The notes beneath the pieces were generated by a model. The model did no database searches and was not told the origin of the DNA. It saw nothing but the letters and a program-made list of their open reading frames with translations. Source: a virus. Taken from it: a stretch of DNA of 64,000 nucleotides. Made by a program: the position numbers and the translations under genes. Shown one piece after another: positions 1 to 64,000 of the stretch. The number at the start of each line of letters is the position of its first letter. Within the stretch, counting starts at the first letter, position 1. The stretch spans positions 41,679-105,678 of the IMG/VR virus record IMGVR_UViG_3300032093_000041; one strand, given 5' to 3'.

Positions 1-20
1 TTACGGAACCGTACAGAAGA

Positions 21-1379
21 ATGGTGCGTCGTGATGGATTTGTTCTTGAGCCAGTTGTTAGCAATGCTGTGCTACGAACGATTCCTGACAACAGAGACAT
101 GGAAGGTGCAACGTTCATACAGACAGCTCTTGAGCCGAAGACGATTGGACAAGACGAACTAGGTCTACTTTCCAACACAGGAATTCAGAAGCTTGTCTAT
201 GTCCTTAATGGTGGCTCAACCCTTAATATTGAAAAAGCCAGGCCCCTGACTGTTGGTGAAAGACGCAAACTCGGTAAAACCGTGAATGTCGCAATGAGGG
301 CCGACAACAGTTCCGACCCAGCAGCAAGATTGAGACTTGTAGCAGAAGAAATGGGCGACGCTGTTAGATATGAAGAGTCTTTCGAGCAAATATCAAACCC
401 CAACGAAATAGTTGTGGCAAAGATTCCTGGCTCGAACGTTAAAACACGTGTGAAAAGATGGGTTTATGAAGCGTTTTACGCCAAAAAACCAACTAAAAAA
501 ACGCCAGCAGAAGTAGATACAGAGGACGGCGACACGCTGTCCCCCGGCAAAAAAATTGACAATCTTTCTGGAGCCGTACGTCACTTAAACGCAGGCGGTT
601 CTTTAGAAAATATATCTAGCGCAATTCGCGTAGAGGCTCTAAGACGTAGTCGACTTTACAAGACTGGGAAACTCAAAGAAGGAGTAATTCTTCACGAGCG
701 TGCAGATGGACAAACTGTCTTTGAAATGAAACCGAAAAAAGACTTTGAGCATCTAGGTGCAGCATTTGCATCAGAAGTGCAAAGGTCTCTAGGTCTAATC
801 GCGCCAAAAGTGAGGGTTGCTGGAAGCGGAAATAGGCGTCCGTATCTTATTGGGGAAGCACAGGATGCTGCCACCAAGGGCTCGCAATCACGTTCAGACG
901 GTCTTAAAAACGTCGCTGCAGAGGATTTGGTTGGACTGGCTATTGCTGACTGGCTTACCGATACATACGGTAGGTCTCCGGCGAATATTGCTCCGGTGAA
1001 CATTAGCGGCTCAATGCGTGCTGTCTCATCAATAAATCCGATGGCTGGTTTGCCGACATCAAATGCTCGAAATGTAAGAGTCAGAATGGATTCTTCGATT
1101 GATGATTTTTTTGGCCAGCAGTTGCGCGAAATGTATCGCAAAAATTTCGAGCGCTTGCAGGCTGAGCAACGCAAAAAAGCTTTACAAATCATTGCTGCAT
1201 ATATAGAGCGTGCGCAAGATATAGACTTTGCGGACATGAGAAGGCGTCTAACTTTAGACGGTTCTTTATCTCAGGCAGAAAAACGACACCTTGGAATTAT
1301 CGAAAACCTTTTTAATAGGCGGCTTGAAACGCTTCGCACGTCGCGGGCAGCATTTATAAAAGTTCTCGGTCTAAAGTAA
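21..1379 (+). CDS. C-terminal part of a large protein (frame open to the window edge) ending in a degenerate HipA/PI3-4-kinase-like domain
   Basis: Frame open from position 3. EHLGAAFASEVQRSLGLIAPKV...LAIADWLTDTYGRSPANI resembles the E..a..la..lG..vP / D.l..N.DRH..N kinase pattern but lacks the catalytic Asp. Contains ISGSM (1002-1016). Confidence 0.6.
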   Translation: MVRRDGFVLEPVVSNAVLRTIPDNRDMEGATFIQTALEPKTIGQDELGLLSNTGIQKLVYVLNGGSTLNIEKARPLTVGERRKLGKTVNVAMRADNSSDPAARLRLVAEEMGDAVRYEESFEQISNPNEIVVAKIPGSNVKTRVKRWVYEAFYAKKPTKKTPAEVDTEDGDTLSPGKKIDNLSGAVRHLNAGGSLENISSAIRVEALRRSRLYKTGKLKEGVILHERADGQTVFEMKPKKDFEHLGAAFASEVQRSLGLIAPKVRVAGSGNRRPYLIGEAQDAATKGSQSRSDGLKNVAAEDLVGLAIADWLTDTYGRSPANIAPVNISGSMRAVSSINPMAGLPTSNARNVRVRMDSSIDDFFGQQLREMYRKNFERLQAEQRKKALQIIAAYIERAQDIDFADMRRRLTLDGSLSQAEKRHLGIIENLFNRRLETLRTSRAAFIKVLGLK

Positions 1380-1380
1380 A

Positions 1381-4300
1381 ATGAAACAAATTTCTCTTGT
1401 TAAAGACAAAATAGACGGGTCCCCTTTTGCTGTCCTCCTGATAGACAAAGGTTCTGTCACGGCATATGGCTCTCCTGGACAAGGAGAAGACTGGGCAGAA
1501 TGGGTCAATAGTCAAGAAACATCCGTAGAAGAAATACAAGATGTTCTAGATGTTCGCCTGGTTGCTGAACCATCAATTCCAGCAAAAAAATTTAACGAGA
1601 GCTCAATCAGTAGCTACTTAGGTCAAGAAGCAATGGACTTGCTAATGGCAGAGTTAAATAAAAAAGCTCTGCTAGAAATAGTTCAAGTTAAGTCAGAAAG
1701 TCAGCCGCAGGAGTATGACGAGGAAGACCTTCCGGACTACACGCCCATATCGGTGTGGCCGTTGTCTGAAATATCGCTGGCTTCCATAGATGTTGCATAC
1801 AAATCTCAGCTTGCTGATTACAAGGCTAAAGCTTTCAACGCCGACAGAAACAGGCGGGCGCTTGCTCTTGAGGTGAAGTGGGCTAGAGCTATTTGGGATA
1901 ACGACCGTCAAGGATGGCGTTGCCCACCAGAGACCACCAATGGCGGCCAGTTCACTAACAGAATGGGTCTTGGTTGCACCACTGGTCTTGTTCGACGTCT
2001 TGGTCAATCTCTGATGAGCATTGAAGACAGAAATAAACTTCAGATGCAGCTCCCAGGACTAGAAGACCCGAGAGGTTTCCTGTATCGCTCTGGTTCATTA
2101 ATTGACCAGCGAGCAGAAACTAGACAGCGTGAATTTGCTGACCGACAAGAACGTCGCGCAGCACGCCGCGTTCGCAGTCTTATCGAAAAAGAAGGAAAAA
2201 AAGAACAAGAGCGTTTAGCTAAAGAAAACAAACGCAAACATCGTTCTGGGGAATCTCTAAGAGATATTTATTCAAGTTTTACGCCAGACGCAAGCAGAGT
2301 GTCTCGCGCACGTGCTGCTGGAGCAGTAAAGCTTCGTCGGTTTGCATCCAACGTAGAGCAAGAATCACTCAGGAATATTGGGGCGAGTCAACAGCGCAGA
2401 GACCGCAGGGTTAGGGACGTATCAGAGGAAAAGCTAGACAGTAAGAAGATACGCAAGCTCCGCGATTTTGGTGGAAAAATACCTGGTTCAAAACTTGGAG
2501 GCTATGTCCAGTACGACAAGATGATGGCAGACGACAAAGGGCAGGCTGTCGACATCAATGGCGAACTCATGGTCCCTCGTGTTCTTGTGGACATGGATGA
2601 AATGCACTCTAATCCATACTACGGAAGAGAATTTTTAACAGATGATTCCGGTAATCAAGTAGAAAATTTCCATGCCAATCATAAGTGGGTCACCGTAGAA
2701 GAAGTACTCGCTATGGCGTCTATCAATCGCGCGACCAAACCAGCACATGACTGGATTGAAATGCGTAAGGGGCGAGGTTTCCCTGGTGATGAAACCATTG
2801 AGTTTGTTGAAGCAAAAGAACTTCGTAAAATTCAAAAAGACAATGGATTTATTGGAGTTCGGTCAAGCTTAAAAGACAAAGGCAAAGGCCGTTTTGACGG
2901 AGACACTCGCGGCAAAGGCAAGAAGAAGACAAAACCAGCGCAAGGCGGCTCCATCGGCGACATGGAATTTGAGCCAGATGAATTGCCGCCAACCGTCGCA
3001 AAAAGGTTTGGAGATGCATGGCGCGATAGCAGAAAACGTCTTGGTTCGTGGATTGCAAACCTTGACCCCTTGCTAGATGAAGACCAGAAAACACGTCGCG
3101 AAAAGCGTCGCCGCCAAAAAGCTTCAAAATCTAAAGACTCGAGCGCCATAAACGGTGCAAACATTCTTCAGTCTCTATTCTCTGATATTGATGACCCGAT
3201 AGAGGCAACCGTGCGATACGCACAACTGTCCAACTTTAAAGAACCAGAGTTCAGAGACTGGTACGACTACACCACAAACAACAAACCAGTACCTGAGCGT
3301 CGCGAAGATTGGAACTTTGGATTCAATAGTGTAATTGGCGAACCGACACCTCATTTTGCTCGGCTCAAAAACCTTATAGACGGAATAGTGTCAGAACACG
3401 CCGCTGGCGTACTGATTACAGCGGACGACTCAGAAGACCCCGATATAACCAAATTTATTTTTCAAGATTACGACTTCAGTACAAAGTTTAGGTCTGGTCA
3501 AATTGGGAATGTATACAACGTGCGTGTTGTAACAAGGACTGATGGCGTTGAAGAAGTACGACAAATAGCTGTAGATTCAATAAGTCTAAATCGCTGGACG
3601 GATAATCCATTAGACGAGAACAGACAACCAATTACGGCAACTGATGCAGGTCTATATATGCTGTGGTCAAACACAACGTTTTTAGATGTTCCGGAAGATG
3701 TCGTAGAGAGAGCAGCTAGTGGGCAAATGCCTACGTTTGAGCTCGTAGAGCTTGCTGCGAAACAATGGGTGGACCCAGGGTATCACGGTGCTCAGCCGCC
3801 TGCTTTCTATTATGACCAGGCCACTAAATGGCACGAACATTACAGGGTTATCGGCTTCAACCAAAAGGGTGCTCCGCTATATATCAAGGGTGCAGGCGGG
3901 AGGGGTCGGACCGGGTCAACGTCGGTACATATCCCTGGCACATCAAATTCTGTCGTAGACACGAGAACCGGTGGTCTTATTTCTGGCCGCATGAGCCAAG
4001 AAACAATAATCACCCCAGAAGGTCAGCGAGCCCTAGACGACCCTAATGTGAATATTTGGACTGGTGAACAAAACTTTCTGGTGCTTGACGGAGGCCCTGC
4101 ACCCGGGCGCGGACGCCGGCGTCGTCGCACATCTGGTCCTACGCCCCAGTCTCCTGGTGTTGTATCGCGCTTCCTTGATGGAGAAGGTCGCCAACTAAGT
4201 AGAGAACGCCGCAGCGCAAGAAGGATGCTAAAGGGGCGTACACCAAAAGACACACGCCCGATACGTCAACGCATAGAAGCTGCGCTGTATGAGAGGTCAC

Positions 4301-7300
4301 GTCGTCGGTCAGGCGAGCCAAGACCCATTTCAATGCAGGCACCGGATATCGACATAAACGTTTACTCCGACGAGCTTCGCAGAATGGAAGAAAGCGGAGA
4401 GTCGATAGAGGCACGCAATGCACTTCCACCGATAGATGGCGTATATGACTGGTTGCTCCCAGATAACTTTTCCGCTGGCAATGATTGGTGGGGCTCTGGC
4501 GTAAACCAGCAACGAATAGACACCCTTAATGCTTCATTACACGAGCTTGGAGGTTCATTCTTCCCGCTCGTATCGCAACGCGATATTGACCGTTTGCCGC
4601 AGCTTGCTGAAGAAGGCAGAAAGTGGCTAGAAGACATAAATGACCCTGACAAGGATTCTGCTCCTGGAGAAGTATCCAACTGGGGTTTTGCCGAATGGAA
4701 AGAGTATGGAGGATATACATACGTTTACGATTCGAGGAACGAAACAAAACCGCCCATTGCAATCGTAAACAACGAATCCGGCACAACGCACATGATTGGC
4801 AAAGATGGCCAACACCTTATGACTCTGGTCACGAGAGTGGCTCCATCTGGAGAAACTGTATTTTTGCCCGTTGGCTCAAACTCGACGCATAAACGGCTCG
4901 ACAACATCACTGAGCAGCCGGGATTCTTGCAGACAGTTTTAGGTAAATTCCGTAGACGCCAACAGCAAGACATAAACCCAGAGCAGATTATCCCTGGTCT
5001 TCGTTCCAGAGAACGAGCATTCACTCGTGGCGACAATACAATTGAGGACGTTCGTTCCCAGTTTGAGAATGGGACACCTTCAGATACGTTCCCATACTCA
5101 TTTGCAACAAAGCAACGTACTGGCGCATTAGCTCCAACTTCTCTTACAACTCTTCAGGAGGAGTCACTGCTAGAAGAAGCAGATAAACTGCAGGTACAAA
5201 TCGCCGATGACTTTAGACGTCAATTGGGTCTAAACAAAAAAGACCAACTGACCGAAGAGGCAATCAAAGACCTCATTGATGACCTCCAACGTCGTGGCAA
5301 AAAACGCGAAGCTGGAATTGCAACAAACAACCTTCACGACCTTGCCGTACTTGATGACATGTTGCAGTCACGAGACGTTATGCATGTCAACAACCTAAAG
5401 CCGGGCCGCAGGCATCTACTTTTAGGCACAAGCGTAAACCCAGTACCAGACTCCGAGCAAAAGCGCCGCCGCGCAATGACGCCAGACATGATTCACGTTT
5501 CCAGTGATTCAAGAGCAATGGATTCAAGGCTTTCAGACAGAGGGGACACAGACCCAGCAACGTCTAAGAGAACATATCCGAGTGGAGCAATAAATCTCTA
5601 CGAACCGTCTGAAGAGTCGTTTACGCCTTCATCGCCAAGGCCGCAAACTGGACCAGCCCTCATTCCGGGGGAGGGCGATGCTACTGGAACAATTGTTTAT
5701 CAAAACGGAATGTATTTTGATACGTCAACAAACCGTTACGTAGAAGACTTAAGTGGTCTCGATTTTGAATCAGCAGACTTTGTCCATGTTCCTGTTCCTT
5801 TAGAGGAATCTTCTACAAACGGAATCGACGATTTAGGCGGGGAGTTTCCTAAAATTCTTCTTACTTCCGGACCTGGTGCTCCTAGTCGACAATCGGCAGT
5901 CATAGCTCCTGGAGTTTCAAGCACGAATCCAGAAGCCGCTCTTACTTCTAGGCCAGATGCTGTTAATGCCGTCGTAGCAAAACCGAATTCATTTACCGAA
6001 GCATTTTACTTAGTAAGAAATAGATGGCGTCAGATTGCCGCAACAAAACCTGCCGACCAGACTGAGCCATACCGAAAGCTGACAGACAAGATTGGCGCAG
6101 ACCCAGCTCCGACTGCATTTATGCTGTCGTCGCTGTTGAGCCCGCTTCTTTCTAAGGCAGACGGTCTGGAATCAGAAGAAGGCGTGTCTCTATATTCAGC
6201 ACCAATTCATTCCCCTACGCTTTCCGGTAGCGACAATGCCGCAGGAATATTGAGGGCAATAAGAAACGCATCAAGAAAATCACCAACAGAAAACGGTCTT
6301 TTCTCTGATTACTTACCTGGTTCATCAGGCGACATTGTCTCGTATTCTGGTATGGCAGTTGGGCCCCACGCACCCCGTGGGCAGACGGTACTTGACGCAA
6401 TAGGCGTATTTGCTGACTTGCCGTTTGAGACTGTTTATATACCGAGCACCCAACCAATAGCTCCAAATGTGGCGCAGCACAATAGTTTAGCGAATGCAAA
6501 CCGAACATTACTTGATACAAAAATATTCCGGTCGCTGAACGCTGCACTCCAGTTGGATTACGCGTCGCAAAAAATGCGTCAGCTGCTGGATAGCGGCACA
6601 CCACAAGAAATAACTGGCTGGAACGACACATGGGGTAAAAGATTCGGCGGAAGATTTGACATAACACAAGCAGATATTGAGTCTGTCGAGCAGCTACGTG
6701 ATGCAGCGTGGCAGCGTGCGGCGGAAGACCTTTCGTCCGTTGCTAAAAATGCTGGTGACCGCAGAAACGACTTCCTTAACCAGTGGCGTAATCGCTCCCA
6801 ATTCCGCCCAGAGAATCGCGAGATAGACGCTGAGCTCAGCATTGCCACCGAATACATCACTAATGGTGTTATTGCTGAGCAAGCGGAGTACCTACTCACT
6901 AAGCACATACTCACCAATCCACGAATAATGCAAAGCCTTGCTCAGTCCGAGCTTGTATCTTTAGAGTCGCGTTCAAGAGAAGCGAACAAGAGAATGGAGA
7001 GGCTCGAAGCTATACGTAGTGCGCAAACCGCACTAGGTAGGCGCTCTATGCCTGGGTATTCACCAGAAGACATTGACCCCATTGAATTATTGCCAGTACT
7101 TGATAGACACGGTGATGGTGTTGTTACAAACGCATCACTGCGCGACCCAGCAGAAATAGTCGAAATATTGTCTGACCACAAATCTCTTGGATTTGGAGCT
7201 CCTTTAGACATAGACCCAGCAACTGGAGAATATGTTCCATCCATTTTAACCGACGACCAAATGGAAGCATTGGCGCTAATAGATTACTCAATCCGTAGAA

Positions 7301-8733
7301 ATCTAAGCCAAGGAAGTCCAGCAGATGAATACGGATATACCGGCATGCCGGAAGCAAACACCGTATTTGGACACCTAGAGCTAGACAATTTACCTCCAGA
7401 GAACCTAACTGGCTGGCAACGCCAATCCCCAGGAGCCGCTGCAGTATGGTCTCTTATGGAGGCTTCTGGATTCAACGGAAACCCACTATTGCTTGATGTA
7501 GAAGAATTTAAAGAAATAGCTAAAATTGAAGATTCATCAGGAAAACGACAAACTCTAGTTGTAACCAGAGGTATCGATTCTCATGGAAGAAACTCAGGAA
7601 GTTTTCTCACCAACTTGCTCCTAAGAGCTAAACGCTCGCTTCTTGGTTCAGGCGGAGCACAGCATGGAACGGGAGAATATTGGAGCGCTCAGCCTTTTGA
7701 ATGGCGCTCAAACAGTGAGTCTTCGGCAATCGGAATGATTGTGCGCGGAAATCACAGGGTAGGTTCGCATGAATTGCTCGTAGGTACCGACAGCTCAGCA
7801 AGAACTAACGGCTCGAATGGTATCTTGTCGGATTTATTTTACGAAGCCACGTGGGCTGTTGCAAACGCACTTGGTGCAAGAGGTTTCGGCAGCGGTACAA
7901 ATCCTAGTCACGGACAAGAATACGCAGCAGATATCCCAGTTAATTCAGTGAAAATAGACCCTGTTACCGGACTGTATGACCAGGCCGACCTGGATAACCT
8001 ACAACTAAAAATCCTGGAACTGACCAGGGCGTTTGACCCATCACAAGGCCTCGGTAGCGCTGGCCTGATGACCCTTGAGAAGTGGGCGGACAGAAGAAAT
8101 TTTGTTACAGATTCCATAATCCCAGACCTTGCTGGTGGAGCTGCAGCTTCAAACTTCGACCGCAATGAGTCAGCAATCAGGGAAAGGCAATTTTTAAATG
8201 CCTGGCTTGGCCAACACTTGAGCTGGATGGTTCAACTGGCACAAATGCGACGAGATGAGTCTGACCGGGTCAACGGAAAGGAAAACGCTCAGTGGAATAG
8301 GCGTCTAGATGCTGCTCAGCACTCCATCGTGATGATGGACCCAAATGCCAGAGCAGCAATGATGGGGTATGACGTTCTGATTAGACATGACCAGAACAGT
8401 CATAACTGGAGCAGCAGGAGTCAATACGACACAGACGCCAGTTATAGGTTTGGCGATTATGATTTCTGGGAGCAAGACAGCAGCAGAATAACACTCCATA
8501 ATCCGAAAGTGTTGCTGATGTTAAACAGAACAGCCACTCCGATGCTGAGGCGTGTCCATTCTTCTCAGACATGGGCCGTTAGAAGCAACCGGAGCGGAGG
8601 GCATTTCCTTGATGGGTCAGGACTGACAATCGCAGACATATTGCAGGAGATACCAGCAAATCCAACAACACCTGAAGAACAATATATCGCCGATACTCTT
8701 ACTAGGTATATAGAATTATGGGGCGGACTATGA
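1381..8733 (+). CDS. Giant (2450 aa) head-module protein; probable C-terminal ADP-ribosyltransferase-like domain
   Basis: Uninterrupted ORF. N-terminal WRCPPETTNGGQFT motif; ISGRM at 3979-3993. C-terminal GFNGNP..EEF..VTRGI..GGAQHGTGEYW..AAMMGYDVLI..LMLNR resembles ART-like domains fused to phage minor head proteins. Confidence 0.7.
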   Translation: MKQISLVKDKIDGSPFAVLLIDKGSVTAYGSPGQGEDWAEWVNSQETSVEEIQDVLDVRLVAEPSIPAKKFNESSISSYLGQEAMDLLMAELNKKALLEIVQVKSESQPQEYDEEDLPDYTPISVWPLSEISLASIDVAYKSQLADYKAKAFNADRNRRALALEVKWARAIWDNDRQGWRCPPETTNGGQFTNRMGLGCTTGLVRRLGQSLMSIEDRNKLQMQLPGLEDPRGFLYRSGSLIDQRAETRQREFADRQERRAARRVRSLIEKEGKKEQERLAKENKRKHRSGESLRDIYSSFTPDASRVSRARAAGAVKLRRFASNVEQESLRNIGASQQRRDRRVRDVSEEKLDSKKIRKLRDFGGKIPGSKLGGYVQYDKMMADDKGQAVDINGELMVPRVLVDMDEMHSNPYYGREFLTDDSGNQVENFHANHKWVTVEEVLAMASINRATKPAHDWIEMRKGRGFPGDETIEFVEAKELRKIQKDNGFIGVRSSLKDKGKGRFDGDTRGKGKKKTKPAQGGSIGDMEFEPDELPPTVAKRFGDAWRDSRKRLGSWIANLDPLLDEDQKTRREKRRRQKASKSKDSSAINGANILQSLFSDIDDPIEATVRYAQLSNFKEPEFRDWYDYTTNNKPVPERREDWNFGFNSVIGEPTPHFARLKNLIDGIVSEHAAGVLITADDSEDPDITKFIFQDYDFSTKFRSGQIGNVYNVRVVTRTDGVEEVRQIAVDSISLNRWTDNPLDENRQPITATDAGLYMLWSNTTFLDVPEDVVERAASGQMPTFELVELAAKQWVDPGYHGAQPPAFYYDQATKWHEHYRVIGFNQKGAPLYIKGAGGRGRTGSTSVHIPGTSNSVVDTRTGGLISGRMSQETIITPEGQRALDDPNVNIWTGEQNFLVLDGGPAPGRGRRRRRTSGPTPQSPGVVSRFLDGEGRQLSRERRSARRMLKGRTPKDTRPIRQRIEAALYERSRRRSGEPRPISMQAPDIDINVYSDELRRMEESGESIEARNALPPIDGVYDWLLPDNFSAGNDWWGSGVNQQRIDTLNASLHELGGSFFPLVSQRDIDRLPQLAEEGRKWLEDINDPDKDSAPGEVSNWGFAEWKEYGGYTYVYDSRNETKPPIAIVNNESGTTHMIGKDGQHLMTLVTRVAPSGETVFLPVGSNSTHKRLDNITEQPGFLQTVLGKFRRRQQQDINPEQIIPGLRSRERAFTRGDNTIEDVRSQFENGTPSDTFPYSFATKQRTGALAPTSLTTLQEESLLEEADKLQVQIADDFRRQLGLNKKDQLTEEAIKDLIDDLQRRGKKREAGIATNNLHDLAVLDDMLQSRDVMHVNNLKPGRRHLLLGTSVNPVPDSEQKRRRAMTPDMIHVSSDSRAMDSRLSDRGDTDPATSKRTYPSGAINLYEPSEESFTPSSPRPQTGPALIPGEGDATGTIVYQNGMYFDTSTNRYVEDLSGLDFESADFVHVPVPLEESSTNGIDDLGGEFPKILLTSGPGAPSRQSAVIAPGVSSTNPEAALTSRPDAVNAVVAKPNSFTEAFYLVRNRWRQIAATKPADQTEPYRKLTDKIGADPAPTAFMLSSLLSPLLSKADGLESEEGVSLYSAPIHSPTLSGSDNAAGILRAIRNASRKSPTENGLFSDYLPGSSGDIVSYSGMAVGPHAPRGQTVLDAIGVFADLPFETVYIPSTQPIAPNVAQHNSLANANRTLLDTKIFRSLNAALQLDYASQKMRQLLDSGTPQEITGWNDTWGKRFGGRFDITQADIESVEQLRDAAWQRAAEDLSSVAKNAGDRRNDFLNQWRNRSQFRPENREIDAELSIATEYITNGVIAEQAEYLLTKHILTNPRIMQSLAQSELVSLESRSREANKRMERLEAIRSAQTALGRRSMPGYSPEDIDPIELLPVLDRHGDGVVTNASLRDPAEIVEILSDHKSLGFGAPLDIDPATGEYVPSILTDDQMEALALIDYSIRRNLSQGSPADEYGYTGMPEANTVFGHLELDNLPPENLTGWQRQSPGAAAVWSLMEASGFNGNPLLLDVEEFKEIAKIEDSSGKRQTLVVTRGIDSHGRNSGSFLTNLLLRAKRSLLGSGGAQHGTGEYWSAQPFEWRSNSESSAIGMIVRGNHRVGSHELLVGTDSSARTNGSNGILSDLFYEATWAVANALGARGFGSGTNPSHGQEYAADIPVNSVKIDPVTGLYDQADLDNLQLKILELTRAFDPSQGLGSAGLMTLEKWADRRNFVTDSIIPDLAGGAAASNFDRNESAIRERQFLNAWLGQHLSWMVQLAQMRRDESDRVNGKENAQWNRRLDAAQHSIVMMDPNARAAMMGYDVLIRHDQNSHNWSSRSQYDTDASYRFGDYDFWEQDSSRITLHNPKVLLMLNRTATPMLRRVHSSQTWAVRSNRSGGHFLDGSGLTIADILQEIPANPTTPEEQYIADTLTRYIELWGGL

Positions 8734-9119
8734 AATCTATAGATAAATCATCTTTAACGTCAGACGAATTTGCAATGTATTCACAGAGCAAGTTAAAACT
8801 AAAACGAGCCGTGGAGGACATGTATCAACTTGCTGAGTTGCCTCCATTTGCTTTTGACAAGACAGGAAAAACTCCAGAACTTGCTGGGGAATTCATACAA
8901 GACATAAATGAACACCTTCGAGACATTGATGAAGAAGATTTCATCACAGATAGATATAGGCCACTTGTAGACATAAAAACCAAATATGAAAACGAACTCA
9001 ATGAAGCTCGCAAAATACGCGACAGTGCGCCCAAGCTTGGCCTAGCGTTAAAAAAATGGTTTGAAGACAACAATCTACGAATGGACGAAGCGATAGCGTA
9101 TTTCTACGGCGTGGATTAA
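8730..9119 (+). CDS. Small protein coupled to the giant ORF (possible partner/immunity protein)
   Basis: ATG at 8730 overlaps the upstream stop (ATGA). Confidence 0.7.
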   Translation: MKSIDKSSLTSDEFAMYSQSKLKLKRAVEDMYQLAELPPFAFDKTGKTPELAGEFIQDINEHLRDIDEEDFITDRYRPLVDIKTKYENELNEARKIRDSAPKLGLALKKWFEDNNLRMDEAIAYFYGVD

Positions 9120-9121
9120 AT

Positions 9122-12100
9122 ATGCTTATTGAAAACGAAGACGAGAAGCCTAGGAACAGAAAGCTTCGACGCAACAAAAAAAACTGGGAAAAGCTTAGAG
9201 AAAAACCAATTGTCGCTATCGATACCCTGTCTGGTGGCGGTCTTGTTTCAGGTCAAATATCGGGCAAAGCTCTGGGAGGACGCATAGGTCGTCGTATTGG
9301 TGGAGCCTCTAAGCCAATGGATATGAATCCGACTACAGCAAGAGACGCCGACATGGACGGAATGGTCTTAGAGGGCATACCAACAATTCGCCAAGGAAGA
9401 GGAATGCCAGACCCCACACCGGGAGGCGAAGTCGCCGGCCGAATGGGCAGGGAGCAAAATAAAGAAGAGTTTGTAGGTGTAGACAAGCTTTTGCGCCAAC
9501 ATTTTTCACAGTTTGCAAAGTTTCAAGAATGGACGAAAAACAAAGATTGGAACGCATTCCATAGAAACCATTTTGACTGGTGGATGTTTCCAATCCCTCT
9601 CGGTTCTAATTCATATAGGGATGAGTACAACATTGCCGGGGAACCGCTAGAAGAACTACGGCAAAACAAACGCTACATGGCAACGCTGGCGAGCGCAATG
9701 AGGATGTACACACGTTCAATCGGCTGGGACATGGACAGTCAAGAGTGGATAAATAACGCCGAAATAGAACGTGGGCAAGAGCCAGTTAGAAGCCTTAATC
9801 GTGCTCGCTTACTCAAAATTGCCCAGTCAGCTGAAGCTCATGGTCTAGATAATGAACTTAGCTCGATGAGCCACATGGTCAACGACATGCGTTCGAACGG
9901 CATCCCAACCGGAAATGATGAATACTGGAATTCTATTTCTGGAAGGATGAGCAATCCTGATAGACCAAATTTTCCACTTAACCCAAAACAAGGCGACACT
10001 TTCTCTTCAGATGACCCAGAAGATACAAGAATATGGAAATTTGATGGAAAGTTATGGGTTAGGCAAGACGGAGGCGGAAGACGCTCCGCGACAGTTGGGT
10101 TCCGTAAAGCCGGTGGCAGCGGGGGTAAAAGTATATCTCCATCAGCTTCTTCTATTAGGGCTGGTTCAGAAAGAACTGTAAAATATGGTTCGCCAGCTTT
10201 CGATGAGCTGTGGGAACGCCGCGACAAAGAAAACGAACAGGCGGACGGCACCAACCTAACATTTGACTGGAAAAATGAAGAGTCAAGGCTTTACTACTTA
10301 TCAGTATTTGGCAAATTTCCCAATACTCATCCTAAAAATAGAAAAAAAGTGGGATGGGCAAAATTTGGTGGGGGTAACGAGCCTGGGAATTATTCTGGGG
10401 GAACTCACTCCTGGATTGCTGCAGTAAAGAATCAATTGCGTGAACTTGGAATTTCACTCGTCCCACAAGAACACCCTAAAATGGGGGACCAATATGGAAG
10501 CTGGATTTCTTTCTCCGGCAGCCCTGGTGCGTCTGCTGCAGAAGGAGCATCAGCAAAACAGCTGTTATCTCATCTTGCAGAAACAATTAGCCCTGATACA
10601 TTCTATGAACACTTTGAAGCTTGGATTAGAAATCCATTTGTAACAGCACAAAAAAACGGCAAAGACGTTGGCGTAAGACTTGCTTTCAACAATGATAAAG
10701 AAAAGCTTTTAAATGAATACCGGCGTAGAGTTATAGCGCTACGAGATGCATTGTACTCTCATTTTGGTAACGAGGTTGACGAAGTTGCCGAAACAATGGT
10801 TAAGCCCCTAACAGACTCATCAGGAAAATCCAGCACCAATACTGGGAACGATTGGGTAGACCTAACAGAAAATGCTAGATGGGCTTCCAACTTAATCAAA
10901 CAACAAGTATCAAATATTCTTGAACAAGAAAAACCTCGCAGCGAAGAACGCCTTGCATATCTTTTAGATTCGCGACTGCAATCAAAGCTACCTGATGAAA
11001 TAAGGCAACAAATACGAACATCTCCTAGTTTTATTAGAGGCTTGCTTCAAGAAGAATTCAAAAACAGGGACTGGGGGAGAGGAGATAATTTCTCCCAAAT
11101 AGATTTAATGCCCTCCGTTGATGACGAAACGGTGTCCCTGATTGAAGAATTAGCTGACGAATTTATAGAAAAACTAATAAGCGAAAATGCCGATGTGAGC
11201 GTAGTAAGTGACGCAGATTCTAAAAATTTCATTGATTCATTTGTTCAGGATTCCTCAATGCGGACATCCGCAGCAAAGCCGATGTTGCAGAGCAAACTCA
11301 GCAACAGAATAGCTAGAGGACAAATTTCTGGGAAAATGGGAAATACCCCAGAAAATGACATAGAAGCGAAAGACCTTGAATACGACCCCGACACGCCAGA
11401 GCATTTAGGGAACCATTTCACATCGAAACATGAAGGGTACGACGTTAGGCCTAACCCTGTAGACAACGTCTTGGATGCGCGCAATACCGGCGCACCACTG
11501 GAGTGGCTCGTACCAGGTTCGTATCACCCAGAAATAAAAGAATTAGTCAATGGGCTGACGGACAAGGTATTGGAGCTTGGGTTTGCTAGTTACCTACAAA
11601 CAAATCCAGACTTCTACATGGGCTCTAAAGATACCGCTGGTCGCGATGCAGCATCGGAATTCAGAGGTTGGCTCGGAGGATGGATTGGAGCAACTGTTTC
11701 CAAGATAATGGCCTTGGGTGATTTTGGTGAAGATTTTGAACTAGACGACGGTCATAGGGACTTCATAAGAAATTTCGTAGGAGACATGGCCGACACAATG
11801 ACCCGCTTCTCTGACATACCGCGTGAAGACCCTGACGGTCGTGGCGGCAACACAATGCAAGTGCTTCGTGGCCTTATTTCTCGTGTTCCTGGATTTGGTT
11901 CAGGGGGAAGTATGACAAGCGACCTAAGTCAAGAAGTAAATGACATAGCCAGCGGACTAGCAATGCGGGCCATACACGCAGGGTTAAAAATCAACAACAT
12001 GCAACGTATGGGTATTAGCGATAGACGTAGGGCGAACCAAGACACACTTGACTGGTGGAACTCTGCCATAGGCGCTGGCCTGCTTTCTACATCTCCTAGC

Positions 12101-12925
12101 GATTATGAGTCGATAGACGATATTGGATACGAAAACCTAATGAAAGAGTCGCAAGTATCTGTGGCCATGCCTATTAATGCTGTTTTAAATATGTTTGCTG
12201 ATAACGAGTTTAAAACGCTATTTGAAACAAACACCAGCCAAGGCAATGTCAACACTTCAGCTCGGGCCGCAGCAGAATTTGCGATGTTCGGAATCCTCCC
12301 CTCATATAAGGGGAAGAGGCCTGCTTACGGAATTTTGCACGTCGGCGGAATGACAGAAGATGCAATAAAAAACACGAACCAGTACGGACCCATAAGAATT
12401 GTCCTAAACCCCGACATGAATGAAAAGGTTACTTGGACAGAAATTGACTCACTGTCCTTGATGTCAACAGCTTCAACGTTAAAGAACCCGTCACAGCATG
12501 GGCTTTTTGGACAAAGGCTTACTTCTGACACCCCCTTTACAAGGGTTTCGGCAGCCGACATTATCTCTCTTATCGAGCGTGGCCGAGATGTATCAAATAG
12601 CGCAGACGACAAGAGTGCCATAGGTAGGTCCAAATATGCAGAAGCTCAAATTCATTCAAAGATAACTCTGGAAGACATTCAATACATTGTCGTTGACGAC
12701 ACCGACTTTAGATGGGGGGATATTGATTTTCCTCCATTTGGTCCTGATGGGATGATTCTGATGCAGGACGACGATGGTTATGAGGAAGCAGCAGATGAAT
12801 TTCCCGATGACATTATGGATTATGAAGGATTTATTCAGATATCCAAAATTGCAGAATCTCTTAACATTCCCGTTGTTCTGCTCAGTGATATAACAAATGC
12901 TGGCGAAGAGGTGGTGAGGCCGTGA
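9122..12925 (+). CDS. Large (1267 aa) multidomain protein: N-terminal DxDxDG tag, OGFr/DUF1810-like domain, C-terminal DUF3626-like ART-fold domain
   Basis: HFDWWMFPIP motif; FKTLFETNTSQG..RPAYG..QYG..IVL..TWT..DS..YAEAQIH..ITLEDI pattern. Separators VAGRM 9431, ISGRM 9935, ISGKM 11324. Confidence 0.7.
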   Translation: MLIENEDEKPRNRKLRRNKKNWEKLREKPIVAIDTLSGGGLVSGQISGKALGGRIGRRIGGASKPMDMNPTTARDADMDGMVLEGIPTIRQGRGMPDPTPGGEVAGRMGREQNKEEFVGVDKLLRQHFSQFAKFQEWTKNKDWNAFHRNHFDWWMFPIPLGSNSYRDEYNIAGEPLEELRQNKRYMATLASAMRMYTRSIGWDMDSQEWINNAEIERGQEPVRSLNRARLLKIAQSAEAHGLDNELSSMSHMVNDMRSNGIPTGNDEYWNSISGRMSNPDRPNFPLNPKQGDTFSSDDPEDTRIWKFDGKLWVRQDGGGRRSATVGFRKAGGSGGKSISPSASSIRAGSERTVKYGSPAFDELWERRDKENEQADGTNLTFDWKNEESRLYYLSVFGKFPNTHPKNRKKVGWAKFGGGNEPGNYSGGTHSWIAAVKNQLRELGISLVPQEHPKMGDQYGSWISFSGSPGASAAEGASAKQLLSHLAETISPDTFYEHFEAWIRNPFVTAQKNGKDVGVRLAFNNDKEKLLNEYRRRVIALRDALYSHFGNEVDEVAETMVKPLTDSSGKSSTNTGNDWVDLTENARWASNLIKQQVSNILEQEKPRSEERLAYLLDSRLQSKLPDEIRQQIRTSPSFIRGLLQEEFKNRDWGRGDNFSQIDLMPSVDDETVSLIEELADEFIEKLISENADVSVVSDADSKNFIDSFVQDSSMRTSAAKPMLQSKLSNRIARGQISGKMGNTPENDIEAKDLEYDPDTPEHLGNHFTSKHEGYDVRPNPVDNVLDARNTGAPLEWLVPGSYHPEIKELVNGLTDKVLELGFASYLQTNPDFYMGSKDTAGRDAASEFRGWLGGWIGATVSKIMALGDFGEDFELDDGHRDFIRNFVGDMADTMTRFSDIPREDPDGRGGNTMQVLRGLISRVPGFGSGGSMTSDLSQEVNDIASGLAMRAIHAGLKINNMQRMGISDRRRANQDTLDWWNSAIGAGLLSTSPSDYESIDDIGYENLMKESQVSVAMPINAVLNMFADNEFKTLFETNTSQGNVNTSARAAAEFAMFGILPSYKGKRPAYGILHVGGMTEDAIKNTNQYGPIRIVLNPDMNEKVTWTEIDSLSLMSTASTLKNPSQHGLFGQRLTSDTPFTRVSAADIISLIERGRDVSNSADDKSAIGRSKYAEAQIHSKITLEDIQYIVVDDTDFRWGDIDFPPFGPDGMILMQDDDGYEEAADEFPDDIMDYEGFIQISKIAESLNIPVVLLSDITNAGEEVVRP

Positions 12926-13128
12926 TTGAGCTATTTGCCACCGGGCCAGGTGGGAGACAAAAAATGTTTAAAACCCATTCCGTCATGGTTGGAAATTCTC
13001 CTGTCTACTTTGGATACATACTCAGGAACGGCGAAAAAGGTGGAATAATTAACTTATCGTCCGTTGTTGCCTCTAATCCAGTTTGGACAGTCGTTGACGA
13101 ATTTATCGCAGATACTAAACCAGAGTAG
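12922..13128 (+). CDS. Small coupled protein (68 aa), possible partner of the DUF3626-like domain
   Basis: GTG start overlaps the upstream TGA (GTGA). Confidence 0.65.
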   Translation: MIELFATGPGGRQKMFKTHSVMVGNSPVYFGYILRNGEKGGIINLSSVVASNPVWTVVDEFIADTKPE

Positions 13129-13148
13129 AAGAAATCTTTACAAAACAC

Positions 13149-16100
13149 ATGACTGATACGCAGAACATAGACATTGAGCAAAAAGACGTTCTTGGGGCTC
13201 CGCGCAGAGTGCGCACTACCGACCCGGACGTTTTCTCTGACCCAGAATCGGCCAGAGTTGCTGCGCGACGTCTTGGATGTATTGGGATTAGAAGATATCT
13301 AAACCGCTCAGGCGGAGAGTCATGGATGCCATGCACCAATGAGTCCGACTACAGAAAATATAGCGGGATAGGTGTTTCTGGTCGTAGGTTCCGACGCCAG
13401 CAGCTGGAAAGAGATATCAGGCAAATCACCGGCCGAGGCAAGCTTGCAAAGAAGACTTTAGAAGAAGCTGTCGAAACGAAAGCAAGCAAAAAAAATAACT
13501 ACACAAAGCCGGAATTGCGCGAGAGAATCAAGCAGCGAATTATGGCTGGCTCTGAGGGTGGAGCCCCCGGACAGTGGTCTGCAAGAAAAGCGCAAATGCT
13601 CGCTCAGGCGTATAAAAAAGCAGGTGGCGGATACAAGACTGGCGGAAAAAGCAAAACGCAACGTTCGCTTTCTTCGTGGACTAAAGAAAAATGGACCACG
13701 AGCGACGGTAAAAAAGCTCGCAGAGGTAGCTACACCAGAAGATACTTGCCAGCTAAAGCGTGGTCAAAGCTGACACCGGCGCAAAGAGCGGCTACCAACA
13801 GGAAGAAAATACAGGGTTCTCGCAGCGGAGAACAGTTTGTCCCTAATACGGATGCGGCAAGAACGGCACGCAAACGTTCAGTTAGGGGCGTAAAACACGT
13901 TGAGTTTTATGACGGCATCGAAACAAAATCAATCGATGGTCTGATAGAGGAAAAGGCATTATCTCGTCGTTCTTCCAGAAGAACTCTTAGAACTCCTGGT
14001 GCGTTGCGTCCTAGATTGGGAGCAACCGGACAGGATATGAATCCCGCAACAGCGAGAGACGAAGACCTAGACGGCTTAGTTCTTGAAGGAATTCCCACAA
14101 TTAACCGTGGTCGCGGTGTAATTGACCCAACCCCGGGCGGAAGACCGAGTCGGTGGGTGCCAAGAATGCGGCCTCAAAGGACGCAAGCGCCAACACCGGA
14201 AGAAAAACCTCAGCCTCGTAGGCAGTTGCTCCAGCGACCAGAAAGATTGCCAAAACCAAAGGCTGAAAAAGTACGCGAATCTAAACTTAATTGGCTCCCA
14301 GAAGATGCTGATAAATGGACAGAAGACGATGCCCAGAGGTTGCTCGATACGCAAAAAGCTTCCGGTCTTTCTTACGGTGAATTTGCAAAACAGAACGGAC
14401 TTTTTGCTAACGACGTTCGTGAATCAGTAGAAAGACAAAAGTCTCGACGCAAAAAGCGCATCAGTGCTTTTCGCAAAAATAACCCCAAACTTTTTGCTGC
14501 TGTTAACAGTTTTGGAGCTGTTAAAGACGAGGCAATGGAAGCGGTTTCTAGAGGAAAAGTTAACAACTGGGGCTCACTTGTTTCATGGGCGTTTAAAGAC
14601 AATGACTTAAAGCGCCAAAGACTAAACGACAGGGCGGTAAACGACCTATTTAACAATGTGTCAAATGGTCTTGACCCAGACGGAAAGTCAGATGTAGTTC
14701 TTGGTTTTGTGCCGTCGCGCACGAAACAAGGAGAAATGACTAAGACTTTTGCCCGAGCAAACAATCTTCCCGATGGTTTCGTTAGTAGATACAAGACTCC
14801 GAGAACAGCCATACAGCCAGCTAGAAGAATTACTTCCACGGCCGAACGAGCAGAACGTCGTGGAGAGCGACGCGTTGGAAGAATAAGCAGAGACATAGAG
14901 GCAACAGCTAGGGCGTTTGAAAGGTTTGACGCTATTTCCGGCCGCATGGGTGGGATATCAGGACGCATGGCAACACCGTCTGGCCCAGACTCACAGTGGA
15001 CAAACCAAGAAAAAGCACAGTGGAAAGCCGGTCAGTGGCGTAAGAGGTTCCTCTTCGATGAAGCCCTAAGTACTGCAAGGGTTAATTTATCACCTGAAAT
15101 GCAGGCACATATTGCCAAGTATCCTGATGCCGCAACTGCAGCAAGAGCAATCCTTGACCTATCTGACCAAGATTTAGACAAGCTGTTCAAGGGTCATAAT
15201 GACGCGCTCAAAGCAGCGAACGTAGCCATTAAACCTCCAAGAAAAGATGAACTTCCGCTTCTTCCGTCTGAAGTTGCTGCAGCAGCACAAATCAAACGTC
15301 CTCTCGTTAGAAGCTTCCTTGATGAGTACAAAAAAATGGCACCGAATGGGACTTTGTCGCGTCTTGATGTTGACGTACTCTCTAATGAAGACATTGAAGA
15401 ACTGTTTAATCGCTACATACTGCCAGAGATGGTCGACCCAACAAAGCTCGATGCTGCTGGTGTAATTGATGTTGCCCAGAGAATTTCTCAACCGGGCCAA
15501 GAAAATTCACCGCTGCGCCTGCTGGACAATCTTGCATATATGGCCGGCGACGATGCGATGAGCCTGGAAGCAAGAAGAAGAGTTCTTCAAGAAAAACTTG
15601 CCGCTGGTGTTGCTCAGGGAACCATGACCCCGGCTCAACAGCAGGCAACACAAAATGCGCTTGATGCCCTAGATGAAGAACTAGCAAAACTAATAGCTGA
15701 CTACGAAGCTGGAAAGCCTTTAGATTCGTCTATACCGTTGCAGCCTTTAGACGACCCGAGGCAAATGCCAAGATGGGCTGGCGGACGTAGGGCGCTTAGT
15801 TTTGAAGACCCAGTAACAGCAGATGATTACATCATGTTTTTGTTGGAAAACAATGACATTGGCTTCCACCCAGAATGGGGTCCAATCACCAAGCCTGAAT
15901 GGGAGAACTGGTCAGAAGACATACAGGAGAGGGCCGCAGAAGCAGAACGCGTCTATAGAGAAGGCGGAGAACTAGAAGCTAAAGACGCCATAGACGCTTT
16001 GAATGCAGAGTATCAGCAATGGACACAGGTTGGTCTTGAGGCAGGATGGATTCAAGAGCCAGAAGAAGACGAAGAGTTTGAAGAACCGCAGCCTGAGCGC

Positions 16101-19100
16101 CCAATACGTGATGAGTTTGGTGTTCTCGATGAAGATTGGGTATGGAACACAGAACACGGTTCCCCCGAAGAGCTTGGCGTAACCGACGACCCAGCAACGT
16201 GGGCTCAACACCCGGACAACGTCGAAGACGACGGCGTAACCCTAATCCCACTTGACGAACTAGAAGAATTGATTCTCAAGTATGCGCCGAAACAGTTTCA
16301 AGCTGACCTTCTCGAAATACTAAAGCCAAGTGAGTGGACAGACCCACACAACGGTCATATCGACCAAAGATACATTGACCTCCCGCCCGAATTAATTGAT
16401 TATTTTGTCGGACAAGCAATGGGAACAATGCCGCCGACCCCATCAAGCTCAGGACAGATGCCAACACCAAACCTTGGTGGAATACAAGGTGATGGAGTTG
16501 GACTTTCCGACCCGGGCGGACCAAGACTTCGCAAGGGCATACCTTTTATACCAAGGAACATCAACTGGGACTCTGCATTGCGCATGTTCCAGCGAATTCT
16601 AAATAAACAAGGAAAACAAGCATCGTCAAAAGGCTCTTATGCAACTGCAAGTCGCCAGTATGACCCAGCACTTGGTGTTTATGACGACTGGGGTGCACTA
16701 CAGCTACAGAACCAGTTTGTAGAGGCTGCAAAGGAAGCCCGCGAGCTTTACGTTACGGGAACTGGACAAGATTCTCGCAAAGCTCGAGAGCAGGTTTGGA
16801 ACCTTCTTCAATCAGGAAGAACTCCGCAAGAAATAAGCCATGAACTGATTATTTTTGGTGCAGACCAGCCGGACACAAATAGGCCTCCTCAGCCAATTGA
16901 TTTGCGTGACTTGGTTAAAGCTGCAGCAACACAGTACGCAATAGATAACAACATCAAAACTTCAGATGTAACAAAACTTCTCAATGCAGCAGACCAGGCT
17001 TTCAATTCTGATACAGCGCGTCAAGAGGCGTTTAGGAGAAGCCAGCTTGAGCGCTTGCGTGACGACCTAACCCGTCTATTTAGCGGCCAAAGCCCACAAC
17101 AAATCATTAGCTCTATTGATGGTCTGATTGAAGAAACAGAAAGAAAGAAATGGTTTGCTGACCAGGCATACAGAATTGAACGCGGACATGATGCTCGGTT
17201 AAGAAAAGCCGCTCTTGACCTTGCTGAGTCATATCCTGTTCCAACCGCTCGTCGCGCAATATTTATGGAACCAGATGGGACCATAACTGACAGCCCAAGC
17301 CGTAGAGCAAAAGCCCTCTATCAGGAGCCATACACTGGCGAAGTAACTGACGACGACACGAGGGGATGGCCTCAGGCGTTTGATGAAGGTTATGACCCAA
17401 CACAAATAAGTCGGGCACGCCATGCTAACCGCATATATCGCTGGTGGAGACAAAACTGGGGTTACATCGAGCGAAACGAAAATGGTGAAATTACTCGCGA
17501 ATATGTAGGTCCGCTGCAGGGAACACTAAAGGCTCATCAGCTTCACGCACGTAAATACGGAAACGAAGGTCTTGCTGGAACAACTGCGTATGCAACAAGA
17601 ACAGCAGATTCTCGAGTCCAGCAGCTTCGTGAAGTAAAAAGAACCATAGAGGGGGCGCGGCAAGAGGGTCGAGGCATGGGAATATCTGGCTTCATGCGAA
17701 GCGGTGGGCCGAACCTTTACGATGAATATTCACGGAAAGCAGCTCGCGTACTTGTTTCGGGACGCCGCAAAAACAAACCTTCATCAATGCTGCTTGGCTA
17801 CGATTCTGACGAAATGCCAATTACAAGAGCAATGAGGACGGCATTTTCTGGAGGAAGTGGGAAGTTCCTTGGAGCATCTAATGAGCATTCATTTGCTGCA
17901 TTAATGAACCCCGAGAACGTTGACTACTTTAAACATCTATCACCGGTGGAGAAAGACTACTTTAGAGCCCTCTACTCAAATCCAGACTTTGTCGTTGCCG
18001 TATCAAAAGATGTGACTGCACCGCTGCCGAACAGAACACGCGGTGCTTCCACCGTCTCCCCAGACGAAGCAATAATAAATGCATTCCGTTCGTCTATGGA
18101 TGCAACGCGACCAACGATTTCTGGTCAGATGGGATTGAGGAGAACGCTAAGCAACGCTAGCAGAGTTGCAAGATACAACCCTGAGAGATGGCAGCGAGAA
18201 TATTTAACAGCTAGAAATAGTTTCCGGATGACCTCGCCTTTCAGGGGCAAGAAAAAGCAGAACTACAAGCTTGAACAAATAACTCTGAAAGACAGCGTTT
18301 TTAAGCCAGTAGAAGGTCTTTATCTTGTAGATGCAGATACAAAAAATGTTATCGACGGACCTTTCAAATCAGATGAATTAGGTTTATTGGCCAGTGAAAA
18401 AGCCAAGGGCGCAGAAACAAGCGTTATATCTAAAAATTATCCTCGTCCATGGGAGCAAATGCCTGAGATTCAGGAGCTAATTGCTAACGGCGTGAGTAAT
18501 GAATTGCGTGATTTTATGACGCTGGACTCACACAAGATAAGCGACATACGCAGCACTGTTTACGACACTATTGAAGGCAAAATTAACCAATATGCACTAG
18601 ACCTTGATAAGGGCGTCCCACAGAAAGCGTCAGATACGGCAATATTTAGTCGCGACCCTGATACGGGGGCGCTAATGGTTCTTCTTATACAAAGAGCGTT
18701 CGGTCCACACAAAGACGATACCGGTGCATGGGTTCTCCCTGGAGGGTTTGCTGACCCTGGCGAAACCGCACTAGAGACAGCATTGCGTGAACTAGAAGAG
18801 GAAGTAGGACTAAAAGTAAGTCCGACAGATGCGCGCGTTAAGCAGATAGGAACAATAACAGCACCAGACTGGGATGTGCGCTTTACAAAAGGCGTAGAGG
18901 TCAGTGGTACTGCGTTGTTTGTATCTCCAGACGCTGCCTTTAAGGCTGGAGATGACGCGCTGAGAGCGCAATGGTTCCCTGTTCAGGATATAGCGGACGG
19001 AAAACTTCCAATCGGGTTCGGACATGTCGCGTGGATTAAGAACGCTATGGCTCTGGAAGTTGATGACCCGGCAAACTATGGTCCTGACTACGAAAGTTTA

Positions 19101-22100
19101 AGAACAGGTTTAGACCGTGTTGAAAGAGCAACGCGTGCTAGGAATAAAGAACTAATTGAAATTTCAAACAGCTGGCGCAAAGAACTGAATAAAGGCAGAG
19201 CAAAAGCCGACAAGATAAAACTTTTTGACGAAAAAAACCTTGGTTCATATTCCGCTTGGGAACTAGCTCCATCAGACGACATGATGAGGCTCGGCTCAAT
19301 ATCCCGCATGAGGCTAATGGGCAGAGAGGTAACTCCAGAATCTATTGCCGCGGACGTAGAAAGAACCCGTGAAAACCGTCTATCCAGAGTTGGTTCAAAT
19401 TTTGGTCCGTCAATATCTGGACGCATGGGTGAAGGGTTTGAAAACAACATGAACGACATGCACTTAAGAGGCATGTCGTCTGACGAAATAAAAAATAAGC
19501 TGCGCCAAGAAAATGGCGTCAGTGAAGAGGATATAAATCGTTACGTTCTCTATAGCGGAATACAGTTGTCTAAAACTTCAGACAATGTTTCAGCTTCAGA
19601 GCGAAAAATGTTTGACGAGATGATATCCAGCGGAGGCTCAATTAGAGACTTGGCAAAAAAGAACAAAATATCTTTTACGGAAGCAATGGATGTTGTTGTA
19701 AAAGTAGAGTCTTCAATCGGCAATAGAGAGCCGGCCATAAATGCAGCATTGCGCAAAGCAATTATGAATGATTCTTTTATTTCTGGAGCAGAAAAAGCGG
19801 CGATGGTGCAGCGACTACATGGAGCATCGCGTGCCTCTGTAGCAAAATTTATGGGTATGTCGGTGGAGCGATACGGGGAAGTAGAAGCATCGATAATAGA
19901 CAACCTAAAAGCTCGCAACCCGAAAATGTTTAAGTCTGCCGGTGCATGGTCTTCAAATCCAGAATCCTTATTTGCAGAACAAGATATTTTTATGCGTTAT
20001 GTTCATGGCAAGCAGCCACTAAACCGCATAGCAGAAGACCTTGGCATGACCGAAAAAATGGTCGATGGCATAGTAAAGCGATACGCCAGATGGAAAAATT
20101 CAAATGCTCCTCTAGAGAGAGCAGCAATCAAACAATCAATTTCGCAGTTTGGTTCAGCATTGAACGCTGGTGAAATTCAAATGATGCGTCGCTTGTCGGA
20201 CGGAGAAAATATATTCCAATTCTCCGAAAGAACAAACATGCCGAAGAAAGCTGCAATACGCATGTATAACTCGGCAATGCGTAAAATGCATATGGAATCC
20301 GGAGTTTCTCCTCTTTCAAGAAACTTTGACGCCAACATATATAAGGCGATACCTAAAGAGTGGATTTCTCCGTCATTCTTGTTCGAAAAAAATCCACCGA
20401 AGGCAACTAGGGCAATATCTGGCAAAATGTCAGACGTAGCAAAGAGCGCTAACAAATTTAACGCAGAAAAACGTTCTTACATGACATCCCCTATGTCTGC
20501 TTTGCGCGAAAAAGTAAAAGATATTCGCCAGGAAATGAGAGACCAAATACAGAATCTTTCATCTACGTCGGCTTATATGCATCCAGTATTTGGAGGGCAA
20601 GAAGGCATAGACAAAATGGCGGCGCTCGGTGCTTACATAAAAAGGACAATAGATGAATCTGTCCTAGAGGCTGTCGTGGATGCCGCACGAAAGTCAGGCT
20701 CACGGTTTTCAGGAGATAGAGAAGAAATTGCTAAGCGAGCAATGAATAAAGCTCGCAAATCTTTGATGGAAGATTTGTGGATGAAGAGAGAAATGATTGA
20801 TTTTTCTCTCGACATGCATGAAATGATTGAATCCGCATCTTGGCCATGGAGAATGTGGCAGCCAGACAGTCCTGAATGGCAGCGCCATAGGAACATCCCA
20901 GAGCTGATGGAAACATACAAAACGAACACGCCAAAGGGTCGCCAGGCATATATAAATGCCGGCTTCTACATGCCGCTTGGCGATAATGAGATGTTTGAAT
21001 TCCTAAATGCTGTCGAGGAAAACAATTCCATTAGCGGGAGAATGTCAAACCCGAGACAGTGGGCTCAATCTAGAGACCTATACGACATAATTGGAGTTTC
21101 GGAAACAGCAACAGACGAAGAGCTAAAAAAAGCCTTTAGAGCTAAATCTCGCGTGCTTCACCCAGACGTTAACAATTCTCCAGATGCTACTGAGCAATTC
21201 AAAGAACTTGGATTCGCATGGGAAACACTAAGCAATAGCAGGTTAAGAAACCAATACGATTCATGGCGAGCAGGACGAACTTCACGCCAATCTTCTTCGG
21301 CGAGACCAAATAACACAGACATTGCTGACGATGACATTGACGTAAGTCAATACACAGACCAAGACCTATATTTATATGACGATAAGGGTCGCCTATGGCC
21401 GCGGCATAACGCAAATAGAGACGACTGGCCTACCGCTCCGTTTACTCAGTCAACCGTGTTCCCGCAACGCCAATGGGTCGAAAAAGAATTTGACGAATGG
21501 TCAGACTGGACTCGCCACGGCATACAGCCATCACGCCCAGCAGGAAGTGCTCTATGGGGTGAGGGTAGAGGTACGCGAGACCTTGGTGGTGACGGTGAGA
21601 TTGATGACGATGGACAAGGAGGACCTGGCCCATCTTCTGGACCTCGTGGGCCATTTAATCCAACTTCAGGTAGCCCTGCTAATGCCTACTTCGTAGAACA
21701 ACAAGTTAGGCGTGACCTTGGTCCGGATGCAACTGACGAAGAAGTGCTAGCTGAGCTAATCAGGAGAATGACCGGTGGTGGGCGTGGCCCATCAATGAGC
21801 TCTTCTCCTGGTTCAATATCGGGTCGCATGTCATCGTCGTTCCCTCCTCTTGATGACAGCGTTCAAAAACGTCTTGGATTGCAAAATCTTCCTAGTTCAT
21901 ATGACCAATCTGAACTTACGAAACAGCATCCAAAACTTACGTTTGATGTTTACAAAGCCAACATTGGCGAACCATCTGTTGAAGTAACCACAACATTTGG
22001 CGGAAAGTCAAATGTCAGCAAGTATCGCTACGACAACGTTTATCGCCCCATTATTGATGCATTGGTAGCAGGAGTACAACGCCCTACTGGAGGAAAGCGT

Positions 22101-28703: not shown

Positions 28704-29945
28704 TTACTCCGGATACCGGCCAGAAGTGGCCTTCCAATGATGCATTCCACCATTATTGTACAAGTGCAGAGCGACAGCAATGTTGCATTCAGGCTTGAGG
28801 AGAACTGTCATATCTCCTCGTTTTGACTTGCAGACCTGCGCCGTTACCGTTACCCATGAGCTATTAATTTGCAATAGACCACTGTCGTACGACTTCACGG
28901 CCTTGCATTTTTTGTATTGAACTGCAGGGGCAAGATTGCAGTCCTTATGGCTCATCCCTTTTCTGTAGTTCCAGCCAATGGCTTTGGAAATACAGCGCGA
29001 CTCTCGCCACATGATGTAAGAAAAATCCTTAACAGGCAATTTGTATTGCTTGAGCATTTTCTCCCACTTCGGGCAACGTTTTTCTGGAGCAGTTTTATTG
29101 CTGCTAACACTTTGTGCTGTAACCCCACCGGACAAGTAAGGAATTGTGTCGTACGTCTGGATATTGTGTTTTTTAATGTATTTACGATGCGCTTGACGAG
29201 TCTTTGGCCCGTACCAGCTGTCCACCTTTAGTCCCAAAAAGACCTGCAAGTCGTGAACCGCTTTACTCTTTTCGTTCATCGTAAACTTAAAGTGCACAAC
29301 ATCTTTGTAGTTTTCGTAGTAGTACATCTTTGGCTTGTCCATGCGGTATTTACCGCTTGACTTGGACTTATAGCAACCCCAGCCGCCGAGACCAACTGGG
29401 TTTTGGTCCCACAGGTACTGAGCTGGGACACCTTGGCGTCGCGCCCAATCTGGGTCACGCTGAACCAACTGCTGGTAGCCCTCAACGGCAATACGGTTAG
29501 CGACAATTATCTGCTCTTCTCGCGTTGCCTTGTCTGGGGTGGGGGCAAATTGCTCTCCACCAAAACGCTCCCATGTCCCCATTTCTCGCTTGGGGAATTT
29601 GCTGTTGTTCATGATTCCGAGACCACCAGCCCATCGACCGCCATTTTGCCAATTCTGCGCTGTTTCGCACTGGGCTAGCTTGTCCCAAAATTCATCTGTT
29701 GGGTATGCGTGCTTGCGTTCTGTGGACGATTTTCGAAGGTCAAAATTTGAAGAACTAGTGGGGGTCTCCCATGCACGCGAATCAAGTGCTGACCGGCTAA
29801 CCACCCCCTCTCCTAAAGAAGGGCTGGCGGACAGCTTTGCCGGTGCTGTCCCAATAACAACAATACTTAACAGGAGGATAGCGAATACACGCTTTGCTTT
29901 ATCCAATGTTCGTTCCTTTGTTCGGCGAATATGACTCCGGCGCAC
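28704..29945 (-). CDS. Secreted cell-wall hydrolase: Rpf-like transglycosylase + peptidoglycan-binding + SLT/lysozyme-like domain
   Basis: Signal-like N-terminus; WDKLAQCET..GGLG..EQIIVANRI (Rpf); LQVFLGLKVDSWYGPKT (PG-binding); IMWRESRC..DSGLLQIN..NIAVA (SLT). Confidence 0.85.
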   Translation of the reverse strand: MRRSHIRRTKERTLDKAKRVFAILLLSIVVIGTAPAKLSASPSLGEGVVSRSALDSRAWETPTSSSNFDLRKSSTERKHAYPTDEFWDKLAQCETAQNWQNGGRWAGGLGIMNNSKFPKREMGTWERFGGEQFAPTPDKATREEQIIVANRIAVEGYQQLVQRDPDWARRQGVPAQYLWDQNPVGLGGWGCYKSKSSGKYRMDKPKMYYYENYKDVVHFKFTMNEKSKAVHDLQVFLGLKVDSWYGPKTRQAHRKYIKKHNIQTYDTIPYLSGGVTAQSVSSNKTAPEKRCPKWEKMLKQYKLPVKDFSYIMWRESRCISKAIGWNYRKGMSHKDCNLAPAVQYKKCKAVKSYDSGLLQINSSWVTVTAQVCKSKRGDMTVLLKPECNIAVALHLYNNGGMHHWKATSGRYPE

Positions 29946-30095
29946 CGGGCTAGTTAATACTTATCTATCTATTATACCCCAAGGGCAGAATTTGTTGCAC
30001 CTTATTTAGGTAACAGTTAACAATATTCCGCCCTGAAGTCCTTGTTATATATGGAAAAACCGGCTGTGACCAAAGTCACAGCCGGTATCCGAGGC

Positions 30096-30578
30096 TCAGA
30101 ACGGTTCTTCGTCGGCCAAATCTTCGCGGCGCGCAGCTGGACGAGCTGGCTTTTTAGCCGCTGTTTGTGGTGCCTTGCGTGATGCTGTCGCAACAGAGTC
30201 GTCTGCAATTCCAGCAGAGTTTCCACCACGACGGCGCTCAACGCTTTCGATTGCCATGGAGTGGATTCCGATGTTGTCAGCAGTGATAATCACCTTGGAG
30301 CGCTTTTCTCCGCTGTCCTTGTCTTCCCAGGACTGCTGCTCGAGCTTGCCAACGACAACAATGCGAATTCCTTTTTCGACAACGCGTGCAATGTCTTCCG
30401 CTGTGTAGCGCCAGCCTTCTACTGTGAAGTACGAGACTTGCTCCTTCTTCTCTCCACTCTCATCATTCCAGTAACGGTTGACGGCAAGACCAAATGTGGC
30501 TTTTGCTGTTCCGTTCTGGAAATACTTAAGTTCTGGGTCGCCAGTGGCGTTCCCAATCAATGTGACCTGAGTAGTCAT
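30096..30578 (-). CDS. ssb: Single-stranded DNA-binding protein
   Basis: VTLIGNATGDPELKY..VVGKLEQQSWE..; acidic DEEPF tail. Confidence 0.95.
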   Translation of the reverse strand: MTTQVTLIGNATGDPELKYFQNGTAKATFGLAVNRYWNDESGEKKEQVSYFTVEGWRYTAEDIARVVEKGIRIVVVGKLEQQSWEDKDSGEKRSKVIITADNIGIHSMAIESVERRRGGNSAGIADDSVATASRKAPQTAAKKPARPAARREDLADEEPF

Positions 30579-30648
30579 TTTTTTTCTCCTCATGTTGTGG
30601 CCGTAGCCGATGTGGAACTAACTATAGCGCCAGTGATAGAGTGTTGCA

Positions 30649-30894
30649 ATGTCAAACGACCAGAAATTTTCCCAGGCCATTTCGGCCATCCAAAACCATA
30701 TAAAAGAAGAGTTTCTAGACATGACGGACCCTGGAGACTTGTCCGACAAGGACCTTATTGAACTAGACAACTCTATGGGCGAGCTGGCCAGAGCGGTTAT
30801 CCATATCCTCGGCTTAGAGTTGATAGAAATTAAATCCGAGTCTAAGTTCGTCGTAGCTTTGTCTTTGCAGACAACTGAAAATATGGAATTATGA
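30649..30894 (+). CDS. Hypothetical protein
   Basis: Divergent from ssb, coupled to the ParB-like gene. Confidence 0.6.
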   Translation: MSNDQKFSQAISAIQNHIKEEFLDMTDPGDLSDKDLIELDNSMGELARAVIHILGLELIEIKSESKFVVALSLQTTENMEL

Positions 30895-31643
30895 TTCACG
30901 AAAGTCTTTCTAGCCTTGCTCTCCCAATAGAGTCGTTGCTACCTCTCGAAGGAAACCCCAGACGAGGCAACGTTGATGCGATAGCTGCCTCATACAATGA
31001 GTTTGGCCAGGTAAAGCCAATTGTCGTGAAAGATAACGATGATGGTACTTATACCGTTCTTGCTGGGAACCATCAACTACAGGCGGCCAAGTCTCTTGGG
31101 TGGACTGAAATGGCGGCAATAGTTCTTGATGCCGACGACAAAGCGGCAATAGCGTTTGCCATTGCAGACAACCGAACTGTTGAATTAGGACACACGGATG
31201 AAACGGCGTTATTCGAAATGCTGTCTAGCGTGTCAGATGACTATTCATATCTTTTTGAACAGTTGCAGTGGGATGATTTTGAAATAGCCGCCCTGTCAGA
31301 GCATGCAGAAAAATATGACGAAGACTACGTTCAGGGGTATGTTGCTCCAGAGATAGTTAGACCGATAGAAGCCGTCGCAGCACTTGACCCAAGTACTGGA
31401 GAGAAGAGGCTTGAGGCAAGGCCGGACATTGACACTGGCGTTGCTGTGTCGCAAGGAAGTACGGCTATTACATCCGGCGGAACAGAAAAAGCAGTAGTTC
31501 AATACACTTTGGTGTTTGATTCTGCTGCACAGCAACGTAGATGGTATGACTTTATTCGTTATCTAAAGTCTTCTGCCGTATATGGCGGCGACACAACAGC
31601 AGAACGTTTATTCGAATTTATAGAAGCTCACTCCGACTTCTAA
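30891..31643 (+). CDS. ParB/Srx-like N-terminal domain protein
   Basis: NPR..IAASYNEFGQVKPIVV..VLAGNHQLQAA..IADNR. Confidence 0.85.
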   Translation: MIHESLSSLALPIESLLPLEGNPRRGNVDAIAASYNEFGQVKPIVVKDNDDGTYTVLAGNHQLQAAKSLGWTEMAAIVLDADDKAAIAFAIADNRTVELGHTDETALFEMLSSVSDDYSYLFEQLQWDDFEIAALSEHAEKYDEDYVQGYVAPEIVRPIEAVAALDPSTGEKRLEARPDIDTGVAVSQGSTAITSGGTEKAVVQYTLVFDSAAQQRRWYDFIRYLKSSAVYGGDTTAERLFEFIEAHSDF

Positions 31644-31740
31644 TTATTCCCACATATCATTGTGGTCACGCTCTAAGCGCGCGATGCCGTACTTAGCAGC
31701 AACAAACAATGCAATGCAAGCTGCAAACAACTGAAAAGTT

Positions 31741-31956
31741 TTAGTCTTTATAAGATTCACGGTCCCTGCAGTTTAGCTCTTCGAGCTTGTCTCTCATGAC
31801 TTTCACGAGGTATTTTTCGCGCCATCTATCTCGCGACTCCGTCATTATGCGCAGCTCATTGTTCAATTTTTCGGTCTTTTTGTCTGACTTAAAGTTGGTC
31901 AGACGTCCGAGAACAAACGCGCAAAATATGCACATCGCCAATAAAACAATTTCCAT
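31741..31956 (-). CDS. Small membrane-anchored protein
   Basis: Hydrophobic N-terminus plus coiled coil. Confidence 0.55.
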   Translation of the reverse strand: MEIVLLAMCIFCAFVLGRLTNFKSDKKTEKLNNELRIMTESRDRWREKYLVKVMRDKLEELNCRDRESYKD

Positions 31957-31964
31957 AACACCCC

Positions 31965-32204
31965 CTAGGTGTGACGCTGCTCCCGGAACCACTTGACCGT
32001 GTTTCGAAGATGCATAGATATCCATAAAAAGCTCATGGCTATAAATCCAGGCTTATTGAAAATTATAGAGTATGCAAGCCATGGTAGGGAGTGCACCAAC
32101 ACCAGAGCCCATCCCCACCATTTTCTGTTGCCGACATTCCACATGCCAAAAACACCAAGGAACTCCATCCCAAGAAGGACCCATGTCCATGTTGTTTCGC
32201 TCAT
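31965..32204 (-). CDS. Small multi-TM protein, PnuC-like fragment
   Basis: G.W..G.RKWWGW..W..Y pattern, three hydrophobic segments. Confidence 0.5.
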   Translation of the reverse strand: MSETTWTWVLLGMEFLGVFGMWNVGNRKWWGWALVLVHSLPWLAYSIIFNKPGFIAMSFLWISMHLRNTVKWFREQRHT

Positions 32205-32388
32205 GTCATCTCTTTCGCTTTTTGTTTCCCGCTGCAAATCCAATGAAATAACCGACGACACAGCCTATAAATAGACCACTGAAATACATGTAGAAATTCA
32301 TGTCACCAGCCCAGCAGGAGTACAACGTACCCTAGAATAATCGCCACAATAGCTACTGCGGCGGCAAATTTTTGTTCATTTTCCATAG

Positions 32389-32461
<73 letters not shown>

Positions 32462-32466
32462 GTCTG

Positions 32467-32769
32467 TCAGTTTATAACTGATTTTTCTTTTTCTTGCTGG
32501 CGCTTTATACGGCGCTGGACATCTATTGATACAGGAAGTCCACGCTCCCCGCGTTGCTCTTCAGTTTCTCCGCCCCATATTCCTAGTGACTGCGTCATTA
32601 CGCCGTATTCACGACACGGTTCAGAAACAGGACACTTAGCGCAAATCTCCAATGCTTGCTTTTGTAGCGCAGCACGTTTTTTCCCCACAATATTTGGAGA
32701 AGGGAAAAATAGGTGAGACTGGCCGCGACATAGCGAAAAGTCCATCCAGGTATTAGGTAGGTAGGTCAT
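32467..32769 (-). CDS. whiB: WhiB-family transcription regulator
   Basis: C..FFP..ICAKCPVSEPC..GIWGGETEEQR. Confidence 0.9.
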   Translation of the reverse strand: MTYLPNTWMDFSLCRGQSHLFFPSPNIVGKKRAALQKQALEICAKCPVSEPCREYGVMTQSLGIWGGETEEQRGERGLPVSIDVQRRIKRQQEKEKSVIN

Positions 32770-32815
32770 AAATGTAAGGCTATACCCTTTTTTGTTTTTT
32801 GTCAACTATTTTTTG

Positions 32816-32887
32816 AGCCCTTGGTCAGGATTGAACTGACGACCTACCGCTTACAAGGCGGTTGCTCTGCCACTGAGCTACAAGGGC
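32816..32887 (-). tRNA. tRNA-Thr(TGT)
   Basis: Cloverleaf; anticodon arm ACCGC-CT TGT AA-GCGGT. Confidence 0.92.
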
Positions 32888-32890
32888 AAA

Positions 32891-33078
32891 TTAGAGGGTT
32901 TAGCTTCTTTCGTAACGGTTCCAGCCAGCTTCAAAGTAACGCTCAAACAAGGTGTTAGGTAAACCCTAACTTTCAGCACATAACCTTAATATGCCTCTAA
33001 CGTTAATCTCTGCTTTAAGTACTATCGCTCTTACTTGCCTCATTTAACCAACAGCTGTACATGCTGCAAGCCCTCTAA
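32891..33078 (-). ncRNA. Candidate structured ncRNA between two tRNAs
   Basis: No long ORF; ends pair (TTAGAGGG/CCCTCTAA); internal hairpins GCATAT/ATGTGC and GTTAGG/CCTAAC. Confidence 0.45.
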
Positions 33079-33080
33079 CG

Positions 33081-33154
33081 TCCGGACAGCAGGATTTGAA
33101 CCTACGACCCCCTGCTCCCAAAGCAGGTGCGCTACCAAGCTGCGCTATGTCCGG
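33081..33154 (-). tRNA. tRNA-Pro(TGG)
   Basis: Cloverleaf; CCTGC-TT TGG GA-GCAGG. Confidence 0.92.
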
Positions 33155-33205
33155 TTGTATGGATGTTAAAATTGTATTGTACTCATATATCGAACGAGGT
33201 CAAAC

Positions 33206-33901
33206 ATGTCCGGAATTATTGCGCCATCAATCGTCAACTATGAATGGACCGTCAGAGACAGCGACCCTTCTTTCTTGAATGTGTCTTTTCCGTTCCGAGT
33301 CAAGATTGAGAAAATCTGGTTCACTACGCAACAGAATTACGGCCCAACAGCAGGTCTATGGCAGGGCGATGGGGAAACTGTAGATGTTGAGACAACAGAA
33401 AGAAAGTTGTCTTTGGCTGTAATCAAATCAAAGAACTCCAAGACACAGCACAATGCAATTGACAACCCAACAGACCTAGTATGGGGGTTTGAGGATGTTT
33501 TCACATATTCTGGCAGCATTGACGAAGACCTGAAGCCAACAATGTGGCTTGGAAACCCAGACGACGCAGCAGGACGAATCGGTGCATTTGCCTCTTCTTC
33601 GTGGGTCGGCGGCAATGTGTCAAGCCTTCGCAGTACTGCCGTGGCACTTGTTGATAAAGGAACTGCGTTCAACAACAGTTGGGATAACGAAACTGAGTAC
33701 AACGCACGGAAATACGCCACAGATGTCGCAGTTATGAATACTGACGAGTTCCTCCAGATGTTCGTCTACGCCAATGGTGGCGACTGGACAGGATACGAAG
33801 ATGATGCAAAGGTCACAATCTCGGTTGCATACACAGGCATTCACGATACAGAAGCGGTTTCTGCTCCAGCAAAACCATGGACAGCGTGGTGGAACGACTA
33901 G
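33206..33901 (+). CDS. Hypothetical protein
   Basis: 231-aa ORF, SD GAGG. Confidence 0.75.
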   Translation: MSGIIAPSIVNYEWTVRDSDPSFLNVSFPFRVKIEKIWFTTQQNYGPTAGLWQGDGETVDVETTERKLSLAVIKSKNSKTQHNAIDNPTDLVWGFEDVFTYSGSIDEDLKPTMWLGNPDDAAGRIGAFASSSWVGGNVSSLRSTAVALVDKGTAFNNSWDNETEYNARKYATDVAVMNTDEFLQMFVYANGGDWTGYEDDAKVTISVAYTGIHDTEAVSAPAKPWTAWWND

Positions 33902-33910
33902 TCTTGCCGT

Positions 33911-34564
33911 ATGGCAAAATTCCCATCAACATACGCATTAGATACTGGTGAAAAACTTAGCGACCGCTTCTTTGACATCCGCTGGTTGTCGTCTGGAATG
34001 GATGCACAGCCTAAACGTTGGTATACATCTGACGAAGAACTGCCAAGTAATGACCCAACAGAATGGGGTCGCGGAGAAGTCGACGCTGAAGGTCGTCTGG
34101 TAGTTAAGTACTACCGTGAAGAAGTTTTTGGACCAGAAGACGAAGTAGTAAAAATGTGGTTTGTGCTTCTTGATGGGAGACACATTCAGCCTGCCCACTT
34201 GATTCTTCTTGGATTCGCAGACGACAGATACCCCTGGGGGACCGTATTAGACGGCCCAGAGGCGTCTCAAGTTCTTGAAAAAGAGTACATGTCCTCATGG
34301 GCAGGCATGATTAACTGGCGTGCCGGTGACCCGATGATTCAACAGATTACTACCGCACCAAAATGGCGACGCAAGAGGATTTCTGTCATGATGTTTGGCG
34401 TGTGCGATGTTGTGAACGCCTGCTACGGATTTAGCCCTGGCAAAGTAATACACGGTGGAGCAATAACCACTGCAGACGGCGAAAGGTTACGCAACATATA
34501 CCCTGGCGGCAGCTCCAGAATAGATACACGAATCGGTTCTGTAGAAAACAACCCTTACGAATAG
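33911..34564 (+). CDS. Hypothetical protein with a GNAT-like C-terminus
   Basis: TTAPKWRRKRISVMM..TADG acetyl-CoA-loop-like motif. Confidence 0.55.
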   Translation: MAKFPSTYALDTGEKLSDRFFDIRWLSSGMDAQPKRWYTSDEELPSNDPTEWGRGEVDAEGRLVVKYYREEVFGPEDEVVKMWFVLLDGRHIQPAHLILLGFADDRYPWGTVLDGPEASQVLEKEYMSSWAGMINWRAGDPMIQQITTAPKWRRKRISVMMFGVCDVVNACYGFSPGKVIHGGAITTADGERLRNIYPGGSSRIDTRIGSVENNPYE

Positions 34565-34800
34565 CTGCGCGTAAGCTCCCACCAATCGCATAGAGAATCA
34601 AAGTTCAAACACTCTGGTTCCGAACATTGCAAAGCGTGATGCAGTGCTGTATGTAATTCATCACCGAGTTTCACCTGTTCTTCTATGGCGTCGGCGGCCT
34701 CCAACAAAAGACCAGATATATGACCAATTGGCGAATCAACGTCTTTGGATAAATTTAACCCTTCATTACGAAGGCATTGAATAAGCGTTTCTAATTGCAT
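34555..34800 (-). CDS. Hypothetical protein
   Basis: SD AAGGA; LLLEAADAIE motif common in small phage proteins. Confidence 0.6.
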   Translation of the reverse strand: MQLETLIQCLRNEGLNLSKDVDSPIGHISGLLLEAADAIEEQVKLGDELHTALHHALQCSEPECLNFDSLCDWWELTRSYS

Positions 34801-34818
34801 ACTTTCCTTTTGCTGTAT

Positions 34819-34893
34819 TGGTTGGGGAGCGAGGACTCGAACCCCGAACTTCAGGACCAAAACCTGGCGTGTTGCCAATTACACCATTCCCCA
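34819..34893 (-). tRNA. tRNA-Gln(TTG)
   Basis: Cloverleaf with encoded CCA. Confidence 0.92.
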
Positions 34894-34894
34894 T

Positions 34895-34970
34895 TGGCGC
34901 TTCCGGCAGGACTCGAACCTGCGGCCGACGGTTTAGGAAACCGGCGCTCTATCCGCTGAGCTACGGAAGC
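34895..34970 (-). tRNA. tRNA-Arg(CCT)
   Basis: Cloverleaf with encoded CCA; loop TT CCT AA. Confidence 0.92.
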
Positions 34971-34971
34971 T

Positions 34972-35047
34972 TGGTGGGCGTGGTGGGATTCGAACCCACG
35001 CTTGAGGGATTTTAAGTCCCCTGCCTCTGCCGCTGGGCTACACGCCC
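34972..35047 (-). tRNA. tRNA-Leu(TAA), short variable arm
   Basis: Cloverleaf with encoded CCA; loop CT TAA AA. Confidence 0.9.
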
Positions 35048-35133
35048 AATGACTATTTAAAAGACTTGCCCATAAAAATGCCGCAGCACAAAACTGCAAC
35101 ATGCCCAATAATCATCGATATAAATTCACTCAT

Positions 35134-35739
35134 TTATTTCGTTTCCTTTTTATTCTGGGATTTACGAATCTTTGCACAATACGGCCCGATACCTGCAGCG
35201 ACACTTTGAGGATTGTCGAGAACCTTGCCGCAGTCGCAGCATATTCCTGTTCTTCTTCCAATTGCTATCAGTTCGTCGTTGTCTAGCATTCGAAATGTAC
35301 CTGTCTTGATGCACTCAAACAGTGTGGCTTTATTTGATGCAAGTTTTACATCCGACCATCCAGACATCTCTATCAAACGCTTTCTCACTGACCGTATTTG
35401 CTTGTCGTTGCTGTTGGTTACGAGAGAAATTTTGAAGATGTATTTATATTCGTCATCTATGTAAACGCCATCCTCAATTCCCTTTCCATAAGGGTCATAA
35501 TTCTGGTCAACTTTGATTCGCAATTTTTCTGCCGACATCATTTGCTTCTCAGTGAAGCCGCCATTGGTTGAGTAGTACTGGTGCAGGCTTTGAGCAAAGT
35601 CAGACCATGTCTGAAGCCCTAGCCAGAGACTCATTGAGTCATCTTTGATTAATTTGCTTGTTCCTGGACGTACATGATTAGTCATTGGACGTCGGGCCAA
35701 TTTGGGCTTAACCCATCTGTTGTTTTGGTCGTAGGGCAT
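35134..35739 (-). CDS. Protein with a C-terminal DUF6011-like zinc motif
   Basis: GICCDCGKVLDNPQSVAAGIGPYCA. Confidence 0.75.
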   Translation of the reverse strand: MPYDQNNRWVKPKLARRPMTNHVRPGTSKLIKDDSMSLWLGLQTWSDFAQSLHQYYSTNGGFTEKQMMSAEKLRIKVDQNYDPYGKGIEDGVYIDDEYKYIFKISLVTNSNDKQIRSVRKRLIEMSGWSDVKLASNKATLFECIKTGTFRMLDNDELIAIGRRTGICCDCGKVLDNPQSVAAGIGPYCAKIRKSQNKKETK

Positions 35740-35747
35740 GTTTTCCT

Positions 35748-36062
35748 TCAGTTTGCGGATGCTTTCTCATCACCCTGCGCAATGAGAAATTTTTTTGGTG
35801 GTATTGGAAGTCCGCCGGCGTTCATTCTCAACCAAGTCTTTTCATCGACAATGTTGTACGTCCACGCATCTTGCGTATATCCGAGATTTGCAGGGTGAGG
35901 TCGTCTATCTACTAGCGACTTTAATATTGCTCGCTGTCCGGTTCCTTCTACCGTAACGAACCATCTGTTTGATGGGTCTGATGTGTGCCAGATGACGTAA
36001 ACGACATCGAAGTCATCCCCGCCAACATGTATTTCTCCCAGCGTCCCTTTGTTGTTTGGCAT
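35748..36062 (-). CDS. Hypothetical protein
   Basis: ORF in - strand operon, SD GAAGGG. Confidence 0.6.
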   Translation of the reverse strand: MPNNKGTLGEIHVGGDDFDVVYVIWHTSDPSNRWFVTVEGTGQRAILKSLVDRRPHPANLGYTQDAWTYNIVDEKTWLRMNAGGLPIPPKKFLIAQGDEKASAN

Positions 36063-36078
36063 AAGTTTCCCTTCTGTG

Positions 36079-36151
36079 TGCCCCTGATGGGAATTGAACC
36101 CACGGCCAACATCTTATAAGGATGCTGCTCTAACCACTGAGCTACAAGGGC
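36079..36151 (-). tRNA. tRNA-Ile(TAT)
   Basis: Cloverleaf; GCATC-CT TAT AA-GATGT. Confidence 0.9.
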
Positions 36152-36201
36152 CTGCATTTAGGCCTGTATTCGTATGGTCAGAGACAGCATCGCTACAAGT
36201 C

Positions 36202-36447
36202 TTAGTTGTCTTCGGACTGAATGTTGGCGAGCTCGCGCTGGTAAAGCTCAGAGAACTCATCGCGGTAGTTGTGCTGCAGTACCATCGCTGCACGGCGACG
36301 TGCTTCCTGACGTTGGCGGTTTGCGAGATTCTCGCGCTCCTTGCGGTCGGCAATTTCCTTAGCGGAAAGCTGGGTCTTTTTGCGGCCGCGCTTTACCTCA
36401 CCTGATTGCTTGAGCTCCGAGTATGAACGTGGTTTCTTTTTTGTCAT
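36202..36447 (-). CDS. Small basic hypothetical protein
   Basis: Strong SD AAGGAGG. Confidence 0.7.
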   Translation of the reverse strand: MTKKKPRSYSELKQSGEVKRGRKKTQLSAKEIADRKERENLANRQRQEARRRAAMVLQHNYRDEFSELYQRELANIQSEDN

Positions 36448-36560
36448 TGGAATTCCTCCTTCGTAGATTCAAATATTAGCCTCTTGAAATACCTGTCGCA
36501 ACCTATCCCACCATTTTTTTATTAGTTGTGTTTTCTGGGATTTCCTGGTAGTAAGTAGGC

Positions 36561-37010
36561 ATGACTGGATACTTCCCTAAATACGACATACCCGCTCCGG
36601 ATTTTTTAAAAGACCTCGAGTTTGGTGAGCAGGGCGAAGAGATTATCAATAAATTTATCCAGGACATTGCGTCCGGTCATATAGAAGTTAAGACCGACCG
36701 ATACCGCAACGGGAAAATGGTTATCGAGACTCAACAGTGGCCTGGACGCCGCTGCGATGCTGAAGGAAATGAACTCTGGGTACTGAGCGGCATCAACGTC
36801 ACAACAGCAAAATGGTGGGTGTACCAATATCATTTTGACGGCGCATTCGTAGTTGTTGCAACTGACAGAATAAAGCGCTATCTTCGCAAGAACTTATCGA
36901 CCATGGAGAAAACGGTCTTCGCCGCCAGCTCTGACAATCCCGCTAAAGGGTATTTGTTATCTCCGGCGCAGGTGTCGGAACTCATGCTTTCAGATAAGTA
37001 CGACCTCTAG
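36561..37010 (+). CDS. Putative PD-(D/E)XK-fold phage protein
   Basis: DLEFGEQGE..IEVKTD..SGINVTTAKWW. Confidence 0.6.
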   Translation: MTGYFPKYDIPAPDFLKDLEFGEQGEEIINKFIQDIASGHIEVKTDRYRNGKMVIETQQWPGRRCDAEGNELWVLSGINVTTAKWWVYQYHFDGAFVVVATDRIKRYLRKNLSTMEKTVFAASSDNPAKGYLLSPAQVSELMLSDKYDL

Positions 37011-37097
37011 CAATAGAGCCTAGTTTCGGCTAGGGCGCACATACTGGAGGGCGCGGCAACTCCTTTATCTGCGAGTTTCAGCACCGCGTATGGAACG

Positions 37098-37133
37098 GCC
37101 TAGGGGGTAATATCCTCCTAGGCTTTTCTGTTT
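37098..37133 (+). terminator. Intrinsic terminator / possible attenuator
   Basis: GCCTAGGGGG/CCTCCTAGGC stem followed by TTTTCTGTTT. Confidence 0.65.
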
Positions 37134-37143
37134 AAGGAGAACA

Positions 37144-37404
37144 ATGTCAATTGACGACCAACTAGCAAAACACCTTGGAATAAGAAAAACGGACATAGAC
37201 ACAAAGCGTCTTGCTGACCTAATTATCAGTGAATTTATATTCCACGAAGAAATGGCCGAGTTGACAATGAACAAAATGGCCACAGGGAAAGACCAGACAT
37301 CAGAATTCGCAGCAGCATTCGATGTTTATAACAATATGGCATACATGCTTCGTGATATCTTAATGAAATCAGCAGATACGCAGGAGGACAATGCCAATAC
37401 GTGA
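37144..37404 (+). CDS. Hypothetical protein
   Basis: SD TAAGGAG. Confidence 0.7.
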   Translation: MSIDDQLAKHLGIRKTDIDTKRLADLIISEFIFHEEMAELTMNKMATGKDQTSEFAAAFDVYNNMAYMLRDILMKSADTQEDNANT

Positions 37405-37545
37405 CCCGGACAAGCGCAGAGAATACGAGCGCGAAAGAAAGCAAAAGCGCCGGCTCGAAAAGATAATGAGCCTCCCGGAAACAGAGCAAATTCTCGCGTT
37501 AGGCAGAAACGAACAGCGTCGCAGCTACTCGATGCGGTGGAGCCG

Positions 37546-37743
37546 TCAGTCGTCTAACGAGCCGTCCTGATACGAGTCATATATAGCCTGAGCGCGTTCT
37601 TCTTCAGTCATGTTTAAGGCTGATTGAGTAGGTCCCCATAGCCATTGGCCGTCTTCACGAACGCCAACAACTTCTATAAGGCCTAATTTACGCAAAGCTT
37701 CCATGTCTTTGTGTAGGTCTTCCTTGGTGTAATCATCACTCAT
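37546..37743 (-). CDS. Small hypothetical protein (winged-helix-like fragment)
   Basis: LRKLGLIEVVGVREDGQWLW; similar to 51917-52087. Confidence 0.6.
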   Translation of the reverse strand: MSDDYTKEDLHKDMEALRKLGLIEVVGVREDGQWLWGPTQSALNMTEEERAQAIYDSYQDGSLDD

Positions 37744-37809
37744 CTGTATTTCCTTCTTCTTCCAGCAGTGTATAGATAAATTTATCCAGCACCACAGCGA
37801 CGCTTTAAT

Positions 37810-38115
37810 TTATTCATGAACAAACTCCCCGTCTGCCAGACGTTGCTGTATCTCTACCGCTGATTTGTAGCTGTGGCAATCTGCGCAGTCGTCGTCATGA
37901 CCATCCGGAGGTGGACCAATAGACAAATAAGACTCCATCTCGCGCTTCATGTACGGCAGCAACTCTTCCACCTGCGCACGAAGGGTCTGTATGCATTCAG
38001 CAGCCTCGAGCATGGTTGTTCCCGGGAAATAGTCGTTCCCGTCGTTATCGGTAAACCAGTCGTCGAACAGCTCGCCTTCTATTGCCAACTTATTTATGAT
38101 GTCGGTTACATTCAT
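37810..38115 (-). CDS. Hypothetical protein
   Basis: SD GAAGGG; MLEAAECIQTLR motif similar to the 34555 gene. Confidence 0.6.
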   Translation of the reverse strand: MNVTDIINKLAIEGELFDDWFTDNDGNDYFPGTTMLEAAECIQTLRAQVEELLPYMKREMESYLSIGPPPDGHDDDCADCHSYKSAVEIQQRLADGEFVHE

Positions 38116-38190
38116 CCCAATTCCCTTCTTGTGTTTCGATAAATTTAGCAGGAACATGCCGGTCGCACACATTTTTTATGTACCCACAAT

Positions 38191-38232
38191 GTATCCACAA
38201 AATGAGTAATGGTATCCACAAAATGAGTAATG
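38191..38232. repeat. 21-bp tandem duplication GTATCCACAAAATGAGTAATG x2
   Basis: Exact copies at 38191-38211 and 38212-38232; partial GTACCCACAA just upstream. Confidence 0.85.
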
Positions 38233-38289
38233 ACTTATCGTCCATCGGACTTCTTTTCAGCAACGGTCCAATGCTTAATGACAGAAGCT

Positions 38290-38511
38290 CTATATGCTTA
38301 TCTGTCTTGTCTCCTGGGCCTCAATCCATACGCGCGCACCACACGAGTCAGGGGTATCTGACTGAACGACTGTTGCCGCCACAGCGTCGCAACCACAGGG
38401 GCAAATAATCTCAAGCCGGCGATGGTGAGTAGAGCCCTTGTACGTACGGTCGATGATTGCGTCAAGAGACTTACGAATCTTCTGCTGATGAACATGGATA
38501 ATGTGTTTCAT
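38290..38511 (-). CDS. Small conserved phage protein
   Basis: IIHVHQQKIR..SCGARVWIE pattern. Confidence 0.7.
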   Translation of the reverse strand: MKHIIHVHQQKIRKSLDAIIDRTYKGSTHHRRLEIICPCGCDAVAATVVQSDTPDSCGARVWIEAQETRQISI

Positions 38512-38512
38512 G

Positions 38513-38592
38513 TGGGCCCGGAGGGACTCGAACCCTCACTCCGTAGAACTGGTACCTAAAACCAGCGCGTCTGCCAATTCCGCCACGGACCC
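38513..38592 (-). tRNA. tRNA-Leu(TAG)
   Basis: Cloverleaf with variable arm; CTGGT-TT TAG GT-ACCAG. Confidence 0.92.
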
Positions 38593-38596
38593 TAAG

Positions 38597-38669
38597 CGCC
38601 CTGAGTAGGGGTCGAACCTACAACCTACAGATTAGAAGTCTGTTGCTCTATCCATTGAGCTATCAGGGC
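38597..38669 (-). tRNA. tRNA-Arg(TCT)
   Basis: Cloverleaf; ACAGA-CT TCT AA-TCTGT. Confidence 0.92.
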
Positions 38670-38978
38670 TGGCTGCTACTTACGCCTTGCTGTCTGGATG
38701 AACATAGCACTACTCTAGCAGCGGAGTTTGGATAAATCCAGCGGAAACATGGGAGTTGTAAACAATATCGTACGCTCCCACACACACACCGACGGCGACG
38801 AGAAAGTTTACAAGAGCCCCGTAGTGGCGAAGTGATAATAGGGGGTCGCGCTATTATCAGTTAAGCCATAAGTGATAACAACAGTTGAGGCCGGCGCGCC
38901 TACCGTGTGACTATACTTTTGTTTGCTATTGACAGTTGAGGCCGCCACCCTTAGGCTGTATTCAGCACAATATATACG

Positions 38979-39449
38979 ATGCGATATAAAGAAAGGCTGT
39001 GTATCTTGGACAACACGACACTCCCAGAGACGCTGTACCACGCTACGTTCCCCGACGCAGTAGACGCCATACTCGTCTCAGGACTGCAACACAATACTGA
39101 TGGCGTGGTCAATTTGACGAACGAACCGCAGTTCGCAGCAGGATTCGTCGCGATACGAGATTTCTCCCGCATAGGCGAAATAACGATAATCGACGTAAAC
39201 GGTGTAAAGACGCCGAACATAGACAAGAAGAGCTTCACCACAGCACAGGTGTTAGCAATAAACGTACGTCGATTAGATATAGATAAGCTGTCTATCAACG
39301 AGAGCGAGACGCAGGCTGCTAAGGCCGGCGCACTCCCAGAAGGACTCGTGTCCTATACCTACTCAGGCACGATACCTCGTGAAGCGATACACATCGCAGA
39401 TATATTCATCAAGAACGATAGCCGCATCCCTCCGCAGTTCGAACCGTAG
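38979..39449 (+). CDS. Tpt1/KptA-like ART-fold protein
   Basis: LYHAT..AILVSGL..VNLT..VLAINV..IPREAI; start may be TTG 39006. Confidence 0.6.
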   Translation: MRYKERLCILDNTTLPETLYHATFPDAVDAILVSGLQHNTDGVVNLTNEPQFAAGFVAIRDFSRIGEITIIDVNGVKTPNIDKKSFTTAQVLAINVRRLDIDKLSINESETQAAKAGALPEGLVSYTYSGTIPREAIHIADIFIKNDSRIPPQFEP

Positions 39450-39469
39450 AAGCCCACGGGCGATACGGG

Positions 39470-40099
39470 TTACATCCATTCGCAAGCGAAGCCTTTATCA
39501 GACAGCCCGTTACTCAGTGAGGAGTAGTACGTCTCCTCGTCCTCAGGTGGTTCCTCGTAGGCCACCTCGTCCAGCACTCTGGCGAATAGGTTTGGATACA
39601 TAGCGTCCTGTCCTCTGACCAGCGTCTTGCCAGGAAAGTACAGCTCCTCTTCCCATTCAACCTTCCTTCCCCATAGCTGCTTATAAGGCTTAGCCAGGAA
39701 GGTGACTTCGTCGTTTTCTACGTGAGTTATAGCCAAACATTCGCTTACGGGTGAGTCTTTCTCAACGTAGACTTCGCTCAGCTCCCTACCTGACGTTGCC
39801 TCAGGATTGGTACTTACCCAGCCCTCTGACACCATCGTAAAGGCGTCTACGCCCCATCCCTTCTTGACGATACATATAGCCTCGCTCACACGCTTGAACC
39901 GCTCTGTGTGGTCTCTCGTCTCAGGAGTTTGAGCCAACGACAGCACAAGCTCTAGCCCGTTTTCCTTCCAGCAGAAGATTGACATAGGCAGGTCTTCGCC
40001 AATGCCGTATTGCTTGACACACTGCTCCTTGGCGTTCACAGCACTCAGTAGCGATACAGCCAACTTGTCTAGGCGATGAGGATATTTGGCCTGTCCCAT
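39470..40099 (-). CDS. Hypothetical protein, distant paralogue of 59741-60316
   Basis: FTMVSEGW..SPVSECL vs LAYVVEGY..SDVREGL. Confidence 0.7.
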   Translation of the reverse strand: MGQAKYPHRLDKLAVSLLSAVNAKEQCVKQYGIGEDLPMSIFCWKENGLELVLSLAQTPETRDHTERFKRVSEAICIVKKGWGVDAFTMVSEGWVSTNPEATSGRELSEVYVEKDSPVSECLAITHVENDEVTFLAKPYKQLWGRKVEWEEELYFPGKTLVRGQDAMYPNLFARVLDEVAYEEPPEDEETYYSSLSNGLSDKGFACEWM

Positions 40100-40156
40100 T
40101 TAGCCATACTAGCCTAGTTACGCCACGGGTGTGATTTGGCGACTAATGTATCCGTT

Positions 40157-40507
40157 ATGGCAACACCAAAGAAGAAGACAGACAAAAAGGCCCCTGCGAA
40201 GAAGGCCGCTGCAAAGAAAGCACCTGCCAAGAAGGTGCCAGCTAAAAGAGCTGCAGCAAAAGACAGTGCTCCCAAGAAGAGCGCACCTAAGAAGCCTGCG
40301 CCCAAGAAGAAGGCAGCGCCGAAGAAGGTCGCCAAGGTTTCTCAGACAAGCACCACAACAAGCACTGTTGATGCCGATGTCATTTGGAATGTATTCCAGA
40401 GCGATACAGCAGACGTCAGTGCAACAGTTAATGGTAAAGTCATCTACGCAAATGATGTCAAGCCAGCAAGCGTCAAGAAGAAATTCCTAGCCTGGTTCAA
40501 ACGCTAA
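40157..40507 (+). CDS. Histone H1/Hup-tail-like PAKK-repeat protein
   Basis: KKAPAKK repeats. Confidence 0.8.
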   Translation: MATPKKKTDKKAPAKKAAAKKAPAKKVPAKRAAAKDSAPKKSAPKKPAPKKKAAPKKVAKVSQTSTTTSTVDADVIWNVFQSDTADVSATVNGKVIYANDVKPASVKKKFLAWFKR

Positions 40508-40540
40508 AGGCTCACGGGTAACCCCGTGTAACATTATTTA

Positions 40541-40858
40541 ATGAGCGACGCATTCCGCAATCAGGACACTGTCTTTGGCATCCCCATCCTCAGAGCAGGA
40601 CGTGACGCATGCCCTGTGTGCCAGCATCCAACAGGAGACTGCGCACAACACGAAGACAACGAAGCAGTTGGTATCAATCACATCGCATTTACTGACAGCA
40701 CTCTTGAAACAATGAAAGACACACAAACAGTCTTAGTTGAAGAGAATATATACGAAGACAGACAAATAACTCCGTTCACTAAAGCTCGCGTAATCGTGCA
40801 TCACAAAGGAAGTTATGTCACAGTTGACAAAGCAAAAGAGTTGGGAATTCTAGACTGA
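40541..40858 (+). CDS. Hypothetical protein
   Basis: CPVCQHPTGDC motif. Confidence 0.65.
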   Translation: MSDAFRNQDTVFGIPILRAGRDACPVCQHPTGDCAQHEDNEAVGINHIAFTDSTLETMKDTQTVLVEENIYEDRQITPFTKARVIVHHKGSYVTVDKAKELGILD

Positions 40859-40925
40859 CTTGCTTACGGGTGCTGTTGTAGAATAGAGTCTCTCAAACAA
40901 GGGACCTCCAACAGAAAGCAAGGCT

Positions 40926-42851
40926 ATGTCAGCATTTACACCAGAATTCCTATCTTCATATTCACAGAAACAAACTCCTTGGGGGTTTGGCGGTTTAGGT
41001 GAAGTGGTGTACTTGAGAACGTACAGCCGTCCTGTCGAAGGTCTTGGTCGCAACGAAACTTGGACAGAAAGTATCGTACGGGCTATTGATGGTGCTATTG
41101 AAATTGGTGCACCACTTAGCCAAGAACAAGCAGAGAAGCTGTTCGACCACATGTTCTATCTACGTTGCTCTCTGTCAGGTCGCGCGCTGTGGCAGCTTGG
41201 CACACCATTGGTTAAGCAGTTCAGTGGCACATCGCTAAACAACTGCTACTTCACAAACATCGAGAAGGTAGAAGACTTCGAACTTCTATTCGATTACCTC
41301 ATGCTTGGTGGCGGCGTTGGCTTCTCTGTAGAGCGTTCCAAGATTCACGAACTTCCAAAGGTCAAAACAGGAGTATCAATTACTCACGAACGCACCAACG
41401 ATGCAGACATCATCGTTCCAGATAGCCGTACTGGCTGGCGTCGTCTTTTGCATAGTGTGTTGAAGTCATATTTCGACACGGGTAAGTCTTTCTCATACTC
41501 CACAATTCTGGTTCGCGAATTTGGAGCACCACTCAAGACATTTGGTGGAACAGCAAGCGGACCTGGCGCGCTCATTGATGGCATCGAAGATATTTGCAAG
41601 GTAATGAAGAACCGCGAAGGCAAGAAGCTACGCAGCATCGATGTTCTTGACATCTGCAACATCATTGGAAAGATTGTTGTTTCTGGCTCATCACGTCGCT
41701 CTGCACAGATTGCTATTGGCGACCCAGACGATGTTCTGTTCCTTCGTGCAAAGAATTGGTCTACGGGTAATGTTCCGGCATATCGTGCCAACTCCAACAA
41801 CAGTATCTATGCAGACCACTTCGATGAGATTCTTCCAGAACTATGGAAGGGATACGACGGTTCAGGCGAGCCATATGGTCTCGTCAATCGTCGTCTTGCA
41901 CGCTCATACGGGCGTCTTGGTGAGCGCAAAGTGGACAACACCATCGAAGGCTTTAACCCATGTGCAGAGATTGGTCTTGGAGACGGAGAGTCCTGCAACC
42001 TGTCAACATTGTTCCTTCCAAACATCGATTCATTCGAACAACTGTGTGAAATATCTGAACTTCTTTATGTCGTTCAAAAAAGCATTACACGCATGAACTA
42101 CCCATACGAAAAGACGACAGAGATTGTTCGCAAGAACGCTCGTCTTGGTCAAAGCATCACGGGCGTCTTGCAGTGCTCAGAAGAAAAGATTTCATGGCTG
42201 TCTCCTGCATACGAAAAGCTTGAAGCACTCGACAAGGAATACTCCAAGAAGAATGGACTACCTACGTCTGTTCGTTTAACGACGGTTCAGCCTTCGGGTA
42301 CTCTCTCTCTTCTCCCAGGTGTTACGCCAGGTATTCACCCTGCATACGCCAAGTACTACATCCGTCGCGTTCGCTTTGGTGCTGCCGACCCGCTTGTTGC
42401 GGCATGTCGTGCTCGCGGGCACAAGGTGCAGTGGGACATCGGCCTTGACGGTCGCGAAGACCATACACGCTATGTTGTTGAATTCCCTTGCGAATCACCA
42501 GAGGGTTCAGTACTTGCTGCAGAAATGACAGCAATCGAGCAACTGCAATGGGTCAAGCGCATGCAAACAGTGTGGGCTGACAACGCGGTGTCAGTGACTG
42601 TGTACTACCGCAAGGAAGAGCTCGCCGGCATCAAAGAGTGGTTGGAGAAAAACTATGACACGGGTGTTAAGTCAGTGTCATTCTTGTTGCACGCAGACCA
42701 CAACTTCCCTCTTCCCCCATACGAAGAGATTGACCAACAGACATATGAGAAGCTTGTCTCCAAGTTGGACATGAGTGTTCCGATGCAGGTTGCCACGGGT
42801 GGTCTTCTAGACCTAGACGACTGCTCTACAGGAGCGTGTCCAGTTCGCTAA
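40926..42851 (+). CDS. nrdJ: Class II (B12-dependent) ribonucleotide reductase
   Basis: SLNNC, GGGVG, RRSAQIAIG, NPCAE, TTVQPSGT, C-terminal CSTGACPVR. Confidence 0.93.
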   Translation: MSAFTPEFLSSYSQKQTPWGFGGLGEVVYLRTYSRPVEGLGRNETWTESIVRAIDGAIEIGAPLSQEQAEKLFDHMFYLRCSLSGRALWQLGTPLVKQFSGTSLNNCYFTNIEKVEDFELLFDYLMLGGGVGFSVERSKIHELPKVKTGVSITHERTNDADIIVPDSRTGWRRLLHSVLKSYFDTGKSFSYSTILVREFGAPLKTFGGTASGPGALIDGIEDICKVMKNREGKKLRSIDVLDICNIIGKIVVSGSSRRSAQIAIGDPDDVLFLRAKNWSTGNVPAYRANSNNSIYADHFDEILPELWKGYDGSGEPYGLVNRRLARSYGRLGERKVDNTIEGFNPCAEIGLGDGESCNLSTLFLPNIDSFEQLCEISELLYVVQKSITRMNYPYEKTTEIVRKNARLGQSITGVLQCSEEKISWLSPAYEKLEALDKEYSKKNGLPTSVRLTTVQPSGTLSLLPGVTPGIHPAYAKYYIRRVRFGAADPLVAACRARGHKVQWDIGLDGREDHTRYVVEFPCESPEGSVLAAEMTAIEQLQWVKRMQTVWADNAVSVTVYYRKEELAGIKEWLEKNYDTGVKSVSFLLHADHNFPLPPYEEIDQQTYEKLVSKLDMSVPMQVATGGLLDLDDCSTGACPVR

Positions 42852-43023
42852 CACGGTTACGGGCGTATAGTTCCTGAGGGTAGTTTTCCCAGACTACCCC
42901 AGGAATACGACGACATATTCCGCAACGCCCACTCATGTATGCAGCTTCGCCCACATGACACGGCCAGTCTCGACAGCAGCGCAATATTATGATGCTGTTG
43001 TCTTTGATGTCATCAATTGGCAT
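42826..43023 (-). CDS. Small Cys-rich hypothetical protein
   Basis: CCRDWPC..CGIC. Confidence 0.5.
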   Translation of the reverse strand: MPIDDIKDNSIIILRCCRDWPCHVGEAAYMSGRCGICRRIPGVVWENYPQELYARNRVSELDTLL

Positions 43024-43160
43024 TGTGCTTGTGCTTACGTTTCTTAATCTTGTAACCGTTTAGGCGCAACGCTGTCTCAATATGTTCAGGGATTCCATTG
43101 GTAATCGGGATTCCCTTGTTGTTGAGAGCCTTGCGTATGATGTCAGTCTTCTTGCTCATA
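43013..43160 (-). CDS. Small basic hypothetical protein
   Basis: SD AGGAG before MSKKTD. Confidence 0.5.
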
Positions 43161-43170
43161 AATACTCCTG

Positions 43171-43243
43171 TCGGTCTGGTGGGACTCGAACCCACAACTC
43201 TCGGGTTAAAAGCCCGTTACTCTGCCAATTGAGTTACAGACCG
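43171..43243 (-). tRNA. tRNA-Lys(TTT)
   Basis: Cloverleaf; loop CT TTT AA. Confidence 0.9.
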
Positions 43244-43250
43244 GAGCCTG

Positions 43251-43568
43251 TTAACCGAGGTATTGGCTGATTTGTTCTACGAATTTGTCTTTAGGGTACG
43301 CGCCAACAACCTGTTTGTCAACCCGACCATTAACAAATACTAAGACCGTAGGGATACTCATAACGCTGTAACGCTGCGCAATCTCCGGGTAGTCATCAAC
43401 GTTTAGTGTCCCAACAGAAATATGTTGCGCATGTTCACGGGCAACTTCCTCAATGATTGGAGTAAAGAACGAACACGGGCCACACCATGAAGCCCATACG
43501 TCTACGATTGCTGGCTTGTCTGACGAGCGAATAAATGCATCGAAGTTCTTGTCTGTCAGTTCATTCAT
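43251..43568 (-). CDS. trxA: Thioredoxin
   Basis: WASWCGPC..SIPT. Confidence 0.95.
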   Translation of the reverse strand: MNELTDKNFDAFIRSSDKPAIVDVWASWCGPCSFFTPIIEEVAREHAQHISVGTLNVDDYPEIAQRYSVMSIPTVLVFVNGRVDKQVVGAYPKDKFVEQISQYLG

Positions 43569-43798
43569 TGTATGCCAGCCTCATTTATTAACTCAGCGAC
43601 CTTGTCTTGCGTCGCATCACTCACTGAATCAAGGTGAAATGGGTCGTATTCAGAACCACGTATAGAATCAGCTACTTCTGGGTAATTGACATGCAGGATA
43701 TTAAAGAACGCCTGCCCCACGCGCTCAGACAGCTTTTCTGCACGAAGAGATGAACCATCGAGGATAATTTTTACCTTGTCTGCGCCTTGATTACTCAT
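43565..43798 (-). CDS. Hypothetical protein
   Basis: RVGQAFFN..DPF phage motif; overlaps the trxA start. Confidence 0.65.
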   Translation of the reverse strand: MSNQGADKVKIILDGSSLRAEKLSERVGQAFFNILHVNYPEVADSIRGSEYDPFHLDSVSDATQDKVAELINEAGIQ

Positions 43799-43806
43799 GT
43801 ATCTAT

Positions 43807-44118
43807 TTAACCACTAAGACGGGTGTTACACAAGAGACAAAATGATGCCCACGGGTATGATTTGCGACTTTCTAGGGGGTGTTGACACTCTCCGGTCTTG
43901 GCGCAGGCGTCATTAACTGCTAGGCGTATGAACTCCGCCATGGACATGCCAGTCTTTTCGGCCGACTCCTGCCAGCGCTTATGGTCAGACTCTGTGACAC
44001 GGACCAATACCTGCTTCTGTGTTGGCTCACCAGGAGAAGTTCCTGTGTTCTTCTTTCGGGTGGGAGTAATAGAGTCTGCCACCTTATCCATTGCTGCTTC
44101 GATATTGTCTTCACTCAT
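43807..44118 (-). CDS. Ribbon-helix-helix-like protein with a Zn motif
   Basis: VLVRV..WQESAEKTGMSMAEFIR; C.H..CLLC. Confidence 0.65.
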   Translation of the reverse strand: MSEDNIEAAMDKVADSITPTRKKNTGTSPGEPTQKQVLVRVTESDHKRWQESAEKTGMSMAEFIRLAVNDACAKTGECQHPLESRKSYPWASFCLLCNTRLSG

Positions 44119-44749
44119 CGGGAAGCCTTTCCTCCACCACCTCGGCATCAACGATGTCATCGTCTACCTGGATGTTCTCTAGTTGTTTAGTTTTGTTAAG
44201 TATTGAATCAACGTAATCCGCGGGCATAACACCCGATTTGCCCATCAACTCCAGCATCTTGCGCGCTTCTGACTCAGGGCTGAACTCTTCTGCTGCCGAC
44301 CTAGGGAGAGCGCCGGCCAACACAGCACGGGCTGGAATTCTCTGCCCAATGTCTACGTTCACATTAACGTTCTGCTGGTCCATACCTAGAAGCTTTGCGC
44401 GCCTATCCATGATTGACAAGACGGACGTGATGGCCTTTAGGTCTGGTTCTATCTGGACTTCTGTTCCATCGTCTTGTGTTACCTTGCGATGCTGCGTCAT
44501 TGGCCAAATTGCTTGCTGAAGAGCATCCAGGCGCTCAAGCTCCATGCGAAGAACTTCCGGGTAGGCCAACAGGGCTTCCTGGTTCAGTTTCTCCAACTGT
44601 CTAGATATAGCGCTCGTAACAGCCTTAGTAGTAATACTGAACCTACGGGCTATTTCCCCATGGGGCACGCCAGCTTGGCGCATCTTGAAGATTCTCAAGT
44701 CGCGCTCGGCTAAGAACTCGCGTGTCAAGCTGTTGGATTTTTCGGTCAT
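44111..44749 (-). CDS. HTH protein, terminase-small-subunit-like
   Basis: MRQAGVPHGEIARRF HTH; ELERLDAL..AI..IMDRRAKLLG. Confidence 0.65.
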   Translation of the reverse strand: MTEKSNSLTREFLAERDLRIFKMRQAGVPHGEIARRFSITTKAVTSAISRQLEKLNQEALLAYPEVLRMELERLDALQQAIWPMTQHRKVTQDDGTEVQIEPDLKAITSVLSIMDRRAKLLGMDQQNVNVNVDIGQRIPARAVLAGALPRSAAEEFSPESEARKMLELMGKSGVMPADYVDSILNKTKQLENIQVDDDIVDAEVVEERLPDE

Positions 44750-44757
44750 TGGATACC

Positions 44758-46545
44758 CTAAGAGTGTTTACTAAATTCTAGTACCACAAAGGGCCAATCT
44801 GTGCCACGAGCCATCTGCTTTGGCCAATCACGCTGGTCACGGGCTCCACGGAAGTGCCCAACGTTGTAGACGTATCCCCCAGGATTGGTTGGGTCTGGTG
44901 TTAGAGCAAGACCAAACTCAGGCCAACGTGACCAGACAGACGAACCGAACGGGCGCAAGTCACGTGAACCCATGGACCCCAAGGGAGCGTGATGTTCAAG
45001 CCACAAGGTAACGCCATAGACGTCACGAATCATGTCCAAATACTTTGCCACCTCAATCGCTAGTGCTTCGCTAGTGCGGGTGCCGCTGTCAACAAAGGAC
45101 TTGTACATCGGCCCCATACAGATGAGCTGAGGCTTAATGGTTTCAATGTAGGACTCCAGCAGAACGCGGTCTTTTGTGCTTGTTAGGTCTAAGCCGTCTG
45201 GCTTCATCAGCATATGTGCGTCTACGTGCTTTGCCCCTGAATGTTTCATGGCCTGCAACATGATGCTACGCGAGGTTCGGCGGATAATGCGCTCAGGGTT
45301 TTCTAGGTCAACAGTTAGCGTTCGGACGGGTGGGATTTTCTGGAAGGTGAATGGGTGTATCCCAGCCGCTGCACAGATTGCGACTTGGCGGGCCAACATT
45401 GTCTTGCCGACGCCTTCGGCCGCGACGACCATAACGCGTTCGCTGCGTTCGAGAATGCCTGGAATAACCCAATCATATGAATCATCTTCTGCCTCCTGAA
45501 GAAACTCTTGCCAGTTAACTAGTCGTCCTGGCTGACCTGTTACGTGCTGTGTGTCTGCGCTATTTAACAACACGACAGAGCGATTAATTTTTTGCTGGAG
45601 AGTCAGCTTATTCTTGTTAAATACATCAATGATTTGCTCAAGAAGACTGTCTTCTGTCGTGTCTTCTGTTGGCTCTTCTAGCTGCGGCATTGTCTCTGCG
45701 CGCTCATAAAAACCAAGTTCAATCAGGTCGTCAATATCTTTCCCAGACACAATATGGTCAGTAATGTCTTTTGCTGTTGGCGACATCCATATGTTGCAAC
45801 CTCGAGCACCAGCAGCCTGAAGCTTTGCCGCTACAGCCAAAGCATGTTGTTTACCCACTTCGTCATTGTCGGCAATGATTTCTACATGCGCTGCAGAGAG
45901 AACATCGGTGTATGACTGCTCCCACTTTCCTGCGCCGCTATCCATGGTTGTCCCACAGATACCCATATCGGCCAATGTGTCAGCGTCTTTCTCGCCCTCC
46001 ACAAGCCACACGGGTTCACCTGCTGCAATTGCCTTAACTACTTCAGGAAGACGATAAAGAACACGACGCACAAGCGGCTCTTTCAGGTTCCAGATGTATT
46101 CCCCTGGATTTGCTGGGTCCGGCTGACGATTAGCAAATGATTTTCCGCCATCATCCAAGCGAAAGCGCACCTTCTCATATAGAAGCGTGCCCTCTTCGTT
46201 GTAATACGGGTATACCTTTTCAATCTTCTTACCTACGTTGCGCTTAGTAGATGCACTACGGGTGTCTGGTTGAAACTTAGGGGCAGGAACCCAGTCGTCG
46301 TCACTCTCTGAGAAAAGCTCGCGTGCCTCTAGGCCGATTGACTTACATATCTCATCAAGCGAACAAGAATTACCACGGTGACAATGCATTAGTGCTGTCC
46401 CCTCGTCGTTCTGCGAAATAGCAAGCGAAGGGTTCTGGTCATCATTGCGACAAGGGCAACGCGCCATCCATTGGTTGCGGCCTGTTTGGCGCACTCCCTC
46501 AAGAAGACTAAGGACTGTGTCTACGGGTTTAGAGATATTGCTCAT
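44758..46545 (-). CDS. Primase-helicase (Zn finger, TOPRIM, RecA-family/AAA_25)
   Basis: ARCPC..SL..HC; LVEGEKDAD..IADND; AAEGVGKT Walker A; DLEN; LEHH. Confidence 0.9.
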   Translation of the reverse strand: MSNISKPVDTVLSLLEGVRQTGRNQWMARCPCRNDDQNPSLAISQNDEGTALMHCHRGNSCSLDEICKSIGLEARELFSESDDDWVPAPKFQPDTRSASTKRNVGKKIEKVYPYYNEEGTLLYEKVRFRLDDGGKSFANRQPDPANPGEYIWNLKEPLVRRVLYRLPEVVKAIAAGEPVWLVEGEKDADTLADMGICGTTMDSGAGKWEQSYTDVLSAAHVEIIADNDEVGKQHALAVAAKLQAAGARGCNIWMSPTAKDITDHIVSGKDIDDLIELGFYERAETMPQLEEPTEDTTEDSLLEQIIDVFNKNKLTLQQKINRSVVLLNSADTQHVTGQPGRLVNWQEFLQEAEDDSYDWVIPGILERSERVMVVAAEGVGKTMLARQVAICAAAGIHPFTFQKIPPVRTLTVDLENPERIIRRTSRSIMLQAMKHSGAKHVDAHMLMKPDGLDLTSTKDRVLLESYIETIKPQLICMGPMYKSFVDSGTRTSEALAIEVAKYLDMIRDVYGVTLWLEHHAPLGSMGSRDLRPFGSSVWSRWPEFGLALTPDPTNPGGYVYNVGHFRGARDQRDWPKQMARGTDWPFVVLEFSKHS

Positions 46546-46849
46546 GAATCGCAATCTTTGTAAATAGTTTGAGTGTGCCGTCAGCTTTTCTTCGTCTGGC
46601 TATTTGTTCTCGTGCATCAATATTTAATCCACCCCAGATGCCATGTTGCTCCTGGGCTGAGATTGCATACTCTAGACACTCTTTGCGCACATGACAACCC
46701 GAACAGATTTCTTTTGCAACAACAGTGTCGCGCGCGCGTGCACCTCTGGCGTGACGCTCGGGAAACCACCAGTCAACCGGATAACCGATACATGCACCGT
46801 CTTGTGGCGGTTGCTCCTCAAATGGAATAACCCAACGAATACCCGACAT
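46529..46849 (-). CDS. whiB: Second WhiB-family regulator
   Basis: GAC..WWFPE..AKEICSGCHVRKECLEYA..GIWGG. Confidence 0.9.
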   Translation of the reverse strand: MSGIRWVIPFEEQPPQDGACIGYPVDWWFPERHARGARARDTVVAKEICSGCHVRKECLEYAISAQEQHGIWGGLNIDAREQIARRRKADGTLKLFTKIAIHEQYL

Positions 46850-46904
46850 AACCCTCCTCGGTTGAACTACGAAGGATAGTTGAGCTTTATGCGAAATGCA
46901 ATAA

Positions 46905-47381
46905 CTAGTCGAATATTTCTGCGATACGACGGAACGCGTACGCAACTTTTTCACGGGCTGATGTTTTGATTCCCAGATAGCGCTCAACAAATTCCTGCGC
47001 GCGTCTATTTGACACAGCCGTGATTTCGTAAACCATGTCTCTGTAGCTATCTGAGTTGATGAACTGCTCCCACAGCAGCGGGTCAAATCCGTCATACTTG
47101 TGGAATGTCATTGACTCCAGACCGTCTTTGTCTGCGATTATCTCTAGACGCCAGTTGGTTTGTTTCTCGATAGACAAAAGCAGGTCTGTCATCGCAGCAG
47201 CACCATCGTTTTCGAAGGCTGCCTTGACAAAGGCATTTATTTGACGCTGCCGGTGCAGAATCCAAGCATCTTCCATCTCTTCCATCTCTTCTTCAGAGAG
47301 AGAGTCTGTGCTTATTTCAATATCGTCGTCGTCGTCTTCCCAGTCGAACATATCGTCATTGAAAAAATCACGGAAAGACAT
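46905..47381 (-). CDS. Acidic hypothetical protein
   Basis: 158-aa ORF in operon. Confidence 0.7.
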   Translation of the reverse strand: MSFRDFFNDDMFDWEDDDDDIEISTDSLSEEEMEEMEDAWILHRQRQINAFVKAAFENDGAAAMTDLLLSIEKQTNWRLEIIADKDGLESMTFHKYDGFDPLLWEQFINSDSYRDMVYEITAVSNRRAQEFVERYLGIKTSAREKVAYAFRRIAEIFD

Positions 47382-47385
47382 TCCC

Positions 47386-48414
47386 TTAGTTTAGCACCAA
47401 GGAGTGTGTAAGCAACTTTTTCTGAGTAACACTTGATGTGTCGTCCATTGACGCGATGGCATTGCTTACTTTGTCATCAGTTCTGTTGTGGTCTAGGTAC
47501 TCCGCCACCGCGTTATACAGCGACCAGCCGTTGAATCCGTAGCTTCCGGCGTTGCGTTCATTCACATAGATTCCCAGAACCTGGTCGAGCAGTTCTTCCC
47601 TGTTCTTCTTTTGTCTAGATGATTCATCACGCTGCGCAGGGAATACGCCATTCAATACATCGCTAAGCTTTTTACTGCGTAATGGCGCACTTATAGCAAG
47701 CATTCTTTCCGCTTCAGCGCGGAACTTATCGGACCATGTTGTCGAGAGGTGCAGAACAGTGCGGGCGTCTTCTATAACGGTGTCAACGTTTCTTGTGTGA
47801 CGTGCTGTGAATACACGCTGTGCATTCTTGAGACCAAGCACGACTGTGTTGTTGCATACGGCCCTGATATCTGTGTTGGCATACCGGATAGGCCACACGC
47901 CATCATGGCCAGTCGACACAACTAGATAGCGAGCCACTTTGTCGTTGACACCTGCAGGGTCAATGAAGGTAGCGCTCAGTTCAATGGTTGCAAAGAATCT
48001 TGCTCCGCCCCTTAGGCAACCAACAGTATCCATTACCGCATCGTCTGGAGACGCCCCAACTACAGCGATGGCTCGCTCTAGAACTTCCCTGTTCTGACGC
48101 ACCACATACCTGGTTCCAACCGTTGCGAGTGGCTCAATAGACCCATCAGAATTCTGACGTACTGTTGCCCGGCTGTCATCGATGAGAACTACGGAACCAT
48201 CGGAATTGCGTATCAGTTCGCCATTGTCGTCCACTGCTGCTACACGTGTCAGCAGCACGTCATAGTCGGCCTCTGCAGCCTGAAGCATGGCGTCAACCGT
48301 CTGCAAACCCTCCATGGGAGCCCCAAGTCGATGCCAGGGAATAACCCTGTCTCCACCGAGGGCATAAGCCATTCTAGCCTTGCCGTTTTTTGTGAAATCC
48401 AGTTCATGACTCAT
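47386..48414 (-). CDS. DUF932-family phage/plasmid protein
   Basis: PWHRLG..Y..RQN..GHDG..IRAVCNNT..RHT..WSLYNAVAEYLDH. Confidence 0.85.
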   Translation of the reverse strand: MSHELDFTKNGKARMAYALGGDRVIPWHRLGAPMEGLQTVDAMLQAAEADYDVLLTRVAAVDDNGELIRNSDGSVVLIDDSRATVRQNSDGSIEPLATVGTRYVVRQNREVLERAIAVVGASPDDAVMDTVGCLRGGARFFATIELSATFIDPAGVNDKVARYLVVSTGHDGVWPIRYANTDIRAVCNNTVVLGLKNAQRVFTARHTRNVDTVIEDARTVLHLSTTWSDKFRAEAERMLAISAPLRSKKLSDVLNGVFPAQRDESSRQKKNREELLDQVLGIYVNERNAGSYGFNGWSLYNAVAEYLDHNRTDDKVSNAIASMDDTSSVTQKKLLTHSLVLN

Positions 48415-48561
48415 ATAAATTCACCTGGAGTCACAATAGCAGCAAGGGTTTGCGGGGGGCGGAAGAATTTTTGTGATATGGGGGTTGCAAATCTCTCAAA
48501 CTCGTGTTTATCCTATATCCAGCTTCGGCAAAGTGCTGAAGCCTTACTTGAAGGAAAACCT

Positions 48562-49593
48562 ATGAGTACCAATGGTTCCGATGCGGCGAAGACATCCGCA
48601 ACTGGCACGGCAGACACCGTGAAAATTGCGAGCACAGGTGTCCAAACCCTCGGCTCATATCGTCAAGACAGCCGTGGGCTGACAATGAATGACATCGTCG
48701 TCATGTCTCTCACCCAGCCAGGCTCTGTCATGAAGGCAACTGTTAACCCAGAGCTTGCCCAAGCAATGCTGGAGACCATCAACGGGGAAAACCGTCCATT
48801 GTCCCATGCACGTGTCAAGCAGTATGCAGACGTGCTTACTCGCGGGCAGTATGTGTTCAACGGCGAGTCAATCCAAGTAGGAGTCAAGGCAGACAACACC
48901 TTGGTTCTTTTGAATGGCCAGCACCGTCTGAGTGCATGCGTGGCTGCAGGCATTTCGTTCGAGACAGTCCTTGTTCTGGGTCTTCCGCACAACGTCTTCT
49001 CCACGATTGACCGTGGCAAGACTCGTAGCTACGCCGACGTTCTGTCCGTTGCTGGATACAAGAACACCCACAACATTCAGCCCGCTGCACGTATCCTCGT
49101 AGCAATGGAAGCTGGATTCAGCCCAACCGTTCGCTCCACGCTGAACCTTGTCACAGCAGAAGACATCCTGCGTTTCGTTGACGATAACCATGACTTGCTT
49201 CAGGAAGCGCATTCAGTTTCCAGCCGCATTACTTCTGTTGTTGGTGGCGTCAATAGCGCATGGGTTATCGCCTACTGCGTGATGCTCCAGGAACGTCAGA
49301 AAGCTGGTCACAGCGGTATCGAGGTTGCTCAGTTCTGTCACGCAATCGAGACAGGTGCTGGCCTGTCGTTTGGTAACCCAGCCTTGGCTCTCCGCCAGTG
49401 GTTTGGTCGTGGCGGCTCGAAGCGTAAAGGCCAGTCAGGCAAGAACGTCTTGGAAGCAGCAACCATCATCACAGCATTCAACAAGTGGGTTAATGGCGAC
49501 CAACTCCAGATTGTGCGCCCATGGTCACAGGACTCAACTGAGTTCCCATCAGTAAACACCTCGCCTCTCAGCCCAACAGCGAGCTGGCACTAA
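48562..49593 (+). CDS. ParB-like (DGQHR-type) protein
   Basis: NRPLS..V.QYA..NGESI..LLNGQHRLSA..IDRGKTRS; SD AAGGA. Confidence 0.8.
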   Translation: MSTNGSDAAKTSATGTADTVKIASTGVQTLGSYRQDSRGLTMNDIVVMSLTQPGSVMKATVNPELAQAMLETINGENRPLSHARVKQYADVLTRGQYVFNGESIQVGVKADNTLVLLNGQHRLSACVAAGISFETVLVLGLPHNVFSTIDRGKTRSYADVLSVAGYKNTHNIQPAARILVAMEAGFSPTVRSTLNLVTAEDILRFVDDNHDLLQEAHSVSSRITSVVGGVNSAWVIAYCVMLQERQKAGHSGIEVAQFCHAIETGAGLSFGNPALALRQWFGRGGSKRKGQSGKNVLEAATIITAFNKWVNGDQLQIVRPWSQDSTEFPSVNTSPLSPTASWH

Positions 49594-49700
49594 ATACCCA
49601 TAGCGATAATCGCGTCCAGTGAGGCGCGCTCGCTATAATCGGTTGTACCACCGTCGGGAAAAGTTCGAACTCCCGGCGGTGGACTTCCAGGAAGGAAAAT

Positions 49701-49952
49701 ATGCCTGTCGAATACGGCCACGGCCACAAAGAGTATGTTTCTAGCGACAGCTCTACCGTTACTCAATACACAAAGTGGTTTGTTCTCAACAACTATGAGT
49801 ACGTCATCCATTTTTCTAATAACAAGTTCACAATCCATGCTCATAGTCTCACGACAGGAACAACTACAAAGTGTGAGCCCGGAGACAGCCTTGAACAGGC
49901 TTACCAACACGCATACTCAAAACTGCGCGCTATTAACACCCAGGAGGGGTAA
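49701..49952 (+). CDS. Hypothetical protein
   Basis: SD AAGGA; coupled to the next gene. Confidence 0.55.
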   Translation: MPVEYGHGHKEYVSSDSSTVTQYTKWFVLNNYEYVIHFSNNKFTIHAHSLTTGTTTKCEPGDSLEQAYQHAYSKLRAINTQEG

Positions 49953-50374
49953 TGCAAACATTTGTTCCTTACGCAGACTTTCAGAAGTCAGCAAAGGTTC
50001 TTGACTACCGCCGTCTTGGCAAGCAACGTGTTGAGACTCTTCAGCTCGTCCGTTGCAACCTTGAAGTGTCACTCGGGTGGAAAAACCATCCTGCTGCGAA
50101 GATGTGGGCAGACAATGTCAACGGGTTGATTGCCTATGGAGTCGCTATGTGTGATGCATGGCTTGACCTTGGCTACAAAGACACGTGTCGTGACAAGCTT
50201 CTTTCTTATGGAGAAGCAGACGCTACTGACCTGCCATTCTGGTGGGGAGATGAATCTGTACACAGTTCACACCGCTCTAATCTTCTCCGCAAAGACCCGT
50301 CTTTTTATTCCCAATGGGGGTGGACGGATGACCCAGAAGCACCATACGTCTGGCCAGAAATAGTGTCGGCATGA
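49952..50374 (+). CDS. Pyrimidine-dimer DNA glycosylase-like protein (MSMEG_6728 family)
   Basis: MQTFVPY..LDYRRLGKQRVE..HPA..MW..SHRSNLLRKDP..YVWP. Confidence 0.85.
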   Translation: MQTFVPYADFQKSAKVLDYRRLGKQRVETLQLVRCNLEVSLGWKNHPAAKMWADNVNGLIAYGVAMCDAWLDLGYKDTCRDKLLSYGEADATDLPFWWGDESVHSSHRSNLLRKDPSFYSQWGWTDDPEAPYVWPEIVSA

Positions 50375-51522
50375 CACGCCAACGATTATTCCTTGATATC
50401 AACTGTGTAGATGCAGCGCGAGAGCGTATGCGCCATGTGTACGACACGTTTGACACTGTATGCGTCCAGTTCTCCGGCGGGAAAGACAGCACGGCTGTGC
50501 TGTACCTCGCCAAGGAGATACACGAAGAGCGTGGTCTTGGGCCCGTGAAAGTTATCTTTCGCGACGAAGAGATGGTCTCTCCTGCTGTAGTGAAGTTTAT
50601 TGAAGAAGTACGCAACTACGACTGGGTTGACATGGAGTGGTATTGCTTGCCATCAGGTCAAGAGGTGTGGGTTCTTGGACGCCGAGAGTACTGCTTGCTT
50701 TGGTCTCCATACCGCGAATCGCAAGGGCGATTGGTCCGCGAGATGCCACCTTGGGCAATCACAGCAGAACATTTTGGCCTAGACCGCAAAGAAGTGCTGC
50801 CACAGTCAATCGACTACTACACAATGCAGGGCAAGAAGGGTCGAGTCGCGTTCATCACGGGTGTTCGTGCAAATGAATCAATGATTCGCTATCGCTCGTG
50901 CGTGCAAAAGCTCCACGAGAACTACATCGTGACGCCCTACAAGATGAAGAAAAACATACCTCTTCGGTTTGCTAAAGTTATATATGACTGGACAACCGAT
51001 GATGTGCTTAAATTCATTACTGAGGAGCACGGTGCGTCGTACTGTGAGTACTATGACCTCGCTGCACTTACAGGGTCTAATACCCGGGTTGGTATACCTC
51101 TCCATGCTGTGGCAATTCGAAGACTCAATGATGTCTGCCGTACGGAGCCAGATTTCTATGACCGACTCTATGAATGCTTCCCCCACATCGACGCCCAACG
51201 GCGACTCTGGGCAGACTACGACCTAGATGCCAGAATCATGCAGTACGCATCTGGTGGTTGGGAAGGTGTTCGTCGTTGCATTGAGGAGAACGTAGTTACT
51301 CCTGGCCTCCGCAACAGAGCCATGGCTTACTGTTCAGAGTTCCGCAAGAAACACAACAAGGACCCGCGCTCTTACCCGTTGCATTGGTTAGTACGCAACC
51401 TTCTCATCCATGAGTTCAACATCAGTTCTGTGACCCCTATTGGGCCGGGCACTCGTGCGTACACAATTCAGGCACAAATAGACGAGTCACTTGACCGATT
51501 TGATGAGATTGTTGATAGCTGA
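50371..51522 (+). CDS. PAPS-reductase-family (YbdN/IbrA-like) protein
   Basis: FSGGKDS PP-loop; GVRANES..R; IYDWTTDDV. Confidence 0.85.
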   Translation: MTRQRLFLDINCVDAARERMRHVYDTFDTVCVQFSGGKDSTAVLYLAKEIHEERGLGPVKVIFRDEEMVSPAVVKFIEEVRNYDWVDMEWYCLPSGQEVWVLGRREYCLLWSPYRESQGRLVREMPPWAITAEHFGLDRKEVLPQSIDYYTMQGKKGRVAFITGVRANESMIRYRSCVQKLHENYIVTPYKMKKNIPLRFAKVIYDWTTDDVLKFITEEHGASYCEYYDLAALTGSNTRVGIPLHAVAIRRLNDVCRTEPDFYDRLYECFPHIDAQRRLWADYDLDARIMQYASGGWEGVRRCIEENVVTPGLRNRAMAYCSEFRKKHNKDPRSYPLHWLVRNLLIHEFNISSVTPIGPGTRAYTIQAQIDESLDRFDEIVDS

Positions 51523-51927
51523 AGGTCCGAGAAAAACCATCGCCTGAGAGACGCTTAGTGACCCGTTATCGCTTTCGGTAACAATCAACTCAACATCCGC
51601 CACAGTAACCCCAAGTGCTGCCGCCAAAGAAGCCCTGGTTCGTCCAATGTCTTGCTCGTATGATGCGATTTCTGTAGCAAGTTCATCGTGTATGTCAGCA
51701 ACGTCCACAAAGACGGTTGGCTTTACAGCGAGCTGAGTTAGGGTTTCTTGAGCTATTTGCGCCTTGACGCACCCGGTGCATGAGATAGCGCTCGTGGACG
51801 CATGTCGCTTACGTATCTCCGTGTGTCCACATTCGAGTCTATGGAGATACTCAACGTTTCCCCAGCTTCCGGTCTTTATGATGTCAACGACATTACGCTG
51901 TGGCGCGCTCTTCTTATTAATCTTCAT
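51487..51927 (-). CDS. Hypothetical Zn-binding protein
   Basis: LECGH..CTGC. Confidence 0.6.
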   Translation of the reverse strand: MKINKKSAPQRNVVDIIKTGSWGNVEYLHRLECGHTEIRKRHASTSAISCTGCVKAQIAQETLTQLAVKPTVFVDVADIHDELATEIASYEQDIGRTRASLAAALGVTVADVELIVTESDNGSLSVSQAMVFLGPSAINNLIKSVK

Positions 51928-52087
51928 CGTCGTCAAACATATCAACGATTATGCGTGAGAATTCAAGAAACGCTGGGGTAATCCTAAAGAGAGGCTCACC
52001 GTCATCATTGTCTCCCAAATATTCAACAAGCCCGTTTTCAAGCATGAAAAAGATTTGCCACTCGGTTTCCCACTCGGCGTCATCCAT
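51917..52087 (-). CDS. Small acidic protein (56 aa, below the ORF-track cutoff)
   Basis: MDDAEWETEWQIFFMLENGLVEYLGDNDDGEPLFRIT...; fills the gap and overlaps both neighbours. Confidence 0.6.
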   Translation of the reverse strand: MDDAEWETEWQIFFMLENGLVEYLGDNDDGEPLFRITPAFLEFSRIIVDMFDDDED

Positions 52088-54035
52088 CCACTCCATTCAT
52101 CTTGCTCCGGCGCAGGCCTTCGGCAAGGAAATCGAGCACAAGCTGTTGGTTTCCATCACTAAATTCTACATCGCTACCTTCGGTTGCTTGATTCACAACG
52201 TCGCGCTTTGATTCGATAAGACCATAAATCTTTTCGTCGATAGTTCCCTCGGCAAGAATGTATGTGGACATCACTGAGCCTTTCTGCCCAAGGCGATGGC
52301 ACCGACTGTAGGTCTGGTCAACATCAGCAGGTGTCCATGGCATTTCTACAAAGACAACATCCTGTGCTGCCGTGAGTGTGTGACCTGTCTTGGCAGCCTG
52401 AATCGAGAGCACCATCACGGGTGCTTCGTCAATGGATTCAGCTTGGAAGATGCGCTTGTTCTCTTCGACTTCTTCTACCTTCATGCCACCCTGAATTTTC
52501 AAGCCCCCATACTTCTTTGCAATGAGGTCGACAATTTCGCGGTGATGTGCAGCGACAACAACCTTGTCGCCACCGGCCAGCTTGCCATCAATCCACTCAA
52601 AGACTGTATCCATCTTCGCTTTTGCGGCTAGTCGGCGCAGAACAGAAATGCGAACTAGGTGTTCGTTTGACTCTGCTTTGATGCGGGCTACGACAGCAGC
52701 GGAATATGGAGACTTGCCGAGTTCTTTAGCCAACTCTTTAGCGCGATTGGCCATGTATTCAATAATGTCATCTTCGGCTTTGGTGTACTCGGCCATGGCT
52801 GTCGGGTTGGGCGCAACGACAATCTTTGAGTGGCGAACTGGCGGCAGCTCTTCGAGAACATCGGCTTTAATACGACGGATGTAGCACTGACTACGCAGCA
52901 TGTCGTTGAGTTCATCAAGGTGAGACGAGCCGTCGATGTGCCACTGCCCGAATCTGTCACGGAAAGCCGCACAGTATCGTCGGTAGAAACCCCATAGGCC
53001 ACCGAATTTGTTTAGGTTACCTAAGATGTCAAGCTGAGCCGCGTATTCGGCTGGTCGGTTTGTGATTGGCGTGCCGGTTAGACACAGAACTATTCCTTCT
53101 TTGGGAGCGGAACGCGCCATCTTTATGGCCGCCTTGGTACGTTTTGCTGTTGGCGTCTTTGCGTAGTGGCTCTCGTCATACACATATGACCGATGGCCCT
53201 TAAGATGGTTTTGCCAGTGGTCAATATTGCTATACCCCACAACGACAACATCATAAGTGCCCGGCTCCGGCAGGTCCTTGCGGTTTGTTACCGTTGCAAC
53301 CCGTCTGTGTGGGAGCCACTTCTCGTACTCCTTAGCCCAGTTGAGCACCAGTGTCGGAGGACATACAACTACGGCTGGGTAGGAATCGTGAACGTATTCA
53401 AGAGTAGCGATGGCCTGCATGGTTTTTCCAAGCCCCATGTCGTCTGCGATAAAACAACGACGCGCATTGGCGGCATACTTAACTCCGGCTCGCTGGTACG
53501 GCAGAAGGTTGCCCTGCAGTCCTGGTATTTCGATTTCCGCATCTTTTGCTCGTGACGCCGCAATGGTTTCGTTTTTGCTCCGCTCCATAACCCCAGCAAT
53601 AGCTCGAACACGTTCGGCTATGGGTTCATCGAACTTCTCTGCCCATGCGATGGCGTCGTGGATGGCAGCAAGCGGTACACGCCACGCTTTGGTTGGTGGG
53701 TGCCATGTTACTGATGGCAACGATTTAACCGACCGAACCTTTACCGGGTCGTAATTGAAACTTAGGTACACCCAATCATCGTCGACATAAACACCCTGAG
53801 CCTTGTTGGTTGACTCCGGCAGGTTGAACTTGAGAACTTCGTTATCGATTTTGAACCGATGTAGTTCGGCAAACACCCTGGCTTCATGAAGACTGGTCAT
53901 CGGTATGCGCCATACTTTGGCGACCTTGTCCCACTTTGCCCCCGGCACAGCTTTCACCTGCGCTACTTGCTCAGCGTTATAAGGGAAGGACGCCGCTAGG
54001 TGGTCGTCCCATAAAAAGAGAGTGCTATCATCCAT
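52080..54035 (-). CDS. SNF2 helicase with two HARP-like domains (SMARCAL1-like)
   Basis: Twin SF.Y..V..VK..P...W....K.W..P repeats; DDMGLGKT, DESH, LTGTP, RCHRLGQ. Confidence 0.9.
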   Translation of the reverse strand: MDDSTLFLWDDHLAASFPYNAEQVAQVKAVPGAKWDKVAKVWRIPMTSLHEARVFAELHRFKIDNEVLKFNLPESTNKAQGVYVDDDWVYLSFNYDPVKVRSVKSLPSVTWHPPTKAWRVPLAAIHDAIAWAEKFDEPIAERVRAIAGVMERSKNETIAASRAKDAEIEIPGLQGNLLPYQRAGVKYAANARRCFIADDMGLGKTMQAIATLEYVHDSYPAVVVCPPTLVLNWAKEYEKWLPHRRVATVTNRKDLPEPGTYDVVVVGYSNIDHWQNHLKGHRSYVYDESHYAKTPTAKRTKAAIKMARSAPKEGIVLCLTGTPITNRPAEYAAQLDILGNLNKFGGLWGFYRRYCAAFRDRFGQWHIDGSSHLDELNDMLRSQCYIRRIKADVLEELPPVRHSKIVVAPNPTAMAEYTKAEDDIIEYMANRAKELAKELGKSPYSAAVVARIKAESNEHLVRISVLRRLAAKAKMDTVFEWIDGKLAGGDKVVVAAHHREIVDLIAKKYGGLKIQGGMKVEEVEENKRIFQAESIDEAPVMVLSIQAAKTGHTLTAAQDVVFVEMPWTPADVDQTYSRCHRLGQKGSVMSTYILAEGTIDEKIYGLIESKRDVVNQATEGSDVEFSDGNQQLVLDFLAEGLRRSKMNGVDG

Positions 54036-54073
54036 TGCGATATCAATTCTAATCCGCTAAGGAATAAAAAACA

Positions 54074-54391
54074 ATGAGCGAAGAGCGTTTTTATGACCCT
54101 GAAGACGTAGCACGGTCTTGGACCGAACTGCACGTGGCTCTTAATGCTGGCTACAAAAATGACCCGCATACAATTGAGTACCTCGAACTACTCCAGGCGG
54201 TCAGATGGATGATGCCACGCCTCATGGCTTACATGTCAGAAGACATATGGTGTGCCGGGTGGCTGGAAAACTTGCACGAGGCTCTCTCCAAGCAGTTCCC
54301 CGCCATCGACGTTGCCGCAAAGCATTTAGGAAGTGTCTGTACCTACTGGGATGGCAACGACGACAACGAAGGCGAGTGGAGAAAGTATTAA
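54074..54391 (+). CDS. Hypothetical protein
   Basis: SD AAGGA; SEDIWCAGW motif. Confidence 0.65.
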   Translation: MSEERFYDPEDVARSWTELHVALNAGYKNDPHTIEYLELLQAVRWMMPRLMAYMSEDIWCAGWLENLHEALSKQFPAIDVAAKHLGSVCTYWDGNDDNEGEWRKY

Positions 54392-54732
54392 TCCTCGTCG
54401 GCAATGCGGTTACGCGCTTTAGCGTTTCGTCTCGAGATGCGCAGGTTGGCGTCTAGCCCCTTTGATGTTATTTGGTAGCTACCTGGCGATGTCTCGATTA
54501 AATACCCCAGACCAACAAGCTTCTTGATGGCTGACTGGAATGACTCTTTGCGCGGCAGGTTTCCCATCCTGAACTCGCAGTAACTATCATGTGTGAAATA
54601 TCCGGGTGGACGGACTCGCACGGTAAAAGCTGCGTAGCTCAAAATGGTTTCGGCCCAGGAATTTCTTTGGATGACCTTATAAGGCACTCCATAATCCGGG
54701 TGGCGGTCCGACCAGAGTTTCTGTGTTGGCAT
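54388..54732 (-). CDS. Winged-helix-like protein
   Basis: AIKKLVGLGYL..YQITSKG. Confidence 0.6.
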   Translation of the reverse strand: MPTQKLWSDRHPDYGVPYKVIQRNSWAETILSYAAFTVRVRPPGYFTHDSYCEFRMGNLPRKESFQSAIKKLVGLGYLIETSPGSYQITSKGLDANLRISRRNAKARNRIADED

Positions 54733-54953
54733 ATGTAGATTCTACGGCGACAACACAAAATAACAACTCCGGGGCTTCAAACAAGGCTCTTGTTTGGAGC
54801 CGGGACTGCGAAGCAGAAAAAACACCCAAGCAGGTTGCTGAGTTCGGGCAAAACAAAAGGGGCGCACCGAATAACGATGCGCCCCCGTGTTCGGGTATTT
54901 ATCCAACCGACAATAAAGCAAAAACTGTCAAAGCAACCACAACGGCAACCATC

Positions 54954-55151
54954 TCACCCCCCTATCTCTGTTGTTGGGTCAAAATAAGGGTCGGGTACTG
55001 TCGTATCCCACGGGCAGGGATAGTGAAAGTACTCGCACTCAGGTATTTCCGTCTCATCTATGCTTGCGAGTTTGGAACAACCAAAAACAGCAAGAGTAAG
55101 AGTGAGCATTAGTAAACCCCAGCGCACGCACGAGCGTACGAAGTAGTACAT
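54954..55151 (-). CDS. Small membrane protein, paralogue of 58733-58936
   Basis: TM segment + PECEYFHYPC..DPY; SD AAGGA; own promoter. Confidence 0.7.
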   Translation of the reverse strand: MYYFVRSCVRWGLLMLTLTLAVFGCSKLASIDETEIPECEYFHYPCPWDTTVPDPYFDPTTEIGG

Positions 55152-55187
55152 AGCATTTCCTTTCGCTAGGCACTCCACCCACCCTGT

Positions 55188-55216
55188 ACCTTACAAGCAA
55201 CAAGGCACGATGTCAA
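55188..55216 (-). promoter_or_regulatory. sigma70-type promoter
   Basis: TTGACA-17-TAAGGT. Confidence 0.7.
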
Positions 55217-55821
55217 GTCTTTCCGAAAAGAAAGTTGCGAAGCCTTCCGAAGTTCCAAGCCGAGCCAGCAACAAGCCGAAGCCGAAGAACAACTCCGTCG
55301 TCCAGAAGACTGACAGTCCCGTGCAGCTCTTCGAGCTTTACGGGGCTAACGCGGGCGGAAGAAGGGGGTGTGGCAAAGTTTGCCAACATAACACGAAAAA
55401 CTCAAAAGTCAAGTTCGTGAAGTCGCCAAAATAAAGGATTTCGGGTTTTTCAGTTTCTAAAAAAATAAGAAAACCGAAAAACTGCCCGAAAGCCGATGCC
55501 ATCTGAGGTCTGCCGCCCGTGCAACTCCCCGTGCGGCTGGCGCTCGAGAGCCCCGCGACTACCCGCAATAAACTGACGGTGGCGGAAGACGGGCTGAGAT
55601 GTTCCAACTTTGAGCAACGCTAGACATCTAGAAAGGCTCAGGTTGGAAGCAGGGTATTTAGGGACACCATCAAGCCGCAAGTCGCCGAGACGGGCAGAGA
55701 GACGGCGATGCGAGGCGATTACGGGCAGCACAAAGCCGCCCCACGACTAAGCAGGGCGGCAAGTGGATTATCTACTAGACAGCAAGCAGCAAGAAAACAG
55801 CAACCGTCAAAATGACAGCGG

Positions 55822-56106
55822 TCACTCTACAATCTCATCGCTAGCGATACCCAAAGCAGCAAGGGTCGGGTGGTTGCGATGCTGATTACCTTCTGCATCA
55901 ACCCACACAACGACATCACGGCGAGGTGGCTCTGTCCCACACGGATACTTGGCAGCCTTGTGCCAACCTTTACAGGCGCAGCGGTCACATACCGATTCCC
56001 ACGATTCGGGGTCTTGCCACCATAGGTGAGTGTTGTAGTTGGCTAACATTTCATCAACCGTTCCGATAAAAGGTATCGGTTCGTTGATAGTGGTGATTAT
56101 TTGCAT
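55822..56106 (-). CDS. Hypothetical cassette gene (leaderless)
   Basis: ATG 7 nt after the -10 box; CDRCAC..YPCG. Confidence 0.7.
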   Translation of the reverse strand: MQIITTINEPIPFIGTVDEMLANYNTHLWWQDPESWESVCDRCACKGWHKAAKYPCGTEPPRRDVVVWVDAEGNQHRNHPTLAALGIASDEIVE

Positions 56107-56113
56107 ACGGGCG

Positions 56114-56157
56114 AGTGTACTGAACAGCACAAGGAGTGTCAAGTGTTGTTTGTCACA
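56114..56157 (-). promoter_or_regulatory. Promoter with TGTGAC box
   Basis: TGTGACAAACAACAC-TTGACA-17-TACACT. Confidence 0.8.
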
Positions 56158-56280
56158 GGCACGAGTTGGAGTCGCCGAAGTTCACGGTTTGTCTGGCGAA
56201 CCAGACACGAGCATCTGGTAAATCAGCGGGGCTCACGACCTTCGTGATGGCACTTTTACGACGGTGGCGGAAGACGGGGA

Positions 56281-56317
56281 AAAGAAAAACCCGCCCCCTT
56301 TCAGGGACGGGCGGTTC
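56281..56317 (-). terminator. Intrinsic terminator
   Basis: CCGCCC/GGGCGG stem with an A-run to the left. Confidence 0.65.
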
Positions 56318-56370
56318 TTAGTTCACGGCGGAGAACAACAAAAAAAGAGTAAACGCCGTAATGGCGATGC

Positions 56371-56538
56371 TCATTCAGTGGCTTCTTTCACTTCGTAGTT
56401 CATTTCTTGCCACGAAAGACTTTCATCTTCAGTGTTTGCAAGGCTTGTGATGTACGAATCTATTATTTCTTTTGCTTTTTCTTCGTTATCTGCATCAAAC
56501 TCATCTATGTTGAGCGTGATGTTGGCATAAAACTTCAT
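56371..56538 (-). CDS. Small acidic cassette gene
   Basis: MKFYANITLNIDEFDA..; purine-rich SD; own promoter. Confidence 0.65.
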   Translation of the reverse strand: MKFYANITLNIDEFDADNEEKAKEIIDSYITSLANTEDESLSWQEMNYEVKEATE

Positions 56539-56558
56539 TTCCCCCCCTTCTTGCCTAC

Positions 56559-56603
56559 AGGCTACAGGTGTCAAGCGCAAATGTCAAAGTGTCGTTTGTC
56601 ACA
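56559..56603 (-). promoter_or_regulatory. Promoter with TGTGAC box
   Basis: TGTGACAAACGACACT-TTGACA-17-TAGCCT. Confidence 0.8.
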
Positions 56604-57003
56604 GCCGAGCCTCAGGTCAGTCCGAGTTGCGCTGCGCCAGTCCGACTTCCGGGCCGCCGGGCCGTCCAGGGCCAGAAACCACGGAACAGTCCCGTTTCCC
56701 CGCACTGGGTAAACGGGGCTACCGCGGGGAAAACCCATCGCACGTACGACGGGTGAGCGACGGGGGCTTGCGCCAAGCAAAAAACTCCAAAGAACTTGAC
56801 TTTCGCTTCGTTTTTGCCACTTTCCGTGAACTTTTTGACTTTCCGACCACGCAGAGTGAGCGTTTTCCAAAAAACAAAAGAAAACAAAGTTGATAATCCG
56901 ATGTCGTACGTCGTGAGGAACTCAGATGCTGGACATCAACTGGGTTAGCAGCGGGGCTGATGACCCAGTCTCATTTACATTGACGGTGGTGGAAGACGGG
57001 CAC

Positions 57004-57035
57004 AAAAAAACCCGCCACATTTCTGTGACGGGCTT
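57004..57035 (-). terminator. Intrinsic terminator
   Basis: A7 + CCCGCCACA/TGTGACGGG stem. Confidence 0.7.
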
Positions 57036-57086
57036 TCGTTCAGATTGCCAACAATAAAAGAACTGCCAGCGCAACTATCAACGCTG

Positions 57087-57299
57087 TCATTCTTCTTGTT
57101 GTTCTTCTTTCTTTGGACATTCGCCTTGCTTGTGGAAGCAACCTTTTCCATTGAGCCAAATACACTCAACGCCTTCACCAATGATGGTTCCGCACCTACC
57201 ACACTTTGTGTGACTAAATGCTTTTACTATCTTTCCTTGGGATTTAGCAAATCGTTTTGACTTTTGGACTTTGGTTTCTTCCGGATAGAACTCCGGCAT
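57087..57299 (-). CDS. Small Zn-ribbon cassette gene
   Basis: SD TAAGGAGG; KCGRCG..H..C. Confidence 0.7.
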   Translation of the reverse strand: MPEFYPEETKVQKSKRFAKSQGKIVKAFSHTKCGRCGTIIGEGVECIWLNGKGCFHKQGECPKKEEQQEE

Positions 57300-57321
57300 A
57301 AACCCCTCCTTAGGTAATAGC

Positions 57322-57366
57322 AAACTACACCCTGTACGCCACAGTCGCAACGTGTCGTGTGTCACA
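57322..57366 (-). promoter_or_regulatory. Promoter with TGTGAC box
   Basis: TGTGACACACGACACG-TTGCGA-17-TAGTTT. Confidence 0.7.
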
Positions 57367-57841
57367 CCGAGACGAGCACGAGTTTGGCTTGACCGAGCAA
57401 GAGCGATGGACAACCTGAGCAACTCCGTCTGGCGATGCCATCTGGGCAGAAGTCCCGGACGGCCGTGCGGCCGCATCGGGGCTGCCAGGGACATCTGGCC
57501 AGAAAGCCGGAAGTTGGCCCTCTTCGCTTGCTTTTTCTCGAACTAAAAAGTAAAGTCGAGCAAAAATGACCACTCTCCGTGAGTTTTGACAAACTTTGAC
57601 CACGCAGCGTGACTTTTTCAAAAAACAAACGCAGAAAATCCTCGAGCTGAGCGTGCCCGTCGAGCTGAGCTGAGCTTGATGGGGGCGGGGTAGCGGGGCT
57701 CTCGCCCCCATCTCACTTACTTTGACGGTGGCGGAAGACGGCGCACCACGGGCAAGGGTCAAGGTCACAGGCACACGGGCAAAGCAAAGCCCGCCGTGCG
57801 GGGGGCACACGGCGGGCTTGCTCGGTTGTTTTGGTTGTTGG

Positions 57842-58204
57842 TTACTTCCAGCAGGAAGCGGAATAGACGACTTCGCTCAAGTTGTCACAATAGACATCTG
57901 AAACTTGCGACTCCACAACGATTGAACCCTTCAGTTCTCCACGGGTCACAAGGCGCACACGGCGCACTGTGTAGGTATCCCACGGGTCTAGCACGACTTC
58001 CACCGCGCGAGATTCTCCGCAGAGCATCAACACGCCGACAGTCTCCATGCCTGAATCGTAAACCTTCGCCCACTTGCCACCGCACACAGCGAGAAAGTTC
58101 ATCTTGCCCACTTGGGCTAAGACTTCGCCCGTATCGCACGGGCGACCTTCACGGTCTGAGCAGAGTAACGCCATAAGCGATAGGTCTGTTTTGGTTGCTT
58201 TCAT
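57842..58204 (-). CDS. Hypothetical cassette gene
   Basis: LAQVG..AVCGG..DTYTV..DVYCDNL; hairpin at 57789-57819 downstream. Confidence 0.75.
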   Translation of the reverse strand: MKATKTDLSLMALLCSDREGRPCDTGEVLAQVGKMNFLAVCGGKWAKVYDSGMETVGVLMLCGESRAVEVVLDPWDTYTVRRVRLVTRGELKGSIVVESQVSDVYCDNLSEVVYSASCWK

Positions 58205-58225
58205 AATCACCCCCTTACACCTGAC

Positions 58226-58269
58226 AGGGTACAGGCAACACAGCACTAACACAAGTGGCGTTTGTCACA
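58226..58269 (-). promoter_or_regulatory. Promoter with TGTGAC box
   Basis: TGTGACAAACGCCAC-TTGTGT-17-TACCCT. Confidence 0.7.
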
Positions 58270-58475
58270 CGACAGGCGAGGCAGTCCGAGCCAACCCCGA
58301 CAGCCGAGCCGAGAAACTCCCACGGGCGCACGGGCGCAGGCGCACGAGTGCGGGCGGAAGTCCCGGACGGCCGCAGCGGCCCATCGGGGCTCCCAGAGAG
58401 ATTTGACGGTGGTGGAAGAACTCATCGTGATGTGTCCCCGTCTTGACGACCTCACCCTTGCTTGTCTCTCAACGA

Positions 58476-58519
58476 TGTGACAACTGCCACTTGTCATGTG
58501 TGCTTGACACCTGTACCAT
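58476..58519 (+). promoter_or_regulatory. Promoter with TGTGAC box
   Basis: TGTGACAACTGCCAC-TTGTCA-17-TACCAT; ATG 7 nt later. Confidence 0.8.
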
Positions 58520-58526
58520 TCACCCC

Positions 58527-58736
58527 ATGAAAGAGTTCTGTGGAGAAATCATCTACACCAATGCCGATGGCGACAATGTTCAGTCGGACATCTGTAAGCA
58601 CAACACAGATGAGGTGACCGAGGGGTACCGTGCCTTCCTTCATGCCAACCTTGACGAATGGCTGAACAAGGCAAATGGTGAAGGCGCATTTTGGGTCGGC
58701 GACCCTGAATACTTCCGTAGTTGGGAGAAGGAATGA
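58527..58736 (+). CDS. Hypothetical protein (leaderless)
   Basis: ATG at the predicted TSS; coupled to the next gene. Confidence 0.7.
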   Translation: MKEFCGEIIYTNADGDNVQSDICKHNTDEVTEGYRAFLHANLDEWLNKANGEGAFWVGDPEYFRSWEKE

Positions 58737-58936
58737 GCCACCCACCTATCTATTACAAGGTGCGTTCGTTCGTGAGGTTTGTCTTTTGGACAACTCTCAT
58801 CGGCGCAACTCTATTTCTTATCGCATCTATCGGAGATGAGAAACAAGGCGTCCCTGACTGCGAGTATTTTCACTACCCGTGTGAGACCACGACAACTCTG
58901 TACGACCCATACGGGTACAACATCTACCAACCCTGA
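58733..58936 (+). CDS. Small membrane protein, paralogue of 54954-55151
   Basis: TM segment + PDCEYFHYPC..DPY. Confidence 0.7.
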   Translation: MSHPPIYYKVRSFVRFVFWTTLIGATLFLIASIGDEKQGVPDCEYFHYPCETTTTLYDPYGYNIYQP

Positions 58937-58944
58937 AAGACACA

Positions 58945-59334
58945 ATGATTACCTGCGATACCTGTGGTGTAGAGCAACCGAACACACAACAAGACAGCCT
59001 TCCTGACGGGGGCTGGTCTTTGCCTATTGACCACTTCGGCTACTACGGTGGCTTTGACGACAATGTGGGCGTCCTACTTGGTAGCGATGAAAGTCGCTTT
59101 ATCAGTATGTGTCACGACTGCGTTGTCAAACTTCTAGATGCTTTTCCGTTGCTCGGAGAGAAACTTCGTGGTGGCTGTCACCCGAACTTCATTCATCACG
59201 CTGACTTTGACAGTAATGATGACTGTACCCTTGACCCTTCATGCTGTCGCTGGGCTTGGGGTTGGAAAGGCAAAGAGACCTACATCGGAGACGGCAAAGG
59301 TGGCTGGGTGCTCGTATCTAAGGATACAAAGTGA
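58945..59334 (+). CDS. Cys-rich hypothetical protein
   Basis: CDTC..GYYGGFDD..CHDC. Confidence 0.7.
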   Translation: MITCDTCGVEQPNTQQDSLPDGGWSLPIDHFGYYGGFDDNVGVLLGSDESRFISMCHDCVVKLLDAFPLLGEKLRGGCHPNFIHHADFDSNDDCTLDPSCCRWAWGWKGKETYIGDGKGGWVLVSKDTK

Positions 59335-59377
59335 CTGCCATCATCGTTCTCGTTGCGATTGCGTTGCTGTTCGCACT

Positions 59378-59599
59378 CTAAAACAGCGTCTGCTCGCCGT
59401 TTGAGCCTTCTCGCTTACCACCACGCTTAGTCTCTGTTTCCACACAGATGGAATGAGCGTACTTGTGCTGGTTCTTCACACCCTTTATTCCTGTGTTGTT
59501 GTCTGAACGCACCCACGCCAACACCAACTTCATTGTTCCACTTTGCCCTGGCTGGACTTCGTGATTACAGAACTCACACACATAGCGAACGTACGACAT
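59378..59599 (-). CDS. Small Zn-binding hypothetical protein
   Basis: CEFC..HSIC. Confidence 0.55.
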   Translation of the reverse strand: MSYVRYVCEFCNHEVQPGQSGTMKLVLAWVRSDNNTGIKGVKNQHKYAHSICVETETKRGGKREGSNGEQTLF

Positions 59600-59680
59600 C
59601 TCATAAATAATACCGGGCGGGGCTGCTAAGCGCAACGGGTTTGCTTTGACGGTGGTGGAAGAGGGCTGGTTGGGTACACG

Positions 59681-59724
59681 AAAAAAGGGGGGTCGCCCAC
59701 CGTACTTGGCAGGCGACCCCCCTT
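59681..59724 (-). terminator. Intrinsic terminator
   Basis: A6 + GGGGGGTCGCC/GGCGACCCCCC stem. Confidence 0.75.
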
Positions 59725-59740
59725 CCGTAGGGGGTACGGT

Positions 59741-60316
59741 CTAGTTGTTCTTGGCGTTGGTGATTGTCTTACACGCCATCGTGAACGCCTTGAAGATGTC
59801 TGCGACAGTCCCTTCCATCTCGCCTTCCAACATCTCAGGCTCGTCATAGACAGGCAAGCCCTTGTCGTTGTAGCGATAGAACACGGTTGTTCCGATGGCT
59901 TGTCCTTCCCACGGATACAGACCCACGATAAGCCCTTCACGCACATCGCTTGTTGGGTTCGTCTTGTACTCTTCTTCGTACATTCCACGGCTCCAATCTT
60001 CGGGCAGGCTCTCCACCCCTTCGTGTGTTGGCTTTGCGTAGCCTTCTACGACATACGCAAGCCACTTCCATTGAACCGATGAGAACTGTGCCATCATCGT
60101 TTCAGCGAGTGCTGACAGCATCAACGGCAAGGTGTCGGTTGGGTGTCCATCGTTGTAGTCGGGTGCGATGAAGCCTTCGCCTGTCGGTAGTTCACCGAGC
60201 AGTACAGGTGGCGTATCGCACATTCCATTGTTGTCCACGCACATCTCGTACTTGACTTCCATCGCGCGAGCGATTACAGAAGCCAATAGTTCAGATGGTG
60301 TCTGTTCTTCTTCCAT
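59741..60316 (-). CDS. Hypothetical cassette gene
   Basis: 191-aa ORF with own promoter and terminator. Confidence 0.8.
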   Translation of the reverse strand: MEEEQTPSELLASVIARAMEVKYEMCVDNNGMCDTPPVLLGELPTGEGFIAPDYNDGHPTDTLPLMLSALAETMMAQFSSVQWKWLAYVVEGYAKPTHEGVESLPEDWSRGMYEEEYKTNPTSDVREGLIVGLYPWEGQAIGTTVFYRYNDKGLPVYDEPEMLEGEMEGTVADIFKAFTMACKTITNAKNN

Positions 60317-60359
60317 TTGTGTACCCCCCTATGGGTAGTTGGTGTGTATTACAAGGTAG

Positions 60360-60403
60360 AAGATACAGGCGATAACACAGTTTGTCAAGTGTCGTTTGTC
60401 ACA
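60360..60403 (-). promoter_or_regulatory. Promoter with TGTGAC box
   Basis: TGTGACAAACGACAC-TTGACA-17-TATCTT. Confidence 0.85.
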
Positions 60404-60618
60404 GGCGAGACAGGGGTGACAGACAGGTGGCGAGTTGGCAGGTGGCGACGAAACTGAGTGGCGACGGCGCAGATGCGCCCGATAGCCCCGCGCTGCGATG
60501 CGACCGTCCGGGGCTCGCACCTTCCGACGGTGGCGGGAGACGGCGCACGGGCAGTCGTTGGGCAAGCAAAAAGCCCGCCCCCTTTCGGAGACGGGCAGTT
60601 CGCCGTGTTGTTCAGTTG

Positions 60619-60975
60619 TTAGCGGTCTGGATTAGGCATTGCCTTCACCGTAAAAGTTCCGCTTGCATCGTGGTGAGAGAGGTGACAAGTAAGCACCATT
60701 GTTTCGGGGTCAAGCGTGTAGCGCAATGACCATTCCGAACGAACGGTAATACTTTCCAACAACTTCATCGGCGTATCGGCGTGGAAAATACCGTCAAGCC
60801 CACCACTCCACAATGGGAATCCCTCAATGCGCCACCAAGTGTCGCCTTCGTGAAGTTCCTCATTATGGGCAATGAGCGTGTTGGCAACCTCAGCGAACAA
60901 GTCTGTCGCAAAGTCCCACTCCACTTCGTCTGAAGTGTTGCTCACCTCTTCCCACTCAATGACAGAATCAGTCAT
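60619..60975 (-). CDS. Hypothetical cassette gene
   Basis: Acidic; SHHDA.G motif; terminator hairpin at 60568-60596. Confidence 0.75.
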   Translation of the reverse strand: MTDSVIEWEEVSNTSDEVEWDFATDLFAEVANTLIAHNEELHEGDTWWRIEGFPLWSGGLDGIFHADTPMKLLESITVRSEWSLRYTLDPETMVLTCHLSHHDASGTFTVKAMPNPDR

Positions 60976-61004
60976 GATTCCCCCTTTTGTGAGTTGAGAA
61001 TCTA

Positions 61005-61033
61005 AGACTACAAAGTTAGTAGCCACTTGTCAA
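61005..61033 (-). promoter_or_regulatory. sigma70-type promoter
   Basis: TTGACA-17-TAGTCT. Confidence 0.75.
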
Positions 61034-61331
61034 ATAGTTATTGTGTGACATTAGCCACTTGCGAACAATGCGATGAGTGCGATGACTACAACAATAGAGA
61101 CTAATGACATGGGCATACCTTAGTGGCTGTCGGCAAGCAACGCAACCCGATGTCGCCGATGTCGCCGATGGCAACACAGATGGGGCGGAAGTCCCGGACG
61201 GGATTTTTGTCCCGCGGGGCTCCCACAGGACTTTGACGGTGGTGGAAGACCCTTCTCCCAGTCTGAGACACTTTCCCCCAGTTAGTCTCACGAGACAGTC
61301 GCACCAAATGTGTCTCACCGAACACCTGTTC

Positions 61332-61375
61332 TGTGACAAATGACACTTGCTAACTGTGCTTGACACCTGTACCCT
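61332..61375 (+). promoter_or_regulatory. Promoter with TGTGAC box
   Basis: TGTGACAAATGACAC-TTGCTA-17-TACCCT. Confidence 0.75.
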
Positions 61376-61509
61376 TCTATGTGGGCAACCGACCCAACTA
61401 GCCTACGAGTTCGCAAGCGACCTGCCCGTAGGGGGACTAGAAGGGAAGGGGGTATGTCGTAGGGAAGGCACACCCGCCCACTCAACACCTAATAGATAAG
61501 GGGAACGGA

Positions 61510-62103
61510 ATGGGAATGGACGTATTTGGGCAAGACCCAAAGAATGAAAAGGGCGAATACTTCCGCAACAATGTGTGGTGGTGGCGTCCCCTGTGGGAGT
61601 TCTGCGAGTTTGTCGCACCTGAACTTACGAGCATGGTTGAGAACGGATACTCCAATGACGGAGACGGGCTTGACGGAGAAGATGCGAAGGAACTTGCCAA
61701 AGTTCTACGCAAGAGCCTGCGTGACGGAACGCTGGACAACTACGAGCAGACACGCAACGAGTGGCTTGCGTCTTTGCCTATTCGCCCCTGTGTTCATTGT
61801 CAGGCGACTGGTAAGCGCACTTGGTACACCAACCCCGACAACAATGGCGACTACACGCCTTCTGTGGAATACAGCATTGCGGAAGCCTTTGCCAACGAGA
61901 TAGCCACCGAAGGTAATGGTTGTTTGCCGACCTACACACCTGTTGAGAAGCCCGAAGGCTGGCTGGAAGAAACCAAAGAATGTAACGCCTGTGGGGGAAC
62001 TGGCGGTCAGCAACACTTTGCGAAGAACTATCCGTTTGACAAGAAGAATGTCCGTGAGTTCGCTACTTTCTTAGCAAACTGCGGTGGCTTTCAGATTTGC
62101 TAA
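61510..62103 (+). CDS. Conserved phage protein with a DnaJ-type CxxCxGxG zinc finger
   Basis: MGMDV..YFRNNVWWWRPLW..CVHCQATG..CNACGGTG..CGGFQIC. Confidence 0.8.
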   Translation: MGMDVFGQDPKNEKGEYFRNNVWWWRPLWEFCEFVAPELTSMVENGYSNDGDGLDGEDAKELAKVLRKSLRDGTLDNYEQTRNEWLASLPIRPCVHCQATGKRTWYTNPDNNGDYTPSVEYSIAEAFANEIATEGNGCLPTYTPVEKPEGWLEETKECNACGGTGGQQHFAKNYPFDKKNVREFATFLANCGGFQIC

Positions 62104-62321
62104 TGAAACGCATTGACCAACTCGCAAACGAATGGGTGAAGGGCGCACTTGCTGGAAAGCGGGTGCGCCTTATCCGTTGCTCAGACCCATACACGAAACT
62201 ACAAAGTGGTGACGAAGGCGTTGTGGACTACATTGACGACATGGGTACTGTTCATGTCAAGTGGGACAACGGCTCATCACTCGGTCTAATACAAGGAGAA
62301 GATACATGGACATACGAGTAG
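62103..62321 (+). CDS. DUF4314-family protein
   Basis: RVRL...DPY..G.EG.V..IDDMGTVHVKWDNGSSLGLI.GED. Confidence 0.8.
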   Translation: MKRIDQLANEWVKGALAGKRVRLIRCSDPYTKLQSGDEGVVDYIDDMGTVHVKWDNGSSLGLIQGEDTWTYE

Positions 62322-62587
62322 ACCTCGCCAGTTGGCGATACTGGACAGATGAAGAAATAGTGGAAACGCTTTACGAGCATTACTACACGCTTGCCTCAAC
62401 GGGGGAACACGCTGTCATGGCTGTTCTACACGACATCACCAAGCACCGTTTCTTCCACTATCACTTGGTAGATGACGAGCGCATGGGTCTTATCCTTGTC
62501 AAGTTCGCCCGTGAACTGGAAGATAAAGGGCAGATGTCTGTCCCCGCTATGGACTTCTACCGTTCTCAACAGACCGACAAGGGATAG
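62306..62587 (+). CDS. Hypothetical protein
   Basis: SD AAGGAG; followed by a terminator. Confidence 0.65.
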   Translation: MDIRVDLASWRYWTDEEIVETLYEHYYTLASTGEHAVMAVLHDITKHRFFHYHLVDDERMGLILVKFARELEDKGQMSVPAMDFYRSQQTDKG

Positions 62588-62610
62588 TCTTTCCTACCCC
62601 TGTCACGCTC

Positions 62611-62652
62611 AACCCCCTGTTTCGTCTCACGCTGGCGAAGCAGGGGGTTTTG
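62611..62652 (+). terminator. Intrinsic terminator
   Basis: AACCCCCTG/CAGGGGGTT stem + TTTGCTTT. Confidence 0.75.
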
Positions 62653-62848
62653 CTTTGTCTACCATCACGGCCATCAGCGCAGCGGCCATCAGAACTATCT
62701 GGCCTAAATAAAACCCGCCGGGGCTACCGACCCCCGTCTTCACTACTTTGACGGTGGTGGAAGACCCTTCGTGGGGAAGTTCGGGGACAGCAGAAAGCCC
62801 CCACCTGCCGAGGCAAGTGAGGGCTAACTGTTGGAAGTGGGTTGTGGT

Positions 62849-63304
62849 TTAGTTGTTCTTGGCGAGAAGTGCGTTGAGAGCAGAGAGCAAGGCGTTAGCG
62901 AGTGAGCCTGTTCCGTTGCCTTCGTCTGTCACGAGGTCGTCAGGGTCAGTCTCAAAGGCGAGAGCCGACCCCATTTTTCCACCACGCTCAACGCACGAGC
63001 AAAGGCGTACACGCTTGCGCTCAGGGTGTGCGCTTGGTGCGCCTTCTACTTCTCCGTTGTCACCGAGTGGCGCAGCCCAACCTGTTGTGATGATGCCAAT
63101 GCCTTGGTCGTCTTCTTTGAGCGACTGAATGTGTGGAAGGCTCTCCAACGCTTCGTAAATGTCTTCTGCTGTTGCGAGAAGACGGAAACCGTCAGCGCAG
63201 TATGCGAACAGTATCGCCTGTTCCATAGTGAAGCCTTCGCCCCCTTCCATAGTGAGTGTGCGCTGGGCAAGTTCTGCCATACGCACAGGTGATGATGTGG
63301 TCAT
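62849..63304 (-). CDS. Hypothetical cassette gene
   Basis: TTGWAAP..PSAHPERKRVRL; hairpin at 62794-62825 downstream. Confidence 0.75.
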   Translation of the reverse strand: MTTSSPVRMAELAQRTLTMEGGEGFTMEQAILFAYCADGFRLLATAEDIYEALESLPHIQSLKEDDQGIGIITTGWAAPLGDNGEVEGAPSAHPERKRVRLCSCVERGGKMGSALAFETDPDDLVTDEGNGTGSLANALLSALNALLAKNN

Positions 63305-63338
63305 CTCTGTCCCCTTTCGTGGGCTAGTAGGTGATTAC

Positions 63339-63383
63339 AAGTTACAGAGTGTAAGGCACAATGTCAATGTGTCGTTTGTCACA
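63339..63383 (-). promoter_or_regulatory. Promoter with TGTGAC box
   Basis: TGTGACAAACGACACA-TTGACA-17-TAACTT. Confidence 0.85.
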
Positions 63384-63730
63384 GGGATTAGTCGGACACA
63401 TCACATAGGACACATCACAGTCGGACTAACCCCAAACTTTGAGCAAGTCCAAACTTCGGCTGAACCAGATGCGACTTCTGGGGCGACATCTGGGGTGACA
63501 GCCCCGCGAGCCGTCTTCGCCCAACGGGGCTCACAAGGCTGACGGTGGTGGAAGAAGCCCCCTGCGCCCGTGCGTGTGTGCGCCTGCCCGTGCGTGTGCG
63601 TACCTGTGCGCCTGCCCGACCCTGTGACAACAGACACAGAAGAAAGATGTTGTGTGAGTGTTGTGCCTGTGCCTTACACCCTGTATCTTTCACCCTGTAC
63701 CAAACAGCCCGATGGCAAGGTCGGTAGGCG

Positions 63731-63785
63731 TGTGACAAACGACACACAGAAACCTATTGACAACTACCATTGACACCTGTAAGGT
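63731..63785 (+). promoter_or_regulatory. Promoter with the TGTGAC box one helical turn further upstream
   Basis: TGTGACAAACGACAC-11 nt-TTGACA-17-TAAGGT. Confidence 0.75.
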
Positions 63786-63828
63786 ACACATTGTCACTTT
63801 GACACCTACCAAGAAAGAAGGAAATGCC

Positions 63829-64000
63829 GTGACACACTCAGTAGAGCAAGCAACACGCCTGTACCTGTTGGCAAAAGAAGCCAGCGCACAGGCAGAAGCA
63901 CAAAAGAAGGAAGCAGAGCAGGCGTTGCGTGAAGCACTCGCCATCGCAGGCATCAACACAAGCGTTGTGGACGGCATCAAAGTCGCCATCGTGGACGGAC
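63829..64000 (+). CDS. Hypothetical protein, truncated by the window end
   Basis: GTG after SD AAGGA; MTHSVEQATRLYLLAKEA... Confidence 0.6.
   Translation, partial: MTHSVEQATRLYLLAKEASAQAEAQKKEAEQALREALAIAGINTSVVDGIKVAIVDG

Follow-up and report, generated by a model that had tools for sequence, protein, structure and literature searches.

Four giant proteins encoded in the head region of an uncultured 106-kb (105,678-bp) contractile-tailed phage (a myovirus) string together about 30 unrelated modules, which are joined by a pentapeptide of the Ile-Ser-Gly-Arg-Met type. We interpret these giants as virion cargo polyproteins with a lineage-specific cleavage code, a reading to which we assign a probability of roughly 0.7. 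Our observations are of the motif itself, of its location at the borders between modules, of cassette turnover and of the lineage-specific replacement of the peptide; we infer packaging in the capsid from gene position and the leaders alone, and cleavage, its timing, scissile bond and enzyme are likewise predicted. We propose a scheme in which (i) the leaders would load the chains into the virion; (ii) a phage-encoded protease, co-evolving with the junction peptide, would recognise it as a cleavage signal; and (iii) one gene would yield many separate proteins, delivered with the DNA to the next host. In the literature searched, no prior description of the motif or of its dialects was found, and ISGRM gave no biological match.

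The window, i.e. the whole 64,000-nucleotide stretch of DNA analysed, covers most of the phage's head module (Table 1). On the plus strand, the gene for a portal fused to a MuF domain, located outside the window and upstream of a conserved 686-aa protein, is followed by an S78 head protease with appended modules, an acidic PepSY protein, giant 1, the 686-aa protein, giants 2–4 and the HK97-type capsid gene. The 686-aa protein carries an LEVK...RCP leader and has homologues in 50 related loci; Pfam and PHROG searches gave no family match for it. Both features of an HK97-type system are present, namely an S78 protease domain and an HK97-fold capsid protein with an N-terminal delta region (PF05065, E 2.1e-41 over aa 162-441; phrog_10, 4e-58). 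The capsid segment K-S-I-G-Q-M-F is likely the maturation site region, and we take its position (aa 103-109) to be comparable to the HK97 K103/S104 cut. The stop of giant 1 is overlapped by a 107-aa ORF upstream of the window, and that of giant 2 by a 133-aa ORF; for comparison, a polymorphic toxin/immunity layout has a small immunity gene behind a C-terminal toxin domain. The family comprises 317 related viral contigs, with 929 long protease homologues at E <= 1e-10. Its hosts are probably Actinobacteriota; the protease of one relative is recorded in an Ilumatobacteraceae MAG. Capsid proteins are 72-91% identical within the family.

Table 1. Head-module features; positions refer to the window unless marked as genome positions.
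Feature	Position	Strand	Remarks
S78 head protease gene	genome 30568-32925	+	PF04586 3.5e-11, 43.9 bits vs cutoff 21; phrog_80 3.7e-28
Giant 1, 1723 aa, four ISGRM	genome 34857-40028, upstream of window	+	RNase_T match
Conserved 686-aa head-module protein, C-terminal two thirds	21..1379	+	full ORF starts at genome 40997, upstream of window
ISGSM in 686-aa protein	1002..1016	+	present in G001; motif pattern not found in G002 homologue
Giant 2, 2450 aa: LEVK/RCP leader aa 1-866, then 1584-aa motif-free segment	1381..8733	+	
Junction ISGRM, giant 2 aa 867	3979..3993	+	G001 homology block begins exactly at G001's motif
133-aa ORF overlapping giant 2 stop	8718..9119	+	weak phrog_6939 match
Giant 3, 1267 aa: leader aa 1-103 with DxDxDG module; OGFr_N-like, 463-aa and DUF3626 cassettes	9122..12925	+	
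Junction VAGRM, giant 3 aa 104	9431..9445	+	
Junction ISGRM, giant 3 aa 272	9935..9949	+	
Junction ISGKM, giant 3 aa 735	11324..11338	+	
DUF3626 domain, last cassette of giant 3	12188..12727	+	Pfam PF12294, E 1.2e-9, aa 1023-1202
Giant 4, 3927 aa: family-wide conserved 595-aa leader segment and eleven cassettes	13149..24932	+	
Junction ISGRM, giant 4 aa 596, first of tandem pair	14934..14948	+	
Junction ISGRM, giant 4 aa 603, second of tandem pair	14955..14969	+	L007, L021 and L009 blocks begin at their own motifs
Junction ISGFM, giant 4 aa 1512	17682..17696	+	
Junction ISGQM, giant 4 aa 1657	18117..18131	+	
Nudix domain	18639..18998	+	Pfam PF00293, E 7.3e-16, giant 4 aa 1831-1950
Junction ISGRM, giant 4 aa 2089	19413..19427	+	
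Junction ISGKM, giant 4 aa 2423	20415..20429	+	within AF2 pLDDT<50 segment 1-19
Junction ISGRM, giant 4 aa 2628	21030..21044	+	within AF2 pLDDT<50 segment 219-230
J domain (DnaJ)	21075..21260	+	Pfam PF00226, E 1.5e-18, giant 4 aa 2643-2704
Junction ISGRM, giant 4 aa 2890	21816..21830	+	within AF2 pLDDT<50 segment 466-487
Zeta-toxin-type kinase domain	22083..22550	+	Pfam PF06414, E 1.1e-17, giant 4 aa 2979-3134
Junction ISGRM, giant 4 aa 3326	23124..23138	+	edge of AF2 pLDDT<50 segment 919-931
Junction VSGRM, giant 4 aa 3613	23985..23999	+	this cassette precedes zeta cassette in G002
Junction ISGSM, giant 4 aa 3785	24501..24515	+	cassette after joint directly follows zeta cassette in G001
HK97-fold major capsid protein, 447 aa, ~103-aa N-terminal delta region	25258..26601	+	Pfam Phage_capsid, phrog_10
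K-S-I-G-Q-M-F in capsid protein, aa 103-109	25564..25584	+	family-wide conservation starts here (alignment of 81 capsid proteins)

Each giant opens with a conserved N-terminal leader segment, behind which come unrelated cassettes of protein size; these include exonuclease, OGFr_N-like, DUF3626, Nudix, HTH, J-domain, zeta kinase and GNAT-like types and many of no known family. Searches of Pfam, PHROG and PDB sequences returned no match for giant 2, its 1584-aa tail included, or for the 909-aa first cassette of giant 4. An earlier, sequence-only reading had named domains for most segments: Pfam bears out DUF3626, Nudix, DnaJ, Zeta toxin and HTH_28, the GNAT matches fall below Pfam cutoffs, the OGFr-like assignment comes solely from ESM Atlas features (score 0.94), and the 'HTH' label of the last cassette found no support. 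The three ORFs of that reading are present as described, as are all of its motif positions, VAGRM at 9431 included, and its variants ISGK (9257), ISGRE (23178) and ISGRI (24009). To these we add the four copies of ISGRM in giant 1, a fourth giant upstream of the window, and an SSGRM at aa 322 of the head-protease protein.

The four giant ORFs contain 19 copies of [IV][SA]GxM in 9,367 aa, against 0.32 expected from composition (Poisson P 2e-27; the highest count in 2,000 shuffles was 3). A six-frame scan of the whole genome found 23 occurrences of [IV]SGxM, 19 of them in frame in head-module ORFs, while four belong to frames that oppose the chosen ORFs or lie outside them. In the remaining ~20,900 aa of the proteome there are three relaxed matches and no strict one. 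The usual form of a joint is ISGRM followed by Gly or Ser, with a consensus that runs on past Met as [GS]-N-P. Third codon positions within the motif carry 0.06-0.5 bits, with TCN as well as AGY codons used for Ser and CGN as well as AGR codons for Arg, and no nucleotide conservation was detected upstream of it (<= ~0.45 bits at any upstream position). Since silent positions vary between copies, selection acts on the peptide, as had been claimed from the differing codons, and a repeat or recombination signal kept at the DNA level is ruled out. The ISGSM of the 686-aa protein is probably not a junction tag: the pattern was not found in the G002 homologue, and in relatives of the LSSG and GLAS types N-F-T-S-G occupies a comparable place (aa 558-572), suggesting that the element is structural and conserved.

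The motifs lie at cassette borders in what appear to be flexible linkers, in agreement with the sequence-only reading. All eight motifs examined fall in segments with pLDDT<50 of two AF2 models (mean pLDDT 64 and 57), although in the second model 48% of residues lie below pLDDT 50, so that it discriminates weakly. A folded exonuclease block (residues 100-371) is flanked by motifs at model residues 89 and 373, and no Pfam domain spans any motif. BLAST blocks shared with relatives coincide at both ends with the motifs of those relatives, and giant 2 is collinear with its G001 counterpart, with the border at the motif. Cargo order varies between relatives, as had been expected, and so does cargo content, with cassettes gained, lost and reordered at the motifs: G001 lacks two cassettes, the deletion falling exactly at the joints, while in G002 a GNAT-like cassette is placed ahead of the zeta cassette. 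Cassettes are 46-87% identical to those of G001, against 91% for the capsid protein. Some sites are closely spaced, with tandem double sites 7 aa apart and one inter-motif spacer of 46 aa.

Other lineages carry different junction peptides, namely (R)[LFM]SSG (about 20 copies in one 4740-aa ORF), GLAS[TS] (nine copies), STRS (nine copies), GP[VI]GxM and GMAS, giving at least six sharply defined dialects within the capsid family. The same cassette can be found behind different peptides: an exonuclease cassette 59% identical in L063, L066 and L068 is preceded there by TRTR-LSSG and here by YG-ISGRM, and the zeta cassette is preceded by DG-PVGKM in L034. Because related phages use other peptides at the same joints, we regard the junction peptide as most probably a signal for protease cutting. 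When the dialects were all aligned in a single register (Φ-small-small, with a basic P1), no consistent answer emerged as to a cut before Ile, after Arg or after Met. In cultured relatives (Gordonia phage Gray, Bendigovirus; capsid 48% identical), the recurrent linker is absent and comparable genes are separate ORFs. Tape measure proteins belong to tail assembly and are not known to occur in the prohead. The tape measures of G001, G002, G004 and G005 nevertheless carry dialect-specific tags (p 0.007, 0.01, 0.015 and <0.0005), so that tagged proteins are not confined to the prohead interior. This argument rests on the relatives, since the tape measure of the present genome has a single LAGAM (p 0.37), at a position orthologous to that of G001.

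A peptide-selected linker motif at cassette borders, the turnover of cargo and the fusion of S78 to such chains in sister phages make a cleavage signal the most economical reading of the junction peptide from sequence data. If cleavage is real, the candidate reader we would place first, at somewhat short of even odds, is giant 1's zincin-like module, active either within the capsid or following ejection; the S78 prohead protease is a less probable one, and what is left falls to both together or to another enzyme.

We propose tentatively that the zincin-like module is loaded with the cargo and cuts the joints, whether still inside the capsid or once ejected into the next host, where the tape measure would be present as well. 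The leader segment of giant 1 contains HETGH at aa 473, the sole HExxH in the whole head module. The top Atlas neighbours of this module all belong to metallopeptidase families (score ~0.91), and its layout (RCP leader, ~320-385 aa, HExxH and a downstream E-x-x-A-E) is kept in six of six genomes checked. Its similarity follows dialect: the module is 72% identical to that of G001 and 39% to that of G002 (E 4e-63), and G003 and G004 share 37% (E 2e-17), while nothing significant is detected across dialects, where the capsid, S78 and the leader of the very same protein are still recognisable. A zincin reader would account for the tape-measure tags too, as all tagged proteins are candidate ejected proteins. 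Furthermore, processing by embedded metallopeptidases was predicted for polyvalent proteins by Iyer, Burroughs, Anand, de Souza and Aravind (2017; PMC5512222). On the other hand, the assignment is based on HExxH, the conserved downstream Glu and language-model features, and Pfam and PDB-sequence searches gave no support for a peptidase fold. The rapid divergence of the module could also be drift of a cargo-like sequence, and the head module of Gordonia phage Gray encodes an HExxH protein although that phage has no linkers. Moreover, this genome lacks the bona fide MPTase-PolyVal domains found in G003 and G004, so that no single recognised peptidase family runs through the group. Among the larger right-arm ORFs, no further protease was found.

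We consider it more doubtful still that the peptide has the S78 (HK97-type) prohead protease as its sole reader, with the cargo being cut within the prohead in the way that gp21 cuts internal proteins in T4. The prohead protease gene that the sequence-only reading said should be sought was found in the same head module as the giants. S78 forms the N-terminal module of motif-punctuated ORFs of 2105-4740 aa in G003, G004 and G005, and the protease protein itself keeps the motif at a conserved site, NP-[ISV][ST]G[RK]M-G.LAR, near aa 306-349, with a second conserved site near aa 600-690 in the protease proteins of the clade. In addition, S-I-G-Q-M in the capsid maturation region resembles I-S-G-R-M (common G-x-M), and T4 and SPN3US, in which ejection proteins are cut by prohead proteases (PMC7411985), provide a precedent. 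However, the S78 core is 71-82% identical across lineages with entirely different junction peptides; G004 (LSSG) and G005 (GLAS) share 81%, which is closer than two ISGxM-type phages at 78%. All dialects, LSSG, GLAS and STRS included, share the capsid segment K-S-[IL]-G-x-[ML]-F, while L034 with its PVGKM lacks the Met, and the 81-protein alignment revealed no co-variation between dialect and the maturation site. Nor does dialect co-vary with the clade's conserved site after DUF6321; the LSSG and GLAS lineages have neither a tag there nor DUF6321. The tags in the relatives' tape measures, a protein class not known from the prohead, also speak against S78 as the only reader. Of the sequence-only reading, the head-module polyproteins, the linkers and the turnover are supported, and the protease gene is present and fused to polyproteins in sisters; its role as the cutter finds partial support, since neither the S78 core nor the capsid site tracks dialect, relatives' tape measures are tagged and the zincin-like module is a second candidate.

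A peptide that stays uncut, serving as a conserved hinge, as a docking or threading signal for passage through the tail or as a scar of cassette joining, seems to us improbable. It would fit the tagged proteins, cargo and tape measure, which plausibly traverse the tail tube. A recombination scar, however, would be kept as DNA, whereas silent positions vary; the tandem sites 7 aa apart and the 46-aa spacer suit cleavage better than docking, and the fusion to a protease in relatives points to cleavage rather than to an uncut linker. Reading by a host protease, with dialects mirroring different hosts, is less probable again: the lineages that differ in dialect may infect different Actinobacteriota, but at least six sharp dialects occur inside a capsid family that is 72-91% identical, and the module already encodes two phage proteases, S78 and the zincin-like candidate. 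Finally, it is very improbable that the motif's ATG is an internal translation start or its relic, with the modules made separately, as the relic start codon of the sequence-only reading would have it, because although Met is invariant in the ISGxM dialect and often followed by Gly, Ser or Ala, the preceding I, S and G are conserved as strongly, the consensus extends beyond Met, no ribosome-binding signal precedes the ATG and Met is missing from the corresponding joints in other dialects.

Returning to the cleavage code, we put forward a more speculative version, which we hold to be possible rather than probable, in which the lineage-specific junction code marks all ejected proteins, cargo polyproteins and tape measure alike, and is read only after delivery, by a co-ejected, fast-evolving zincin. 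Inert multi-enzyme chains would then be shipped and unpacked in the next host, and code and reader would switch together as a unit between related phages. Such unpacking would be the functional equivalent of polyprotein processing in RNA viruses.

The cleavage motif of the T4 internal proteins ends in Glu, and the motif of the phiKZ/SPN3US group is not known to vary within that group. As predicted for the giants, T4 IPI-III and Alt (PMC7411985) are packaged in the head and ejected, and they carry a brief N-terminal stretch for targeting as well as a short motif cut by the protease gp21; however, they are single small proteins with one cut each and a T4-type protease, whereas the present system has multi-cassette chains, an HK97-type protease and a motif without Glu. 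In phiKZ and SPN3US (gp175, gp245; PMC7411985), many head proteins are cut at one short motif (AxE in SPN3US) and the protease cuts itself, but propeptides are removed there from separate gene products, in contrast to the strings of swappable modules described here. The Dar system of P1 (DarB, DdrB) also comprises large, head-loaded anti-restriction proteins, of which DdrB is proteolytically processed (PMC5512222); unlike the giants, these are encoded by separate genes and have no repeated junction peptide. Eukaryotic RNA viruses, to which Iyer et al. drew an analogy (PMC5512222), obtain many products from one ORF with repeated short sites and an embedded protease. Their enzymes and domains are unrelated to those of this tailed dsDNA phage, in which cleavage is predicted and the products would be virion cargo instead of replication proteins.

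The polyvalent proteins (PMC5512222) are likewise very large phage proteins, in which conflict-type domains of many unrelated kinds (ART-like, GNAT, kinases, nucleases, HTH) are combined and for which release by embedded peptidases was predicted. The domains of this type found here are Nudix, DnaJ, Zeta toxin, HTH_28 and DUF3626 in the window and RNase_T in giant 1. Delivery with the DNA was predicted for polyvalent proteins and is suggested here by the position of the genes between the portal/protease and capsid genes. Polyvalent proteins, however, have 2-15 domains and no recurrent junction peptide, the word 'linker' being absent from the searched text of PMC5512222, whereas here up to ~20 joints per protein share one peptide that changes by lineage. 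MuF is located on the portal and not on the cargo, and the hallmark hub domains of polyvalent proteins are not in the giants: Pfam found neither PF18818 nor PF08401 in any giant of this genome, while G003 and G004 carry both ArdC-N and MPTase-PolyVal (PF08401, PF18818). Furthermore, the assemblin-like peptidase of PMC5512222 is reported at C-termini, whereas S78 is at the N-terminus in the fusions of this group.

Should the junction peptide prove to be a cleavage code, tailed phages would be able to pack dozens of host-takeover and anti-defence enzymes behind few loading signals and to swap such enzymes as cassettes. Giant 'hypothetical' phage ORFs would then have to be re-annotated, with each inter-motif piece counted as a separate protein, and the code would provide a simple rule for spotting virion cargo in metagenomes. 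The at least six dialects in one capsid family would likewise represent natural orthogonal pairs of protease and site.

The four giant open reading frames (ORFs) of the head module contain 19 copies of the junction peptide [IV][SA]GxM, mostly ISGRM, in 9,367 aa, where 0.32 would be expected (Poisson P = 2e-27), and none of 2,000 shuffles gave more than 3; the pattern is real and highly non-random. Every copy listed in the sequence-only reading lies where it was placed, and the head-module enrichment anticipated there appeared in a six-frame scan of the whole genome, with 19 of 23 [IV]SGxM matches in frame within head-module ORFs. The junction consensus is [G/S/P]-[G/N]-[S/G/Q]-I-S-G-R-M-[G/S]-[N]-[P]. 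Because third codon positions are almost uninformative (Ser as TCN and AGY, Arg as CGN and AGR) and a search upstream of the motif found no conserved nucleotides, selection acts on the peptide, as had been proposed. The varying silent positions exclude a DNA repeat as the origin of the motif, and the lack of upstream conservation excludes a ribosome-binding site. An ISGSM in the 686-aa protein was set aside as probably a conserved structural element. Giant 4 has a tandem double junction (window 14934-14969, ISGRMGGISGRM), and long cassettes (inter-motif modules) contain degenerate look-alikes of the junction in giant 4 (SSGQM, aa 1100, window 16446-16460) and giant 2 (SAGLM, aa 2226, window 8056-8070). 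In giant 1, two junctions bound a 46-aa stretch (aa 742-787), which cleavage at both would release as a small spacer peptide.

The claim that the motifs fall at domain borders held up under modelling, with eight motifs placed in low-confidence linkers and all Pfam domains of the giants inside inter-motif segments. Modelled with AlphaFold2, giant 4 aa 2410-3340 (mean pLDDT 64) has all four motifs in segments below pLDDT 50 (model residues 1-19, 219-230, 466-487 and 919-931; low-confidence segments are 28% of the chain), separating folded blocks that correspond to a helical domain, a J domain, a zeta kinase and a further helical domain. A second, weaker model (giant 1 aa 700-1260; 48% of residues under 50) likewise has its four motifs in low-confidence segments, and those at residues 89 and 373 flank an exonuclease fold (residues 100-371). 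The OGFr_N-like cassette measures 168 aa, against 155-183 aa in free-standing members of that family.

A capsid protein search returned 317 related viral contigs (72-91% identity). When inter-motif segments were compared with these relatives by BLAST, matching blocks began at segment residue 1 and at the relative's motif; giant 4 aa 603-1511, for instance, matches residues 154-970 in L007 and 527-1308 in L021, both bounded by the relatives' own motifs. The nearest complete relative, G001 (137.8 kb, terminal repeats), is collinear with this genome minus two cassettes, the deletions falling exactly at joints, and in a second relative, G002, a GNAT-like cassette precedes the zeta cassette; cargo order varies, as predicted, and so does cargo content. 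Between this phage and G001, cassettes are 46-87% identical and the capsid protein 91%, so cargo evolution outpaces that of the shell. The conserved parts of the giants are their N-terminal segments: relatives of the opening 595 aa of giant 4 are present in 68 of the loci, giants 1 and 2 and the 686-aa protein share a leader module (LEVK...RCP...FT...C), and giants 3 and 4 have a second one, a DxDxDG module (62% identity between the two) with an echo in the protease protein.

Elsewhere in this capsid family, lineages have junction peptides, or dialects, of their own: (R)[LFM]SSG[RKGA] in a 4740-aa ORF of G004 (about 20 copies), GLAS[TS] in a 2105-aa ORF of G005 (nine copies), STRS in L051 (nine copies), G-P-[VI]-G-[SK]-M in L034, and GMAS or GM[RA]SR in L025 and L083. 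An exonuclease cassette, 59% identical in L063, L066 and L068, is preceded there by TRTR-LSSG and in this phage by YG-ISGRM; the zeta cassette of L034 follows DG-PVGKM. Coordinated replacement at orthologous joints would be the behaviour of a recognition site and its reader, and of all the evidence we consider that it speaks most strongly for a putative processing signal. The Met, previously read as the relic start codon of captured genes, cannot be so explained: other dialects lack it at corresponding joints, the residues preceding it are equally conserved, the consensus runs on past it, and it has no initiation signal upstream. From this comparative evidence we propose, with a probability of about 0.7, that the giants are cargo polyproteins with a predicted cleavage code.

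Head-module genes and the tape-measure candidate (genome, whole-record coordinates; window, coordinates in the stretch)
Feature	Location	Strand	Evidence
Tape-measure candidate, 1715 aa	genome 11663-16810 (L002)	-	
Portal fused to MuF domain	genome 28189-30477	+	Phage_portal 1.9e-50
785-aa protein, N-terminal S78 prohead protease and DUF6321	genome 30568-32925 (L001:4569-6926)	+	
496-aa protein, very acidic, Met-rich, PepSY domain	genome 33092-34582 (L001:7093-8583)	+	PF03413, 3.6e-6
Giant 1, 1723 aa, RNase_T exonuclease	genome 34857-40028	+	
107-aa ORF overlapping giant 1 stop codon	genome 40025-40348	+	
Small ORFs between giant 1 and 686-aa protein, two in all		+	
Conserved 686-aa protein, extends into window	window 21-1379 (part inside)	+	
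Giant 2	window 1381-8733	+	
133-aa ORF after giant 2, overlapping its stop codon	window 8718-9119	+	
Giant 3	window 9122-12925	+	
Giant 4	window 13149-24932	+	
HK97-fold capsid gene	window 25258-26601	+	
Staphylococcal-nuclease homologue, directly after capsid gene	window 26650-27072		PF00565 3.8e-14; phrog_452 3.4e-41

The window covers bases 41679-105678 of one virus record of 105,678 bp. The head module occupies the plus strand, with genes for replication and nucleotide metabolism to its right; the minus strand encodes the large terminase, tail sheath, baseplate wedge, tail fibre and tape-measure candidate. The first ORF of the window had been called portal-like, and is not the portal, since the portal-MuF gene was found elsewhere in the module. 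The 496-aa protein, encoded immediately 3' of the protease gene, carries a PepSY domain, presumably of peptidase-propeptide type from its Pfam name, and may act as a scaffold or regulate a protease. In the protease protein, aa 327-785 (after S78 and DUF6321) include a Cys-rich CGCGGSCGG...CQCGGSCGGSC stretch, a DGDGDG module and a tandemly duplicated Pro-rich unit of roughly 60 aa (MPRTDEPIEIPEEIPVPEPTRIPKPNPDRTPSRP...). A homologue of this protein (P0052) lies on a 135-kb contig that its NCBI record places in an Ilumatobacteraceae MAG, a hint either of an Acidimicrobiia (Actinobacteriota) host or of a mis-binned phage. Farther right, in a small-gene region, GACGGTGGYGGRAGA occurs in ten exact plus-strand copies (zero expected by chance) at window 55575-63555, spaced about 680-1500 bp, and may be a regulatory or promoter-associated element of the early region.

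If the junctions are cleaved, a zincin-like module of giant 1 is a tentative candidate for the reader. Its HETGH (aa 473) is the only HExxH in the head module, and metallopeptidase families make up all of the nearest language-model neighbours of the region (score about 0.91, a lead only). The same order (RCP leader, about 320-385 aa, HExxH, then E-x-x-A-E further downstream) was seen in all six genomes examined. Similarity of the module tracks dialect (this phage and G001, 72%; this phage and G002, 39%, E = 4e-63; G003 and G004, 37%, E = 2e-17), with no significant similarity in the cross-dialect comparison, and the leader of the protein that bears this zincin-like module is 46-47% identical across dialects. 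Such tracking fits a zincin reader, short of proof; however, fast drift would produce the same picture.

The S78 prohead protease, sought on the strength of the sequence-only reading and found upstream of the window, is a slightly less likely reader under the same premise: the gene is present, but its role as cutter is unproven and faces this serious rival. It belongs to the same head module, and in G003, G004 and G005 the punctuated polyprotein itself opens with S78 (G003, L096:3606-12557, 2984 aa; G004, L095:3147-17366, 4740 aa). Protease proteins of this clade retain the motif at a pair of conserved sites (PSSGRM-GG, aa 322, in this phage), G-x-M is common to the cargo peptide and the likely capsid maturation region (K-S-I-G-Q-M-F), and in T4 and SPN3US ejected head proteins are processed by prohead proteases (PMC7411985). 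Yet across all dialects the 160-aa S78 core retains 71-82% identity, LSSG and GLAS phages being closer to each other (81%) than two ISGxM-type phages (78%), and the capsid site stays the same whichever the dialect. Moreover, tape measures carry the dialect of their own genome and no other (G001, three tags, p = 0.007; G002, three, 0.01; G004, two, 0.015; G005, five, <0.0005); in tail assembly generally, a tape measure lies outside the prohead. The candidate of this phage has one LAGAM-GN (aa 554), orthologous to IAGAM-GN of G001, not significant alone and in Gly/Ala/Ser-rich surroundings. Degenerate MTGTM (aa 59) and ASGKVMG (near aa 830) stand roughly at the full-tag positions of G001 and G002.

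The giants share the defining trait of polyvalent proteins (PMC5512222), a single phage protein with numerous unrelated conflict domains; unlike them, those of this genome have none of the hallmark fusions to MPTase, ArdC-N or MuF, and Pfam found no ArdC-N or MPTase-PolyVal cassettes in them, whereas the S78-headed polyproteins of G004 and G003 bear bona fide ones (E = 7.5e-46 and 5.9e-41). Iyer et al. (PMC5512222) predict that embedded peptidases release polyvalent-protein domains, and the searched text of that paper describes no repeated junction peptide. By analogy, the giants may work as T4 and SPN3US ejection proteins do, although here the protease is S78 instead of T4-type, the motif lacks Glu, and there are multi-cassette chains and tape-measure tags. 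In cultured relatives, the Gordonia Bendigovirus phages (capsid 48% identical), comparable functions are separate genes with no linkers. The literature searched gave no description of the junction motif or its dialects. Polyvalent proteins and protease-processed head cargo are known kinds; the apparently new feature, as far as we found, is a junction peptide swapped genome-wide between related phages.

Follow-up and report, generated by a model that had tools for sequence, protein, structure and literature searches.

The last 9 kb of a 105.7-kb phage contig carry ten exact copies of a 15-nucleotide word, GACGGTGGYGGRAGA, all on one strand, and these identical direct repeats flank every unit of an array of small early genes; recombination between them moves whole units, from the 3' edge of one word to the next. 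Within an asymmetric word of about 18-24 bp, which comprises an A/T-rich stretch, Y and GACGGTGGYGGAWGA, the 15-mer forms the invariant core. The explanation that we favour, to which we give an even chance, is that a phage two-domain protein (HA/HTH) docks at the word, which would have a role in promoter control in relatives and as a boundary or insulator in the stretch analysed here (the window, 64,000 nucleotides).

When the window was scanned, the ten exact copies were found between 55575 and 63541 on the + strand only (Table 1), compared to 0.26 copies expected by chance, and a shuffle test gave at least 12 matches in 0 of 100 shuffles. Their spacings agree with the initial annotation, which had also noticed no copy in the first 55 kb. 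Scanning of the whole 105.7-kb contig confined the exact copies to the array, with none in the rest of the window and none in the 41.7 kb beyond it, and revealed a single copy with one mismatch at 10067, within a giant ORF. Outside the array, the 8-mer GACGGTGG occurs only three times in 96 kb, always on the - strand. As the array abuts the contig end, it is truncated. The sequence logo shows that the conserved word is longer than the 15-mer, approximately W-rich(7) Y GACGGTGGYGGAWGA V, with the Y at position -1 and the A/T-rich stretch at -8 to -2.

The order word, terminator, - strand gene, promoter and GC-rich spacer was found in seven of the nine intervals; these hold - strand genes only, and every word copy is nevertheless on the + strand. 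The two long intervals contain + strand operons. The layout described initially stands for the seven intervals and for both operons; r5-r6 additionally carries a 74-aa - strand gene. Cassette promoters (TTGACA-N17-TAnnnT) and stem-loop terminators were detected, including nine promoter boxes whose strand matches that of the gene. Each cassette has its own promoter. The earlier view of an array of self-contained expression units is supported. The ten cassette proteins scanned gave no Pfam matches, and a WhiB-like factor is encoded within the window. In the close relative G001, the point that corresponds to the + strand gene cut by the contig end (63829-64000) leads into a conserved + strand module, in which an AAA_5 ATPase and a 510-aa protein are encoded along with the HA/HTH gene and genes for replication initiation.

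The heptamer CGGGGCT had been said to precede each copy, inverted at the first, and this was confirmed: copies 2-10 have it at 9-26 nt upstream, whereas copy 1 has the inverse (AGCCCCG) at 19 nt upstream. On the + strand it occurs 13 times between 54770 and 63525 and is absent from the first 54 kb of the window. The hairpins found next to the word have an invariant loop, GCGGGGC, and covarying stems with at least ten different stem sequences, usually at 24-25 nt from the word. The hairpin is missing from several copies and from most of the relatives that carry the word.

Table 1. Features of the array, in window coordinates.
Feature	Position	Strand	Description
r1	55549-55589	+	inverted AGCCCCG 55549-55555; 15-mer 55575-55589
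r2	56227-56274	+	CGGGGCT 56227-56233, short hairpin; 15-mer 56260-56274
r3	56939-56996	+	GCGGGGC loop in 9-bp stem; 15-mer 56982-56996
r4	57678-57738	+	GCGGGGC loop in 10-13-bp stem; 15-mer 57724-57738
r5	58357-58419	+	AGTCCCG...CGGGGCT stem, inner hairpin; 15-mer 58405-58419
r6	59618-59662	+	CGGGGCT; 15-mer 59648-59662; recombination joint vs. G001
r7	60484-60540	+	AGCCCCG...CGGGGCT stem; 15-mer 60526-60540 (GGGAGA variant); homology blocks end or begin at its edges
r8	61182-61249	+	AGTCCCG...CGGGGCT stem; 15-mer 61235-61249
r9	62719-62764	+	CGGGG/CCCCG hairpin; 15-mer 62750-62764
r10	63500-63555	+	AGCCCCG...CGGGGCT; 15-mer 63541-63555
Hairpin copy	57444-57497	+	no 15-mer; 80% identity to 58352-58405
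Promoter box, A	56140-56157	-	TGTGACAAACGACACTTG, gene-oriented, abuts -35
Promoter box, B	56586-56603	-	
Promoter box, C	57349-57366	-	3 mismatches
Promoter box, D	58252-58269	-	
Promoter box, E	58476-58493	+	operon; TTGTCA-N17-TACCAT, ATG 7 nt on, leaderless-looking
Promoter box, F	60386-60403	-	exact match
Promoter box, H	61332-61349	+	operon
Promoter box, I	63366-63383	-	
Promoter box, last gene	63731-63748	+	gene running off contig end
Terminator, A	55735-55760	-	
Terminator, B	56289-56312	-	15 nt past r2
Terminator region, C	56997-57038	-	immediately 3' of r3
Terminator-like hairpin, D	57790-57802	-	
Terminator, G	60573-60596	-	
Terminator, H	62611-62649	+	operon
Terminator-like hairpin, I	62797-62814	-	
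Gene, A	55822-56106	-	94 aa, no Pfam match
Gene, B	56371-56538	-	~55 aa
Gene, C	57087-57299	-	70 aa, no Pfam match
Gene, D	57842-58204	-	120 aa, no Pfam match
Operon E	58527-59334	+	69, 67, 129 aa; two scanned, no Pfam match
Cys-rich gene	59378-59599	-	74 aa; TATTAT-N7-ATG start adjoins r6 CGGGGCT
Gene, F	59741-60316	-	191 aa, no Pfam match
Gene, G	60619-60975	-	118 aa, no Pfam match
Operon H	61510-62587	+	197, ~72, 93 aa; scanned regions without Pfam match
Gene, I	62849-63304	-	151 aa, no Pfam match
Last gene (start)	63829-64000	+	cut by contig end

The word is carried by more than 100 viral contigs and is kept in a large family of uncultured phages of 135-160 kb, probably actinobacterial; these are HK97-capsid phages of actinophage type, not T4-like. 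Three complete relatives (138-158 kb, circular assemblies with end overlaps of 121-127 bp only) have 8-16 same-strand copies each, within a block of 12-18 kb. In relatives without CGGGGCT, TA begins 5-8 nt past the word in 55 of 103 copies, and TAnnnT is present at offset 5-7 in 24 of the 103, compared to about 5% by chance, whereas TA at promoter spacing was found in just one of 54 window-type copies. About half of the copies in relatives sit at the position expected for the -35 hexamer and spacer of a promoter (TTGACG, ~17 nt, TAnnnT). A -10 is missing at all ten window copies, where the downstream DNA is G+C-rich and runs into an inverted terminator; these copies have a variable-stem hairpin (loop GCGGGGC) on one side and, on the other, the terminator of a - strand cassette. 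In relatives, the distance from word to start codon can be 0 or can exceed 145 nt, whereas in the window it is the 3' ends of genes that adjoin the word. The downstream genes are co-oriented with the word in some relatives, and many relatives carry it without hairpin inside conserved syntenic operons.

The candidate reader of the word is a protein of about 130 aa, in which a helicase-associated (HA) domain at the N terminus is combined with a C-terminal HTH (helix SRQRVHQI) similar to sigma-70 region 4. This HA + Sigma70_r4 family and that of the 510-aa protein are the commonest across arrays, each present in 25 of 45 array loci. The HA/HTH gene always lies on the strand opposite to the word, and in 14 of 22 loci the end of a word copy is no more than about 25 nt away from the stop codon of this gene. 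When 80 loci were fetched through the protein instead of through the word, 185 copies were detected on the opposite strand and none on the same strand, and the corresponding numbers for the 10-nt core were 287 and 20. Modelling of the structure produced two confident domains, of which the C-terminal one superposes on domain 4 of sigma-A (4g8x_A) over 50 residues with an rmsd of 2.3; Foldseek searches with the whole model gave E-values that were not significant (best 0.047). The gene is not on the truncated contig, and the region-4-like matches elsewhere on it are weaker. Co-occurrence of the HA/HTH gene and the word is expected among related phages anyway.

Across their early-gene and replication-initiation block these phages keep 8-16 same-strand copies of the word. 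Under the docking explanation, the phage-encoded HA/HTH protein would dock at them, with its HTH reading TTGACG, the -35-like end of the word. In relatives, where the word sits at the -35 and spacer of a host-type promoter, often of a leaderless mRNA, the bound protein may control initiation. In the lineage of the window the copies have lost any -10 and may act as boundary or insulator sites separating self-contained early units. Also against docking, the word in the window is neither between promoter and gene nor in a promoter, and its orientation ignores the direction of local transcription, unlike that of stoperators.

The array was further compared between this contig (G000) and G001. Both are collinear genome-wide, but the order of cassettes is unlike (A D E F G H I in the former and A D G E I H F in the latter), with orientation kept, and cassette content also varies between otherwise collinear genomes. 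In this comparison r6 proved to be a chimera whose joint coincides with the word. Two independent comparisons (G001 and L153) place the end of the F unit precisely at the 3' edge of r7, and the G unit begins at or past r7 in four relatives. Exact joints at the word are those at r6 and r7 only, and homology-block ends within 30 nt of the word amounted to 6 of 52 compared to 4.3 expected, without significant enrichment. Thus, the exchange of units at the repeats that the initial annotation had put forward, and the breakpoints in relatives that it would imply, are borne out by the reordering and by the joints at r6 and r7, but not by the block ends overall. As exchange occurs between direct repeats, the polarity of the word is uniform whichever way the enclosed gene runs.

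It is rather unlikely that the word also serves the window as a phage-specific promoter, firing rightwards with the host RNA polymerase plus a phage factor or with an unrecognised phage polymerase, in such a way that + strand genes would be switched on and antisense RNA to the - strand early cassettes produced in an early-to-middle switch. The -35-like TTGACG at its 5' end, the co-orientation with downstream genes and TA/TAnnnT spacing in relatives, the right-hand copies of G001 that precede genes matching replication-initiator and helicase-loader PHROG families, and the WhiB-like factor in the window all fit this reading, but a -10-like hexamer is lacking at all ten copies in the window, and G+C-rich DNA followed by an inverted terminator lies downstream. 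Moreover, no T7/N4-type polymerase (PF00940) was matched in this contig and the three complete relatives (G000-G003), in a search whose control genomes cannot give a positive for this family; the giant virion proteins had no polymerase match in PHROGs or PDB sequences, and no sigma region 2 was found in the four genomes.

Little probability is also given to the word, together with its hairpin in this lineage, being an undescribed genome-polar DNA signal, either the crossover site of a cassette-mobilising system whose recombinase escaped recognition or a signal for strand-specific processing or entry; if true, actinophages would actively exchange their early cassettes or handle them in a single direction, and not just shuffle them through chance homology. 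We consider it unlikely that the word is a polar one-strand DNA-processing signal for nicking, Chi-like recombination or protection, entry, packaging or fork arrest. Such a function would agree with the strict single-strand polarity regardless of gene direction and with the clustering of the word beside the replication-initiation genes of relatives, and in T5 and phiKMV-type phages the nicks fall at conserved words of 15-20 nt that lie on a single strand. However, the 17-mer shows a roughly chance number of scattered single matches in cellular genomes, where no arrays were found, the 8-mer is not distributed over the phage genome, the word of relatives stands in a constant arrangement with -10 elements and start codons, and GC skew showed no link to the array.

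It is quite unlikely that hairpin and word together form an attC-like site at which an unrecognised recombinase excises and inserts cassettes. Polarity irrespective of gene direction, the exact joints at r6 and r7, the conserved pairing of an adjacent hairpin of variable sequence, and the changed order with kept orientation between close relatives would all be expected of such a site. Against it, tyrosine (PF00589, controls positive) and serine (PF00239) recombinases were not found in the contig and the three complete relatives, many relatives have a hairpin-less word in conserved syntenic operons, the hairpin is conserved in its loop and not in paired core sites, and every cassette has its own promoter. 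The joints are explained by short-homology recombination at 15-19 identical bases, a process shown for PeSLs (PMC2839356).

A nut-like RNA element, in which hairpin and linear box on + strand transcripts would let a protein modify transcription or RNA stability, is very unlikely: the covarying stems, the invariant loop at its usual distance from the word, and a T opposite G in three related copies, where G-U pairing is possible on the + strand alone, agree with it, but better folding of the + strand is a weak preference (35 of 54 copies, compared to 19 for the - strand), no Rfam family was matched, most relatives have a hairpin-less word, and most window copies follow - strand units with no evident + strand promoter upstream.

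The two readings offered originally, integron-like and Chi-like, were not supported. The initial annotation had seen no integrase in the window, and tyrosine and serine recombinases were not found in the contig; this absence, together with that of cellular arrays, argues against both. Integron attC arrays share with the present one the same-polarity sites that bound cassettes irrespective of gene direction, exchange at the site and a hairpin; here there are no integrase, no attC core sites and no promoterless cassettes, the GCGGGGC loop is conserved while the stems vary freely, and many relatives are hairpin-less. For a Chi-type hotspot, the recognised word is 15-24 nt long, restricted to one block, kept across many phages and at chance level (17-mer) in cellular genomes, and the 8-mer recurs only three times on the contig beyond the array.

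Regarding known systems, the array resembles the mobile regulatory cassettes that T4-type phages carry as PeSLs (promoter-early stem-loops; Arbiol et al., 2010, PMC2839356; Comeau et al., 2014, PMC4122927). In common are a hyperplastic region of small early ORFans, in which every gene has a conserved sigma-70-like promoter and a stem-loop terminator, and the deletion, insertion and reordering of whole units among close relatives by recombination between intergenic repeats; differences bounded by repeats were found here at r6 and r7, with block-end enrichment not significant. In contrast to PeSLs, the exact joints lie at a separate 15-mer outside the promoter and terminator of the unit, the polarity of this 15-mer is genome-wide even at inverted genes, its conservation extends far beyond close relatives, and the phages are of the HK97-capsid actinophage type.

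Also close are the stoperators/operators of Cluster A mycobacteriophages, the sites of L5 gp71 (GGTGGMTGTCAAG). The reverse complement of the L5 stoperator also starts with TTGACA. Both are short asymmetric words in many, mostly intergenic copies, in phages of actinobacterial hosts (probably so here), with a phage-encoded monomer-type binder presumed; some copies overlap the -35 of early promoters (here this would apply to relatives, not to the window type) and others are 'orphan' copies at gene boundaries. Unlike stoperators, the word is restricted to one block of 10-18 kb instead of the whole genome, its orientation in the window is unlinked to the direction of transcription (linked in relatives with co-oriented genes), and the candidate binder combines HA and sigma-4-like domains and is not a gp71 homologue. 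No integrase or other sign of lysogeny was found. The stoperator class is named in PMC3203893, which also describes, for Cluster K mycobacteriophages, start-associated sequences (SAS) and their extended form (Pope et al., 2011), a 13-bp asymmetric word with 11-19 copies in one orientation, present only in the non-structural half, about half of them following an inverted repeat whose spacer is variable. Asymmetry, single orientation and an inverted repeat upstream of some copies are shared, but SAS lie 3-7 nt from the start codon and contain the ribosome-binding site, whereas the word is at more variable distances from starts in relatives and, in the window, adjoins the ends of genes and not their starts.

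A pattern scan recovered the ten exact copies of the 15-mer GACGGTGGYGGRAGA (the word; copies r1-r10) reported in the initial annotation, all of them on the + strand at 55575-63541 and with the spacings claimed, against a mean of 0.26 matches in shuffled sequence. The word had not been noticed in the first 55 kb of the window, and the remaining 41.7 kb of the contig gave no further copies; beyond the array, its bare 8-mer is found at just three sites, always on the other strand. In keeping with the initial annotation, copies 2-10 are preceded by the heptamer CGGGGCT at a distance of 9-26 nt and copy 1, at 19 nt, by its inverse; + strand copies of the heptamer are limited to 54.8-63.5 kb of the window. 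Reading of the sequence, together with a terminator and promoter scan, reproduced the proposed layout: seven intervals contain one - strand gene each, with its own terminator and promoter, and the two long intervals contain + strand three-gene operons, to which a 74-aa - strand gene between r5 and r6 has to be added. The source record (G000) is linear, 105,678 bp long and estimated to be 71% complete, and the window is its right-hand 64 kb; therefore, the array runs up to the end of the contig and is cut short there.

A second repeat family, TGTGACAAACGACACTTG, is present in nine copies, all within the array (56140-63748), where they abut the -35 hexamer of the unit promoters. As the strand of TGTGACAAACGACACTTG follows gene direction and that of the word does not, the units hold a gene-oriented promoter box plus a separate, gene-independent polar word. 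TGTGACAAACGACACTTG looks like the early-promoter box of the window's lineage, or else like the site of some other factor. None of ten cassette proteins matched Pfam, and no match to the array was found by megablast against cultured phages.

A scan of viral contigs revealed the exact word in at least 116 viral stretches, many of them with several same-strand copies, and three complete relative genomes, G001-G003, carry same-strand arrays of it when up to one mismatch is allowed (see table). At two mismatches, G002 shows a ninth copy and its span extends to 25.7 kb. These genomes have 'terminal repeats' of only 121-127 bp, so the three are circular assemblies that do not give the positions of the physical ends. 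In a logo of 162 non-identical copies, the word extends to a Y at -1, an A/T-rich, G-poor stretch from -8 to -2 and a base other than T at +15. Cellular genomes scanned with a 17-mer gave scattered single matches in about the number expected by chance, and a literature search for the word returned unrelated primers only. As a boundary word it is real, conserved and polar, and it ranks among the most strongly conserved non-coding features of a large group of uncultured big phages. A second polar word, ACTAGATAAGT, does not occur in the window but was seen in the relatives' loci L222 and L224: about 25 copies lie on one strand and 3 on the opposite one over 14-16 kb, some arranged in tandem and some located within genes.

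Among the gene products of the window are an HK97-type capsid protein, with 48% identity to its counterparts in Gordonia and Brevibacterium phages, a WhiB-like factor, an Rpf-like transglycosylase and ten tRNAs, and this combination of genes makes an actinobacterial host likely. The word is absent from these cultured nearest capsid relatives. The head module contains three giant ORFs, the largest of which carries Nudix and J-domain modules; nothing in PHROGs or in PDB sequences matched the 2450-aa one.

Positions of the features of the window and of its relatives
Feature	Genome or locus	Position	Strand	Description
Word copies	G001 (137.8 kb)	91.4-109 kb	+	16 copies, all +
Word copies	G002 (158 kb)	10.2-22.2 kb	-	8 copies, all -
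Word copies	G003 (148 kb)	131.8-147.7 kb	+	9 copies, all +
Giant ORFs	window	1381-24932		2450, 1267 and 3927 aa
212-aa protein	window	44111-44749	-	N-terminal sigma-4/LuxR-type HTH; beside AAA_25 helicase gene; conserved in complete relatives
WhiB-like protein	window	46529-47095	-	188 aa, 95-aa N-terminal extension; conserved in all three complete relatives
ATPase and ~510-aa protein	L125 = G001	12905-15231 = 100905-103231
A/T-rich ~90-nt module	window	55380-55480, 56790-56890, 57540-57640
Spacer tandem repeats	window	57662-57676, 58321-58356, 60401-60422, 61147-61170, 63471-63500, 63566-63606
Start of operon E	window	58514-58529	+	TACCAT-N7-ATG
Start of 74-aa gene	window	59599-59617	-	TATTAT-N7-ATG
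Putative tiny ORF	window	61054-61113	-	~19-20 codons, by eye; hydrophobic; adjoins boundary element
Putative tiny ORF	window	62645-62707	-	~19-20 codons, by eye; adjoins boundary element

The word is found in two contexts. In most relatives it has the same orientation as the genes, whose starts follow after 0-145 nt, and shows a promoter-like geometry: the word and its preceding T's form TTGACG, which is -35-like, a TA starts 5-8 nt past the word in 55 of the 103 copies of this class, and TAnnnT is found at an offset of 5-7 in 24 of them (vs. about 5% by chance). Several of these copies have an ATG or GTG 6-7 nt further on, which is the geometry of a leaderless mRNA. One relative's promoter of this class reads TTGACG-N17-TAGAWT. 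Such a -10 is present in only 1 of 54 copies of the window's lineage, which comprises G000, G001 and a dozen fragments; here, the DNA downstream of the word is G+C-rich, running in most units into the inverted terminator of a - strand gene. This lineage has an added upstream hairpin, with a mean folding energy of -21 kcal/mol vs. -9.8 in the other class, in which an invariant GCGGGGC, usually 24-25 nt from the word, is enclosed by perfect 10-14-bp stems of at least ten different kinds. Folding is slightly better on the + strand (35 copies vs. 19), a difference that is not decisive. The variable distance of the word to start codons ruled out that it serves as a start-associated sequence (SAS) or for ribosome binding.

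When all ORFs of 45 array loci were clustered, the two commonest families, each present in 25 of the 45, were the 510-aa protein of the conserved + module and a ~130-aa protein that combines a helicase-associated domain (PF03457) at its N-terminus with a Sigma70_r4 HTH at its C-terminus (the HA/HTH protein, the candidate reader of the word). In more than 20 loci, the array includes the gene of a conserved AAA_5 (MoxR-like) ATPase together with that of the ~510-aa protein. The HA/HTH gene and the word invariably occupy opposite strands, and the stop codon of the gene has the end of a word copy within ~25 nt in 14 of 22 loci. Relatives of the protein were detected in ~327 viral contigs. In 80 further loci, picked through the HA/HTH protein and not through the word, 185 opposite-strand copies of the word and no same-strand copy were found; for its 10-nt core the numbers were 287 vs. 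20, and 53 of the 80 loci had at least two copies of this core. The 3' part of the word is lineage-dependent (GAAGA, GATGA, TATGA, GAAAGC or TATAGC).

The HTH helix SRQRVHQI is invariant in 19 aligned members. The AlphaFold model has two confident domains, the C-terminal one superposing on sigma-A domain 4 over 50 residues (rmsd 2.3), and a Foldseek search with the whole model gave no significant whole-chain match. The sigma-4-like helix would pair with the -35-like half-site of the word. The HA/HTH protein is inferred to bind the word, and any effect of this binding in the window is likewise inferential; the contig of the window stops short of the place where G001 has the HA/HTH gene, at 103981 to about 104361 on the - strand. 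If the protein does read the word, both would form a new regulator-site pair for the control, or the insulation, of early genes in phages probably infecting actinobacteria, and would provide a second case, outside T4-like phages, of regulatory repeats as cassette-exchange seams.

Exchange of units at the repeats, as put forward in the initial annotation, was borne out at two joints, r6 and r7. Comparison with relatives revealed reordering of the cassettes (A-I), which run A D E F G H I in G000 and A D G E I H F in G001 with orientation kept, in genomes that are otherwise collinear, at 60-95% protein identity; the relatives' fragments L104 and L110 read C D E F G and C D G. At the nucleotide level, the left flank of r6 matches that of the G001 copy at 96958 and its right flank that of the G001 copy at 99150. 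The F unit ends at the exact 3' edge of r7 both in G001 and in L153, another relative's locus, and the G unit starts at r7 or 23 nt past it in four relatives. Thus, successive 3' edges of the word delimit a unit. A general enrichment of breakpoints near the word did not stand, with 6 of 52 block ends within 30 nt of it vs. 4.3 expected (not significant), and homology-block ends mostly follow gene borders; therefore, the case for exchange was built on the exact r6 and r7 joints and the cassette order.

Several rival explanations were excluded or weakened by searches for other machinery. Among known systems, the closest parallels are the promoter-early stem-loop (PeSL) cassettes of T4-type phages (PMC2839356, PMC4122927), the SAS/ESAS (extended SAS) of Cluster K (PMC3203893) and the stoperators of Cluster A mycobacteriophages. 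What sets the word apart from all three is that its polarity is tied to the genome instead of to transcription, a property that PeSLs and stoperators lack. This raises the testable question of direction-dependent protein-DNA barriers in phage development. For exchange by a dedicated enzyme, the lack of an integrase noted for the window extended to the four genomes (G000-G003), where no tyrosine or serine recombinase was found. Neither sigma region 2 nor a T7-like RNA polymerase was found in the same genomes, the control for the polymerase search also giving no signal. The giant head-module proteins, considered as a hidden polymerase, showed DnaJ and Nudix modules only and no polymerase signal, and the 212-aa protein was rejected as a sigma factor because its region-4-like HTH is N-terminal. 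An Rfam scan matched the ten tRNAs and no other family, and GC skew gave no visible sign that the array is connected with an origin of replication.

Some smaller features were observed in and next to the array. The GC-rich spacers between promoter and next hairpin each have their own short tandem repeat, with a unit of 5-20 nt that differs between spacers. Copies r1, r3 and r4 are preceded by a common A/T-rich module, TTTGAC...CCACGCAG.GTGA...TTTTYCAAAAAACAAA, found in the two long gene-free spacers. Two putative tiny ORFs adjoin boundary elements (a word copy with its heptamer and any hairpin). AGCCCCG sits in the promoter spacer of the 74-aa gene, and the distance from the -10-like hexamer to the ATG in this gene and in operon E suggests that their mRNAs are leaderless, a type of mRNA that is common in actinobacteria.
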